Of a stretch of DNA of 64,000 bases, positions 1 through 64,000 are shown piece after piece. The DNA lies in NCBI GenBank assembly GCA_963692915.1, contig OY843584.1:1056001-1120000 (forward strand), given 5' to 3'. The position numbers and the translations under genes are program-made. Numbering within the stretch: the first letter of the stretch is position 1; each line of letters begins with the position of its first letter. This DNA is from Cenarchaeum sp. (lineage in GTDB: Archaea; Thermoproteota; Nitrososphaeria; Nitrososphaerales; Nitrosopumilaceae). The notes beneath the pieces are model-generated. The model worked only from the letters and a program-made list of their open reading frames with translations. It was not told the origin of the DNA and did no database searches.

Positions 1-1
1 C

Positions 2-3000
2 AGTGACTGCTGCCGGTATGGTGACCGTCCATATGCCGGCCTCTATGTCCAAGTCGGTGATGGAGCTTATTGTCACAGTCGTCGCGCCGTCGGTGTGGTC
101 AGCCGTGCGCGAGACTGCCTCCGTTGTTGGTGGCTTTACGCTCAGCGTTGTCGGCACGTTGTAGACGTTCTCGTCGAACGTTATGACTATCGAGTTGCCC
201 GAGAACACGGCCTCTGCCGTTGGCGCGGCGCGGTCGATTATCGGTGAGGTCTGCGTGTCGGCGTTGACGGTGCGCGTCGAGCCCGTGTCGCCCGTGAGCG
301 TCGCGGCAAACGTGAGCCTGCCGTCGATGTTCGGCGCTACGGCTGTCGTCTCTACCTCGTATGGCGCCCGCCACTCGTTGGTGTCGCCGACGCGCACCAT
401 GTTGCCGCCTGTTGCCGTCCTGCCCACAAAGGTGACCCTCGGGGCAGTCTCGACGTTCTCGTCGAGCGTGAGCGAGAGGATGATCGTGTCGCCTGCGCGC
501 GCGTGGTTCTGGTACGGCGAGGGCCTCTCATTGCCGGTGCGCTGGTCCTGCACCTCGTAGTCGACTGTCGCCATTGGGGCATCCTCGCGCTCGGCCATGA
601 CGCTAGCCGTGGCGCGCGCGTTGTCAGACGCGTCGAGGACTGTTGCCGGTATGTCGACTGTCCACGTGCCTATTGCTATCGGCTCAGTTAGGGCTATCCT
701 CACAGTCGCCTCACCGGTGGTGTGGCTTGGGGTCTCGGTCGTGGTCGTGGGCGTGGGCGTAGTCGGCGCCGTGACGTCCATTGTCGTCACGCCTTTGACA
801 GGCTCGCTGAACGTTATGACGATAGAGTTGCCCGAGAATGCCGCCGTGGCAGTCGGCGCGACGCCGTCATCGGCGACTTGCTGGCTGCCAGACCCCAGGG
901 CGTTGCGGCCGGCGTCGACTATGCCCGTGCCCGTGTACTCTACTCTTGGCGCAAATGACGTGTCTTCGATCGCCGTGTACGTGAGCGTCACTGTGGTGGG
1001 CATCCCTGACGGGGTCGCGAGAACCGCACTAGAGATCGCCGCCGTCGTCGTGCCATCACTTGCTGACCACATGCCGGCGCCCGTGACTGCCTCAGACAGC
1101 GTGACTGTGAGCGTCGTGGTGGATGTGGTCTCTGCAGACGTGATGGTAGGTATCGTGGCGTCGACTGACACGTGTGGGCTGCCAAAGGTTTCTGTAAGGG
1201 TCATTCCGAGTTGGTTGCCGGCCCTGTCACTGATGGTCAGGGCGAACGTGATCGAGCCGTTGGGGTCACCTTCCGCGATCGTGCGGATGTACGCGTACGT
1301 GTGAACGGGGACGGTGATGCCGGTACCGGTGTCGGTGAACGTCTCCATGCCGGTGAACACTACCGAGTCGGCGTTCACGGTGCTGTCGCCCGTCAGGCCA
1401 AAGAGCGCAATGTCAGTATTCACCGTGTCGAGGGGCTCCTCTGTCTTCACGATGATGCGAACCTGGTCGCCGATGCCGGCAAGTGTGACAGTTTCCGAGT
1501 CTGATGACTCGCCGGCGAGCCTCACGCTTGAGGTAATCTCGCGCAGCATCGGCGCCGTACTGTCTATGGTCGGCAGGCTCGGGCTCAGCGTGCCCACGTG
1601 CCCGGTCATCGCCGTTATCTCGCCTTCGTTTGAGCTGCCGTCGGTGGCCGTTATCGTAAAGGTCAGCACGCCCTCGTCCGTCATGGCCGACACGTCGAGG
1701 TCATAGCGCCACGTCGTCGCGTCGCCGTCTCCCCTGTCGTCCATATTCTCGTCAGTCTCGCCGGCCACGTCTATGGTCGGCGTGCTAGAGGCGTCCTCGT
1801 CGAGCGTGATGTCCAGGCGGATCGTGTCGTCGATGCCGGCAAAGGTCGCATACTGGCCGGTCTTTGCCGGGTTTGAGTCAGGTGCGCCGTCGTGGACTGT
1901 GATTGTTATCTCTGTGGCCCGCGGGGCAGTCATGTCGGCCTTTTCGACGTCGATGTCGTCAGTGTCTGCGTCACCGTCGGGGTTGTCTATGGGCACGTAC
2001 GCGTTGGTCGCCGTGTCCGTGACTGCTGGATCGATGACTACCTTGTAGTCGGTATGCGTGTCGGTGGTGGCGAGCCTGATCGTGACCGTCGAGGTCTCAG
2101 AGTCCGAGGAGCCGGCCGTGTAGAGGACTCCGGCCGTGCCGTGTGTCGTGTCGAGCGCCAGCGCATCCGAGCGCGTCGTGGGCTCGGTGAACCCGCGCAC
2201 CTCAAAGTTGGCCCCCACTGCCGTCGACGCGAGAAGGCCCTCGCTGAACGTGAGCGTTATCTCGCGGTTTGTCTCAGCGTATGTCGCAGTTATCACGAGC
2301 GGCGCGACTTCGTCAGTCGCCGTGACGTGCGGGGAGGTTGTGGCCGGCACGTTGGCCGATGCGCCAGAGGCCGTTATCGTTCCCATCCCGTCATACTGCA
2401 CGATCGGCGTGACGCCTGTGCCCATGGTTGGGTAGACGAGCGTTATCGTGTTGGTAGGCGTGATCGACACGTCTCCCATGTCCAGCGTCGCCGACGGCGT
2501 CGAGGCGGCCGTGGTGTGGGAGCCGGCCCGCAGCGAGGTTGGCTGCACCGAGCCCAGCATCCAGTCCGAGACGCTCGTCTCGCCGAGGGCCAGTGTGCCG
2601 CTGAACGTGACTGTTGTCGTCTCGCGGCTCGTAGTCTGCGCAGACATCACAGTCGGCGTGGAGATCGTCCCTGCCGTTGCGGGCGCAGTGACCGTGAACG
2701 ACGCCGCCGCTGCCAGCTCGTTTGGCGTGCTAGAGTTGTCAGTCACCGATGTCGGAACCGCCAGCGTGTACCTCGTGTTGGCCACCGCATCGCTTGTCGT
2801 GACGTGGACCGTGTGTGATCCCGAGGACTCCATGTTTGCCGCAGACGTGACAGTGAGGGTTGTGGAGCCGCCCAGCTCCGTGACGGTCAGGCCGGACACG
2901 ACAGAGTCAGTGTCAAGGGGCTCGCTGACCGAGAGGACTATGGTCGAGAGGTTCCTGAACGCCGCCGAGGAGACCGTTGGCGCGGTGAGGTCGAGTATGG

Positions 3001-6000
3001 CGGTGACCGAGCGGCTCCCGGAGGCGACTGCGTTCATTGCCACGTCTGTGACTGCGGCGTCGATGGTGACTGCGTACATGGCAGACTGTGTAGGCGCGGT
3101 GTCCAGGGTAAGGGTCACGTGCGGGGTCGGCGCCGAGGAGGTCGGCGCGACATAGGCGGCGGTGAACGCCACGGCGTTGCTGTTGCTCACGAGATCAAAG
3201 TTCTCCGTCAAGACGGTGTTGCTGTCGAGTGCCTCGCTGAAGGGTATCCATATGCGGTAGACTGTCGGGTCAGTCGCGTCGCGCCTGAACTCTGTGCCGT
3301 CAATGACAGTCGGCGGCGTCTCGTCCCGTAATGAGCGCGTCGCGCTCGTATCCGTGGCCGCGAGGGGGTTGTTTGCGTCATCGAACAGGCCGAACGTGTT
3401 TGAGCCAACTGTCGTGCTGGGGAGCGTGACTGTGTGGGCCGTGTCGAGCGCCGAGTCCGAGGCCAGCGTGAGCGTGATTGTCGAGGTGGTGGCCTGCTCG
3501 GCATAGACGGCCGAGCCGGTGAGGGTCACGGTGCCGCTGGGGATCGTTGTGGGGTAGCTGGCAATGTCTGTCGGAACCTCCGCCAGGCTCACATCACCAG
3601 AGCGTTCTCCTGGCCCACGAGCCGTCATGTGTTCGCTGAACGTGATGGTGAGCTCGTCCGTATCGGTGAACATGGAGGACATGACCGTGGGGGCGGTCTT
3701 GTCGATGCGCACGCGGTATCCCGCGTTCGGCACAGCGACGCCGTCACCGTCAGTCGCCCCTGTCGTGAGATCCTCGTGCGTGAACGTCGCGGTGTTGCCT
3801 GCGACATCGCGCACCGTGAGCTCGAACGTGACGAGACCCTCCGGCGATCCAGCTCCGACACGGTGTGAATAGTTGTAATACCCGAGACCGGCGTCGACGG
3901 CGCGCTGACCCGTCACCTCAAAGGCCGTGTCGGGGAAGAACCTGATGTCGGCGGGCGCAACGGTGTCGCCGGCGCCACCGGTAATACTGTCACCCAAGAT
4001 GGGCCTGTTATCCACGTAGAGGGTCTCGGTGGGATCTATGCGCACCCACACGCCTTCAGTCGGATGACTGCTCAGGCCGGCCGGCGCAATTGGCACTCTT
4101 GGATCCAGACTGTTCTCCCTTGTTTGCATAGTCAGCGAGTCGCCGGCGTCGAGCGCCGGCGGCACGCCGTCAGCCGCCTCGGTGTCTCTCGTGTCGACCT
4201 CAGAGGTGCCCTCGGTGAGGAACCCGCCGGTCGGCGCGGTGCCGGGCTTTGCGTACGCGACTTGTGGCATTGCGCCAGTCGAGGAGATCGACTCGTGCGT
4301 GATGAGGAGCTGCGTGGCAGTCGAGGCGTCCGGTATGTCCGCAGTAGAGCCCACCGTGGCCGCAGTCGACGTCGCGGCGCCGCTGAGCGCAGTCGCCACG
4401 CTCGATATGGCCAGCTCCGTGTCCGCCGCGCCGGCAATGTCGTTCTCGGTGACAGTCCAGTCCCTCACGTCGAGCGCACCCGAGAGAGCGCCGCCGGTAA
4501 AGGTCACGAGCGTCGTCGTGAGGCTCGCAGTGGAGGCCGTGAAGGGGACCACCACGACGGGCGCCGTGTACGTCGCAGTGTCAGACTCGGTGGAGAGAAC
4601 CCTGTTTGCCGTCGGCATGACGCGGTCGTCGATCGTGTCGGCGACATTGACGGTGTATGGCCTGTCAAGCACAGCGTTTGAGCCCAGCTCTAGCGTGTAC
4701 GTCGCCGGAGCCGTAAAGTCCACGTTGTCCACGTCAAGGCTGCCTCCCGGGGCAGTCACGGTCCAGCCTGTCGTCGTTGACGAGACGTCAGTCACTTCCT
4801 CGCTAAACGTCACCGTTATCATGTCAGCGTCGGTGAACGTGGCCGACTCTATCGTCGGTGACGCCTTGTCGACCAGTGCCGTGGCAGTGGAGGGGACGCC
4901 TGGCGCTCCAAACGGCTGGCCATTCGAGTCGGTTAGCCCGCGACCACTCGCCGGCCTATAGGTGAAGGCCGAGGCGGTGAGGTCGGTGCCGCTGCCGTCA
5001 TCGAGGTCGGTGCTTGGGCGCGGCTCGGCGAACCTGACAAAGAGCTCGTCAGCCGGACCGAAACTGAAAACGCCATCCCTGGCGGTCCCACCGTCCGCAG
5101 TCGAGAGCGACATGACAGTCGAGCCTGTGAACTCCCAGTCCCCGTCTGCCGTAGTGCCGCTGACGTTCTCGCTGAACTCTATCCTTGCCGTGCTCGCAGA
5201 CGTGAGCTCGGCGCTAAACGTCGGCGGAGTCGTGTACGTCAAAGTTGGATCAGTTCCCCCATACGTGTTGCCGGCGCTGTCAGTAATCGTGTCTGGCAGA
5301 TGCACCGTGTATGTCCCCAGTTTGGTCAGGGTGATGGCGATATCGACAGAGGTGCCGGCAACAGGCGCCGTGTATGTGGACCTCACCATGTCTGGGTCTG
5401 TTATGTCAATCCCAGAACTAGATGACACCATACGCTCGCTGAATATTAATGTGAAGATGTTGTGGCCAACACTCGTGGACTCAATTGTCGGCGGTGTGCG
5501 GTCGATCGTCGGCGGTGGGCGGAATCCGAGGCTAGTGACCCCAATCTCACGCTCGTTACCCGTGTCGCTCGTGATCGTGGCCTCGAACGCGAACGCGCCG
5601 TCGGCCAGGTTAGAGTTGTCCGTCTTGGTCTCCACCGTGTACGTCGCGATCCACGTGAACGCGTTGGCACCCTCCATCATCTCCACACTAGCGGACTCGG
5701 CATGGTTCACAAAGACGATTGTCGGTGTTATACTGACTTCTTCGCTGAGCGTGAAGGTGACTACTATCTGGTCGCCTACGCGGGCATCGTCGTTGAACGA
5801 TCCCGTCCGTGGGGCATTATCGGCATCCAAGACCCTGTACATTGCTGTGCCAGTAGGCGCAGCCACGACCACCGTCTCTACCACGGTGTTGGCCGCAACA
5901 GGGGTGCCGTTGGTGTCCGTGACAGTCTGCGGTATGGCGATGCTCCACGTCCCGGCAGCATTGCCCTCTGTGCGCGTCACTGTGGCCGTGGCCTGGCCGT

Positions 6001-9000
6001 CAGTGTGGGTGAACGTCAGCGTTTCGGTCGTTGCGTCTGGTTGCGTGGCCACTAGTGTCCCCACGCCGTTTACCGGCTCGCTAAACGTTATCGTCAGCAC
6101 CCTGCCGGCAAAGGCCGCCATGGCAGTCGGTGGCACCCTGTCGTCCAGGGCCGTGGCTGCGACCTTGCCGGCGACCGTCTCAAACGCGTTGGCGGCCCTA
6201 TCGACTAGCGCGCTGCCGACGCTCGGCGTGTACGTGACGCCCGAGGCAGTCAGGCCGCCGAGGTCGGTGCCAGGGCGCGCGGCGGCGAGATTGAGGTAGA
6301 GCTCGTTGTCTGCGGCGAGGGTCGCCAGGATGTCGGCCCCGCCGTCCGTAAGCGAGATCGACGCGACAGTCGAGCCGGCGACTGCCCACTCGCCAAACGC
6401 CGTCGAGCCGTCGACGTTCTCGCTAAAGGTGATCTTTACCTTGCTAGGCGACGTGAGGCTTGCGCTGAACGTCGGCGCGTCAGAGTCGACCACGACGTTC
6501 GTGCCCGTCACGTCGGCCTGCGTGAGCGTCTCCTCGTTGCCTTCACTGTCGCGTATCGTCAGGGTAAACGCAAGTGGGCCGCTGTCATCCAAGTCGACTA
6601 TCTCGCGCACGTACGAGTACGCGTTGCCCGTCTCAGTGTCCACCGAGTCGGCGTCAGTCGACGTCCCAAAGAGCGCAATGTCGCCGACGGCCGTGACTAG
6701 CGGCTCGCTGGCCACGACGTTGACGCGAACGTCGTCGTCGATTCCGGCCGTGGTGACTGTCAGCGAGTCAGACGACGCGTCCTCGAGCCTCACGCTCGTA
6801 GTCACCGTCGCCGTCGGCGGCGCCTTGTCGGCCAGAGCCGTGGCCTGCAGGGCGGTGTTGGCCGTGCCGAGGTCGTTGTCCGCGTCGTCCTCTATCGCGC
6901 CCTGGGTCGGCGCCGTGTATGTGACGTCCGCCTCGGTCAGCCCGCCAAGGTCGGTGCCTGGGCGCGACGCGGCGAGAGTGAGGACGACCTCCGTGGCCGA
7001 GGACGGTGCTGTCGGCGCGACCGCCGTGACTGTCGAGCCGGCCACTGCCCACTCGCCAGGCGCCGTCGTGCCGTTGACGTTCTCGTCAAAGACGATCCTC
7101 ACGGAGCTCGCCGAGATCAGCTCGGCCTCAAACGTCGGCGGCGCGCCGTCGGCCGCCATGGTGTCGCGCGTGGCGACGTCCGAGGCGCCCTCGGTGAGGA
7201 ACCTGTCAGCCGGCGCGGTGCTGGGCTTTGTGTACGCGACTTGCGGCGTTGCGCCAGTCGAGGAGATCGACTCGTGCGTGATGAGGAGCTGCGTGGCAGT
7301 CGAGGCGTCCGGTATGTCCGCAGTAGAGCCCACCGTGGCCGCAGTCGACGTCGCGGCGCCGCTGAGCGCAGTCGCCACGCTCGATATGGCCAGCGCCACG
7401 TTGTCTGCCGCGTCGGCCGCGTCGTTCTCGGTGACCGTCCAGTCCCTCACGTCGAGCGTGCCCCCGAGCGCGAGGCCGCCGTTGAACGTGACGAGCGTCG
7501 TCGTGAGGCTCGCCGTGGCGGCCGTGAAGGGGACATACGTGTACGTCGCGCTCGTCGTGGCGCCGTCGTCTATCCCGTTGGCCGGCGTGGCGAGGTCGGC
7601 GATGTCGTCGGCCAGGTTGATCGTGTACATGCCAGGCGGGGCGGCCGCGAAGGTGAGCGTGTACTCGTCGCCTTCGTGGTCCACGTCGAGCACGGACAGG
7701 CCGTCCACAGACCATCCGGCTGATGAACTAAAGTCGGTTCCGCCGGTCACGTCCTCGCTGAACGTCACGATGATCTTGTTGGCGCCGTCAAACTCGGCTC
7801 TGAACGTCGGCGTCACCCTGTCGGCTATCGCCGTGGCCTGCAGGGCGGTGTTGGCCGTGCCGAGGTCGTTGCCCCTGTCGTCCTCTATTGCCCCCTGGGT
7901 CGGCGCCGTGTACGTGACGCCCGAGGCGGGCAGGCCGACAAGGTCGGTGCTTGGGCGCGGCGCGGCGAGCGCGATAAAGAGTTCCCTGGCATCGGCGAGC
8001 GTCACTGCGGTGGTCTCGTCCGCCCCGTCCTCTGTCAGCGAGAGCGACTCGGGGACCGAGCCGGCCACTGCCCACTCGCCAAACACCGTCGTGCCGTCGA
8101 CGTTCTCGTCAAAGACGATCCTCACTGTGCTAACCGACGTGAGCTCGGCACTAAAGGTCGGCACGTCAGAGTCGACTGCCACGTTCGTGCCCGCCATCAG
8201 GTCGGCCTGCGTGAGCGTCACCGTGTTGCCCGCATTGTCGCGTATCGTCAGGGTGAACATGAGATCGCCGTTGGCGTCCGAGGCGGCTATCGTGCGCACG
8301 TACGTGTACGCGTTGGACGCGCCGGCGGCCACCGAGGTGGCGGGAGTCGACGTCCCAAAGAGCGCAATGTCGCTGACTGCCGTGACGAGCGGCTCGTTTG
8401 CCGTCACGGTGACGCGAACGCCGTCTCCGATGCCGGCGATCGTGCCCGATGCCGCGTCGGTCAGCTCTCCGGCGAGCCTCACGGCCACAGTTACGGTCGC
8501 CGTCGGCGCCGTGACGTCGACTGTCACGCGTGCCGCTGCCGTGGCGTGCGTCACCGGCATGGCCACCTCGTTGCCGGCACTGTCGCGGAACGTGATGCTA
8601 AACTCGATCTCGCCGTCGGCGTCAGTCGCCTGTATTGTGCGCTCGTACGCGTTCCCGTAGAGTCCACCGTTGGCGTATACCCTGTCGGCGTCCACTGCGG
8701 TCGCGCCGGTTCGGCCAAAGAGCGCAATGTCGCCTGTATCCGCGACGATGAACTCGCTTGCCACAAGCGTAACGAGAAGCCTGTCGCCGATGCCGGCCAC
8801 GGTGCCCGATGGCTCGTCGGCAGTCGAGGCTCCAAACCTGACGCTCGTGGTGACTGACGTCGCCGTCGGGCGCGTGACGTCTATGGACGGCTGGTGCACA
8901 GTCAGCGTGCCCGAGTGGCCGCTCGTCGGCGTTATCGTGCCCGCAGTCGTCCCGTCAGTCACCCCTATCGTAAAGTCCAGCGATGTCGTCTCAGTCGTAC

Positions 9001-12000
9001 CTGTTGACACGGCGAGGTCATAGTGCCATGTCGTCGCGTCGCTGCCGCCCGTGTTCACCATGGACTGACCCGTGAGCCCGCCGATGTCTATTGTCGGCGT
9101 GCCGTTGGCGTCCTTGTCAAGCGTGACCGCGACGCGGATCGTGTCGTCAATGCCGGCAAAGCCCGCAGCGGTGCCCGTCTTTGCCGCAACCGTGGCCGGA
9201 TCGCCGTCGTGGACTGTGACTAGTATCGCAGTCGCCACGGGCGCCGTGCTGCGCGTGGCCACGACGCCGCCGGCGGCGTAGGGAAGGTATGCGGCGTTGG
9301 CGAGCCCTGTGCTCGGCGTGACAGTGTGAACCGCCGAGATGGCGTCACCGGCGAGGTTGAGCGTGACTGTCCTTTCGCCTGCAGTGTATTCGACGCCGGA
9401 CAGCGCGACAGTCTCGGCGATGCTGTCAGCGTCGCCGCCGTCAGGCGTCGTCACCGCAAAGTTGGCGCCCACGACTGTCGCAGGCGCGAGGGCGTCGCTG
9501 AACGTCAGGTCAATGACCCTCGGGCCGGTGATCGCAGCGGTGAACGTCGGCGCAGTCGTGTCATACGTTATGGTCACCGTGGCCGTGGCGACATAGTCGT
9601 TGCCGGCGAGGTCCTCTATGGCGCCTCCGCTGATCCCCAGCGTGTACTCTGTCCCGTCGTTGGCGGCCGTGAGGCTAGACGTCACGGGGATCGTTATCGT
9701 CCTGTCATCGACTGTCGCCGTGCCGAGGGTGACTGTCGGCGTGCCGGCCAGCGTGAACGTCAGCCCGTCTGGCAGCGTCGGCTCTATCGCCTCGCTAAAG
9801 AGCATCGTAACGCTCTGGCCGTCGGCGGCAAACCGTGCTTGGACCAGCGTCGGTGCCACATTGTCGTTTCGCACGCCTGTCAGCTCGGCGCTTTGGGCCA
9901 CTCTCACGCCGTTGGCGTCCTCTATGGCAGTCGACAGGTCCAGCGTGTAGGAGCCCTGTGCGGCGTTGGAGACCAGCGTGAACACCAGGCGCGAGTTGGC
10001 CACGCCACCGGGCGGGGTGGAGAGTGAGGGGCTGCCGTTGTCCACTATGGTCGTCTGCGTGCCCTCGAGCGTGGCCGTCAGCGTCTGGGTGGTCGGCGCC
10101 GCCATGGCCTCGCCAAAGTCAACCTCGACTGTGTTGGCCGACGTAAAGCGACCCGCATTCGCAACCGGCGTGACCCCGTCGTCTGCCGTACGCTCCAGTG
10201 GCGTGCTGACGGTGCCCATGACGAGGCCCACGCGGTCGGCCAGCGTTCCGGTACCCGACTCAGACGGCCTGGTGTACGAGACTGTCGGCTCGGCGCCCGT
10301 CGAGTCGAGCTCATCGTGGATGAGGGTCAGTTGTCTACCAAGATTCAGGGTGATCTCGGGCGACGAGGTGATGAGGCCGGCGTCCGTTAGGTCGAGAATT
10401 CCCGTGATGGGTTTCATCGAGCTCCCGTCAGAGATCGACCAGTCGCCCATGCGGGCGGTGCCCGTGACGTCCTCGGTGAACGTTACCCTCGTGTTCGTCA
10501 GGGAGCGCGTGAGGGCAGTAAAGTCCGGCGCCGTCGTGTCCGGCTCTGGCTGTACCGAGGTTCCGTCGGCCAGCGCGTTGTTGTTCGCGTCGACTATCGA
10601 GCCCATCCTGTCGGCGTGGTCAGCGCTAAACGTGAGCCTGATCGAAGTCTCACGAAGATTATCGAATGTGATGGTTGTTCGGCTGGATCTTCCCGGACTT
10701 GGCACCATCGTTGCCGTGTCCTCGTCCAGGTTGAGGGTATAGCCGATGGCCCGCGTATTGCTGCTGCTGTTAGGGGGTGAATACTCCCCAGGCGTGATCG
10801 CAAACGTGCCCTGAATAACTCTGCCACGGCTAATGCCGAAGCCGGTGAACGTCCAGTCCGCACCTGTCGGCTCGTCCTTGCCGTCGGCAAGCCTGACCGG
10901 CTCGGAGAAGCTCACGATGTAGGTGAGGTCAAACTCATCTTCGTTAGACCCCTCGGCGGTGAACGTCGGCGCGACGCCATCAGTGGCCTCGGTGTCGCGC
11001 GTGGCGACGGCAGATGTGCCCTCGGCGAGGAACCCGCCTGCCGGCTCGGTGCCGGGCTTTGTGTACGCGACTTGGGGCGTTGCGCCAGTCGAGGAGATCG
11101 GCTCGTGCGTGATGAGTAGCTGCGTGATGGCAGTGCTCGACAGGAGCGTCTGCGTGACTGCGTCACCGGCCCCCGTCGTGGTCTCGGGTGTCGCCTCGAC
11201 CGACGTCTGCCCCGCCTCGACCACAGTGGCCACGCTCGATATGGCCAGCTCCACGTTGTCCGCAGAATCGGTCGCGTCGTCCTCGGTGACAGTCCAGTCG
11301 CCCACGTTGAGCGTGCCCTCGAGCGCGTCGCCGTTAAACGTGACGAGCGTCGTCGTGAGGCTCGCAGTGGCGGCCATGAATGGGATAGACGGCGTGTACG
11401 TCGCGCTCGTCGTCGCGTCCACGGCGAGCTGGTTGCGTGCGTCATCGGTTATGTTGTCGGGGAGCGCCACTGTGTGGATCGTGTCCGTCGCCGCGGCCGA
11501 GGCCAGCGTGAGCGTGACTGTCGAGGTGGTGGCCTGCTCGGCATAGTCGGCCGTGCCGGTGAGGGGCACGGACTCGCCGCCGGTGAGCGTTACGGGGTAC
11601 CCGCCAATGTCTGTCGGAACCGCCTCTCCATAGCGCAATACAACAAGATCATCACCATCATCACTATCGACCGGTATAAACGCCGCCAGGTGCTCGCTGA
11701 ACGTGATGACGAGCTTGTTCGGCTCGGTGAACTCGGAGGTCCTGACCGTCGGGGCGATGCCGTCGGATACGGACACGGCCTCTAGCGCCATGTTGACGGT
11801 GCCCATGACGTTGGACGCAGAGTCGGCCAGCGTTCCTGCCTCCGACTCGGACGGCCTCGTGTACGAGACTTCCGGCGTTGCGCCAGTCGAGTCGAGATCC
11901 GCGTGGACTAGGTACAGCTCCGACTCGCCCGTGAGCCTGAGCGTGGGCGAGGCGGTGCCGGTGGGGGCGGAGACGACGCCGGTGGCATCCGTGCCGGAGA

Positions 12001-15000
12001 CCGACCAGTCAGTCGCGCGCGCCGTGCCCGTGACCGGCTCGTTGAACTCGATCAGCGTGAGCGTCAGGCTTTGCGTCCTGGCCGTGAACGTCGGCGCCGT
12101 AAAGTCGCCCACCGGCGTCGAGGCCCCATCGGCCAGCGCGTTGCCCTCGGCGTCGACGATCGAGCCGACCCTGTCGCCGTGCTGCGCGTCAAAGGTGATC
12201 ATGACCGTGGTGACGTCAACCCGGGAGAACTGGAGGAACCGGTTCACATCACGCGGCACCAGCGTCACCCTGCCGCCCGTGTCCAGGTCGATCGCGTAGC
12301 CAGAGGCCGGGCCACCCTCAACTGACGGCGTGTACTCCCCGCTCCAGGCAGGGAACGTCGTCGACGGGAACCGGAGTCCCGTACCGGAGAAGGTCCAGTC
12401 CGCAGGCTCCGGCGCGTCCTTGCCCGAGGCCAGCCTGACCGGCTCGGAGAAGGTCACGATGTGGGTGTAGTCTGTGCCGCCCCTCACCGGCCTCTCGGCG
12501 ATGAGCGTCGGCGGCGCCTTGTCGGCTATCGCCGTGGCCGCAACCTTGCCGCTGACTGCCACGAACGCGTTGCCCGCCGTGTCTGCCAGCGGGTCCGTGC
12601 CGCGGGGGGTGTACGTGAGGCCCGCTGTGGTCAGGCCGCCAAGGTCGGTGCTCGCGCGCGGCTCGGCGAGCGTGATGTAGAGCGTGTCTGTGGCAGTGGT
12701 GATCTCCAGGTCGCCCTCCACGGCCGCCCCGTCCTCTGCCAGCGAGAGCGACTCGGGGACAGAGCCGGCCACTTCCCACTCGCCAAACGCCGTCGTGCCC
12801 TCGACGTTCTCGCCAAAGGTGATCTTTACCGTGCTAGCCGACGTGAGCTCGGCCCTGAACGTCGGCGCAGTAGTGTCTGATGACGTGTACGCCACCGTCT
12901 CTGACACGGCCACAAGCGCGTTGCCGGCGAGGTCGAGGACCGTGGCAGGTATGCTTACTGCATAGTCCCCGTCCGTGTCGGCGTTAACGTCGACGCTGAT
13001 AGTCATGCCGCTCGCCGTTGCACCGTACGGCGTCAGGCTTCCGGACGGGGGCGTGACTGATATGTCGCCGGTGACCGTGACGGTCTCGCTGAACGTGAGG
13101 ACGATGTCATTGCCGTCAAACGCCGAGCTCACAAACGTCGGCGCGACGCGGTCGATCGTCGGCGGCGTCGTAGCCGACAGGGTCGTCTCGTCCACAGGGC
13201 GCGTCGAGCCCGAGGCAGCCGTCACCGTCGCGTCAAACGTGAACGCGCCCTCTATGGAGCCCGTAGTCTCGACGAGGTACGACGCGCGCCACTCGTTGAT
13301 CCCGGTGACTTGGGTCATCGGTACTGCGTCAGCAGTGGCAGTCTTGCCCACAAAGAGAACGCTAACCGAGCTCGCCGCGCCGTCAAGCGTGATCGAGAGC
13401 CTGATCGTGTCACCGGCGCGCGCGTGCGAGGCGTACGGCGAAGCCCTCTCGGTGGTCGTTGTGCCCTCAAAGACCGTGTACGCCACGGCAGTCGCCATCG
13501 GCGCGGCAGCCGGCGTGAACGTGTGCGACTCGTCTGCCGCCACGGGGTTGGCGGGATCGGCGGTGTCCGTTATCTCGTCGTCGACTCCCACCGTGTACTC
13601 CCTGCCGGCCGTGAACGCCGAGGCGAGGGCGAGGGCGTACACGGACGGTGATTCGCGCGTGACGGACGACACTTCTATGTTCGTGGGGGCACTGAAGTTG
13701 TCGTCTTCTGTGACAACCCACTCGTTGTCCGTGCCGTCGATGCCCACGACGTACGGGACGGAATCGTCGGACGGGTCGGAGCCCTCTGTGCTCGCCACGA
13801 ACATGACGGGCTCGGTGAACGTGACGTGCAGCGTGGTCGACGAGCGTATCGAGGTCGACATTATCTTCGGGGGCGCCGTGTCAGCGGCGGTGGCCTGGCC
13901 TGTCTGCAGCACCGTAGAGCCGTAGGTCACGTCCCCGTCAGTCGACGTGTATGTCACCTTTGGCGTCGAGGCCGTCGAGGCCAGGCCATCGTGCTTTAGG
14001 ATGATCGAGCGGAGGAGCAGCTCGGCTGGGCCCTCGAGGGTCCCGGTCGCCGGCGAGACTGCCGTGACGCGCCTGTCCGTGCCGTCCTCGGTCACGGTCC
14101 AGTCGCCGGCATCCAGCGTGCCGGCCGGCTGGAGCGGGAACGTCACGGCGATTATCCTCGAGTCTATCGTCCTGGCCGTAAAGGCCGCCGGCGGGGCGTC
14201 CCCAAATGCCGCTGACACCGAGCGCTCGGTGACTGCGTTGCCCTGCGCGTCGGCCAGTCCGGTCGACGGCAGGCTGACTGTGTGCTCGACGCCAAGCGTG
14301 GCCGCAGAGGCCAGCGTGATGGTGAGCGTGTTCGTGCCTGCGGCGTACGCCGGCGATCCCGTCGCCTGCGGCACGGCGTCCGGATCGCCGCCGTCGTCGT
14401 CCCCGTCAGGCACGGTCACGACGTACGCCAGGCCCGCTATCGTCGCCGCGTTGGCCATCGCCTCGCCAAAGCTGACCCTGATCGTGTTAGCCTCGCCAAA
14501 CGAGGCCACGGGCGCCGGAGGGGCGCCGTCTGCGGCCTGTTTGGGAACCCCCACGTCAAGCGCGTGGCCCGCACGGTCGGATATCCCCGGCGGGGCGTCC
14601 TGACCGGTCGGCGCCGTGTAGGTGACCAGCGGCGTGGCCCCAGTCGAGGCCGTCTCCGCATGATACAGCGTCAGCACGCCGGAGGGCTGGACGCCGGCAC
14701 TCGAGGCCGGATACCCGTCAACCTTCCATCCGGCGGCACGCGCACCGGCGACGGGCAGCGTGACTGTCTCGGTGAACCCGCCGGCCGGCGTGTACGTCAC
14801 GCTAGCTGACGGCAGGATCACGGCCTCGCTGAACGTAATGTCCGTCTCGGTCCGGCTCGCAGTCTCTGCCGTGTGCGTCGGCGGTATGTTGTCGGCTGCC
14901 TCGGCGTTGTGGTTCAGCACTGGGAGTGCAGTGGGGTTGAACAGCTGTCCCAGCGGGGGTGGCAGCGTGGGTTGCAGCGGGGTGACGCTGTGACTCACAT

Positions 15001-18000
15001 TCGGCGTGGAGCCCGTCGATGAGAGCGGCGCGTGCGTGATCGTCATCTCGGTCGCCGTGTTTGATGCAGGCACCGGGGTTGGGACGGGTTGCGAATAAGT
15101 GTCGCCCAGCAAGAGCGACGTTATCGCCCTCCTCTCGGACGTATTCCGATCACCGTCATCATCATCAGTCACACTCCAATGGGCAGGGTTGAGAAAGCCA
15201 CTAGTCGGCGCGCTCGGGAACGTCACGATCGTCGTCGTCAGGCTCGCAGTGGCGGCCGTGAAGGGCGCAGGCGGCGTGTACATCGCGCTCGCAGTGCTCG
15301 AGGCAAGCGTGTTGCCGGCCCTGTCGGCCAGCGCGGCCGGCAGCGTGAGGGTGTGCTCTACGCCCGCCGTCGCGAGGCTGGCCAGCGTGAGGGTGATCGT
15401 GCGGGCAGTCGCGTCATAGACTATGGGCCTCACCTGCGGGTTGGCTGCCAGGTCCTCTGTGGCCAGCGAGACGGTGCTGTCGCCGGCGCTCACGGCGAAC
15501 GCATAGACCTCCACCTGCGTCGGCGTGTTGATGAGGGCCTCGCTTACCGTGATGACGAGTGTCCTGGCCCCGTCAAAGACCGCATTCGCCGTTGGCGCCG
15601 TGGTGTCTATGGTCGGCACGCTGACGGTGACTCCCGTGTCCAGGCCGGAGGACTGCGTTATGGTCGCCTCGTGGGTCGCCGCGTCAGACGCCGTGATCTC
15701 GAACGTGAAGTCCAAGTCGTCCGTCTCGGCCGTCGTGGACATTATGGTCATGTCGTGCTGCCACGTAAGGACGTCGTTGTCCCCGCCGTCGTTCATGGCC
15801 TCGGCCGTCTCCGTCCTGTCCGTGCCGGGCACCGTTATCTGCGGCGCGGCGGTGACGGCCTCGTGGAGCGTGAGGCGGAGGCGGACAGTATCATCGGCCA
15901 TCGCGTGCAGCGCATAGTCGCCGGTCTTTAGCGTGGACGTGTCCAGCGTGTCAGTGTCGCCGTACACCTCGAATGCTATCTCAGTCGCCACTGGCGGCAG
16001 GCCATAGTCGGCAAACCCAGGCACCCTCACGTTGCCGCTCACAGAGTTGCCGACCGCGTCGCTTATACCGTCCACGTTCAGGAGGTACATGCCCATGGCC
16101 ACTGGATCGGCCAGCGTGAAGCGCAGGCCGGTGCCCGGCCCGTACTCGTCGCCGGCCGGATCGAACGGGTTGGGGGTCGTCCCCGTGTGGGCCGTCGGCG
16201 AGCCCGTGGTGACAGCGCGTGTTTCCATGGTGGTGACCACCAGGCGATTGCCGCTCGGCAGCACGACTGCCCCGTCAAAGAGGATCTCGACGGTGTTGGC
16301 CGCCGTAAAGCTCGCCAGCTGCGGCCGCGGCGGCACGCCGTCGTCGGCGCGCACAGTCGCCGTGGCAAGGGGGTTGTCGGCCCCGTCGGCCAGGAGATCC
16401 TGCCCCATGGCCACATCCTGATCGGTCAGGGTCGGCCGCACGTACGAGACGTCTGGCGTCGAGGCCGTCGAGTCGAGATCGTCGTGGTGGAGGATCACCT
16501 TGGTCTTCCCGGTAGCCGACATGAGGTTGAGCGTCTCCAGTGGCCCCACGGAGAGCACGGTCACGCCCGTGACGGTGAGCGTGTCGTCCCCGTCTGAGAG
16601 CGACCAGTCGGCCGCGCGCACCGTGCCCATGAGGGTCTCCTCAAAGTCGACTTCCGTGCGCCCCGGGACCTGCGTCCTGGCCGTGAACGCCGGCGGCGTG
16701 GTGTCCTCCACGGCAGACGAGGTCCCGTCGGCCAGCGCGTTGCCGGCAGCGTCGACTAGCGAGCCGGCCCTGTCCGTCTCGCCGTCCGGCGGGACGTTGA
16801 GCGTGAGCGTGAGCGGCCTTTCCGTGTGGAAGGAGAAATAGTTGATGCCGAACCGCTGGCCCAGCTCGGGCACGACAGTGGCGGTGCCGGCGTCCAGGTC
16901 GACGGTGGCCGTCTTGGCGTCCAGCGTGATGTCGGCGGTGTCTCCAGAGTTCCTCCCTGTGAACGTCCAGTCGTCCTCTGTCGGCAGCATCTTGCCGGTG
17001 GCCTGCGAGATGGGCTCGGAGAAGGTCACGATGTGGTCGGTCTCAGGGATGCCAGTCAGCGGCCTCTCGACTGTGAACGTCGGCGGCGCGCCGTCAGTCG
17101 CGTCTGCACCGCCGTCGTCGACGCTGGTGCCGCTGGCGCCGCCCTCCTTGAGGTCACCGTCGGCATAGTCGACGCGCGGTGTGGCGCCAGTCGAGGAGAG
17201 CGCATTGTGCGTGATGAGGAGCTGCGTGGCCTCGGGGCTCGACGGGATCGTCGGCGTCTGCGCCGACGCGCCACCCGGCACGGCCGGCGTCGCGGCCACC
17301 GAGCCGGAGTCGGCCACCGTCGCCACGCTCGATATCGCCAGCTCCGCGTCGTCCGAGCCGGTGTCGTTGTCGGTGACCGTCCAGTCACCCACGTCAAGCG
17401 TGCCGGCGAGCGCGCCGCCGTCAAACGTGACGAGCGTCGTAGTCAGGCTCGCAGTGGCGGCCGTAAAGGGGTCTGCTGCGACGGGCGCCATGCGCGTCGC
17501 GCTTGTCGTCGCGGCCGCGAGGAGGTTCTTTGCGTCATCTGCCAGTGCGGTGAGCGTGTTTGGGTCAGCTCCCACGACGGGAAGCGTGACTGTGTGGGCC
17601 GTGCCGGCCGCCGCAGCCGAGGCCAGCGTGAGCGTGATTGTAGAGGTGGTGGCCTGCTCGGCATAGACGGCCGTGCCGGTGAGGGCCACGGTGCCGTCTG
17701 GGGTCGTTGTGGGGTACCTGGCAACGTCTGCCGGAACGCCTGTCACGTCCCTGATCGCCCCCGCACTCGTCGGTGCCGCAAGCGCCACCAGGTGCTCGTC
17801 GAACGTGATGGTGATCTCGTTCGGCGCGGTGAACGCGGAGGATGCGACCATGGGGGCGGTCCGGTCGACGCTCACGTGGTATCCCCCGCCGCTTATCAGG
17901 GCGCCTGAACCGGTGTCAGACGAGTCGTCAGTCAGGTTCGCCTGCGTGAACGTCGCCGTGTTGCCGGCGCCGTCGCGCACGGTGAGCGTGAACGGGATGG

Positions 18001-21000
18001 CGCCCTCCGGCGAGGAGGCCGTGACGGCGTACGAATAGTTGTACACCTGCGTGCTCTGGGCCTTGCCCGCGACCAGGGCGCCTGCAGTCGAGGACGTGCC
18101 GGGGAAGAACGCAATGTCAGCGGCGGCGGCAGACGGAGTGTAGCTGCCGTCGGTAGGATTGTCGCCAATAAACGCTATGGGCGAGCCGCCGGCATGGAGG
18201 GCCTCGGTGGGCTTTATGAGCACCCATGCGTTATGGCCGGCGCCGGCAGGATTCTGGGTGTAATATTGTGACTGCGCAGTGTGGCGATCGGCCCTGAGCA
18301 TAAAGAGCGAGCCGCTGTCGGCGAGCGCCGGCGGCGCGCCGTCTGCGGCGTCAACAGGACCTGTCGGCACGGCAGTCGTGCCGGCCACCAGGCCGTCAGA
18401 CGCAGGGCGCGTGTACGTGACTATGGGCGTGGAGGACGTGGTGGAGAGCTCTGCGTGCGTGATGAGCAGCGACGTGACTGTGGGCGTGGATCCCAGCACG
18501 TGCGTGACTGGCGGCGTGGAGCCGTCAACTGGCGTCGCGGTGACCTGGTTCATCCCGTCGGCAGTCACCGTCTCGATGCTCGATATGCCAATGCTCGCGG
18601 CAGTCTCGGGGGCCGCCTCGTCGACTGCCCAGTCGGCCACGTCGAGCGTGCCGGTGAGGCTCTCGCCGTCAAACGTGATGAGCGTCGTGGTGGACGTCTT
18701 TGTCCTGGCATCAAGCGGCCCGTCGTAGGCCTGCACTGGGTATGGCACGATGGGGCCACTAGTCCCGCCGCTGCCGGTTCTGGGCGCGGAATTGCCATAA
18801 AAGTCCAGGACGTGCTCGTCTGGGACAACCATGTACGCCCTGCCAGGAATGGTATCGGTGCCATCATCCAGCGTGAGCGTGTACGTGTCAGAGGACGTGC
18901 GCTCGGCGGACTCCACGGTCAGGTCGCCCCTCGGCGACGTCACCGTCCACGCGTCGTCTGCCGCATAGTCCACGGCACCAGTCACGAACGTGACATCCGT
19001 GCTGAATGTGGCCGTGATCGTGTGCTCGGCCGTAAATGCCGCCGACGTGACCGTGGGACGCGTCTTGTCCCCTGCCAAGGCTTCCGTGCTGCCGGTCTGC
19101 ACCCTGTTGGGCGTGTCTCCGGCGGGCAGCACGTCGGTGAGGCCTCCGGTCGCCGGCTGCGTGTACGTCACCGTGGGCGTGTCAGTGAGCGCCAGGAATG
19201 GGGTGGCCGGGGAATTGCTGGCGCCGACATACAGCAGGCCGTCGAACTCGTGGGCGGCCAGTATGTTGGCGCTGCCCTTGAGGCGTGGAGAATTGTTGCC
19301 CGCACGAGGATCCTGAGTCGCCACGGTCAGCGTCGGCGTGGCAGTGCCCGTCAGGGCGATCGCCCAGTCTGCCACGACTGTCGTGCCCTGTATGGGCTCG
19401 TCGAACTTTACCACGACATGCGTGGTGTTGAACACGCGCGCCGTGAACGTCGGCGCCGTGGTGTCAGTCTGCGTCGATACCGTGTACGTTGCCGTGACGC
19501 CACCGGCGGCGTACGGCACGTGCGCCACGTTGGTCAGCGAGTCAGTCGGGGTGATTGTGTGGACCACGGCCTGCGGCGCGTCGGCGGCGAGCGTGAGCGT
19601 GACTGTGAGCGCAGTAGAGTCATAGGCGATGGGCATCACCGGCGGGTCGGCTGCCAGGTTCTCTGTGGCCAGCGCGACGCTGACGGGGTCGGCGTCCTGC
19701 GTCGCGCCGGGCACCGTCACGCCAAAGTTGGCCGCAACGACTGTCGCCGGCGCGAGGGCCTCGTTAGAGGTCAGCACGATGGTGCGCGCGCCGTGGAACC
19801 CTGCGGTGAACGTCGGCGGCGTAGAGTCGTATATGATGTCCACAGGGGTTCCGGCATAGGCGTTGCCGCTGGGGTCCTCTATGGCGCCCGTGCCGCCGAT
19901 CGTCAGCGTGTAGACCGTCCCGTCATCAGCACCCGTGATGTCAGACGTCACGGGGATCGTTATCGTGCTGCCCGAGGAGGTCACCGTGCCGAGCGTAGCC
20001 GACGGCGCGCCCGACACCGTCGGTGTCAGCGTAAAGGTGAGCGTGGAGGGCAGCGAGGCGAGCGTCTCAGTAAAGGTCAGCGTCACGCCAGTGCCTTCGG
20101 TCGCAAAGGCGGCGCGATCCAACATCGGTGCGGCGCCGTCAGTCGGCGTTATTCCGGAACGCGGAACGCGGTTGTTCAGGCTCTCATCATCATTTAGCGC
20201 GTCGCTAAGATAGACTGGCTGCTCGCGATATCTGACCCTTGGTTGCTCACCTGTGCCAAATTCATCCGCAAGTGTGAACGTATAGACCGTGCGCACAAGA
20301 TCGCTATCTGGTGTCGTCGCGCCAGCAAGCGTCCTGTTCGTCGCGCTCACCGAGAACGGCTTGACGCTCTCGGCGAACGCGGCTCCGCCGATAAACCAGG
20401 GATCAACAGCCGTGTATTTGGGCCTTTCTGACTTGTGGATGAGCTCGCTGAACGTGACGTCGATCGTAGTCGCGCTCGTCGTGCGCGCCGAGAACATCAC
20501 CGGAGGCGCCTTGTCCTCCACTGACATGGCCTCAGTCATGCCGCCGAGCTGCGTCAGCGGGTTGCCGCTACGATCAGTCAGAACGGTGTCAGGGGACATC
20601 GGCATGTGCACAAAGTCTGATGCCGTGAGCGCCGTGAGCGAGCCGCTGCCGTCAGGATCGTCCAGGCTAGTCAGCGTTCGCGCCGTTTCGAGGACGCCGC
20701 TTATCGCAAAGGAGGGGCCATAGATAGGATCATCGGGGAACGAGTAGTTGTTGCCGGTAAACGGTGGGGTCAGATCGACGCCGTTGACCGTCCAGTCGCG
20801 TGCAGCTGACGTGCTGCCGCTGGGCGGATACTCACTAATGATGAAATTCGCCGTGGTCGCAGACGTGAGCTGGGCGCGGAACTCGGGCTGCGTAAAGTCG
20901 CCCGCCGGAATCCTGATACTCGAGCCGGCCGGATAGCCGTTGTTGCCGTCCGTGTCAGTCACTAGCGGCAGGATGACGCGATAGTCCGCCCCCTCTGTGG

Positions 21001-24000
21001 CCGGATTTTGCGTCATCAGCGTGACTGTTGCGGTGTTTAACGTCCTGTCGTTGACCCGCGAGGCCGTGACTGTGCCGAGGGCCTGGGCGGTCTGGCCCGG
21101 GAGCGCCACGGTAAAGTCGAGGCCCGCGACGTCGTTTAGCTGGTCGTCGTACACGATGAATATGCGGTAGGGTGACGTGGTGAACCCTATGGACGTGATC
21201 TCCGGGCCGGTCATGTCAGCCGCTCCCACTCCGACCGCCGTGATCGTGCTGCTGGTCCGAGTCCCGGAGCCGTCAGAGGCAACCAGGTCAGGATACCTGA
21301 TGGTGTATACGGTGCCCTCTGTGGCATCGTTCTCGGTATCTAGCGTGATCGTAAACGTGGACGTGCCGGCGTCCGCCGAGTATGTCGCAGTGACCGTGCC
21401 GAGTGCCGGGGTGACAGAGAACCCTGTGAGGTCGGGATTCGTCACATCCACGTCGACGGTGAGCACAATGCGCTTGGACGTCGCAAAGTGCGCCTCGATC
21501 GGTGGAGGCACGGGGGCCTGCAGTGACATGGCACCCGAGGTCACGGAAAGCTCGCCGGCGTCAAGCGCGTTGCCCGCAACGTCAGAGATCGACGGGTGCA
21601 CTATGACATACGCGGTGGCATCAGGCGCAGCATCAGTCGTCGTCAGTATGAGCATATCCCTAGACGCATAATAGTTGTATGACACGTCGCCGAGGTTCAT
21701 TGTGCGATCCGAGGCAAGCTCGACTTCAAATTCGAGCACTCCCGTGTCGACAATCTCCTCGCTCACGTCGATCTCGATCGTGCGCGAGTTGACAAATACG
21801 GGGTTTGAGAGCGCAGGCGGCGTCACCTCATACATTACGTCGATGCTAGCGGTGTTGGGCGGGTTGGCGACCAGATCGGTTATCGCGGCAGACTCGATGC
21901 GGTACGTCGTGTTCTCTGTCGCCGCAGCTACTGTGAGCGTGATAGTGTTCGACGAGGCGTCAAATGACGGCGGCGGGGAAGTGCTCACCGCAAGCGGTGT
22001 GAGTCCAGGCAGCGCGCTGACTGTGAACGTGCCCAACGGCGAGGCCGAGATCTCCTCGCTAGTCGTGATCTCTATGGTCGTCGAGGACGCGAATCTGGCC
22101 CCGGTGAACGTCGGCGGCGCGAAGTCCAATACCGCGTACGGCGAGCTCACAAGCACGTTGCCCGCCAAGTCTGCCAGCCTATCGGTAGACGACGGCGTGT
22201 AGACGATCGAGGCCGGCGTGAGCGCAGGTGGCGACGTGATGTCAGTGGCGCGCTCGGCAGCAAGCGTGAGGACAAGGGAAGACGACACCGCGCGTACCGG
22301 GACGCCGGCGACTGTCCACTGTGGGGCGGTAAGTGGGCCACTTACGCCTTCGGTAAGGTATATCTGCACAGTAGTCGAGCTTAAGAGGGCCGCGGTCATG
22401 GTTGGCGGCGCCTCGTCGGTGACTGCCTCGGCGTCTGCCGTGGCGCCGGCTGCGGCAAGGTGGAGAAGTGCGTCGTTCTGGAGCGTATTGTCCTCAGTAG
22501 TAGAGCCGGCCGCGGGGCGCGTATAGACCACGCTATCCGGCGTGATCGGCGTGAGCGGGCCGGTGGTACCGGGGAAGTTGTCGGGGTCTGACAGGTCCGT
22601 AAGCGCGCGCGCCGAGGTGAGTGTGAGGGTGATCACCGTGGCACGGGATGGCGAGGCCGGCTCGACCGCGCTGACCGTCGAGCCGGCTACAATCCACTCG
22701 GCAGGCGCCGTCGTGCCGCTGACCGCCTCGTCGAACTCGATCTCTACCGTGTTTGCAGACTTTAGGGCCGCCGTGAACGTCGGTGCCGTGGTGTCCGTCG
22801 CCACTCCGACAGCGGTGATCGAGCGGGCGCTCTGCTCGTTGCCGTTGAGGTCAACTAGCCGCGGGTACTCGATCGTGTACGTTGTGCCCGCCGTGGAATC
22901 ATCCCGCGTCGTGATCGTGAACGTGTCAGTGGCCGCCGAGTACGTCACAGTTATCGGGCCAAGGGAGGGGGTGACGGAGAACCCTGTGAGGTTGGGATCC
23001 CGCACATCCTCGCTGACTGTGAGCACGATCGTTTTGGGCGTCACAAAGGTCGCCGTCAGGACCGACGGTAGCGAGCGTTCAGCCTGGGCAGGGGAGATCG
23101 TGCCGGCCAGAGAGGAGAGGCCGATGAGGTTGGTCACCGGCGGGTATGAGACCACGTATGCGTCTCCCACCCCGGCAGTCTCAGTCGTGAGCGTAATAGT
23201 CGACGTGTCTGTCTCGTCGTCATTGGCGCGAGCCGCCGAGACCTCGCCAAAGGCCTGCGCAGGGAGCCCTGGCAGCGAGACGGTAAAGTCGAGCCCTGAG
23301 ACGTCGCGGATGCGGTCGTCCACGTCGATCGTTATCGTGTATGGCGTGGTGCGCCCAACGCCAGAGAGAACCGGCGCAGTCGTGTCATCATATGTCGCCA
23401 AGAGATCATCGGAGCGTCCGCCATTGCCCTCGAGGTCGGTTAGCGACGGGACATAGATCTCGTAGGCCCGGCCTGCCGTCGCTGCAGTCGCCGTGGTGAT
23501 GGTGAACCTGTCACTCACATCCGAGTACGCCACTGCGAGCGCGCCGAGTGCGGGCGTGAGGGCAAACCGCTGGCTCGTGAGGCCGGTTCCGGCGGCCGTG
23601 TGCGCTATGACGCCATCGGCGTCGCTAAGATCCTCGTTCACGTCGATCAGTATCGTGTTGGCCTCAACAAAGTGCGCGTTGGAGAGAATCGGGAACTCCC
23701 CAAAGTCGGCAGTAATCGCCACAGTCGTGCCAGGTGCTGCCGCATTGCCGTCCGTGTCAGTTATCGCCGGATATGACACATAGTACATGGTGGATGACCC
23801 AAAGCTGAGATCATTGGTGAGCTCTAGTGTGATCGTCGCCGTGTTCGCTAGTGTGAGCGTCCCCGGGTTCACCGAGCCGTCATTCACGCGCGAGGCCTTG
23901 GGCGTGTCTATTGTCACCAGTGCCAAGCCCGGCGAGGCCGGCGTGTCGCTCCGTAGCTGGAACGTGAGACCCGAGACGTCCTCGATCTGGTCATTGACGT

Positions 24001-27000
24001 CTATCTCTATGAGATTCCGCGAGATGAACTTTGCGCCAGAGAGGGCAGGCGGCGTGTTGTCTCCCCTGCTGACCTCGGGCTGGAAGGCGCCGTGGTGCAG
24101 CCTGTTGTTGTAAATGTCAGACGTTGCCGGAATGTAAACCCTGTAGAGCAGGTCATATACGGCAGCCCTCTCAGTCACCAGCGTGAGCGTCGCCGAGTCC
24201 GTGGCGGGGTCATTCACGAACGAGTGCGTGATTGTGCCAAGGTTGCCCGGATCCTGGGGGCCGGGGAGCGGGTACACGGCAAACTGCGTATCAGTAATCA
24301 CGATGGGTGAGAGCTGGTCGGTGACGTCGATCAGTATCGTGTTGGCGTCAGTAAAGCGCGCATTATAGTATGAAGGCGGCGTCGTGTCAAGAGTCGATCT
24401 CGCGGTGAGCTCGCCGGCGGCAAGAATGTTGTACCTCACGTCCGATATCGACGGGTACTCTATGACATATGTCAGCCTGTCGCTGTTGGGGCGATTAAGC
24501 AGGTTGGGTGCGGCAGTCTCTGTCGTCAGTATGAGCTTGTCACTAGACGCGCGATAGACGTATGACACGTCGCCGAGGTTGGTTGTGCGGTCCGTGCGGA
24601 GCTCGACGGCAAAGCTGAACAGTCCCGTGTCGACAATCTCCTCGCTCACGTCGATCTCGATCGTGCGCGAGTTGACAAATACGGGGTTTGAGAGCACAGG
24701 CGGCGTCGTGTCATATGTCACCTCGATGCTGGCCGCATGGTCGTCAGTCTGTCCGGCCTCGGTTATCTCGGCAGACTCTATGAGGTACGCCGTGCCCTCT
24801 GTGGCTGCGGCCACCGTGAGCGTGATGGTGTTCGACGAGGCGGCAAATGACGGCTGCGGGGAAGTGCTCACCGCAAGCGGTGTGAGCCCAGGCAGCGCGC
24901 TGACTGTGAACGTGCCCAGCGGCGAGGCCAGGATCTCCTCGCTAGTCGTGACCTCTATGGTCGTCGGGGACGTAAAGCGTGCCCCAGTAAACGTCGGCGG
25001 CGCCTCGTCTGTCAGGGCACTGGCAACAAGGGCCGTGTCGGCCGTGCCGAGACCATTGCCTGCGCCATCCTCTATGGCCCGGACGGCCCGCGCCGTGTAC
25101 GTGACGTCCGAGGCAGTCAGGCTGCCAAGGGCGGTGCTAGCGCGCTCAGTGGCGAGTGTGAGGTAGAGCTCCTCGACGTCGTCGAGCTTTAGGTCGCCGG
25201 TCACGGGGATTCCGCCGGCAGGCTCGGAGATCAGGGCCGGCGCCGTGCCGTCAAAGCTCCACTCGCCAGGCGCCGTCGTGCCGTCGACTGGCTCATCAAA
25301 GGTGATCCTCACGGTGCTAGCAGACGCGAGCTCGGCGCTAAACGTCGGCGCGGCATCGACGATCGCCGTGTACGTCGCGCCCGTTGATGCGCCGACGTCG
25401 ATCCTGTTGGTCGAATCGGCCACGTCTGTGATCGTGTCAGCGGCGTGAATCGTGTATGCCGTGCCGTCAGTTGCCCCGGTGCCGAGCTCTAGCGTGTATG
25501 TCGAGTCTGCCGTGCGCGAGGCCGACATCACCGAGAGGACGCCGCCGTCGTGGGTCACGCGCCAGCCGTCATTCGTGTTGGCCGTGCCCACGTTACTCAC
25601 GTCCTCGCTGAACGTCACGCTGACCGTGTCGGCGTCGGTGAACGTGGCCGACTCGATGGACGGCGCAACCATGTCAGTGGCCGTGATTCCGTCACCAGTA
25701 GTTGATGCGAGCTTTTCGCCGGACCCGCTGACTAGCACGACAGTGGAGGGGACCCCGTCTGGGCGCCCGGGGTTTATGCCAAAGTTGGGCGGCTGCGTGT
25801 ATGTCACCAGTGGCGTCGCGTCAGTCGCCTGGGCGACAGGCAGGGCGAACGTGATGGACGTGACGGGCAGCTGGAACGTGCCGGCAGTGATGTCACCCGG
25901 TATGACCGGCGCCGTGCCGGCGACGGTCCAGTGGCTTGCAGCCGTTGAGCCGGTGACCGGCTCGGAGAATCTCACCGTGAGCGACGTCGGCGTGTCAAGC
26001 GTCGCAGTTATCGTCAGCGCCACGCCAAAGGGCATCGGCGTCCTCTCGGAGGCCGCGTGGGCCACAGGCGACGGGGCAGCATCAGTGAGGGCCGAGCCGA
26101 CTGCAAGGTGGTATGTGCTCCCAGACGTGACAGGCGTGTCAATGTCCACCGTGATGAAAGAGTTGAGGATGTGCGCGGCGTTTGAGGTGCGCGTGGGCGT
26201 AAAGCGCACTGGCGTGCCCGTGCCGGCTGCCACCTGCGCCCCGTCAGTCGCAGAGTCATGCAGCACAAAGGCCGAGGCCGGAGGCGTGTTGACCGGCTCG
26301 CTAAAGGCGACTGTGATCGTGTCGGCATCAACAAAGCGCGCGTGCAGGATTTCCGGACCAAGGCCATCGGTGGCGACATCAGTCCAGTCTGCAGCGTCGC
26401 CCGCGTACACTGTGCGCGGTGTCGCATCAGTCGCCAGTGGCGCATCAATGTGCGCGCGGACCGTCTGCGCGCCCGTGACATCGACGCTCGAGGAGGGCAG
26501 CGCGCCGCCAATGGAGACGCCAGAGGCCACGATGCCGTCGACGCGTATGTCTGATGCCGCCACGGGCACTGTCCCCGTGAACGTGAACGCCATGTCCACT
26601 GCAGTCGTGCTCGCCGTCGTGGCCTCAAAGAGCGGCGTATAGACGGCGCTCAGTGCAGGGCCAGAGTACGGCACAAACGCGGCGTTGGAGACGCTCGGGA
26701 CGATGGTGTATGACCATCCGGCCACGGCGTCACCGGCGAGGGTGAGCGTGACGGCGCTCGTGTCGGCATTGTACGAGACGCCGGCCAGCTCCACGCCAGA
26801 CGTGATCACGCCATCTGTGACACTGACTGCAAAGTTGTCCGGCCCGAGCGAGGCGCCGCCTGCCAGCGCGTCATCAAAGTCCACCAGTATCGCCCTTGTG
26901 CCCACAAATGCCGTGGACTCGGCGACAGGTGCGGACGCGTCGCGCGTGATTGCGATCCTGACATCGCCGAACGCCACTGGCACAGACGCCTGGTCCGTGA

Positions 27001-30000
27001 GCGCACTAGTGGCCGCCAGGTGGTACACGCCCTCTGCGCTCACCTGCGCGTTGAGATCAAGCGTGATGACTGACTCGGCTATGCCGCCGGCCGGAGACGA
27101 GCGCGCAGGCGTGCCCGTGGCAGCGGCGAGCTGCGTCCCGCCCGTGGCCGCATCATGCAGCGCAAAGGCCGAGGCCGGAGGCGTGACGACTGCCTCGCTA
27201 AAGGCGAGCTCTATCGTGTCAGAATCAGTAAAGCGCGCCGAGAGTACAGTCGGCGGCGCGCCGTCAGTCGCCGTGGCCGCGCTAGTCAGGACTGCCGTGC
27301 CGGCAGTCAGGCCCGTGCCGTCATAGGTGACGCGCGGCGTCGCAGCAGTCGTGGGGAGCTCCCCGTGCGTGATGACTAGCTGCGTGGCCGCCGGACTCGA
27401 CGGTATGGCCGGCGTGGCCGCATCACCGGCACCCGTGGCAGTCTCTGGCGTCGCAGTCACAGAGCCAGTCGTCGCCACCGTGGAGACTGACGCCGTGCGC
27501 ACAACGTCATCGCCGTTGGCCACGGTCCAGGAGCCGGCATCAAGCGTGCCGCCAAGGGACTGCGTGAACGTGACGCGCGTCTGCGTCGCGCCTATCGTCT
27601 CGGCTGCGAACGCGGGGTCGCTGTACGTGACTGTGAGCCTCGATGCGGCAAAGGCGTTTGGCGGGACTGCCAGGTCAGCCAGCGTGGATGGCACAAAGAC
27701 TGTGTACGGGACCCCGGAGATCGTGTTGGCGATGCCTAGGCGAACCACCGAGGCCGACGCGCCGGCTGCCACCGAGGTGATCTCGAGCTCGTGGCCGGTG
27801 AACGGATCGGGCCTGACCTCCCAGCCAGTCGCCGGCCTCGTGACTGGCTCGCTGAACGCAATGTCAATGTGCGTCGAGCCGACAAAGGCCGCAGACACCA
27901 GGCTCGGGGGAGTGGTGTCATGGGCAACTGCCGTCGTGAGCGGAATCACGGCCCGTCCGCTGCTATCGACGTACAGCCTGTACTCGTCAGAGGCCCTGCT
28001 CACCGCGGTCTCTGGCGAGTAGCGGATCACGTGCGCCGTGTCTGAGCCGAGCGCATTGGCCGCCGGAATGGTCAGCATCAGCGTCATGCCGTCTGCTGCG
28101 AGATCGGCGCCCTCAAAGCGCACCGTGCCCAAGGTGCCCAAAGAGCCCACCCTGGGCAGGTCATCTGGCGTGTTGTCAACGATCCAGTGCTTGCCCGTGG
28201 CCACAAACGGCACAAACACGTTCGCGCCGTCGACAAGACTGCTCACGCCGTGATACTCCCCGTCGCCCGAGACGACGGCCTCGGTGAACGTGAGCTCGAC
28301 TTGCGTCGGCGAGACGATGCGTGCCGTAAAGACGGGCTGCTCGTCAGTCGTGAACGTAAAGGGTATTGTCACGAGCGGATTGTTGTCGTCTAGTGACGTG
28401 TCGCCAACCGAGAAGAACCTTTTGAGCGATGTGGGAATCTCGACTGCATACGACGGCGGTGTCGCAAGGGCAGAGTGCGAGCCATCGACGTGTAGCGTGA
28501 TCGTCGAGCCATCAGGCGTGCCGACGTATGTCGTGACCCTTGCGTCAAAGGCGTCGCCGAGTGCCACGCCGCCGGGCAGGCCAGCGCGCACGGGCGCGAC
28601 GCGCAGCGTGCCCCAACCGTCAAGCGGGCTCATGCTCGCCATGCCGGCAAGCGTTCGCATGTCCGGCACGTTGTTCCCGCCAAAGTGCAGGATTATCTGC
28701 GATGCCTCGCCGGTGCCGTCACGGCGCACAATGTCCACCGGCGGGCGAACGCTCTCAGTCGAGCCGGCAAACAGTCCGCCGTTGACGTTTGCTATCGTGG
28801 CGGGCAGCACGACAGAGTACCTGCGCACGTCTGCCCTGTCGGCAAGGTCCACTATGATCGTCATTGCGTCAGCGGGGTCGATGCGTGCTGCGTGTGCCGT
28901 CGTACCGCCTATGGCCGGCGTTATCGTGAGTGTGGACGGGACGGACGAGGCGAGCAGGTCGTCATCAAATGTCACGCGGAGCTCCTCGTACGCCGAAAAT
29001 GCCACGCCGGAGAGCCCGATGATGCCGTCAGTTGCGACCACCGAGGCGGCCGCCACGGGGTTGTTCGTGGCCACGTCGCCTGCTCCGGCAGTCAGCGCGT
29101 CGGCGAGATAGTTGGATGCCGGCCGCACATAGCTGACCGTCGGCGTGGCGTCCTCGCCAAACGGAGTGGCGGTTGTGAGCGTATAGACCGTGCGCACAAG
29201 CTCGCCTGCCGGCGTCGTCGCGCCGGTGAGCGTCCTGTCAGTCGCGATCACGGCGCTCGGCTTTGTGCCGTCGACTGTCCAGTGATCCACGTTCTGGTAT
29301 GCGGCCTGGCCAGAGTTGTGGATGAGCTCGCTGAACGTGACGTCGATGGTAGACGTGCTCATCGTGCGGGCCGTGAAGACCGGCGGGGCCTTGTCCTCGA
29401 GTGACACGGGCGTGGAGGTGCCGCCGAGCTGCGTCAGCGGGTTGCCATCACGATCAGTAAGAACGCGGTAATCGGCCAACGGCATGTGCACAACGCTTGA
29501 CGCCGTGAGGCCCATGAGCGGGCCGCTGCCGTCAGGGTCATCCAGGCTAGTCAGCGTGCGCGTCGCGCCGAGGTCAATGTCCGCCACTTGAGCAAAGTTG
29601 GTAAAGACATAGTCTCTATAGACAGGGTCGTCACGGATCCACCCGAAAGTAATCGAGGGCGAAGGGACGCCGTCGACCGACCAGTCGAGTGCAAGTGTGG
29701 CTTCACCCACTCTCTCGCTAAAGATGACACGCACCGTGTCCGCAGACGTGAGCTGGGCACGGAACTCGGGCGGAGTCAAGCCCTCCACTGGAATCTGGAC
29801 CCTCGAGCCGGCCGGATAGCGGTTGTTGCCGTCTGTGTCAGTCACGAGCGGCAAGATGACCTCATAGTCCACCCCCACTGCTGCCAGGATTTGCGTCCTT
29901 AGCGTGACTGTTGCGGTGTTTGCCGTCATGTCGTTGATCCGCGAGGGCGTGACTGTGCCGAGGGCCTGGGAGTTCTGGCCCAGGAGCGTCACGGTAAAGT

Positions 30001-33000
30001 CGAGGCCCACGACGTCGTTGATCTGGTCGTCGTACACGATGTATATGCTGCGGGACGGGTTGAACCCTATAGCCGTGATGTCCGGTCCGGTCGTGTCAGC
30101 CGGCCCGACTCCGATCGCCGTGGTCCTGCTGGTGCCCTGACCCGCGGAGCCGTCTAGGGCATCCAGTTGCGGGGACCTGATGGTGTATGTGGTGCCCTCT
30201 GTGGCATCATTCTCGGTATCTAGCGTGATCGTGTCAGCGGCCGCCGAGTATGTAGCAGTGACCGTGCCGAGGGAGGGGCTGACGGAGAACCCTGTGGAGC
30301 CGGGATCCTTCACATCTATGTTGAGGGTGAGCACAATGCGCTTGGACGTCACAAAGTGCGCCCCGAGGATCACTGGGGCCACAGCGGCTGTCGAGACCGG
30401 AGAGATCGTGCCGGCAGCAGAGGAGACGCCGGCGAGGTTTGTGATTGGCGGGTATGACACGACGTATGCGCCTCCGGTTCTTACTGCAGTCTCCGTGGCA
30501 AGCCAGATAGTCGAGGTGTCTGTCATCTCGTCATTGACGCGAGTAGCCGAGACTGCGCCAAAGGCCTGCGCAGTGCCGCCCGGCAGCGACACGGTAAAGG
30601 CGAGTGTGGAGACGTCTGTGATGCGGTCGTCCACGTCGATCGTTATCGTGTATGGCGTGGTGCGCTCCACGTCAGAGAGAACCGGCGCCGTCGTGTCATC
30701 ATATGTCGCCGAGAGCGTCACGGGGCTTTCGCTTCGCTCTTGGAGATCCCTTACGACAGGGTATCGGATCGTATAGGTCTGGCCAGCCGTCGCCGCCGTG
30801 GTCGTGGTGATGGTGAACGTGTCAGCCGCAGCCGAGTACGCAGCCGTGAGGCCGCCTAGGGCAGGCGTGACTATAAACGCCCTGATCAATTCGGGATTCC
30901 CTTCGGCCGTTGCCGTTCTGACAAATCCGACGTCTCGTTCGATGAGATCCTCGTTCACGTCGATCACTATCGTGTTGGCTTCAGTAAAGCGCGCGTTGGA
31001 CGCACGCGCCGGCGTCGTGTCAGCTGCCAATGCGTCAGTGCGGCCCGATGCTGCCGCATTGCCGTCCGTGTCAGTTATTGCCGGATATGACACATAGTAC
31101 ATGGGCGGGTCATCAAAGGAGACGGCGCTGGCGAGCTTGAGTGTGATCGTCGCCGTGTCTGTTTCGATGTCGTTGGCGCGCGAGGCCGTGATCGTGTTGA
31201 CTTGCACTAGCGGCATGGCCGGTGAGCCCGGCGTGTTGCGCTCTAGCTGGAACGTTAGGCCCGAGACGTCGCGGATGCGGTCATCGACGTCTATCTCTAT
31301 GAGATCCTGCGAGATGAACCTCGCGCCTGAGAGGACAGGCGGCACGGTGTCTCCACTCGAGACCGCGAACCGGATGGCGCCGCGGTCGTGTGTGTTGCCT
31401 AAGAGGTCAGGCACTGTGGGGAAGCGAATCTGGTAGGGCGTGTTCTCGGCGGCTGCGATCGCAGTCACCAGCGTGATCGTCGCCGTGTCCGCGTCGCTGT
31501 CGTTCACGCGCGAGGCCGTGACTGTGCCAAGGGTAGAGGCAGTTGAGTCAGGGCCCAAGTACACCCTGAACTCCCTGTCCGCGACGGGGAGGATCTGCTC
31601 GTTGACGTCGATGACTATCGTGTTGGCGTCAGTAAAGCGCGCATTGTGGAATATCGGCGCTGACGTGTCACGCGAGGTCGCGGTGAGCTCGCCGGCGGCA
31701 AGCGGGTTGCCCACAACGTCAGAGATCGACGGGTACTCTATGACATAGGCAGTCTCACTAGTCGCAGCATCAGTCGTCCTCAGTATGATCTTGTCCCTGG
31801 ACGGATAATAGACGTATGACACGTCGCCGAGGCTGGTTGCGCGATCCGAGGCGAGCTCGACGGCAAAGACGAGCGTTCCCGTGTCGACAATCTCCTCGCT
31901 CACGTCGATCTCGATCGTGCGCGAGTTGACAAATGTCGCGCCTGGGAGCGCAGGCGACGTCGTGTCATACCTTGCGTCGATGCTGGCCGAATGGTCATCA
32001 TCCTCTCCGGCCTCGGTGATGTCAGCAGACGCTATCCGGTACGTCGTGCTCTCTGTCGCCGCAGCCACCGTGAGCGTTATCGTGTTCAACGTGGCGTCAA
32101 ATAACGGCAGCGTGGAAGTGCTCACGGTGAGCGTGTCTGTGAGTCCAGGCAGCGCGCTGACTGTGAACGTGCCTACCGGCGAGGCCGAGATCGCCTCGCT
32201 CGTCGTGATCTCTATGGTCGTTGGGGACGTGAATTGTGCCCCTGTGAACGTTGGTGGCGCGTCGTCAGTCAGCGTGGACGGCGAGGTCGGAATCGTGTTA
32301 TCTGTCGCGTCTCTAAACGGTAAGCTCGCCGGCGGCGTGTAGACGATCGAGGACGGCGTGAGCGCCGGTGATGACGTGAGGTCAGTGGCGCGCGCGGCAC
32401 CAAGTGTGAGCACAAGGCCGTCGGCAGACGATATCGAGCCTATTGCCTGGCCTCCTACCGTCCAGTCCGGAGCATAGGGCACGCCGACCACGGTTTCGCT
32501 AAAGTCCAGCGCTATGGTCGACGAGCTTGTGAGGCGCGCGCCAAAGATAAGCGGCGCGCTGTCAGTCGCCGCAGTGTCGCGCGTGGCGATATCCGAGGTG
32601 CCCTCGGCGAAGAACCCGCCGGCCGGCCTCATGTCGGGCTTTGTGTACGCGACTTGCGGCGTGGCCGTCGTCGAGGAGAGCGCAGGGTGCGTGATGAGCA
32701 GGCGCGTGGCAGTCGAGTCGTCCGGTATGGCAATCGGGGTGTCTGCCGTGGCCGCAGTCGCCGTCGGGGTGCCGTCGGCCTCAGCAGTCGCCACGCTCGA
32801 CGGCGTGTGCTCCACGTTCATCGAGTCGGCCGTGTCGTTGTCCGTGACCGTCCAGTCGTCCACGTCGAGCGTGCCCCTGAGCGCGTCGCCGGTAAACGTG
32901 ACGAGCGTAGTCGTGAGGCTCCTCGTGGCAGCCGTGAAGGGGACATACGTGTACGTCGCCTTCGTCATGGCGCCGTCGCCTATCACGTTGGCCGACGTGG

Positions 33001-36000
33001 CGAGGTCCTCGATGTCGTCGGCCAGGTTGATCGTGTACTCCGTGCCGGACGTGGCCGCCGAGACGGTGAGCGTGTACTCGTTGTCTGTGTGGTCCACGTC
33101 TGACACGGTCAGGCCGGTCACAGTCCACCCGTCTGATGCCTCAAAGCCAGTCTCGCCGGTCACGTTCTCGCTGAACTCCACGGTGATCGTAGTGGCGTCA
33201 TCGAACGTGGCGGTGAACGTCGGCGGCACGCCGTCAGTGGCCGCCGTGTCGCGCGTGTCGAGATCAGAGGTGCCCTCGGCGAGGAACCCGCCGGCCGGCT
33301 CGATGCCGGGCTTTGCGTACGCGACTTGCGGCGTGGCCGCCGTCGAGGAGAGCGGATCGTGCGTGATGAGGAGCTGCGTGACGTCTGGGGTTGACGGGAT
33401 CACCGGCGTCTGTTCTGCCGCGCCGCCCGACACGACCGGCGTCGCCACAGTCATCGTCGCGACGCCGCCGACCGCAGTCGCCACGCTCAATGTCGTCAGC
33501 GCCACGTTGTCCACCGCGTTGGCCGCGTCGTTCTCGGTGACCGTCCAGTCGTCCACGTCGAGCGTGCCCTCGAGCGCGGCGCCGGTAAACGTGACGAGCG
33601 TCGTCGTGAGGCTCGCAGTGGCGGCCGTGAAGGGGTCGGCTGCGACGGTCGCGGTGATGCCGTCGGCGGCGATCGCCGACGCGCCGTCCATGACAGGGTT
33701 GTTCTCGACAGGGTCAAGGTGGCTAGGTTTAGCATTCACCGTGTCGGCAAGGTAGCTGGAGGCGGGGCGGGTATAGGTGACTGTGGGCATGTCGTCCACG
33801 CCAAGGGTCGCCACGGTGAGCGTAAAGACCGTGTGTGTAGCGCCGCCCTGCGTAACGTTGGCCGCGTTCAGGCCGCTCGGCGGGGCGCCGTCTACGTCCC
33901 AGTTCCCCACGGCTCTAAAGGCGGCGTTAACAGCGGCGTCTCCCGTGTTGCGTAGCGTCTCGCTGAACGTGACGTCTATCATCGCCGTCGTCGACGTGCG
34001 CGCCGTGAACGTCGGCGGGGCCTTGTCGGTGACGGCCGTGGCAGATGTCGAGCCGGCGGCGGCCGCAAGGTAGAGCTCTGCCGAGTTCCGGAGCGTGTCA
34101 TCACCCGTCGACGGGCGCGTATAGGCCACGCTCGCCGCGGTGATCGCAGTCAGGTCGCCGTCACCGTCGGGGTCGGCCAGGCTGGTGGAGGGGCGCGCCG
34201 CCTCTAGCGTGAGGACGATCTCTGTGGCGTCAAAGGGCGAGGACGGCACCGCAGTCCTGACTGTCGAGCCGGCGACTGCCCACTCGGAGCCGGCAGTCAC
34301 GCCAAAGACGGCCTCGTTGAACGTGATCCTCACGGTGTCCGCCGAGGTCAGCTCGGCGCTGAACGTAGGCGCCGACGTGTCCTCGGCGTACGTGGCAGTC
34401 ACCGAGACGGCGGCGAGCGCGTTGTCCGAGGAGTCGTCTATGCCCGCGGGCAGCGCGACAGAGTACTCGCCGTCAGACGGCGAGGAGATCGTGACTGTCG
34501 CCCTGTCGGTGTTGTCGGCGTGGTCTGCGTTCAGCGCGCCGCCGGGCGTGACGGCCAGCGTGTCCGGCACTCCGTTGACCGGCTCGCTGAACAGGATGAC
34601 GATCGCGCTGCCCAAAAAGGCCGCCCTGGCAGTCGGCGGCGCGCCGTCAGCCACTGCCGTGGCCGTGGCCCTCGAGCCGGCGGTGGCGACAAGGTCGTTG
34701 CCGGCGCCGTCGGCGAGCGTGTTGGACGCAGTCGCCGAGTCGGCCGCAGGGCGCGCATAGACCACGTTTGCCGTCGTGATCTCCTCGAGCGGGCCTGCAC
34801 CGTCTGGGTCTGCCAGCGCCGTGCCCGCGCGCGAGGCCGACAGCGTGAGGACGATCTCGTCGACCGAGGAGGGCGAGGAGGGCGTGACTGAGCTGACTGT
34901 CGAGCCGGCGACGGTCCACTCGGCCGGCGCCGTCGTGCCGCTGACAGCCTCGGTAAACATGATCGTCACGGTGTCAGCAGACGTGAGCGTCGCGCTGAAC
35001 GTCGGCGCAGTAGTGTCTGGCATGTCCGCCGTGTACGCCACCGTCTCGGCCACGGCCACAAGCGCGTTGCCGGCTAGGTCGAGGACCGTGGCAGGTATGC
35101 TTACGGCATAGTCCCCGTCCGCGCTGGCGTTGACGTCGACTGTGACAGTCATGCCGCTCGCCGTCGCACCGTACGGCGTCGGGACTCCAGACGGCGGCGT
35201 GACCATTATGTCACCGGTGACCGTGACGTTCTCGCTGAACGTGAGGACGATGTCATTGCCGGCAAACGCCGAGCTCACAAACGTCGGCGCAACCTTGTCC
35301 ACGATTGGCACGGCATCAGCCGTACTGCCAGTCGCAAAGCCCGACTCGGCCACCGAGCCGGACGCCGTCGTTATCGTGCCGGACACCGTGCCGTCGGTGA
35401 CCGATATCGAGAGGGCCATCGTGCCCTCGGGCGCCGAGACGCCCACGGGCAGGTCGTACGTCCACGCATTCGCGTCCCCTGAGACGGCGTTCATGGCTAT
35501 GTTCGTGACCCCGGCCCCGCTGAGGCGCGGCCTCTCGGTGATCGCCTCGTTGAGCGTGAGCCGTATGCTCACGTCGTCGTTGAGCTTTGCGTAAAGCTCC
35601 GAGTCGCCGGACTTTTCCACGCCGGCGCTAGCAAGGCCGTCGTACACCGTAAAGGACATTGCAGTCGCCAGCGGCGGCGCGTCATAGGTCGCCGTGGCCG
35701 CCGCGCCGGCGTACGCGTTGCCGGCCCTGTCGGTGACAGTCGCCAGCGCGACAGAGTACGACCCGCCCTCGACGGGGAGCGCCGTGACGGTGAGGACAGT
35801 GTCCTGCGCGTCGGCGTCCCTCGGGCCGGCCACGCCTGGCGCCGGGGGCGTGAGCTGCAGCATGGCCGGAGAGACGACGTTCTCGCTGAACGTGATGACA
35901 AGCGAGCGAGCCGAGAAGGCCGCGGACACTAGCGTCGGCGCCGTGCGGTCAATGGTGGGCAGCTCCGTAGGCGCAGCGCCCACGTGGCCGGCCGTAGGCG

Positions 36001-39000
36001 TTATAGGCACCGACGCGTCGGCGGCGTCGGCCGCAGTTATCGTAAAGTCCAGCGCGCCCTCGGGCGTCGTGTCCGAGACGGCGAGGTCATAGTGCCACGT
36101 CGTGTCTACGCTGCCGCCCGTGTTCGTCATGGGCTTGTCCGTGAGCCCGCCGACGTCGATCCTCGGCGTGCCAGAGGCGTCCTCGTCGAGCGTGAGCAGG
36201 AGGCGGATCGTCTCGCCCTCTTTTGCGTGCAGCGCATAGTCGCCGCCCTTTAGCGTGTTGGTGCCCGGGGCCGACGTGTGGACCTCAAAGGAGATCGAGT
36301 CGGCCCTCGGCGGCGCGCCGAACTTGGCGCCTCCCGGCACGGCCGTGTTGGCGGTCAGGCCGTTCCCCCCCTCGTCGTCTATCCCGCTCAGGATCAGGGC
36401 GTACGTGCCCGTGGCCACACTGTCGTGCAGCGCGAAGCGCAGGCCGGTGTTCGGCCCGTGCTCGGTACCTGGCGGATCAAAGGGGTTGGGGGCCGTCGCC
36501 GTGGACTCTGGCGCCGTGCCCGTGGTGACCTCGGCGCCGTTGGCGGTGACCGACAGGGGGAGGGTGGTGGGCCTCACGACTGCCTCGCTAAAGATGACCT
36601 CGACGGCGTTGGCCGCCGTAAAGCTGCCCTCCACAGGGGCCGGCGGCGCGCCGTCGGCGGCGGTGACGGGGCTCATGCCAGTCGAGTCCACCGCGTTGCC
36701 GACCCTGTCGGCCAGGAGCGCCTGCCCCATGGCCAGATCGGACTCGGCCGGCCGCACGTACGAGACCTCCGGCGTCGAGGCCGTCGAGGGGAGATCGCCG
36801 TGGTGGAGGATCACCGTGAGCTCCCCGCGCGGCCCTGTCGTGTCTGCGCCCATTGGCGCCCCGCCGGGCAGGTTCACGCTCGTGACGGTGGGCGTGGAGC
36901 CCCCGTCCGAGACTGACCAGTCGGCCGCGCGCGCCGTGCCCACGATCGGCTCGGCGAAGGAGAGCGCCGTGCGCCCCGGGGCCTGCGTCCTGGCCGTGAA
37001 CGCCGGCGGCGTGGTGTCCTCCACGGCAGACGAGGTCCCGTCGGCCAGCGCGTTGCCGGCCGCGTCGACTAGCGAGCCGGCCCTGGCCGTCTCGCCGTCC
37101 GACGGGACGTCGAGCGTGAGCGTGATCGGCCTGTCCGCGTTGAAGATGTTATAGCTGGGGTCGAACCGTCCAACGCCCGCCGCGGGCACGACCGTGGCGG
37201 TGCCGGCGTCCAGGTCAACGGTGGCCGTCGCGGCGCCCAGCGTGGCGTCGGCGGTGTCCCCGAGGTTCCTCCCGCTGAACGTCCAGTCGGCCTCTGTCGG
37301 CAGCGTCTTGCCGGTGGCCATCGAGACGGTCTCGGAGAAGGTCACGGTGTGGACGGGGCTAGCGGTGCCGGTCAGCGGCCTCTCTACGGTGAACGTCGGC
37401 GGCGCGCCGTCAGTGGCCGCCGTGCCGCGCGTGGCGACCTCGGATGTGCCCTCGGCGAGGAACCCGCCAGTCGGCCTGTCGTCAGGCTTTGTGTACGCGA
37501 CGTTCGGCGTGGCCGCCGTCGAGGAGAGCGGATCGTGCGTGATGAGGAGCTGCGTGACGTCTGGGGTTGACGGGATCACCGGCGTCTGTTCTGACGCGCC
37601 GCCCTGCACGGCCGGCGTCGCCACAGTCGTCGTCGCGACGCCGCTGAGCGCAGTCGCCACGCTCAATGTCGTCAGCGCCACGTTGTCCGCAGAATCAGTC
37701 GCGTCGTTCTCGGTGACCGTCCAGTCGTCCACGTCGAGCGTGCCGGCGAGCGCGGCTCCGTTGAACGTGACGAGCGTAGTCGTGAGGCTCGCAGTGGCGG
37801 CCGTGAAGGGGTCTACGATGGTCGCGGCTATGCCGTCAGAGGCTATCGCCGACTCGCCGTCCATGACAGGGTTGTTCTCGGCAGGGTCTGTGCTGCTAGA
37901 GCCGGCCTTCACCGCGTCGGCGAGGTAGCTGGAGGCGGGGCGGGTATAGGTGACCGTGGGCATGTCGTCCACGCCAAGGGTCGCCACGGTGAGCGTAAAG
38001 ACCGTGTATGTAGCGCCGTCCCGCGTAACGTTTTCCGCGGTCAGGGCGCTCGGCGGGGCGCCGTCCACGGCCCAGTGCCCCACGGCTCTAAAGGTGGCGC
38101 CAGCATCGGCGGATCCCGTGTTACGCATCGTCTCGCTGAACGTGACGGCCATCATCGTCGTCGTCAACGTGCGCGCCGTGAACGTCGGCGGGGCCTTGTC
38201 GGTGACGGCCGTGGCAGATGTCGAGCCGGCGGCGGCCGCAAGGCGGAGCTCCGCCGAGTTCCGGAGCGTGTCATCGCCCGTCGACGGGCGCGTATAGGCC
38301 ACGCTCGCCGCGGTGATCTCCGCCAGGTCGCCAGCACCGTCGGGGTCGTCCAGGCTGGTGTAGGGGCGCGCCGGGTCTAGCGTGAGGACGATCTCCGTGG
38401 CGTCAAAGGGCGAGGACGGCACCGCAGTCCTGACTGTCGAGCCGGCGACTGCCCACTCGGAGCCGGCAGTCACGCCAAAGACGGCCTCGTTGAACGTGAT
38501 CCTCACGGTCTGCGCCGAGGTCAGCTCGGCGCTGAACGTCGGCGCCGACGTGTCCTCGGCGTACGTGGCAGTCACCGGGGCGGCGGCGAGCGCGTTGTCC
38601 GAGGCGTCGTCTATGCCCGCAGGCAGCGCGACAGAGTACCCGCCGGCAGCCGGCGAGGAGATCGCGACTGTCGCCCTGTCGGTGTTGTCGGTGTGGTCTG
38701 TGCCAGTCGGACCGGCAGTGACAGTCGAGCCGGCCGGTGGCGTGAGGGCAAGCGTGTCCGGCACGCCGTTGACCGGCTCGCTGAACAGGATGACGATCGC
38801 GCTGCCCAAAAAGGCCGCCCTGGCAGTCGGCGGCGCGCCGTCGGCCACTGCGGTGGCCGTGGCCGTCATCCCGGCTGCGGCAAGGTCGTTGCCGGCGCCG
38901 TCGGCGAGCGTGTTGGAAGCAGTCGCCGAGTCGGCCGCAGGGCGCGCATAGACCACGCTCGCCGTCGTGATCTCCTCGAGCGGGCCATCACCGTCGGGGT

Positions 39001-42000
39001 CGGCCAGTGCCGTGCCCGCGCGCGAGGCCGACAGCGTGAGGACGATCTCGTCAACCGAGGACGGCGAGGAGGGCGTGACCGCGCTGACTGTAGAGCCGGC
39101 GACTGTCCACTCGGCAGGCGCCGTCGTGCCGTCGACATCCTCGGTGAACGTGATCGTCACGGTGGTCGCAGACGTGAGGCTTGCGCTGAACGTCGGCGGA
39201 GTCGTGTCCGCCGGCGCCGTGTACGTCGCGCTCGCCGTGGCGCCCGTGGCAAACGCGTTGCCGGCGAGGTCGGCCAGGCCCGCCGGCAGCGTGACTGTGT
39301 GCTCGACCGCGTCCGCGTCGGCGGCCAGCGTGAGCGTGATCGTGCGGGCCGTGGCGTCATAGTCGACGGGCTTTACCGGCGGGCGGGCCGCAGGATCCGC
39401 CGTGGCCAGCAGGACGTCCTCGGCGACGCCGTCCGAGTCGGTGTCCGGCACCGTCACGCCGAACGTGTAGCCCTCCACCTGCGCCTGCGTGTTGAGGAGC
39501 GCCTCGCCTGCCGTGATGACGAGCGTCCTGGCCGCCGTGAACCCCGCAGTCGCCGTCGGCGCAGTCAGGTCTATGGTCGGCACGGTGACGGTGACTCCCG
39601 CGCCCAGGCCGGCGTCCTGCGTGATGGGCTCCGAGTTGTTCGCCGCGTCGGCGGCCATGATCGTGAACGCATAGGCCGCCTCAGTCCAGGAGGACGTCAC
39701 GAGCAGGTCGTGGCGCCACGTCGTGGCCAGCGTGTCGCCGTTGTTGTCCATCGCGGTCCCCGCCGCCGTCCGGCCGTCCACCTCTATCGTCGGCGTGCCG
39801 GCGGCGTCCTCGTTGAGCGTCAGTATCAGGCGGATCGTGTCCCCGTCGCTTGCGCGCAGCGCGCTGTCGCCGGACTTTAGCGTGTCGGCGCCCGGCGCGC
39901 CGTCGTGCACCTCGAATAGTATCGAGCTTGCGACCGGCTCAGACGTGTCCGGCGCCGTGTACGTCGCAGTGTCAGACTCTGTGGAGAGAACCCTGTTTGC
40001 CGTCGGCGTGACTATGTCGTCGATCATGTCTGCTGCGTTGATCGTGTACTCTGTGCCGGGCACCACGTCGGACACCGTGAGCGTGTACGTGGGGGAGGCA
40101 AACCCGACATTGCTCACCGTGAGGCTGGCAGAGCCGACCACCACGGACCATCCCTCCGGCCCTGTCGTCAGGTCACTCGTCACGGCCTCGCTAAAGGTCA
40201 CCGATATCTTGTCGGCCGCCGTGAACGTGGCGCTCATTATCTCCGGCCTTAGGGCGTCAGTCGCAGCCACTGTGGCCGCAGACGTCGCGGAGTCAAGCGC
40301 TATGGCGTTGCGGGCAGCGTCGACTATGTCCGTGCCCGTGTACTCTACTGTCGGCGCAAATGACGTGTCGGCGATCGTCGCGTAAGTGAGCGTCACCGTG
40401 CTGCCCGAAACGTCGACGCCGGAGATCATAGCCTCCGTCGCGCCGTCCTCTGCAGACCACTCGGTGGCGACGCCGGCTCCCGTGACTGCCTCTGAGAGCG
40501 TGACAGTCAGCATGCCCGTCGTCGCCGTGGCCGCCGAGGAGAGCGTCGGCGCGTCCGAGTCGACTGTCACGTTCGTGCCCTCCAGGTCAGCCTGCGTGTA
40601 CGTCGCCTCGTTGCCCGCAGTGTCGCGTATCGTCAGGCTGAACGCGAGCGCACCGTCGGCATCCGAGGCGGCTATTGTGCGCACGTACGAGTACATGTTG
40701 CCCGCCGCAGTGTCCACCGAGTCGGCGGCAGTCGACGTCCCAAAGAGCGCAATGTCGCTGACTGCCGTGACTAGCGTCTCGCCGGCCGCGACGTTGACGC
40801 GGATGTCGTCGTCGATTCCGGCCAGCGTGACAGTGGACGAGTCTGCCGTCGCGTCCTCGAGCCTCACGCTCGCAGTCACAGTCGCCGTCGGCGCGTCGCG
40901 GTCGATCGTCGGCGGCGTCGTCGCCGACAGGGTCGTCTCGTCCACAGGGCGCGTCTCGCCCGAGGCGGCCGTCACCGTCGCGTCAAACGTGAACGCGCCG
41001 TCGATGGAGCCTGCAGACTCTACGACATACGTCGCGCGCCACTCGTTGGTTCCTGTGACTTGGGTCATCGTGACTGCATCAGCAGCGTCCGTCTTGCCCA
41101 CAAAGAGCACGCTCACCGAGGTCGCCTCGCCGTCAAGCGTGATCGAGAGCCTGATCGTGTCGTCCTCGCGCGCGTGGGATGCGTACGGGTCAGGCCTCGC
41201 GTTGGCCGTGCTCCCGTCAAGGACCGTGTACGCCACGACAGTCGCCATCGGCGCGGGAGCCGCCGTGTACGTCGCCGTCGTCATGGCGCCGTCGCCTATC
41301 GCGTTGGCCGGCACGGCGAGGTCGGCGATGTCGTCGGCCAGGTTGATCGTGTACTCCGTGCCGGACGTGGCCGCCGAGACTGTGAGCTCGTACTCGTCGT
41401 CTGTGTGGTCCACGCCTGACACGGCCAGGCCGGTCACAGACCAGTCGCCTGATGCCGAGGAGAAGCCGGTCTCCTCGGTCACGTTCTCGCTGAACTCCAC
41501 GATGATCGTCGTGGCGCCGTCGAACTCGGCCTCAAACGTCGGCGTCGCCTTGTCGGTGACTGCCGTGGCCTCGACCATGCTGTTGACCGTCACAAACGCA
41601 TTGTCCGCCGTGTCGGCCAGCGCGCCCGTGCCGCGGGGGGCGTACGTGACGCCCGAGGCGGCCAGGCCGCCAAGGTCGGTGCTCGCGCGCGCGGCGGCGA
41701 GCGTGATGTAGAGCGTGTCTGTGGCCGTGGTGGTCTGCAGGTCGCCAGTCACGGCCGCCCCGTCCTCTGTCAGCGAGAGCGACGCGGGGGCAGAGCCGGC
41801 CACCTCCCACTCGCCAAACGCCGTCGTGCCCTCGACGTTCTCGGTAAAGGTGATCTTTACCGTGCTAGCCGACGTGAGCTCGGCGCTAAAGGTCGGCGCG
41901 TCAGAGTCGACCACGACGTTCGTGCCCGTCACGTCTGCCTGCGTGAGCGTCGTCTCGTTGCCTTCACTGTCGCTTATCGTCAGGGTAAACGCGAGTGGGC

Positions 42001-45000
42001 CGTTGGCGTCCGAGTCGGCTATCGTGCGCACGTACGAGTACGCGTTGCCCGCCGCAGTGTCCACCGAGTCGGCGTCAGTGGACGTCCCAAAGAGCGCAAT
42101 GTCGCCGACGGCCGTGACTAGCGGCTCGCTGGCCACGACGTTGACGCGGACGTCGTCGCCGATTCCGGCCGTTGTGACTGTCGCATGGTCAGCACCATCG
42201 CCCTCGAGCCTCACAGTCGCAGTCACCGTCGCCGTCGGGGCGATCTTGTCAGTAACGTGCTCTGCTGTCACCGTGTCGCCCGCATTGGTGGCGAGATGGT
42301 TGTCCGCGTCATCCTGGATCGTGTTGGTGCCCACCGTCGGGCGCGTGTACGTGACGCCCGAGGCGTCCAGGCCGCCGAGGTCGGTGCCCGCGCGCGCCGA
42401 GGCGAGAGTGAGGACGACCTCCGTGGCCCTGGAGGGCGATGCCGGCACAACCGAGTTGACAGTCGAGCCGGCCACTGCCCACTCGCCCTGCGCCGTCGTG
42501 CCGTCGACACGCTCGCTAAAGATGATCCTCACTGTGCTCGCCGAGGCCAGCTCGGCCTCAAACGTCGGCGGCGCGCCGTCGGCTGCCACCGCGTCGCCGA
42601 GCGTCACGGCGGTCCCGCCCTCGGTCAGGCCCGTCCCCCTGTACAAGACCGTCGGCGTCGCCGCCGTCGAGATCTGCGTGTGCGTGATGAGTATCTGCGT
42701 GACGGCGGGGTCTGCCCCGATCGTCACCGAGGCCACCGGCGCGCCGTGCGGCGTGCCGACCGTGTTCGACCTGACAGATTCGGCGGGGTCAGTCGTGACG
42801 GTCTCCACGACCAGCGCGACCAGGCGCGTCCCCACGCCACCGCTCTCCATGATGGACCAGTCGGCGACTGCGAGCGCGCCGCCCAGGTCGCCGCCGTCAA
42901 AGGTCACGATCGTCGTAGTCGCGCTGCGCGTCTCGGCTGCAAACGGCGGCACTACTGGCGCCGGCGTGACCGCCGCTCTCGTCGGCGAGGCCATCGCCAC
43001 GCCGGCCGCGTCGGCCAGCGCCAGGGCGCCGGAGGCCGTGTACGTCAGCGTCGGGCTGCCCTCCGGGATCGGGAACAGCGGCGTGAACGTCGAGGACGAC
43101 CTGATAATGACCCTGTCGGGCACTGGGTCGGCCGCGGCGGCGTGGGCGACCCTGTCGACTGCCGCTGTGGCCGTCCCGAGCGTCACGGCCCACTGCCCGT
43201 CCGCGCCGGCCGGCGTTGCCGCAAAGTCCGCCGCGTCCATCGCCTCGGACATGCGGGCCGCGTAGACGGCGTACAGCGCGCGGCCGTCGTCGTCCGTGAC
43301 GCCTACGAGGGCCTCCTCGGCCTCAGTCGCCTCATGGACCGTGAACGTCGGAGGCGCGCCGTCAGTCGCGTCTGCACCGCCGTCGGCGACGCTGGTGCCG
43401 CTGGCGCCGCCCTCCTTGAGGTCGCCGTCGGCATAGTCAACGCGCGGCGTGGCCGCCGTCGAGGAGAGCGCATTGTGCGTGATGAGGAGCTGCGTGGCCT
43501 CGGGGCTCGACGGGATCGTCGGCGTGGCCGCGTCGCCCGCGTCCGGCGCCGTCTCGGGCGTCGCAGTCACCGAGCCAGAGGCGGCCACCGTCGCCACGCT
43601 AGATATCACCAGCTCCGCGTCCATCGAGTCGGCAGTGTCATTGTCTGTGACCGTCCAGTCCGTCACGTCGAGCGTGCCGGCGAGCGCGCCGCCGTCAAAG
43701 GTCACGAGCGTCGTCGTGAGGCTCCTCGTGGCGGCCGTGAAGGGGTCTGCGACGGGCGCCGTGTACTCCACCGTCCTCTGCACGGGCGCAAACACGTTGC
43801 CGGCGAGGTCTTGGATCGCGGACGTCACATATATGATATAGCCCCCTTCCACCGAAGCGCCGACCTCGACAGTGACGGTCATGCCGCTCGCAGTCGCCAC
43901 GTACTCCACAAAGCCTCCAGACGGCGGCGTGACCAGCAGGCCGCCGCCGCCGATCGTGACGTCCTCGTCGAACGTGAGGACGATGTCATTGTCCACAAAC
44001 TCCGCGTCCTGGAGCGTCGGCTGCGTCTTGTCCACGACGGGCAGGTCGTCGGCCATGCTGCCGGTCGCAAAGCCCGACTCGGCCACCATGCCTGACGCCG
44101 TCGTTATCGTGCCGGTCACCGTGCCGTCGGTGACCGATATCGAGAGCGCCAGCGTGCCCTCGGGCGTCGCGGCCCCCACGGACAGGTCGTACGTCCACAT
44201 GGTGGTGTCCCCCTGGACGGCGTTCATTTGGACGTTCGAGACACCGGTCCCGGTGAGGACTGGCCTCGCGGTGATCGCCTCGTTGAGCGTGAGCAGGATG
44301 CGAACCGTGTCGGTGAGCCTTGCGTGAAGCTCGGAGGCGCCGGACTTTGTATGGCCGAAGGACGCGGGGCCGTTGAACACCGTGAAGGACATCGCAGTCG
44401 CCAGCGGAGGCGCGTCATAGGGCGCAGTTGCGGCCGCGCCGGCGTACGCGTTGCCGGCCCTGTCGGTGACGCCCGCCAGCGCCACAGAGTATGTCCCGCC
44501 CTCGGCGGGGAGTGCCGTGACGGTGACTGCCGCGCCGCTGGCGTCGGCGGCCCTCGGGCCGGCCATGCCTGGCGCCGGCGGCGTGAGCTGCAGCGTGGCC
44601 GGAGAGACGACGTTCTCGCTGAACGTGATGACAAGCGAGGCGCCCGAGAACGCCGCAGACACTAGCGTCGGCGCCGTGCGGTCAATGGTGGGCAGCGGCG
44701 CCGGCGCGGCGCCCACGTGGCCGGCCGTAGGCGTTATCGGCACGGACACGCCGTCGGCGTTGGCCGCAGTTATCTCAAAGTCCAGCTCTCCCTCGGTCGT
44801 CGTGGCCGACACGAGGAGGTCATAGCGCCACGTGCTCGCGTCGCCGTCTCCCCTGTCGTCCATCGAGGCTCCAGTCGTGCCGGCCACGTCTATGGTCGGC
44901 GTGTCCGAGACGTCCTCGTCGAGCGTTAGCAGGAGGCGGACAGTCTCGCCCATCCTTGCGTGCAGCGGATAGTCACCGGCCTTTAGCGTGTCGGCGCCGG

Positions 45001-48000
45001 GGGCCGACGTGTGAACCTCAAAGGAGATCGTCTCGGCCCTCGGCGGCACGTCATAGGCCGCCACATACGTGTCGCCTCCCACACGCGTGTTGTCGTCCAA
45101 GGAGTTGTCTGCCGCGTCTTCTATCTCGCTCAGGGTCAGGGCGTACGTGCCCTCGGCCACAGGCGCGGCCAGCGTGAACCTCAGGCCAGTGCCCGGCCCA
45201 TAGCCCTCGTCGGCGGGGTCAAAGAGGTCGCCCGCGTTGTCGACGCTGCCCGTGGTGACCGCCGTGCCGATCACGGTGCCGGCCACGCTGGAGACCGTTA
45301 GGCGCTCGCCGTCGGGCTGCACGACGGCCTCGCCAAAGAGGATCTCTACGATGTTCGACGCCGTGAAGCGGCCCACCGCCGGGACCGGCGGCACGCCGTC
45401 GGCCGCCTCGGTGCCGCCGTCGTCGACGTCAGAGCCGCCGGTGCCGCCCTCCTTGAGATCGCCGTCGGCATACGCGACGCGCGGCGTGGCCGCCGTCGAG
45501 GAGAGCGGCGCGTGCGTGATGAGGAGCTGCGTGGCCGCCGGACTCGACGGTATGGACGGCGTTACCGCATCATCGGCCCCTGCCGAGGTCTCCGGCGTCG
45601 CCACAGTCGCCGTCGCGACGCCGCCGGCCGCAGTCGCCACGCTCGATATAATCAGCTCCGCGTCGGCCGAGCCGGTGTCGTTGTCGGTGACCGTCCAGTC
45701 CGTCACGTCGAGCGTGCCGGCCAGCGCGCCGCCGTCAAAGGCCACTAGCGTCGTCGTCAGGCTCGCAGTGGCTGCCGTGAAGGGGCCAGGCTCCGTGTAC
45801 GTCGCGTCTGCCTCCGCGTCGGCGCCTATCGTGTTGGCCGTCGGCGTGGCCTTGTCCTTGATCGTGCCAGGCGCGCTTATCGTGTACTCTGTGCCGTCAG
45901 TCGCGCCAGAGACGGTGAGCGTGTACGTGTCGTCGTCGTCAAAGTCCACGTCAGACACCGAAAGGCCGCCGCTCGCCGACCAGCCCGCGGTAACCTCGGT
46001 CACGTCCTCGCTGAACTCCACGATGATCGTCGTGGCGCCGTCGAACATGGCGGTGAACGTCGGCGGCGCGCCATCCACTGCCACGGGCAGCGGGGCAGAC
46101 GTCCCGAGCAGCGGGTCAGCGCCGGCGGCGTCTGTCATCGAGGCGACGCCAGAGCGCACAAACTCGACAGTCGGCGTTGCGGCCGTCGAGGAGAGCGCGT
46201 CATGGAGGAGCGTGATGCTCGTCGGGGAGCCGGTGATCTGCGTCGTGGTCGCAGTCGCCACCGATGCGGCCTCGCCGGCGGCGATGCCGTCCACCGCAAC
46301 CCTAGTCGAGCCCTCAGTGAGCGTCCACTCGAGGCTCACGGCCGTCCCGCCGACTGTCTCGCTAAACGTGACGAGCGTCCTAGTCGCGTCTAGCGTCCTC
46401 GCTCCAGTCACATAGGGGCCGTCACTAAACGTCACGGCGCGCGAGACGGCGACTAGCGCGTTGCCGGCTCTGTCGAGGATGGTCGCCGGCAGCATTGCCG
46501 AGTAGGTGTCGCCATCGGAGGCCTGCGTGACTGCCAGCGAGAGGGAGCGCGAGGGCGGCACGTGCGTGACTGCCGCGTCGGCGACGTCTGCGTCAGTGTC
46601 TGGGTCATCGCCGTCCGGCGAGCTCACGCTAACCGTCGCTGGCGCTGCGGTGATCGGCTCGCCAAACTCGACGAGTATCGCCGACGCGCCGGCAAAGCGC
46701 GCGCCGGCTACGGCCGGAGCCGTCGTGTCGATGATGGCGTTGCCCGCCGCGCCCGTGATGGCCTCCTGCGTGGCAATGCCCGTCGTCATGACATCCTCGG
46801 CATCGCCGCTAATCGAGTTTGTCACGGACCTAGTGCGCACCGCTGACACCTCAAAGCCTGCTGGCCCCTCGGCGTCAGCCGCAGCTACCGTGTGCCGGGC
46901 GGTCCATGCCGTGCGCGCCGCAGGCGCGGGGCTGCCTGACGTGACCTCGTCCATGCCCGCAGCGACGCCACCAAGGAACGACGCCCTCGGGGAATGGTCG
47001 TCTCCGGCCTGCGCCGCAGTGTCCAGCACGACGCTGATCTCTATTGTGTCACCGGCCATCGCGTGCTGCGCGTGCGCGCCCGTGCGCGCCACGAGGTTCT
47101 CCACGTCGTCATTCGGCGAGGCCTCGCGCAGGACCCTGACGTCCATCGACGTGATGCCCAGGCTGACAGGCGGGCCGTCCAAAAGGTAGACCGCCATTGT
47201 CGCCAGGGTGTTGGGCACGGCGGCGTCATCTGCAGCAGACGTCGTGATCGTGATGGTGTATATCGTGTTGGCCATCGCCGCCGTGCCGACCTCGGCGCGA
47301 AGCCTAGTGCGCGTCTCGTCAAGCGTGACGTCACCGAGCGTGCCGAGTGCGGCGTCTATTCCCACCCAGCTGGCCGCCGGTGTCCCCATCGCCTCGCTGA
47401 ACGTGGCGAGTATTGCGCCGCCGCCGATCTCAAATGATGCGCTGCGCACAGTCGGCCTCACCGTGTCGGCTGCAGGCGTTGCGCTAAACGTCGCCAGCTC
47501 ATTGCCCGCAACGTCAAACAGTCGCGTGGCCGACGCCGTATAGGCGACAAGAACCCCGCCTCCCGTGTGCCCAAGCTCGTCGTGGCGCAGCGTGAATGAC
47601 AGCGGGAGCCCGGAGAGCGTGTACGAGTCAGCCTCGGCTCCCGAGGACGTGATGATCTTTGCGGGGTTGCCTGACGTCGCACCAGAGAGGCTCAAGTCAG
47701 TCCTGCTCACCGTTCCGGTGAGCGCCTCGTTGAACGTGAGCATGACATCAGACGTCGTAGTTGACTTTGCGGACACGAGGGTCGGGGCGACCCTGTCAGT
47801 TATGGGCCGTGTCGGTGCGGCGTATGAGGGCACATGGCCCGCAGAGCCCGTCACGACTGTCATGTTTGGCGTGGGCATTGCCTCATCAGACACGCTCATC
47901 ATGAACTCAAACGTACCGTCGGCAGGCTCGCCGGCTCCGGCGAGCACGAGATAGTCGACGGTCCAGCGCGTCTCGTCTCCGGCGGCCACGCGCGTCATTG

Positions 48001-51000
48001 TCACGGTGTTGGCGTCATCGGCCGTGGTGCCAGGATCGTCGGTCTTGCCGTCGAGAAGTATCGTCGGCGGCTCTACAGCATCCTGGTTGAGCGTGACTGT
48101 GAGGCGTATCGTGTCACCGGCGCGCGCATAGTTCGAGTACGGCGCTGCGCGCGCCGAGAGCGCCCCCATCGAGTCGGCCTCGAGGACAGTGTACGAGATC
48201 GCCGTCGCGAGCGGAACCATCGTGTCGACTGTCACGGTGCCCACGAGGTCAGCTGCGGGGCTGTTGGATGCCGGAGAGGCATCACCAATATCCGTGGTGG
48301 CCCTGAGCGTGTACTGCGCGTCAGCTGCGGCGAGCGGAAGCGTGAGCGCGACTATCTCGGGGGAGCCGGTGACCGGGGCCACGGTGACGCCGGCCACGGG
48401 CGTCGTCCTGCCAGTCGACGTCGTGTCACCGGCCTCTAGGTAGACTGTCGTGCCAGAGACCGTGGAGGCGTCAAGTGCCTCGCTGAACGTGGCGTGTATC
48501 GTTCGCGTCGGCAGTTGCTGAAGCACGGACACGAGCGTCGGCGGCACGCTGTCGGCTACCATGACTGGGCTCTGCGGCGTGATTGCCGCAAGCTCGCGGT
48601 CGATCCTGTCAATCACGCGTCCGGCCGCAGAGGTGCCCAGGGCGTACTCTAGTGTCGGCGTTGCGCCAGTCGGGAGCGGCGCGTGCGACATTGTCATCAC
48701 TGTGCCCGATATGGAGACAGAGCCTGTCGCCGCCTGCGCACCGGCATTCTTTATGGCCCAGTGGCCTGCGCGCTCGGCGGCGGTCCCGCCGTTAAACCTC
48801 ACTATCTCGTTGAATTCCACCGTTGTCGTAGTCGTCGACGTCATTGTGGCCGAGACGACTGTTGGGGGGTTGTGGTCCACTATTGGCCACAGTGCGGCAA
48901 AGCGCGCCTCATTAATGTCATTATTCCCACTGTCGTTGACACATGCGTGAGCTCGCGTGTTTGCGTCCCTGGTGCAGTCGGCGCCTCGCGTGAACGTTGC
49001 CTCGTTGCCCACCGGAATGTCAACCGTTGTAAACACTGGCACTAGCTGGCCCTCCGGGATGCCCGTGGTCACAGTCAGCGTGTGTGTCCAGTTGTCGTTA
49101 GCAGCATCATAGGAAAGTGGACGTGATGTGTCATCATCAAAGTATTTGACCTTCGCAGACGCTATGGCGTATGGCGGATCAGCGCACTGTGGCTCTGGTA
49201 GACGGCAATCCGGATCATCTGGGCCATTTGGCGTGTATGACGGTATCTCCGGCCGCACTGTTACGGTGTCTCCGGCCTTTACGAGCAGTGTGCCATAACC
49301 CACTGACGGGTCTGCGGCCGGAAGGCGCGCCCTGCTCACGTCAAGATTGACGGTGTATGCCTCCGGCCCAGCCCTGTCTAGCATGCGCTCATTGGGCACA
49401 ACTAGCCTCTCTGCGCCCACCCGCAGCGCATTGCCGGCCACGTCAGTCAGCGCAGTGTCCGTGTACTGGAGGGTGGCGCCATGGTCTCGTTCGCGCTTGC
49501 CCTCATAGTAGCCGATCTGCGTGGAGGAGAGCAGGGCGTGTACAATGACAATCTCACTTGACGGGGATGATGGTGGTATAGAGAGCGTCAGCGCGGCGGG
49601 TTTATCAGGCAGTGAGAGTCCCTGGACACTTGGAAAAGTGCTGGACGAGGACTCCTCGTCACGGATAATCCACGAGTTGAGTCTCGTCGAGCCCGCCATG
49701 GGCTCGCTAAACTGCACGAGCATCGAGGTCGGGCCCGTTATGTGGACCACGCCGATGACCGGCCGCACCCTGTCAGTCGCCTCGGTGCCGCCGTCGTCGA
49801 CGTCAGAGCCGCCGGTGCCGCCCTCCTTGAGATCGCCGTCGGCATACGCGACGCGCGGCGTAGCGCCAGTCGAGGAGAGCGCGCCGTGCGTGATGAGCAG
49901 GCGCGTGGCAGTCGAGGCGTCCGGTATGGCAATCGGGGAGCCCGCCGTGGCCGCAGTAGCCGTCGCGACGCCGCCGGCCGAGGCAGTCGCCACTCTCGAT
50001 GGCGTGAGCACCACGTCAGCCGAGCCGGTGTCGTTGTCGGTGACCGTCCAGTCCGTCACGTCGAGCGTGCCGGCGAGCGTGCCGCCGTGAAAGGTCACGA
50101 GCGTCGTCGTGAGGCTCCTCGTGGCGGCCTCGAATGTGGCAGGCGCCGCGTACGTCGCGCTCGCCGTGGCGCCCGTGGCAAACGCGTTGCCGGCGAGGTC
50201 GGCCAGGCCCGCCGGCAGCGTGACGGTGTGCTCGACCTCGGCCGCGTCGGCGGCGAGCGTGAGGGTGATCGTGCGGGCCGTCGCGTCATAGGCGACGGGC
50301 TTCACCGGCGGGCTGGCGCTCGGGTTCGCCGTGGCCAGCGGGACGGCGTCGGGGCTGCCGTCCGAGTCGGCGTCTGGCACCGTCACGCCGAACGTATAGC
50401 CCTCCACCTGCGCCTGCGTGTTGAGGAGCGCCTCGCCTGCCGTGATGACGAGCGTCCTGGCCGCCGTGAACTCCGCAGTCGCCGTCGGCGCAGTCAGGTC
50501 TATGGTCGGCACGGTGACGGTGACTCCGGTGTCCAGGCCGGCGGCCTGCATGATGGGCGACGTGTTGCCCGCCGCGTCAGCCGCCGCGATCGTGAACGTA
50601 TATGCCGCCTCAGTCCAGGAGGACATCACGAGCAGGTCGTGGTGCCACGTCGTGGCCAGCGCGTCGCCGTTGTCGCCCATCGCGGTTCCCGCCGCCGTCC
50701 GGCCGGGCACCTCTATCGTCGGCGTGCCGGCGGCGTTCTCGTTGAGCGTCAGTATCAGGCGGATCGTGTCCCCGTTGCTTGCGCTCAGCGCGCTGTCACC
50801 GGTCTTTAGCGTGGCGGGAGCCGGCGTGCCGTCGTACACCTCGAAGGCTATCGAGCTTGCGACCGGCGCAGTCATGTCCGGCGCCGTGTACGTCGCGTCT
50901 GCCTCATCGCCGGCCACTATCGTGTTGGGCGTCGCGGCCTCGTCCATGATCGTGCCGGGCGCGCTTATCGTGTACTCTGTGCCGTCAGTCGCGCCGGAGA

Positions 51001-54000
51001 CGGTGAGCGTGTACGTGGTGGCGTCGCCGACGACAAGGGCCGCGTTCGACACCGTGAGGCCGCCGTCCGCCGTCCATCCCGTGGTGACCTCGGTCACGTC
51101 CTCGGTGAACGTGACTTCGATCGTGTCAGCCGCCGTGAACTCGGCGGACTCTATGGACGGCCTGACCTTGTCGGCGGCCTCGACCGGGTTTGCGCCCGTC
51201 GGGCGCAGCGCGACGTCGTCGGGGTCGAGCAGCCCGCCGGCGGCGTCCGTGTACGCGACGTCCGGCGTCGCGTCGGCGGCCTGCGCGCTGGCCAGCGTGA
51301 GCGTGATCGTGTCGGTGGCCGACGTTATCGTGATCGCGGCGTCGCCGACCGTCGTCAGCAGGCCTGCCGTGACGGAGTCGGGCTGCTGGCCGGCCACCGT
51401 CCACGCCATGCGCGCGGTGCTGCCGTCAAGATCATCGGAGAACTCGACGGTGACTGACGTCGGCGTGACAAGCTCCGCGAGCGTTATCGTCGGCGGCGCG
51501 TTGTACGTCGCCGTCTCGGTCTCGCCGGCCACTATCGTGTTGGGCACCGTGGCCACGTCCGCGATCGTGCCGGGCGCGTTCACCGTGTACGACCTGCCGT
51601 CCACGGCGTTGCCGTCCAGCTCGAGCGTGTACGTGCTGCCCGAGTGATCCGCGGTGTCCACGTCGAGGCTGCCCACCGTGTCGGTCAGCGACCAGCCCGC
51701 GGTGACCTCGGTCACCGGCTCGGTGAAGGTGACGGTGATCATGTTGGGCTCCGTGAACGTGGCAGACTCGATGGACGGGGCGATCCCGTCGGCGGCCTCG
51801 ACCGGGTTTGCGCCCGTCGGGCGCAGCGCGACGTCGTTGGGGTCGAGCAGCCCGCCGGCGGCGTCCGTGTACGCGACGTCCGGCGTCGCGTCGGCGGCCT
51901 GCGCGCTGGCCAGCGTGAGCGTGATCGTGTCGGTGGCCGACGTTATAGTGATCGCGGCGTCGCCGGCCGTCGTCAGCAGGCCTGCCGTGACGGAGTCGGG
52001 CCGCTGGTCGGCCACCGTCCACGCCGTGCGCGCGGTGCTGCCGTCGAGCGCCACGGAGAACGTGACGGTGACTGACGTCGGCGTGTCGAGCGTGGCGGCC
52101 ACTATCACCGGCTGCGCGCGCGTGGCCGCAACGCCGGCGTCGGCGTACGGCAGGTATGCGGCGTTGGCCAGCCGCGACGTCGGCGTGACGGTGTGGGTAG
52201 CCGAGGACGCGTCTTCGGCTAGCGTGAGCGTGACGGTGAGTGCGTTGGCGTCATAGGCCACGGGGTCAGTCGAGGCCAGCGCGACGGCGTCAGGCAGGGC
52301 GTCTGCGTCGATGCCGTCAGGCACCGTCACGCCAAAGTTGCCGGCCACCACGGTCTCTGGCGCCAGCGCGTCATCAAAGGTGAGGACAATTGTGCGCGCG
52401 CCGGTGATCTTGGCCGTGAACGTCGGTGCCGTGGTGTCGTACGTCACGGCGGGGAGACTCGCGGGGTTCTCGACGTACGCGTTGCTGCTTGGGTCTATTA
52501 TGCTGCCCTCGCCCATGATCCCCAGCGTGTACATTGTCCCGTCGGGGGAGCTCGAGGCGCCGGGCGCCACCGTGAACGTTACCGTGTTACCTGCGACGGT
52601 CACCGTGCCGGCCGTGAGTGCAGTGGCTCCCGCGCTGCCCGTCAGGACAAAGGTGACCCCTCCAGGGGTCAGCGCGGCCAGACTCTCGCTAAAGGTCATC
52701 CTCACGCTCGCGCCGCCGAGTATAAACTCGGCGCGATCCACCACAGGGGGCGCACGATCGGTGACGGACCTGGCCATCAAAGCCTCGCCCTTGCCCACGA
52801 GGGGGGTGCCCCCTGCGTTAGAGAGCACGTTGGCGCCCTCTGACGGACGAGTGTACGACACGGTACTCCTGTTAATCGCAGTCAGGTCGCCGGAGGAGCC
52901 GTCGGGGTCAGTCAGGCCCGTGGAGGGGCGCGGCTGCTCAAACGTGAGGAGGACAGAGCGCGCCGTCTCAAGCATGGTCGGCACGACTGTCCTTACAGTC
53001 GAGCCGCCCACTTTCCACTCGCCAGGCGCCGTCGTGCCGCTGACGGACCTGCTAAAGTCGATCCTCATGGTGCTCGCCGACGTGAGCACGGCGTCGATTG
53101 CGGGGAGCGGCACGTACTCTACGGTGCCCGGCACGCGCACGGCGGTGAGGGCATCATTTCCGAGCGAGTCCGTCGTTCCGGTCACGCGCAGTATGAACGC
53201 GCTGCCTGTGGCCACACCGCCGGCCAGCGGGAACCTCAGGCCCGTGTCCGGGCCATAACCCTCGTCCTCCGGGTCAAAGGAGGCACTGGCGGTGCCCGTC
53301 TGGGCAACAGTGCCGGAGCTGAGGGAGATCTCCAGGCCCTCGTCGCCCTGCAACACGACGGCATCATCAAAGAGGATCTCGGCTATGAACGCGCTTGTAA
53401 AGCGGCCCACCTGGGGCTTCGGCTCGATGCCGTCAGCGGCGCGGACGGGGGTGTCACCCGTCGAGAGCATGGTGTTGCCAGACGCGTCGGCCAGGCGCAC
53501 CTGCCCGGCATCGAGCGCAGTCGAGGCGTCGTACGCAAAGTCCGGCGTCGAGGCCGAGGAGGCAAGCGTGGGATGGTTGATGTTCACGCTGCCCGTAGAC
53601 GACGCGGTGAGCAGGGTCGCGGTGGCCGAGTCAATGCCATTGGCTGTCATCTTTGTGCCGTCCTGGCCCTCCGTGAACGACCAGTCAACTGCGCGTATCG
53701 TGCCGTCGACAGGCTCGCTAAAGGTGATCGTCGTGGCGTCCAGCTCCAGCGTCTTGGCCGTGAACGTCGGCGGCGCCTTGTCAGATACTGCCGTGGCCGT
53801 GGCCATCTCGCCGGCAGCAGCAATGTCGTTGCCAGAGGCGTCTGTGATCGTGTTAGACACAGTACCAGGGACGGTCGCGGGGCGCGTATAGACCACGTTC
53901 GCCGGCGTGATCGCCACGAGCGGGCCGGTGCCATCAGGGTCGGCCAGTGCCGTGCCCACGCGCGAGGCTGACAGCGTGAGGACGATCTCCTCGACAGAGG

Positions 54001-57000
54001 ACGGCGCGGATGGCGTGACTGTGCTGACCGTCAAGCCGGCGACTCTCCACTCATCAGGTGCTGTCACGCCGTTGACAGGCTCGCCAAAGTCGATCGTAAC
54101 GGTGCTCGCAGACGTGAGGCTTGCGGTGAACGCCGGTCCGATCGTGTCCGTCAGCGGGAGCGTGACCGCAACGCCGGCGCCGCCGTACGGCAGGTATGCG
54201 GCGTTGGTCAGCAGCGACGTCGGCGTGATCGTGTGGGCCACGCCGCGCGTCGCATCACCGGCGAGCAGGAGCGTGACTGTGAGCGCATCTGCGTCATAGG
54301 TGACAGCGCCTGTTGAGGCCAGCGCGACGCTGACGGGGGAGCCGCCCTGCGTAGAGTTGGGCACCGTCACGCCAAAGTTGCCGGCCACGACTGTCCTCTG
54401 CGCGAGCAGCTCGTTAAAGGTGAGCACGATGGTGCGATCGCCGGAGAACGCCGCGCGGAACGTCGGCGGCGTCGTGTCGTACGTCGCGCTCACCGAATCC
54501 TCAAACGCGTTGCCGTTCACGTCCTCTATGGTGCCCCCGCCGATCGTTAGCGCGTAAAGAGTCCCGTCATCAGCACTCGAGACGCTAGACGCCAGCGGGA
54601 GCGTTATCGTGCTGCCCGAAGCCGTCACCACGCCGACTGTGGGAATCGGCGCTCCGGTCACCACGCTGCTCAGCGCAAAGGTGAGCCCCGAGGGCAGCGT
54701 GGCTAGCGTCTCGGTAAAGGTCAGCGTCATGCCGTTGCCGTCAGTCGCAAAGACTGCGCGATCCAGCCTTGGGTTGGCCTCGTCGGTCACTGCCGTGGAC
54801 ATGGCCCTCGAGCCGGCGGCGGCAAGGTCGTTGCCGGAGAGGTCCGTGATCGTGTTAGACGCAGTCGTCGTGCCGGTCGCGGGGCGCGTATAGACCACGC
54901 TCGTCGCGCTGAGCGCAGTCAGGCCGCTGGCGCCATCGGGGTCAGACAGGTCAGTCGTCGCGCGCTCCGTGGCTAGCGTGAGGGTGATCTCCCTGACCGA
55001 GGACGGCGAGGACGTCGAGGACGGCTCGACCGTGCTGACTGCCGAGCCGGCGACGATCCACTCTTCAGGGGCGGTGGTGCCGCGGACGTCCTCGTCAAAC
55101 CTGATCGTCACGGTGTCCGCAGACGTGAGCGTCGCGCTGAACGTCGGCGCAGTCGTGTCTGGCGTGTATGTCGTCTCTGACACGACGGCGACGAGCGCGT
55201 TGCCGGCCAGGTCGGTGATCACACTCGTCAGCTGCACGGCCCACGACCCTGCCAAGTTTGCCATGGCATCCACGGTGAGGACGGCGCCCTCGGCGATAGC
55301 ACCCCTATTCTGCTGCTGGACGCCTGACGTAAGCGGCGGGGCGACATTCACGGTGAACGTGTCCGGCGTCACGATCACCTCGTTGAACGTGATCACAATC
55401 GAGGTGCCCCTAAAGAACGCCGGCATTGCCGCATCAAGCGTCGGTGCGGTTCGGTCCACGGTGGGCAGCTCGACTGTGATGTCTCCGGTGTGGCCGTCCT
55501 CGGCCGTTATCTGTCCGTCGATGCCGGCTGCATCCTCGACATCTATGGTAAAGTCAAATGGCGCGACAGACGACGTCTCGGGAGTCGTGGCCGACACGGC
55601 GAGGTCATAGTGCCACGTGCTCGCGTCGCTGCCGCCCGTGTTCACCATGGACTGGTCCGTGAGCCCGCCGACGTCGATCTCCGGCGTGCCAGAGGCATCC
55701 TCGCCGAGCGTGAGCAGGAGGCGGATCGTGTCACCGGCAGCAGCTTGGAGCGCCGAGGCGCCGGACTTTAGCGTGGACAGCTCCAGCGTGTCACCCGTGC
55801 CCGAGCCGTCCGTGTCGGTGTCATCATACACCTCAAAGGATATCTCAGTAGCCCTCGGCGGCGCGTCATAGGTGCCCGTGGCAGCCGCGTCGGCGTACGC
55901 GTTGCCGGCCAGGTCAGTCAGCGTGGATGGCAGTGCCACAGAGTATGCTCCCGGCGCGTATGTGGCATCGAGCACGGTGACGACCGCACCGACTGGCATG
56001 GTGTTTCTGGCCATCGCATCAGACGCGCCTGACGGCGGCGTGACAGTCAGCGTGGTCGGAGAGACGACTGTCTCGCTGAACGTGAGGACGATCGAGGTGC
56101 CCGAGAAGGCAGTCGTCGTGAGCGTCGGCGCCGTGCGGTCTATGGTCGGCACGCTGAACGTGATGCCGCCGGCAAGCATGGTATCCTGCGTTATGGGCAC
56201 AGGGTTGTTCCCCACTGTGATCGAGAACGTGAACGGCGCAGTGGACGACGTCTCGACTGTCGTGGCGCCCACGATAATGTCGTGGTGCCACGTCGAGGCG
56301 TCAGCGTCACCGGCGTTGCCCATCGGCGTCGCAGTCGGCGTCCTGCCCATGCCGGGCACCGTCACTGACGGCGCGGTGGCGACGTCCTTGTCGAGCGTGA
56401 GCGCGAGGCGGATCGTGTTGTCGGCCATCGCGTGGAGCGCCGAGGCGCCGGACTTTATCGTTAACAGGTTCAGCGTGTCGGCCGTTCCGGAGCCGTCCGT
56501 GTCAGTGTCGCCGTACACCGCAAAGGAGATCACAGTCGCCATCGGCAGCGAGTCGTACTCGGCGCCTCCAGGCACGGCCGTGTTGGCAGTTATGATGTTC
56601 ATCGCCGCGTCGCGTATATCGCTCAGGACCAGGGCGTACGTGCCATCGACCACATGGTCGGCCAGCGTGAAGCGCAGGCCGGTGTCCGGCCCGTGCACGG
56701 CGCCGGGCGGATCAAAGGGGTTGGGGGCCATCTCCGTGGATTCTGGCGCCGTGCCCGTGGTGGCCTCGATGCCGTTGAGGGTGACCGACAGGGGCTTGTC
56801 GGTGGGCCTTATGACGGCCTCGCTAAAGATGACCTCGACGGTGTTCGACGCCGTAAAGCTGCCCTCCACAGGGACCGGCCCCACGCCGTCGGCGGCCACG
56901 ACGGGGCTGTCGAGCGTGGAGCCCACGAGGTTGCCGGCCTTGTCGGCCAGAAGCGCCTGCCCCATGGCCATCTCCTGATCGGTCAGGGTCGGCTGCACGT

Positions 57001-60000
57001 ACGAGACCTCCGGCGTCGAGCCCGTCGATTGGAGACTGGCGTGGGTGAGGAGCATTGAGGCCGCCCCGCCTGACCCGATCGTGATTGCTGGCAATGGCGT
57101 CCCGGTGTCCAGGGTCACGCCCGTGATGGCGAGCGGGGCGCTCCCGTCCGAGATTGACCAGTCGGTCGCGCGCACCGTGCCCACTAACGGCTCTGTGAAG
57201 TGGATCCTCGTGTGCTCCAGGGATCGCGTCAGGGGCGTGAACGTCGGCGGCGTGGTGTCCTCCACGGCCGAGAAGGTCCCGTCGGCCAACGCGTTGCCGG
57301 CCGTGTCGACTATCGAGTCGACCCTGCCGTCGGCCTGCGCGTCAAGGGTGAGCACTATCGTGTCAAGGCTAAACTGGGAGTAGACGTCAAACCTTCTAAC
57401 GTCTAGCATGGCCGTGGCGAGCTGCGACGGCATGTCATAGACGACAGAGTCGGCGGTGACCGAAGTGTCCGTGCTGGCGCCAGGCGCCCTCCCGCTGAAC
57501 GTCCAGTCGTCCTCTGTCGGCAGGGTCTTGCCGGTGGCATGCAAGACGGGCTCGGAGAAGGTCACGGTGTGAACGTTGGTAACCGCGTCAGTCAGCGGCC
57601 TCTCTACCGTAAACATCGGAGGCGCGCCGTCGGTGACTGTCGCAGCCGTGGCCGTGCCGCCAGCAGAGTCCACAAGGTAGAGCATTGCAGAGTTTTGGAT
57701 CGTGCTGGTGCCCGTCGACGGGCGCGTATAGACCACGTTTGCCGTGGTGATCGCAGTCAGGCTGTCGGTGCCGTCAGGGTCCTCCAGGCCCGTGGAGGGG
57801 CGCGCCGCATCAAGCGTGAGGACGATCTCTGTGTCGCCAAAGGGCGAGGACGGCGTGACGGTTCTGACTGTAGAGCCGGCCACTGCCCACTCGCCGAACG
57901 CCGTCGCGCCAACGACTGGATCGCTAAACGTGATCGTCACGGTGTCCGCAGACGTGAGCGTCGCGCCAAACGTCGGCGCAGTCGTGTCCACCGCGTACGT
58001 GGCCATCACGGAGGCGGTGGCAAGCTCGTTGCCCGAGACGTCCGTTATGTCCGTGGAGAGCGCGACAGAATACTCGCCAGCAGTAGGCGGGGAGATCGGG
58101 ACTGCCACCCGAATCTCGCCGTCACTGTGAGCCACGGTCACGCCGCCAGTGGTGGACGCAGGCGTCGTGACCTGCAGGCTCGAGGGCATGTTGTTGACCG
58201 GCTCGCTGAACAGGATGGCTATCGCGTCGCCAAAGAAGACGGCCCTGGCCGTAGGCGCCACACTGTCAGTCACTGCCGTGGCCGTGGCCGTCCCGCTGGC
58301 GGTGGCAACAAGGTCGTTGCCGACGCCGTCGGCGAGCGTGTTGGACGCAGTCGCCGAGTCCGCCGCCGGACGCGTATAGACCACGTTCGCCGCGGTGAAC
58401 GCAGTCAGGCTGCCGGTGCCGTCAGGGTCTTCCAGGCCCGTGGAGGGGCGCGCCGCATCAAGCGTGAGGACGATCTCGTCAACCGAGGACGGCGAGGAGG
58501 GCGTGACTGCGCTGACCGTAGAGCCGGCAACCGTCCACTCTCCGGGCGCCGTCGTGCCGCTGACATTCTCGTCAAACTCGATCGTCACGGTGTCCGCAGA
58601 CGTGAGGCTTGCGCTGAACGTCGGCGCAGTAGAGTCTGGCGCGTATGTCGCAGTCACCGTGGCCGGCGAGGCAAACGCATTGCCGGCAAGGTCGGCCAGC
58701 AGGGTCGGCAGCGTGATGGTGTGCACGATGTTCAACGTGGCATCATCGGCGAGCGTGAGGGTGATCGTGAGGGCCGTGGCGTCATAGGCCGGCGGGTTGG
58801 AGCTGTCCAGCGAGACAGCCTTGGTAGTTCCGCCAGAGCTGGTGTCTGGCACCGTCACGCCAAACGTATAGCCCGCTATATCCAAGGCCGTGTTGGCGAG
58901 GGCCTCGTCGAGCGTGATGGCGACCTTTCTGATTGCCGTGAAGTCCGCCTCGGCCGTGGGTGCCGTGAGGTCTATGGTCGGCACGCTGACGGTGACTCCG
59001 GTGGACAGGCCGGCGGCCTGCGTGATGGGCTCCGAGTTGCCCCCCGCGTCAGCCGCCGTGATCGTGAACGTAAAGGCCGCCTCGCCCGAGGAGGACGTCA
59101 CGGGCAGGTCGTAGCGCCACGTCGTGGCCAGGTCGTCGTCATTGTCGTCCATCGCAGTCCCCTCCGCCGCCGTCCGGCCGTTCACCACTATCATCGGCGT
59201 GCCGGCTGCGTCCTCGTCGAGCTTTAGCACGAGGCGGATCGTGTCCCCGTCGCTTGCGTGCAGCGCGCTCTCGCCGGTCTTTAGCGTGCCGGAATCTGGC
59301 GTGCCGTCGTACACCGTAAAGACAAGCGAGCTTGCGGTCGGCGCCCTCGTGTCTGACACCATGCGCGTCGCGCTCGCCGTGGCGGCTGCTGCGATCATAT
59401 TGTCGCTATCGTCCTGTATGCCATCGGGCAGCTCGACTGTGTGGGATACGTTGGGAGCCGAGTTTGACGCCAGCGTCAGCGTGACTGTCGAGGTGACGTC
59501 CTGCTCGGCATAATCGGCCGTGCCTGTGAGGCCCACAGCCGAGCTGCCGGAGGTCATGGGGTACGACGAGGTCGTAGAGGGCACCGTGCCGTCCTTTAGG
59601 TGCTCGCGGAACGTGATGACAAACGTGTTGGGCGCGCTAAACGCCGAGGAGAGAACCTCGGGGTCGCGCACCTCTACGCGCACGCGATAGCCCCCGTCAT
59701 CGATCAGGACTCCTGCCGTGTCTCCGGAACGGGTGCGGGGAATAGACGAGTCTTCAGTCAGGTCCTCGTGCGTGAACATTGACTCGTTGCCGACGGCGTC
59801 GCGCACGGTGAGCATGAACGTGATGTTGCCCTCCGGTGAGGAGGCCGTGACGGCGTGCGAATAGTTGTATATCCGCGTGGTTTCGCCGGATTGTCCTGCG
59901 CCCAAGGCAGTCGCAGACGAGGGCGTGCCGGGGAAGAACGTGATGTCAGCGGAGGCCGCAGAGGGAGTGTAGGTTTGTGAGGCAGGATTGCCGGAACCTA

Positions 60001-63000
60001 TCGGTATGGCTGAGCCGCCGACATAGAGGGTCTCGCTGGGCTTTATGAGCACCCATGCCACATGGCCAGCGCTGGCAGGATTCGAGCTGTAAGTGGGAGC
60101 AGACCCAGGGTTGGGTACAGCCCTGAGCATAAAGAGCGAGCCGGTGTCGGCCAGCTCGGGGGCCGCATTGTCAGTAAAGGTGGCGCTAGTCGCCGTTGGT
60201 GCCAGCGCGTTGGACGAGGCGTCAACTATCGACCCTGTGCCCGTGTGGGCGAGGACTGCGCCGGTGGCGACTGCAGTCGAGGGCAGCCTGTTCGTGGCGT
60301 CCCTCGTGAGCGTGACTGTGGTGCCCGAGACCGTGCCAGAGTCAAAGGTGATGCCGGTGCTGATATTCCACTCCGAGCCAGTAATCGTGCCGGTCACGGT
60401 CTCGGACATTGTCGCCGTCACCTGCGTCGAGGAGTCAAGCGTCGCCGATAGTATCGTGGGCGCTATCCTGTCAAGGGCCGTGATGTGGGGTGCGATCGTC
60501 GACTCGAGGGCGACGTCGGCTGTGCTGTCAAGCGAGTTGGGGTCCTGTCCCGCAGTGGGCCTCGTGTACGTCACGACAGGTGTCGCGTCGACGGCCTGTG
60601 CGCTGGCCAGCGTGAGCGTGAGCGTCATGGTTGCCGTACCTATCGTGAGCGTCGAGCCGGCGTCTACTGGCGAGCCGCCTGCGTCCACCGAGGCCGGCGC
60701 CACGTTGTCGACTCTCCACTCGTTGGCGTCCGTCTCGCCGTCGAGCGTCCCCGAGAACGTGACGGTGACTGTCGTCGGCGCATCAAGCGTCGCGCCCATT
60801 ATCGTCGGCGGCGCATTGTACGTCGCCGTCGTCGACGCAGAGGCGCCGATATTGTTGGCCATCGGCGTGGCTCTGTCCTTGATCGCATTAGCCGCGTTGA
60901 TCGTGTACGTCAGGCCGGCCTGCGCGGCGTCCTCGAGCTCTATCGTGTACTCCGAGTCGGCCGTGCGCGAGGCCGACTCTAGGTCGAGGGATGTGACACC
61001 GCGCGTCACCGACCAGCCGTCGTCTCCCTCAATGTCAGTCACGTTAGTCACGTCCTCGCTGAACGTCACGGTGATCGTGTCAGCATCGACAAACAGGGCC
61101 GACTCGATCGTCGGGGCTATCCCGTCAGCGGCCACGATGCCGCCTGCCGGCGTCGAGAGCAGCGGGAGATCGGCGGCGTTCGCTAGCGAGTTGGCGCCCG
61201 CTCCCGTGGGCCTCGTGTACATCACGACTGGCATCGCGTCGTCATCTTGCTCGTCCTTGTCTGCCAGCGTGAGCGTGATCGAGCGCACCGCCGCAGTTAT
61301 CGTGATCGAGCCGGGACCAGTCGTCGTCTGCAAGCCAGCCGTGACGGAGTCGGGCTCATCACCGTCGACGCTCCACTCGCCGCGCGCAGTCTTGCCGTCA
61401 AGCGTATCTGAAAAGCTCACCGTGACTGACGTCGGGGAGGTGAGCCTGACAGAGGATATCGTGGGCGCCGAGCTAATGACAGCCAGCGTGCCATCGCTCA
61501 CGGCATTGCCCTGCGCGTCGGCGATCGAGAGCTCCCTGTTCACATCAACGGCGTCAAACTCTATGCTGATGGGCGTGTCTGCCTTGAAATCGTCATACCC
61601 GTGATTGCCGGTGGCCCGCGGGCTCAGCGTGACTGTGTCAGCCGTGACAAGGTCGATCGCATACCCCGCGCTCAGCGCAGGAACCCTGATGGTCGCATCC
61701 AAGTTGTTCAGGCCGACGAACTGCCAGTCCTCGTGTGTGGGCAGCGTCTTGGTTGCGACAAGCTCTGCCCCCTCGGTGAACGTTATCGTGTGCTCAAGGT
61801 CGGCTCCCGTGCCGGTCCGCACGGCGATATAGTCCGGAGGCGCCCCGTCAGTCGCAGTAGCAGTCGCCGCGCTCACGGTGCGGCCAGTCGCAGGCGAGAG
61901 GCCGCCCGCAGTGGCAGCATACGTAATGGTTGGCAGCGAGGCCGTAGAGATGGGCTCGTGGAGGAGCGTTATCTTGTCAGAGGTGATCGACACGGCAGCC
62001 GCGCCGGCCGTGACCGCATCGACCTCACCGGCGGCGATTCCAGTGGCCGGACCGGCCGGCTCGCCATCAAGGCTGCCGTCAACGGTCCACTCTGACGGCG
62101 CACTAGAGCCGGTCACAGCAGAGGTGAACGTGATGACGGTGAGAGTCGAGGAGCTCGTCACCGCAGATATCGTCGGCGTCGCCGGTATGCTAATCGTGCC
62201 GGCAGTCACGTTCGTCTCATCAGCGGTGACATCGACACTGGGTGCTGCGCCGTCGCGCGCGACAATGTCAAACTCGACCGTTCCTGACGCGTCATCAACT
62301 CCGACGGTGTGCGTGTGCGTCCAGACGGTCCGGTGGGCAGAGCCCGCGGCGGCGACCATATCGACTGTGGAGCCGAGTATCGTTATCATGGGTTCAGAGG
62401 CCGCCGAGGCCGGCTCGTTGAGGCTCGCCGTTATGACAATGTCCTCGCCCACATTGGCCACGCGCGCAGACTGGCCCATCTTTGCAGTCTTTGGCGTGCT
62501 ATCATTATCATCCTCATCGACAAAGACGCCGGCCGTGGCCGTTATGGTCAGCGCAGTGGTGTCAACAAAGTCCGCAACCCCGACTGCGCTAGTCAGGACG
62601 CGCAGCGCGCCGGCGTCTGACGAGAGGCCTGACGTGCGTGGCGTGCCGTCCGCGCCTAGATAGCGCACGACGGGCGTCGCGTCTGCCGGAAGGGCAGAGG
62701 CCGCCCCAAGGGTGATCGCAAGCGAGGCCCCGCCGGCTGCAAGCGTCGCGCCCGAGGGCACTATGTGGCTCGCCGTGTCACCAAGCCCGCCGGGGAACGT
62801 CGAGGGCGTGAGGTCGAGTATCCATTGGCCAGGCGTGGTCGTGCCTGACATCGAGTCAGAGAACGTCACGGTTATGGCCGTAGGCGAGGTGAGCGTCGCG
62901 CCAAACGTCGGTATCGCGCCGGTCATCACGTCATAGTCGCCGCCAAGCAGCAGAACATTGTCAGACGGGTCAGGATCAGAGGCGACGTACGTTCTAACCG

Positions 63001-64000
63001 TGGAGGGTATCGTGATCGTCTGCGAGGACGGCGTGCTCGCATCGGCCCGCAGCGCGACTGTGAGCGTCGAGCCGTCAGTAGCGGCCGCTATCACGTCGGC
63101 CCTGTACGACTCGCCGTCAGCAGTAACCACTGCAAGGTCGCCAAACGGCGGCGTAGTCGACGGCCTGTTTGGAAGTGTTGTCGGGTCTGGGGTGCTGCCC
63201 GCAAAGGCGAGGCTCACCTCAGACGCCCCGCGGCCGGCGACCTCGCCGACAGTCACCGTGACTGTCGGCGTGAGCGAGGCCGAGCCCGGACCGGCCACGC
63301 CGTTGGCGTCAGTTATGCCCGCAATGGTCACGGCGTGTGACACGTCGCGCGCGGCCGCACTGGGCAACGTAATGAGAATCGTGTCTGGTGCGACAAACTC
63401 GGCCGGAAGGTTCACAGAGGCTGCCGTGCCGATCGTGACGCCGAGTGCGGACGGAACCGTCTCGTCAGCGAGAGCCTCGCTGTACTCTAGGCGCAGCGTG
63501 TCCTGTGAGGCCAGCGTGAGTGTCACAGTCGGCGCAGTCGTGTCACGTACTACTGGTGCCGTAATGTCATCGGTGGTCCCGTTAGAGTGCGCGTCTGCAA
63601 TCGCGGGCATAGCGGTCGTGGAGGCAAGGGTGAGCGTGTACATGGTTCCCTCGGCGGCATTACTGATGCCTGGAGGCTGATAGTTTAGGATCAGTGTGTC
63701 CGCAGGAACGGGATCGCCCCTAAAGGTGCCGCCGGGAACCCCGGCGATTGAGAAAGTCGGAACCGGCGCGTTGACGCTTGAGATTCCGTGAGACAGGCTT
63801 CCGGTATTCACGTTGATAGGCTCGCTAAAGAGGATGCTCAGAACAACGCCAGCAGAGTCAAACGTCGCGCGAACGAGCGTCGGATCCAGGCCGTCAGCGG
63901 CAGTGACGGGCGAGTCGCCAGTAACTTCGAGGTCGTTGTCGTTCACGTCAGCCAGGCTCGTTGCGGCATCAGTTATCTCATACGCCACAGACGGCCTCGC
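2..64000 (-). CDS. Giant repetitive Ig-like (Big/SwmB-type) surface protein, internal fragment, partial at both ends (>=21,333 aa)
   Basis: Hand translation at many points gives coherent Ig-like repeats in one minus frame. At the right end: ARPSVAYEITDAATSLADVNDNDLEVTGDSPVTAADGLDPTLVRATFDSAGVVLSILFSEPIN. At the left end: SPIIDRAAPTAEAVFSGNSIVITFDENVYNVPTTLSVKPP...AGIWTVTIPAAVT. No minus-strand ORF in the track has a low coordinate of 2 mod 3, so no stop terminates this frame, and I checked the first ~150 codons by hand. All V/S/T/A-rich plus-strand shadow ORFs from 183 to 62958 start at 0 mod 3, so there is no frameshift. The family assignment rests on motif resemblance, not an HMM search. 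Confidence 0.95.
3310..4170 (-). repeat. Two-domain cassette D+Y (WVxIxPxE/FFP/YNYS domain followed by FxEH...YAEQATTS domain), copy 3 in protein order
   Basis: Translates to ...WVRIDPTETLYV...DIRFFPDT...YYNYSHRV...SPEG...TVRDVAGN then ITFSEHM...YAEQATTSTITLTLAS. Paralogous copies lie at ~17480-18330 and ~59340-60170. Confidence 0.85.
4270..4415. repeat. 146-bp exact direct repeat (partner 7249-7394) inside family-E modules
   Basis: ttgcgccagtcgaggagatcgactcgtgcgtgatgagg...ctcgatatggccagc is identical by eye at an offset of 2979 nt. Confidence 0.85.
6140..7140 (-). repeat. K'-C-K' three-module block (paralog ~41545-42570)
   Basis: Shared DNA includes gtcggcgcgtcagagtcgaccacgacgttcgtgcccgtcacgtc (6471 / 41892) and cccaaagagcgcaatgtcgccgacggccgtgactagcggctcgctggccacgacgttgacgcg. 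The family-C motif DIALFG also occurs at ~1400, 8355, 8715 and 40740. Confidence 0.8.
15270..17470 (-). repeat. Higher-order block E-H-G-F-B-J (paralogs: E-H-G-F-B ~35940-37810; H-G-F-B ~56130-57620)
   Basis: Module order and DNA are shared, e.g. tgcgtcctggccgtgaacgccggcggcgtggtgtcctccacggcagacgaggtcccgtcggccagcgcgttgccggc at ~16671 and ~36984, with a variant near 57240. Confidence 0.8.
17480..18330 (-). repeat. Two-domain cassette D+Y, copy 2
   Basis: GSLFMLRA...AWVLIKPTEAL...DIAFFPGT...VYNYSYAVTASSPEG...TVRDGAGN, then ITFDEHL...YAEQATTSTITLTLAS. Confidence 0.85.
20190..25000 (-). repeat. Lower-GC island of a second module lineage, copy A (paralog ~29090-32550)
   Basis: Modules have a distinct consensus (ILIDVNEDL, IEIDVSEEIVDTG, YVSYPAITDTDGN). 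Collinear DNA matches include ccgccgagctgcgtcagcgggttgcc (20541 / 29421) and gtgtcgacaatctcctcgctcacgtcgatctcgatcgtgcgcgagttgacaaat (~21744, ~24627, 31881). Spot GC counts of four 60-nt lines gave 45-55%. Confidence 0.8.
29090..32550 (-). repeat. Lower-GC island of a second module lineage, copy B
   Basis: Collinear with parts of 20190-25000: 29170-30360 matches 20270-21490, and 30400-32260 matches 23090-25000. Confidence 0.8.
33220..35010 (-). repeat. ~1.8-kb five-module block K-L-K-M-E, copy A (partner ~37395-39200)
   Basis: Anchors match at offsets of 4176, 4173, 4194 and 4191 nt, all multiples of 3, e.g. ggtagctggaggcggggcgggtatagg at 33751 and 37924. Confidence 0.9.
35010..36650 (-). repeat. 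Block F-B-N-O-P, copy A (partner ~43760-45390; module P also at ~12880-13140)
   Basis: gtcgcaaagcccgactcggccacc...ccgtgccgtcggtgaccgatatcgagag at ~35331 and ~44064; actagcgtcggcgccgtgcggtcaatggtgggcagc at ~35928 and ~44661. Confidence 0.8.
37395..39200 (-). repeat. Block K-L-K-M-E, copy B; a more diverged K-L-K lies at ~57620-58630
   Basis: See copy A. The motif ccgtcggcgagcgtgttgg(a/ac)gcagtcgccgagtc recurs at ~34707, ~38897 and ~58326. Confidence 0.9.
39200..39950 (-). repeat. B-J module pair (close partner ~50140-50880; others ~15270-15990 and ~58630-59340)
   Basis: tacgtcgcgctcgccgtggcgcccgtggcaaacgcgttgccggcgaggtcggccaggcccgccggcagcgtgac at 39222 and 50151. Protein motifs are GDTIRL...TWxHDL (B) and QVEGYTFGVTVP (J). 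Confidence 0.85.
43760..45390 (-). repeat. Block F-B-N-O-P, copy B
   Basis: Collinear with 35010-36650. Confidence 0.8.
50880..52110 (-). repeat. Tandem duplication of a two-module unit (~615-618 bp)
   Basis: tcggcggcctcgaccgggtttgcgcccgtcgggcgcagcgcgacgtcg... at 51171 and 51789 is near-identical for about 235 bp. The ORF track shows near-identical shadow peptides (51126..51404 and 51432..52022). Confidence 0.9.
59340..60170 (-). repeat. Two-domain cassette D+Y, copy 1
   Basis: GSLFMLRA...AWVLIKPSETLYV...DITFFPGT...IYNYSHAVTASSPEG...TVRDAVGN, then ITFREHL...YAEQDVTSTVTLTLAS. Confidence 0.85.

Follow-up and report, generated by a model that had tools for sequence, protein, structure and literature searches.

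We report that the 64,000-nt window analysed here (the whole stretch of DNA under study, positions 1056001-1120000 of its contig) forms the central part of a single real gene from an ammonia-oxidising archaeon. The gene is approximately 77 kb long (76.8 kb) and encodes, from its ATG, a single protein of 25,609 aa (2.60 MDa, pI 4.05). We propose, with a probability of roughly 0.6 and by analogy with characterized surface proteins, that the product is a Sec-exported, tethered adhesive Ig fibre of roughly 0.8 µm that could be shed at a self-cleaved junction. Giant Ig adhesins and the microbial GAIN ('MAIN') architecture that this reading invokes are already known; what is new is a protein this large in an archaeon, together with the C-terminal tail cassette.

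The host genome is a single contig of 1.64 Mb with 59% GC, 99.86% completeness and no N. Its small-subunit rRNA is archaeal, scoring 1,460 bits with RF01959 versus 1,101 bits with the bacterial model, and the genome carries amoA, with a 389-bit match to PF12942 (Archaeal_AmoA) that has no counterpart in 14 control genomes (0/14). To judge from its high GC content alone, the archaeon probably leads a host-associated (symbiotic) life.

The original prediction held that one minus-strand frame is stop-free across the window, that neither terminus lies within it, and that it encodes a single Ig-repeat protein of titin scale. Direct translation of the minus-strand frame at window 2..64000 yielded 0 stops over 21,333 codons, with the frame open at both ends, and extension into the surrounding genome gave a stop-to-stop frame of 25,697 codons (1045958..1123051, minus strand). 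Both ends of the gene were found just beyond the window edges, with 929 codons upstream, where the ATG is followed by a signal-peptide-like N-terminus (Sec-type), and 3,347 codons downstream, which end in a conserved tail cassette and the stop codon. All three statements stood, the last of them at 25,609 aa and 2.60 MDa. The features that define the gene are as follows.

Window 2..64000, minus strand: central 21,333 codons (residues 930-22,262) of the 25,609-codon gene (open frame, genome extension).
Genome 1122787, minus strand: ATG start codon of the giant gene (genome extension).
Genome 1045958-1045960, minus strand: stop codon of the giant gene (genome extension).
Window 6306..8660, plus strand: longest of 20 antisense ORFs of 304-784 aa (ORF listing).

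The gene takes up 4.7% of the 1.64-Mb genome. GC content is 81% at third codon positions, as against 60% and 56% at first and second positions, which is a coding signature, and the other five frames contain 212 to 1,556 stops over the whole gene, which excludes a chance open frame. Two antisense frames have just 212 and 291 stops per 25.6k codons, and the plus-strand antisense ORFs most likely just reflect the GC3-rich coding frame opposite them and do not represent genes. The further claim that the gene is invisible to an ORF track was correct within the window, where the gene is missed because both termini are cut away; as a property of the gene itself, it did not hold. The flanks comprise two DNA methylases, Topo VI-A and ORFs without a Pfam match, with no dedicated secretion genes flanking the gene. 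The window contains 0 Rfam RNA genes, and a 95-nt tRNA-Arg called there by ARAGORN was taken as a false positive.

Ig-like modules were counted using self-trained profiles, of which the type-A profile was seeded from the module at window 9566..9826. A total of 214 modules covering 93% of the protein were recognized, with room for about three more, giving about 217 in the whole protein. The 181 modules that lie wholly inside the window agree with the approximately 180 domains estimated beforehand. Type A accounts for 153 modules (132 in the window) and type B for 61 (49 in the window). Representative modules are listed here.

Window 9566..9826, minus strand: type-A example, a Big_5-like Ig domain of ~113 aa (best Big_5 stretch of window:7001-22000).
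Window 50501..50827, minus strand: type-B example, the second Ig-like type, of ~112 aa (second self-trained profile and consensus).
Window 50126..51172, minus strand: A-B-A triplet of 349 aa used for structure prediction (AlphaFold2).
Window 54239..54478, minus strand: module matching SWM_repeat (PF13753) at 62.4 bits versus a cut-off of 27 (residues 3175-3254 of window:49001-64000).

Pfam searches of the protein in seven pieces detected Big_5 (PF13205) in 7/7, above the gathering score in six (75.8-98.2 bits, cut-off 23.6) and slightly under it in the N-terminal piece (22.9 bits). The other families named at the outset fared unevenly, as one module exceeded the SWM_repeat cut-off, a second match of 23.4 bits fell below the cut-off of 27, and Big_13 appeared at sub-threshold level only; taken overall, the chain does not belong to the SWM-repeat proteins. 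Single modules searched alone had no significant Pfam match, the type-B module giving only sub-threshold Big_13 and He_PIG hints. The AlphaFold2 model of the A-B-A triplet is all-beta (pLDDT 94.8, pTM 0.82) and consists of three beta-sandwiches, the type-B module being one of them, in keeping with the expectation of Ig-like modules wherever the translation was checked. The best Foldseek matches of the triplet (E 2e-7 to 3e-6) were S-layer proteins SbsC and SbsB, titin I-band tandems, SiiE and NCAM; SbsC was the best match, and the S-layer protein Sap was also among them. Neither a lectin-like domain nor any other ligand-binding tip was found, and four odd segments had no significant Pfam match. 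An RTX-type, type I secreted giant adhesin was ruled out, as no RTX or haemolysin-type Pfam match occurred in any of the seven pieces, no type I secretion genes are neighbours and the host is archaeal.

Across all 25,609 residues, the signal peptide and the tail cassette each occur once. The cassette comprises the last 594 residues (25016-25609) and consists of a probable GAIN/ZU5-like ('MAIN'-type) domain, a Gly-rich linker carrying a CxxC motif, a V-set Ig-like domain and two amphipathic terminal helices. An invariant motif, W-T-x-H-F-T-x-F-G, lies at a beta-turn of the MAIN-like domain; in the tail model (pLDDT 79), H228-F229-T230 is placed between strands E221-229 and E231-235. W225, T226, H228, T230, G233 and two Cys are invariant in 16/16 copies from the genus, down to 36% identity. 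HF[ST] is present in 30 of the 52 database homologues that extend 250 aa or more beyond the tail core on its upstream side, and HLT, HMT or HYS in 3 more; the remaining 19 have unrelated upstream domains and no MAIN-like part, with the core still following a Gly linker.

Structural comparison of the tail was performed with VIA-align. Residues 7-237 of the model aligned with the GAIN domain of CD97 at Z 8.0 (151 aligned, rmsd 4.0), and residues 33-238 with ankyrin ZU5 at Z 7.7-7.9 (15-16% identity), Z values of 7-8 being typical of models with no clear match. CD97 is cleaved at L530|S531, and its aligned range stops 7 residues later, at 538; the spacing in the tail is the same, T230 preceding model residue 237 by 7. 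The nearest protein-atlas cluster with a Pfam name was ZU5 (score 0.84), which serves as a lead only, closer clusters being unnamed. Foldseek with the whole tail model returned antibody scFv chains only (TM 0.11-0.15, generic Ig similarity). No GPS, GAIN, ZU5 or Nup98 sequence match was found (Pfam E<=10; NCBIfam E<=1), a 16-sequence profile of the MAIN-like domain gave 0 matches at E<=10 against all PDB sequences, and NCBIfam returned nothing for either terminus, leaving the cassette without any Pfam or NCBIfam match.

The tail core forms the C-terminus of 650 database proteins with varied N-terminal parts, and these carry signal peptides wherever the N-terminus is complete (e.g. P0045, P0050). 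None of the 150 representatives listed for the tail exceeds 6,000 aa, and the giant itself is absent from them. The core represents an uncharacterised C-terminal domain family and is the best candidate for envelope attachment in these archaea. No hydrophobic segment follows the signal peptide of the giant, no Kyte-Doolittle window in the protein exceeding 1.9, and no known anchoring domain was matched in the C-terminal 365 residues. Since the putative anchor lacks a transmembrane segment, a sortase-like signal and any known wall- or S-layer-binding domain, its anchoring role is assigned from position alone.

MAIN domains cleave at HF|S, and the canonical order of MAIN proteins is signal peptide, adhesion domains, MAIN domain and surface anchor (Brogan & Rudner 2026, bioRxiv 10.64898/2026.05.12.724683). 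The giant protein follows the same order of signal peptide, Ig ectodomain and MAIN-like domain, ending in the 365 residues that match no known anchor. With MAIN proteins as described there, such as Bacillus subtilis YfkN, it shares this order as far as the MAIN-like domain, a large ectodomain, a probable GAIN-like beta-sandwich and H-X-(S/T) at a beta-turn; the survey, which tabulates 15,000 proteins, covers Archaea and includes Ig-like domains among the partner domains (Brogan & Rudner 2026), and its main text does not mention Nitroso- or Thaumarchaeota. The giant differs in being ~16 times larger than the reported MAIN mean of 158 kDa, in having HFT where HFS dominates in Bacillota MAIN proteins, and in ending with a thaumarchaeal V-set Ig-like domain and helices where the MAIN proteins described have a sortase signal, wall-binding domain or SLH domain. 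Its tail has no detectable sequence similarity to MAIN proteins, and its cleavage is predicted. As in the adhesion-GPCR GAIN domain and the autopeptidases of the ZU5 superfamily, a hydrophobic residue stands between H and S/T after a conserved Trp and Cys (Zhang et al. 2012, PMC3482391); the fold match to CD97 GAIN and ankyrin ZU5 is at noise level. Compared with these autopeptidases, the giant has no 7TM or death-domain partner and no sequence-level match, and only one helix of the tail model corresponds to the helical GAIN-A subdomain.

In the reading that we prefer, the Sec-type signal peptide would export a single, very acidic chain of about 217 Ig-like beta-sandwich modules. Ig modules measure about 3.5-4.5 nm in titin and bacterial adhesins, so about 217 of them would give an extended fibre of 0.7-0.9 µm. 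The MAIN-type domain would probably cleave itself between F25244 and T25245, and the fragments would stay non-covalently bound. On the model of MAIN-domain surface proteins, the 40-kDa fragment at the C-terminus may remain on the cell envelope. The 2.56-MDa Ig fibre would project from there and serve as an adhesive tether, probably binding host matrix or neighbouring cells, and could be shed under mechanical load. An adhesive filament fits the signal peptide, the lack of any later hydrophobic segment, the structural matches to titin, SiiE and S-layer proteins, and the MAIN-type layout.

A less probable alternative is that the protein is a polyanionic fibre or coat related to S-layers and not an adhesin, which would concentrate ammonium or other cations or serve as a spacer or shield. 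The low pI of 4.05, with Asp+Glu at 12.2% versus Lys+Arg at 3.9% and a net charge of about -2,100, would suit such a coat, as would the ranking of SbsC as the best structural match of the triplet, with SbsB and Sap also listed. Acidic S-layer proteins, with a pI of 3.6-4.9, are reported from sponge ammonia oxidisers, where they are discussed for both acquisition of charged solutes and adhesion (Moeller et al. 2019, PMC6790972). However, a low pI is usual for marine adhesins too, Pfam revealed neither a lattice-forming nor a known S-layer domain, and a releasable MAIN-type junction on a single 0.8-µm chain would suit a tether better than a lattice. The roles of coat and adhesin are also compatible with each other.

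Somewhat less likely still, the tail cassette could be an export or sorting signal comparable to the Ig-like C-terminal domains of bacterial type IX secretion substrates, with cleavage at the H-F-T site removing it to release a free polymer. Such a tag would account for a core that ends 650 proteins with unrelated N-terminal parts, for the lack of a membrane segment in the cassette, and for the retention of the core after a Gly linker in proteins without a MAIN-like part. Against this, all core proteins with a complete N-terminus have N-terminal signal peptides, the gene is not flanked by dedicated secretion genes, and the segment that follows the cleavage site is the anchor in the MAIN proteins for which experiments are reported.

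The contiguity of the gene was assessed from its internal repeats, public short-read data and a sister species. Identity between modules is 19-23%, and paralogous tiles within the protein have a median identity of 37%. No tandem array was detected in the gene by Tandem Repeats Finder, and no exact repeat longer than 146 bp is present in its 76.8 kb. The closest internal repeats are given below.

Window 33098..34837, minus strand: youngest segmental duplication, copy 1 (residues 10651-11230).
Window 37256..39028, minus strand: partner of the youngest segmental duplication (residues 9254-9844).
Window 4270..4415, second copy at 7249-7394, no strand assigned: longest exact DNA repeat of the gene, 146 bp (k-mer search, 76.8-kb gene).

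The two copies of the segmental duplication have 83-85% amino-acid identity (300-aa tiles); at the DNA level, identity reaches 95% over 300 nt between copies offset by 4,173-4,176 nt (families D2 and D5). When a 20-kb stretch was divided into 30 bins, contigs from four runs of three studies covered 29-30 of them. Public short-read contigs there are at most 1.6 kb long and contain many repeat-to-repeat joints, with joint sides of 21-37 letters, as is typical of repeats.

In the sister genome (G001), the orthologue has about 25,518 codons with one frameshift, an identical start (MAQLSQSRL...), collinear ends and a signal-peptide-like N-terminus. Anchored blocks are collinear at 87-93% identity, and block permutation between the two orthologues was ruled out by the monotonic order of the confident anchors. 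In its centre, the gene has undergone seven large block gains or losses whose sum nearly cancels, leaving the two lengths, 25,609 and about 25,518 residues, within 0.36% of each other. Three further frames of 11,000-16,000 codons in the sister genome have the same tail; in those of 14,652 and 16,125 codons, the tail is 78% and 69% identical to that of the giant. Paralogues with this tail in the host genome have 2,961-3,494 codons, and a 2,957-aa paralogue of this genome is present in a second protein collection (P0003).

These data make it improbable that the giant frame is an assembly artefact in which shorter paralogous Ig-repeat genes were joined in-frame within homologous modules or mis-ordered. 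Material for such joins exists in the host paralogues that share the tail and in DNA repeats of up to 95% identity over 300 nt; short-read contigs fragment over the stretch with many repeat-to-repeat joints, and a shuffled repeat order in one assembly could yield block changes that nearly cancel. However, joined genes should leave internal tails or leaders, and a single signal peptide and a single tail are present; the longest exact repeat is just 146 bp, the genome is a single complete contig, and the short joint sides are those typical of repeats. The independent assembly of the sister genome also has the same start, the same tail, collinear blocks and near-equal length.

Selection was estimated from the comparison with the sister orthologue. 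The dN/dS ratio is 0.47-0.66 in module blocks and 0.28 in the tail, and below 1 in 5/5 blocks tested, with the neighbouring Topo VI-A at 0.085. Much of the chain is weakly constrained in sequence, given dN/dS values of 0.5-0.66 and the seven large block changes. Point changes that create a stop make up 1.8% of the total, so that at about 7% divergence roughly 100 stops would be expected over both lineages under neutrality; none has accumulated. A decaying, non-functional relic, whose composition keeps the frame open after loss of expression, would fit the high dN/dS of the modules and the frameshift in the sister orthologue, but it is very improbable in view of the 0 stops in 25.7k codons, dN/dS below 1 in all five blocks, the stronger constraint (0.28) on the catalytic-type motif and tail, and the confident fold of the tested triplet (pLDDT 94.8).

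The proposed tether can be compared with several known giant proteins. Marinomonas MpIBP (1.5 MDa, >130 domains) is described as mediating symbiotic or community attachment in the sea (PMC5550230), and Salmonella SiiE is a 595-kDa giant Ig-repeat adhesin (PMC6272769). Both, like the present protein, use a long tandem chain of Ig-like domains as an extender, and the SiiE fragment 2yn5 is among the best matches of the triplet (E 2e-6, 16% identity). MpIBP and SiiE are described as Gram-negative type I substrates with RTX C-termini, N-terminal retention modules and ligand-binding tips, whereas the giant comes from an archaeon, carries a Sec signal peptide and lacks any RTX or tip domain that we could find. 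It is 1.7 to 4 times the size of these adhesins, and its repeats have drifted much further apart, to 19-23% identity. Titin likewise strings together >200 Ig-fold modules that share little identity with one another, and its I-band fragments are top structural matches of the triplet, but at 11-12% identity this is a likeness of fold and architecture only. Titin is eukaryotic, intracellular and equipped with a kinase domain, whereas the giant is archaeal and predicted to be secreted.

Larger bacterial proteins are on record, up to 85,804 aa in Omnitrophota (West-Roberts et al. 2023, bioRxiv 10.1101/2023.11.21.568195) and 36,805 aa and roughly 25,000 aa in the Chlorochromatium epibiont (West-Roberts et al. 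2023; Kuzyk et al. 2026). The present protein is in the size class of the roughly 25,000-aa epibiont protein, with which it shares the theme of giant contact or symbiosis proteins in a small genome; by these accounts, the Omnitrophota and epibiont giants are bacterial and multi-enzymatic or haemagglutinin-like, whereas the protein described here is archaeal and almost purely Ig-like. Proteins >10,000 aa are far fewer in archaea and occur mostly in Asgard, and that preprint does not mention Thaumarchaeota (bioRxiv 10.1101/2023.11.21.568195). A literature search of open main texts, combining giant genes with Cenarchaeum, Thaumarchaeota or Nitrosopumilus, found no such gene described. Giant genes in draft genomes were seen only as 'hypothetical protein, partial' fragments, and surveys of draft genomes will therefore undercount them.

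A bolder version of the tether reading, which we regard as doubtful, is that of a micrometre-long tether under selection for its length, joined to a thaumarchaeon-specific anchor by a self-cleaved, force-sensitive GAIN-type junction, and the largest archaeal protein described. If true, adhesion-GPCR mechanics would have a counterpart in archaea, by which a symbiotic ammonia oxidiser holds a set distance from the host matrix or lets go. The near-equal length of two heavily rearranged orthologues offers a natural test of selection on fibre length. Should the more general reading hold, the MAIN architecture would extend to Nitrososphaeria at extreme size, and the tail would define an uncharacterised family of 650 database proteins with no Pfam model. 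The commitment of 4.7% of a 1.64-Mb genome to one gene, together with the three further giant frames of the sister species, points to a major, unstudied investment in surface fibres by a nitrifier lineage of global importance, an investment that probably relates to living within a host.

We conclude, with a probability of about 0.9, that the giant gene on the minus strand encodes a secreted, single-chain fibre of Ig-like modules. The minus-strand frame at 2..64000, which the original prediction held to be stop-free, appears in the ORF listing as 21,333 codons open at both ends with 0 stops, and both termini, which it had placed outside the window, were located in the genome (one contig, 1,644,826 bp, no N) as a leader-bearing ATG and a stop. 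Between its bounding stops, the frame spans 25,697 codons (1045958..1123051), and codon 88 is the earliest ATG that a plausible leader follows (MAQLSHSRLSSTGIAMLAAITLLAGLGGSDAAAQ...). From this start, the protein has 25,609 residues, a mass of 2.60 MDa and a pI of 4.05. The other five frames over the same DNA hold 212 to 1,556 stops, and GC at codon positions 1, 2 and 3 is 60%, 56% and 81%, so that neither chance nor base composition accounts for the open frame. At 76.8 kb, the gene occupies 4.7% of the genome and is by far its longest frame. The second longest (5,232 codons, G000:C1:419804-435502, plus strand) gave no match to the C-terminal cassette query. The plus strand of the window carries twenty antisense ORFs of 304-784 aa (e.g. 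6306-8660, 18281-20197, 42185-44095), which result from the high third-position GC and could pass for genes in gene calling on fragments. Rfam detected no RNA genes in the window, and a 95-nt antisense tRNA-Arg(GCG) called by ARAGORN (14304-14398, plus strand) is probably a false positive, as no Rfam tRNA reached the gathering score. No DNA tandem arrays were found using Tandem Repeats Finder.

Two of the Pfam families named beforehand for the modules were recovered from the giant protein: Big_5 in 7/7 pieces, above the curated cut-off in six, and SWM_repeat as one module above cut-off; CopC-type Ig matches were weak. Since single modules are too diverged for Pfam, the module census was performed with profiles iterated on the protein's own sequence. 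The first profile found 159 modules (69% of the protein) and left gaps of mostly 105-135 aa, on which a second profile was trained that defines type B. The merged census holds 214 modules, 153 of the Big_5-like type A (median length 113 aa) and 61 of type B (112 aa), which together account for 93.1% of the protein. About three more might fit in the segments left over, which are 105, 144, 84 and 60 aa long. The window had been read as a chain of some 180 Ig domains, and 181 modules were counted wholly within it. Median pairwise identity is 23% for type A and 19% for type B, and paralogous 300-aa tiles have a median identity of 37% (maximum 85%). The expected beta-sandwich fold was borne out for an A-B-A triplet, which, modelled with an alignment of 33 window triplets of this kind, gave three beta-sandwiches (pLDDT 94.8, pTM 0.82). 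Its best Foldseek matches are tandem Ig arrays from the S-layer proteins SbsC and SbsB, from titin (I-band fragments), from the giant adhesin SiiE and from NCAM. No membrane segment was found past the N-terminal leader (no 19-residue Kyte-Doolittle window above 1.9). The composition is 15.8% Thr, 14.5% Ala, 12.2% Asp+Glu and 3.9% Lys+Arg. Six of the 12 Cys lie in the C-terminal cassette. The remaining six form two small clusters in otherwise Cys-free Ig modules, at residues 5861-5949 (window 48941-49207) and 24588-24606 (in the local stretch L005), and neither segment has a Pfam match.

Ig modules measure 3.5-4.5 nm each, so that about 217 of them would make a fibre 0.7-0.9 µm long. Its main role may be adhesion to host matrix or neighbouring cells, to which we give even odds. 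A rival reading sees the protein as an S-layer-related, polyanionic coat that would concentrate cations as well, favoured by the low pI, the structural match to SbsC and a passage in the available part of Moeller et al.

The C-terminal cassette was modelled from a 52-sequence alignment (pLDDT 79; >90 for residues about 250-440 of the 594) and compared with 48,161 chains using VIA-align. Model residues 252-420 match V-set Ig domains (Z about 8). Residues 7-237 match the CD97 GAIN domain (Z 8.0, 151 aligned, rmsd 4.0; second entry Z 7.7) and residues 33-238 match ankyrin ZU5 (Z 7.7-7.9, 15-16% identity); VIA-align scores of Z 7-8 are near noise, and the fold match alone is therefore weak. It is strengthened by the motif WTNHFTQFG at model residues 225-233, in the turn between strands E221-229 and E231-235. 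All 16 of 16 copies, the most distant at 36% identity, share residues W225, T226, H228, T230, G233, C186 and C214. The region ahead of the core is 250 aa or longer in 52 database homologues, of which 30 carry HF[ST] in this context and three carry HLT, HMT or HYS; the other 19 have different domains at this position. CD97 cleaves between L530 and S531, a site seven residues short of where the aligned range ends, and T230 would be likewise placed in the model. A MAIN-type self-cleaving junction is predicted, and we regard it as fairly probable; cleavage between F25244 and T25245 (whole-protein numbering) would split the protein into a fibre of 2.56 MDa and a C-terminal fragment of 39.8 kDa.

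According to the available text of Brogan & Rudner (bioRxiv, May 2026), GAIN-like 'MAIN' domains are found widely among bacteria and archaea, and their sequences are not strongly similar to eukaryotic GAIN. They cleave at a conserved HX(S/T), between F and S of HFS by Edman sequencing, after which the fragments stay associated. These proteins are ordered as signal peptide, adhesion or enzymatic domains, MAIN and surface anchor, and release under shear was proposed. The available sections of Zhang et al. (2012, PMC3482391) unite ZU5, GPS and Nup98 autopeptidases and point to domains of this type in surface proteins of bacteria that are large. In the giant protein, the signal peptide, the Ig modules and the putative MAIN-type domain stand in the order given by Brogan & Rudner, and an uncharacterised V-set Ig-like domain and helices take the anchor position. 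The C-terminal fragment is a putative envelope anchor, a reading as likely to fail as to hold; its rival is that the tail acts as a sorting signal.

The last 594 residues have no Pfam match at E<=10 and no NCBIfam match at E<=1. The whole region occurs in 18/61 related genomes, including 5/5 of the genus, and the junction domain alone matches 10/251 genomes of the family, again including all five. An exhaustive search returned 650 proteins at E<=1e-3 and 154 at E<=1e-30, most of them 400-700 aa long with only the core (query residues about 240-430) in common. In these, a Gly-rich linker and a CxxC motif precede the core, and the N-terminal parts are unrelated (beta-propeller-like repeats, Ig modules or leucine-rich-type repeats). 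In the source records, from thaumarchaeal MAGs, family members are labelled 'hypothetical protein, partial' or 'Ig-like domain-containing protein'. Cassette paralogues number only three in the window's own genome (2,961-3,494 codons). In G001, the genome of a sister species, the same cassette closes frames of 16,125, 14,652, 11,156 and 6,067 codons, and these frames plus the orthologue take up roughly a tenth of the 2.0-Mb genome.

Features in G001 and beside the giant gene
G001:C1:383718-385478, 606405-608138, 82843-83883 and 1545667-1547205: sites of the further cassette frames
G001:C1:1250631-1250895 (stretch L016): frameshift overlap of the orthologue, 265 nt
G001:C1:1264977-1265519 (stretch L031): internal MAIN-like domain copy, mid 24,633-codon frame
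G001:C1:590247-590789 (stretch L032): internal MAIN-like domain copy, mid 14,652-codon frame
L005:6377-10073 (genome 1042378-1046074): low-GC segment, just outside the window

A single real gene is supported by the closed, complete contig, a longest exact repeat of 146 bp within the gene, one leader and one C-terminal cassette across the whole frame, and the same gene in G001. The orthologue has the same start and a total of about 25,518 codons, in frames of 24,633 and 1,061 codons whose overlap is equivalent to one frameshift; synteny extends into the flanks, which are 87-95% identical at the nucleotide level. Between the two species, three collinear module blocks have dN/dS (Nei-Gojobori) values of 0.47, 0.66 and 0.62. 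The ratio is 0.35 for the final 1,000 codons and 0.28 for the final 594 residues, against 0.085 for the neighbouring Topo VI-A. A further rival takes the gene for a decaying relic; with 1.8% of point changes creating stops, about 100 would be expected across both lineages at roughly 7% divergence if the frame were neutral, and none is seen. Contigs of four public runs (three studies) cover 29-30 of 30 bins of one 20-kb stretch, but are at most 1.6 kb long with many short-sided joints between repeats, and so show presence, not order. Short contigs and repeat-to-repeat joints would fit an assembly chimera, which is nevertheless very unlikely given the complete contig, the short exact repeats, single leader and single cassette of the gene, the same-start orthologue between syntenic flanks, the dN/dS values and the missing stops.

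Directly past the stop lies a segment of about 3.45 kb with 43.7% GC. It contains two genes for N6_N4 DNA methylases and an ORF of 412 aa that Pfam does not match. A direct repeat of 114 bp, formed by the final 114 nt of the giant gene, brackets the segment (96.5% identical). The segment is absent from G001 and resembles a restriction-modification island that inserted at the 3' end of the gene and restored the reading frame. Topo VI-A follows. ORFs upstream of the giant gene have no Pfam match, and no secretion-system genes adjoin it.

The small genome (completeness 99.86%) belongs to an ammonia-oxidising archaeon: its SSU scores 1,460 bits with the archaeal model versus 1,101 with the bacterial one, and archaeal amoA was found at 389 bits, with matches in 0/14 control genomes. 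In the available parts of Haber et al. (2021, PMC7848895), GC is 32.5-34.2% in most free-living marine relatives and 47-67% in 7/11 sponge-associated ones; the 59.4% found here therefore makes a host-associated lifestyle likely, from base composition only. Published accounts, in the portions available, give bacterial proteins of up to 85,804 aa; those of a Chlorobi epibiont reach 36,805 and about 25,000 aa. Archaea have far fewer above 10,000 aa, mostly in Asgard archaea (West-Roberts et al.), and the accessible portions of that paper and of the huge-protein survey PMC11573180 mention no thaumarchaeal giant. Full-text searches of the main text of open papers, other than the original Cenarchaeum genome paper, turned up no account of a gene like this from the lineage. 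Giant Ig-repeat adhesins, bacterial proteins of such size and the MAIN architecture are already known; new are the extreme size for an archaeon, the undescribed C-terminal cassette family and the predicted MAIN-type junction in Nitrososphaeria.

The two orthologues are collinear at residues 1-4300 and 20,901-24,500, the latter 93% identical. In the centre, seven large length differences separate confidently anchored blocks (about +2,100, -900, +700, -685, -2,600, +3,600 and -2,340 residues in G001), and the anchors stay monotonic. The differences cancel to a net 91 residues (0.36%), for which selection on length, coincidence and an assembly problem are all possible explanations; the remaining three genomes of the genus are in 130-220 contigs. 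Within an extra block, the G001 orthologue has a second, internal junction-domain copy (WTRHMTQFG at its residue 19,753), of which the window's gene has no counterpart. Both internal MAIN-like copies in G001 retain an intact WT[RS]HMTQFG motif, and further Ig modules come straight after each of them. Should these domains be active, they would cut the chains into several non-covalently linked pieces.
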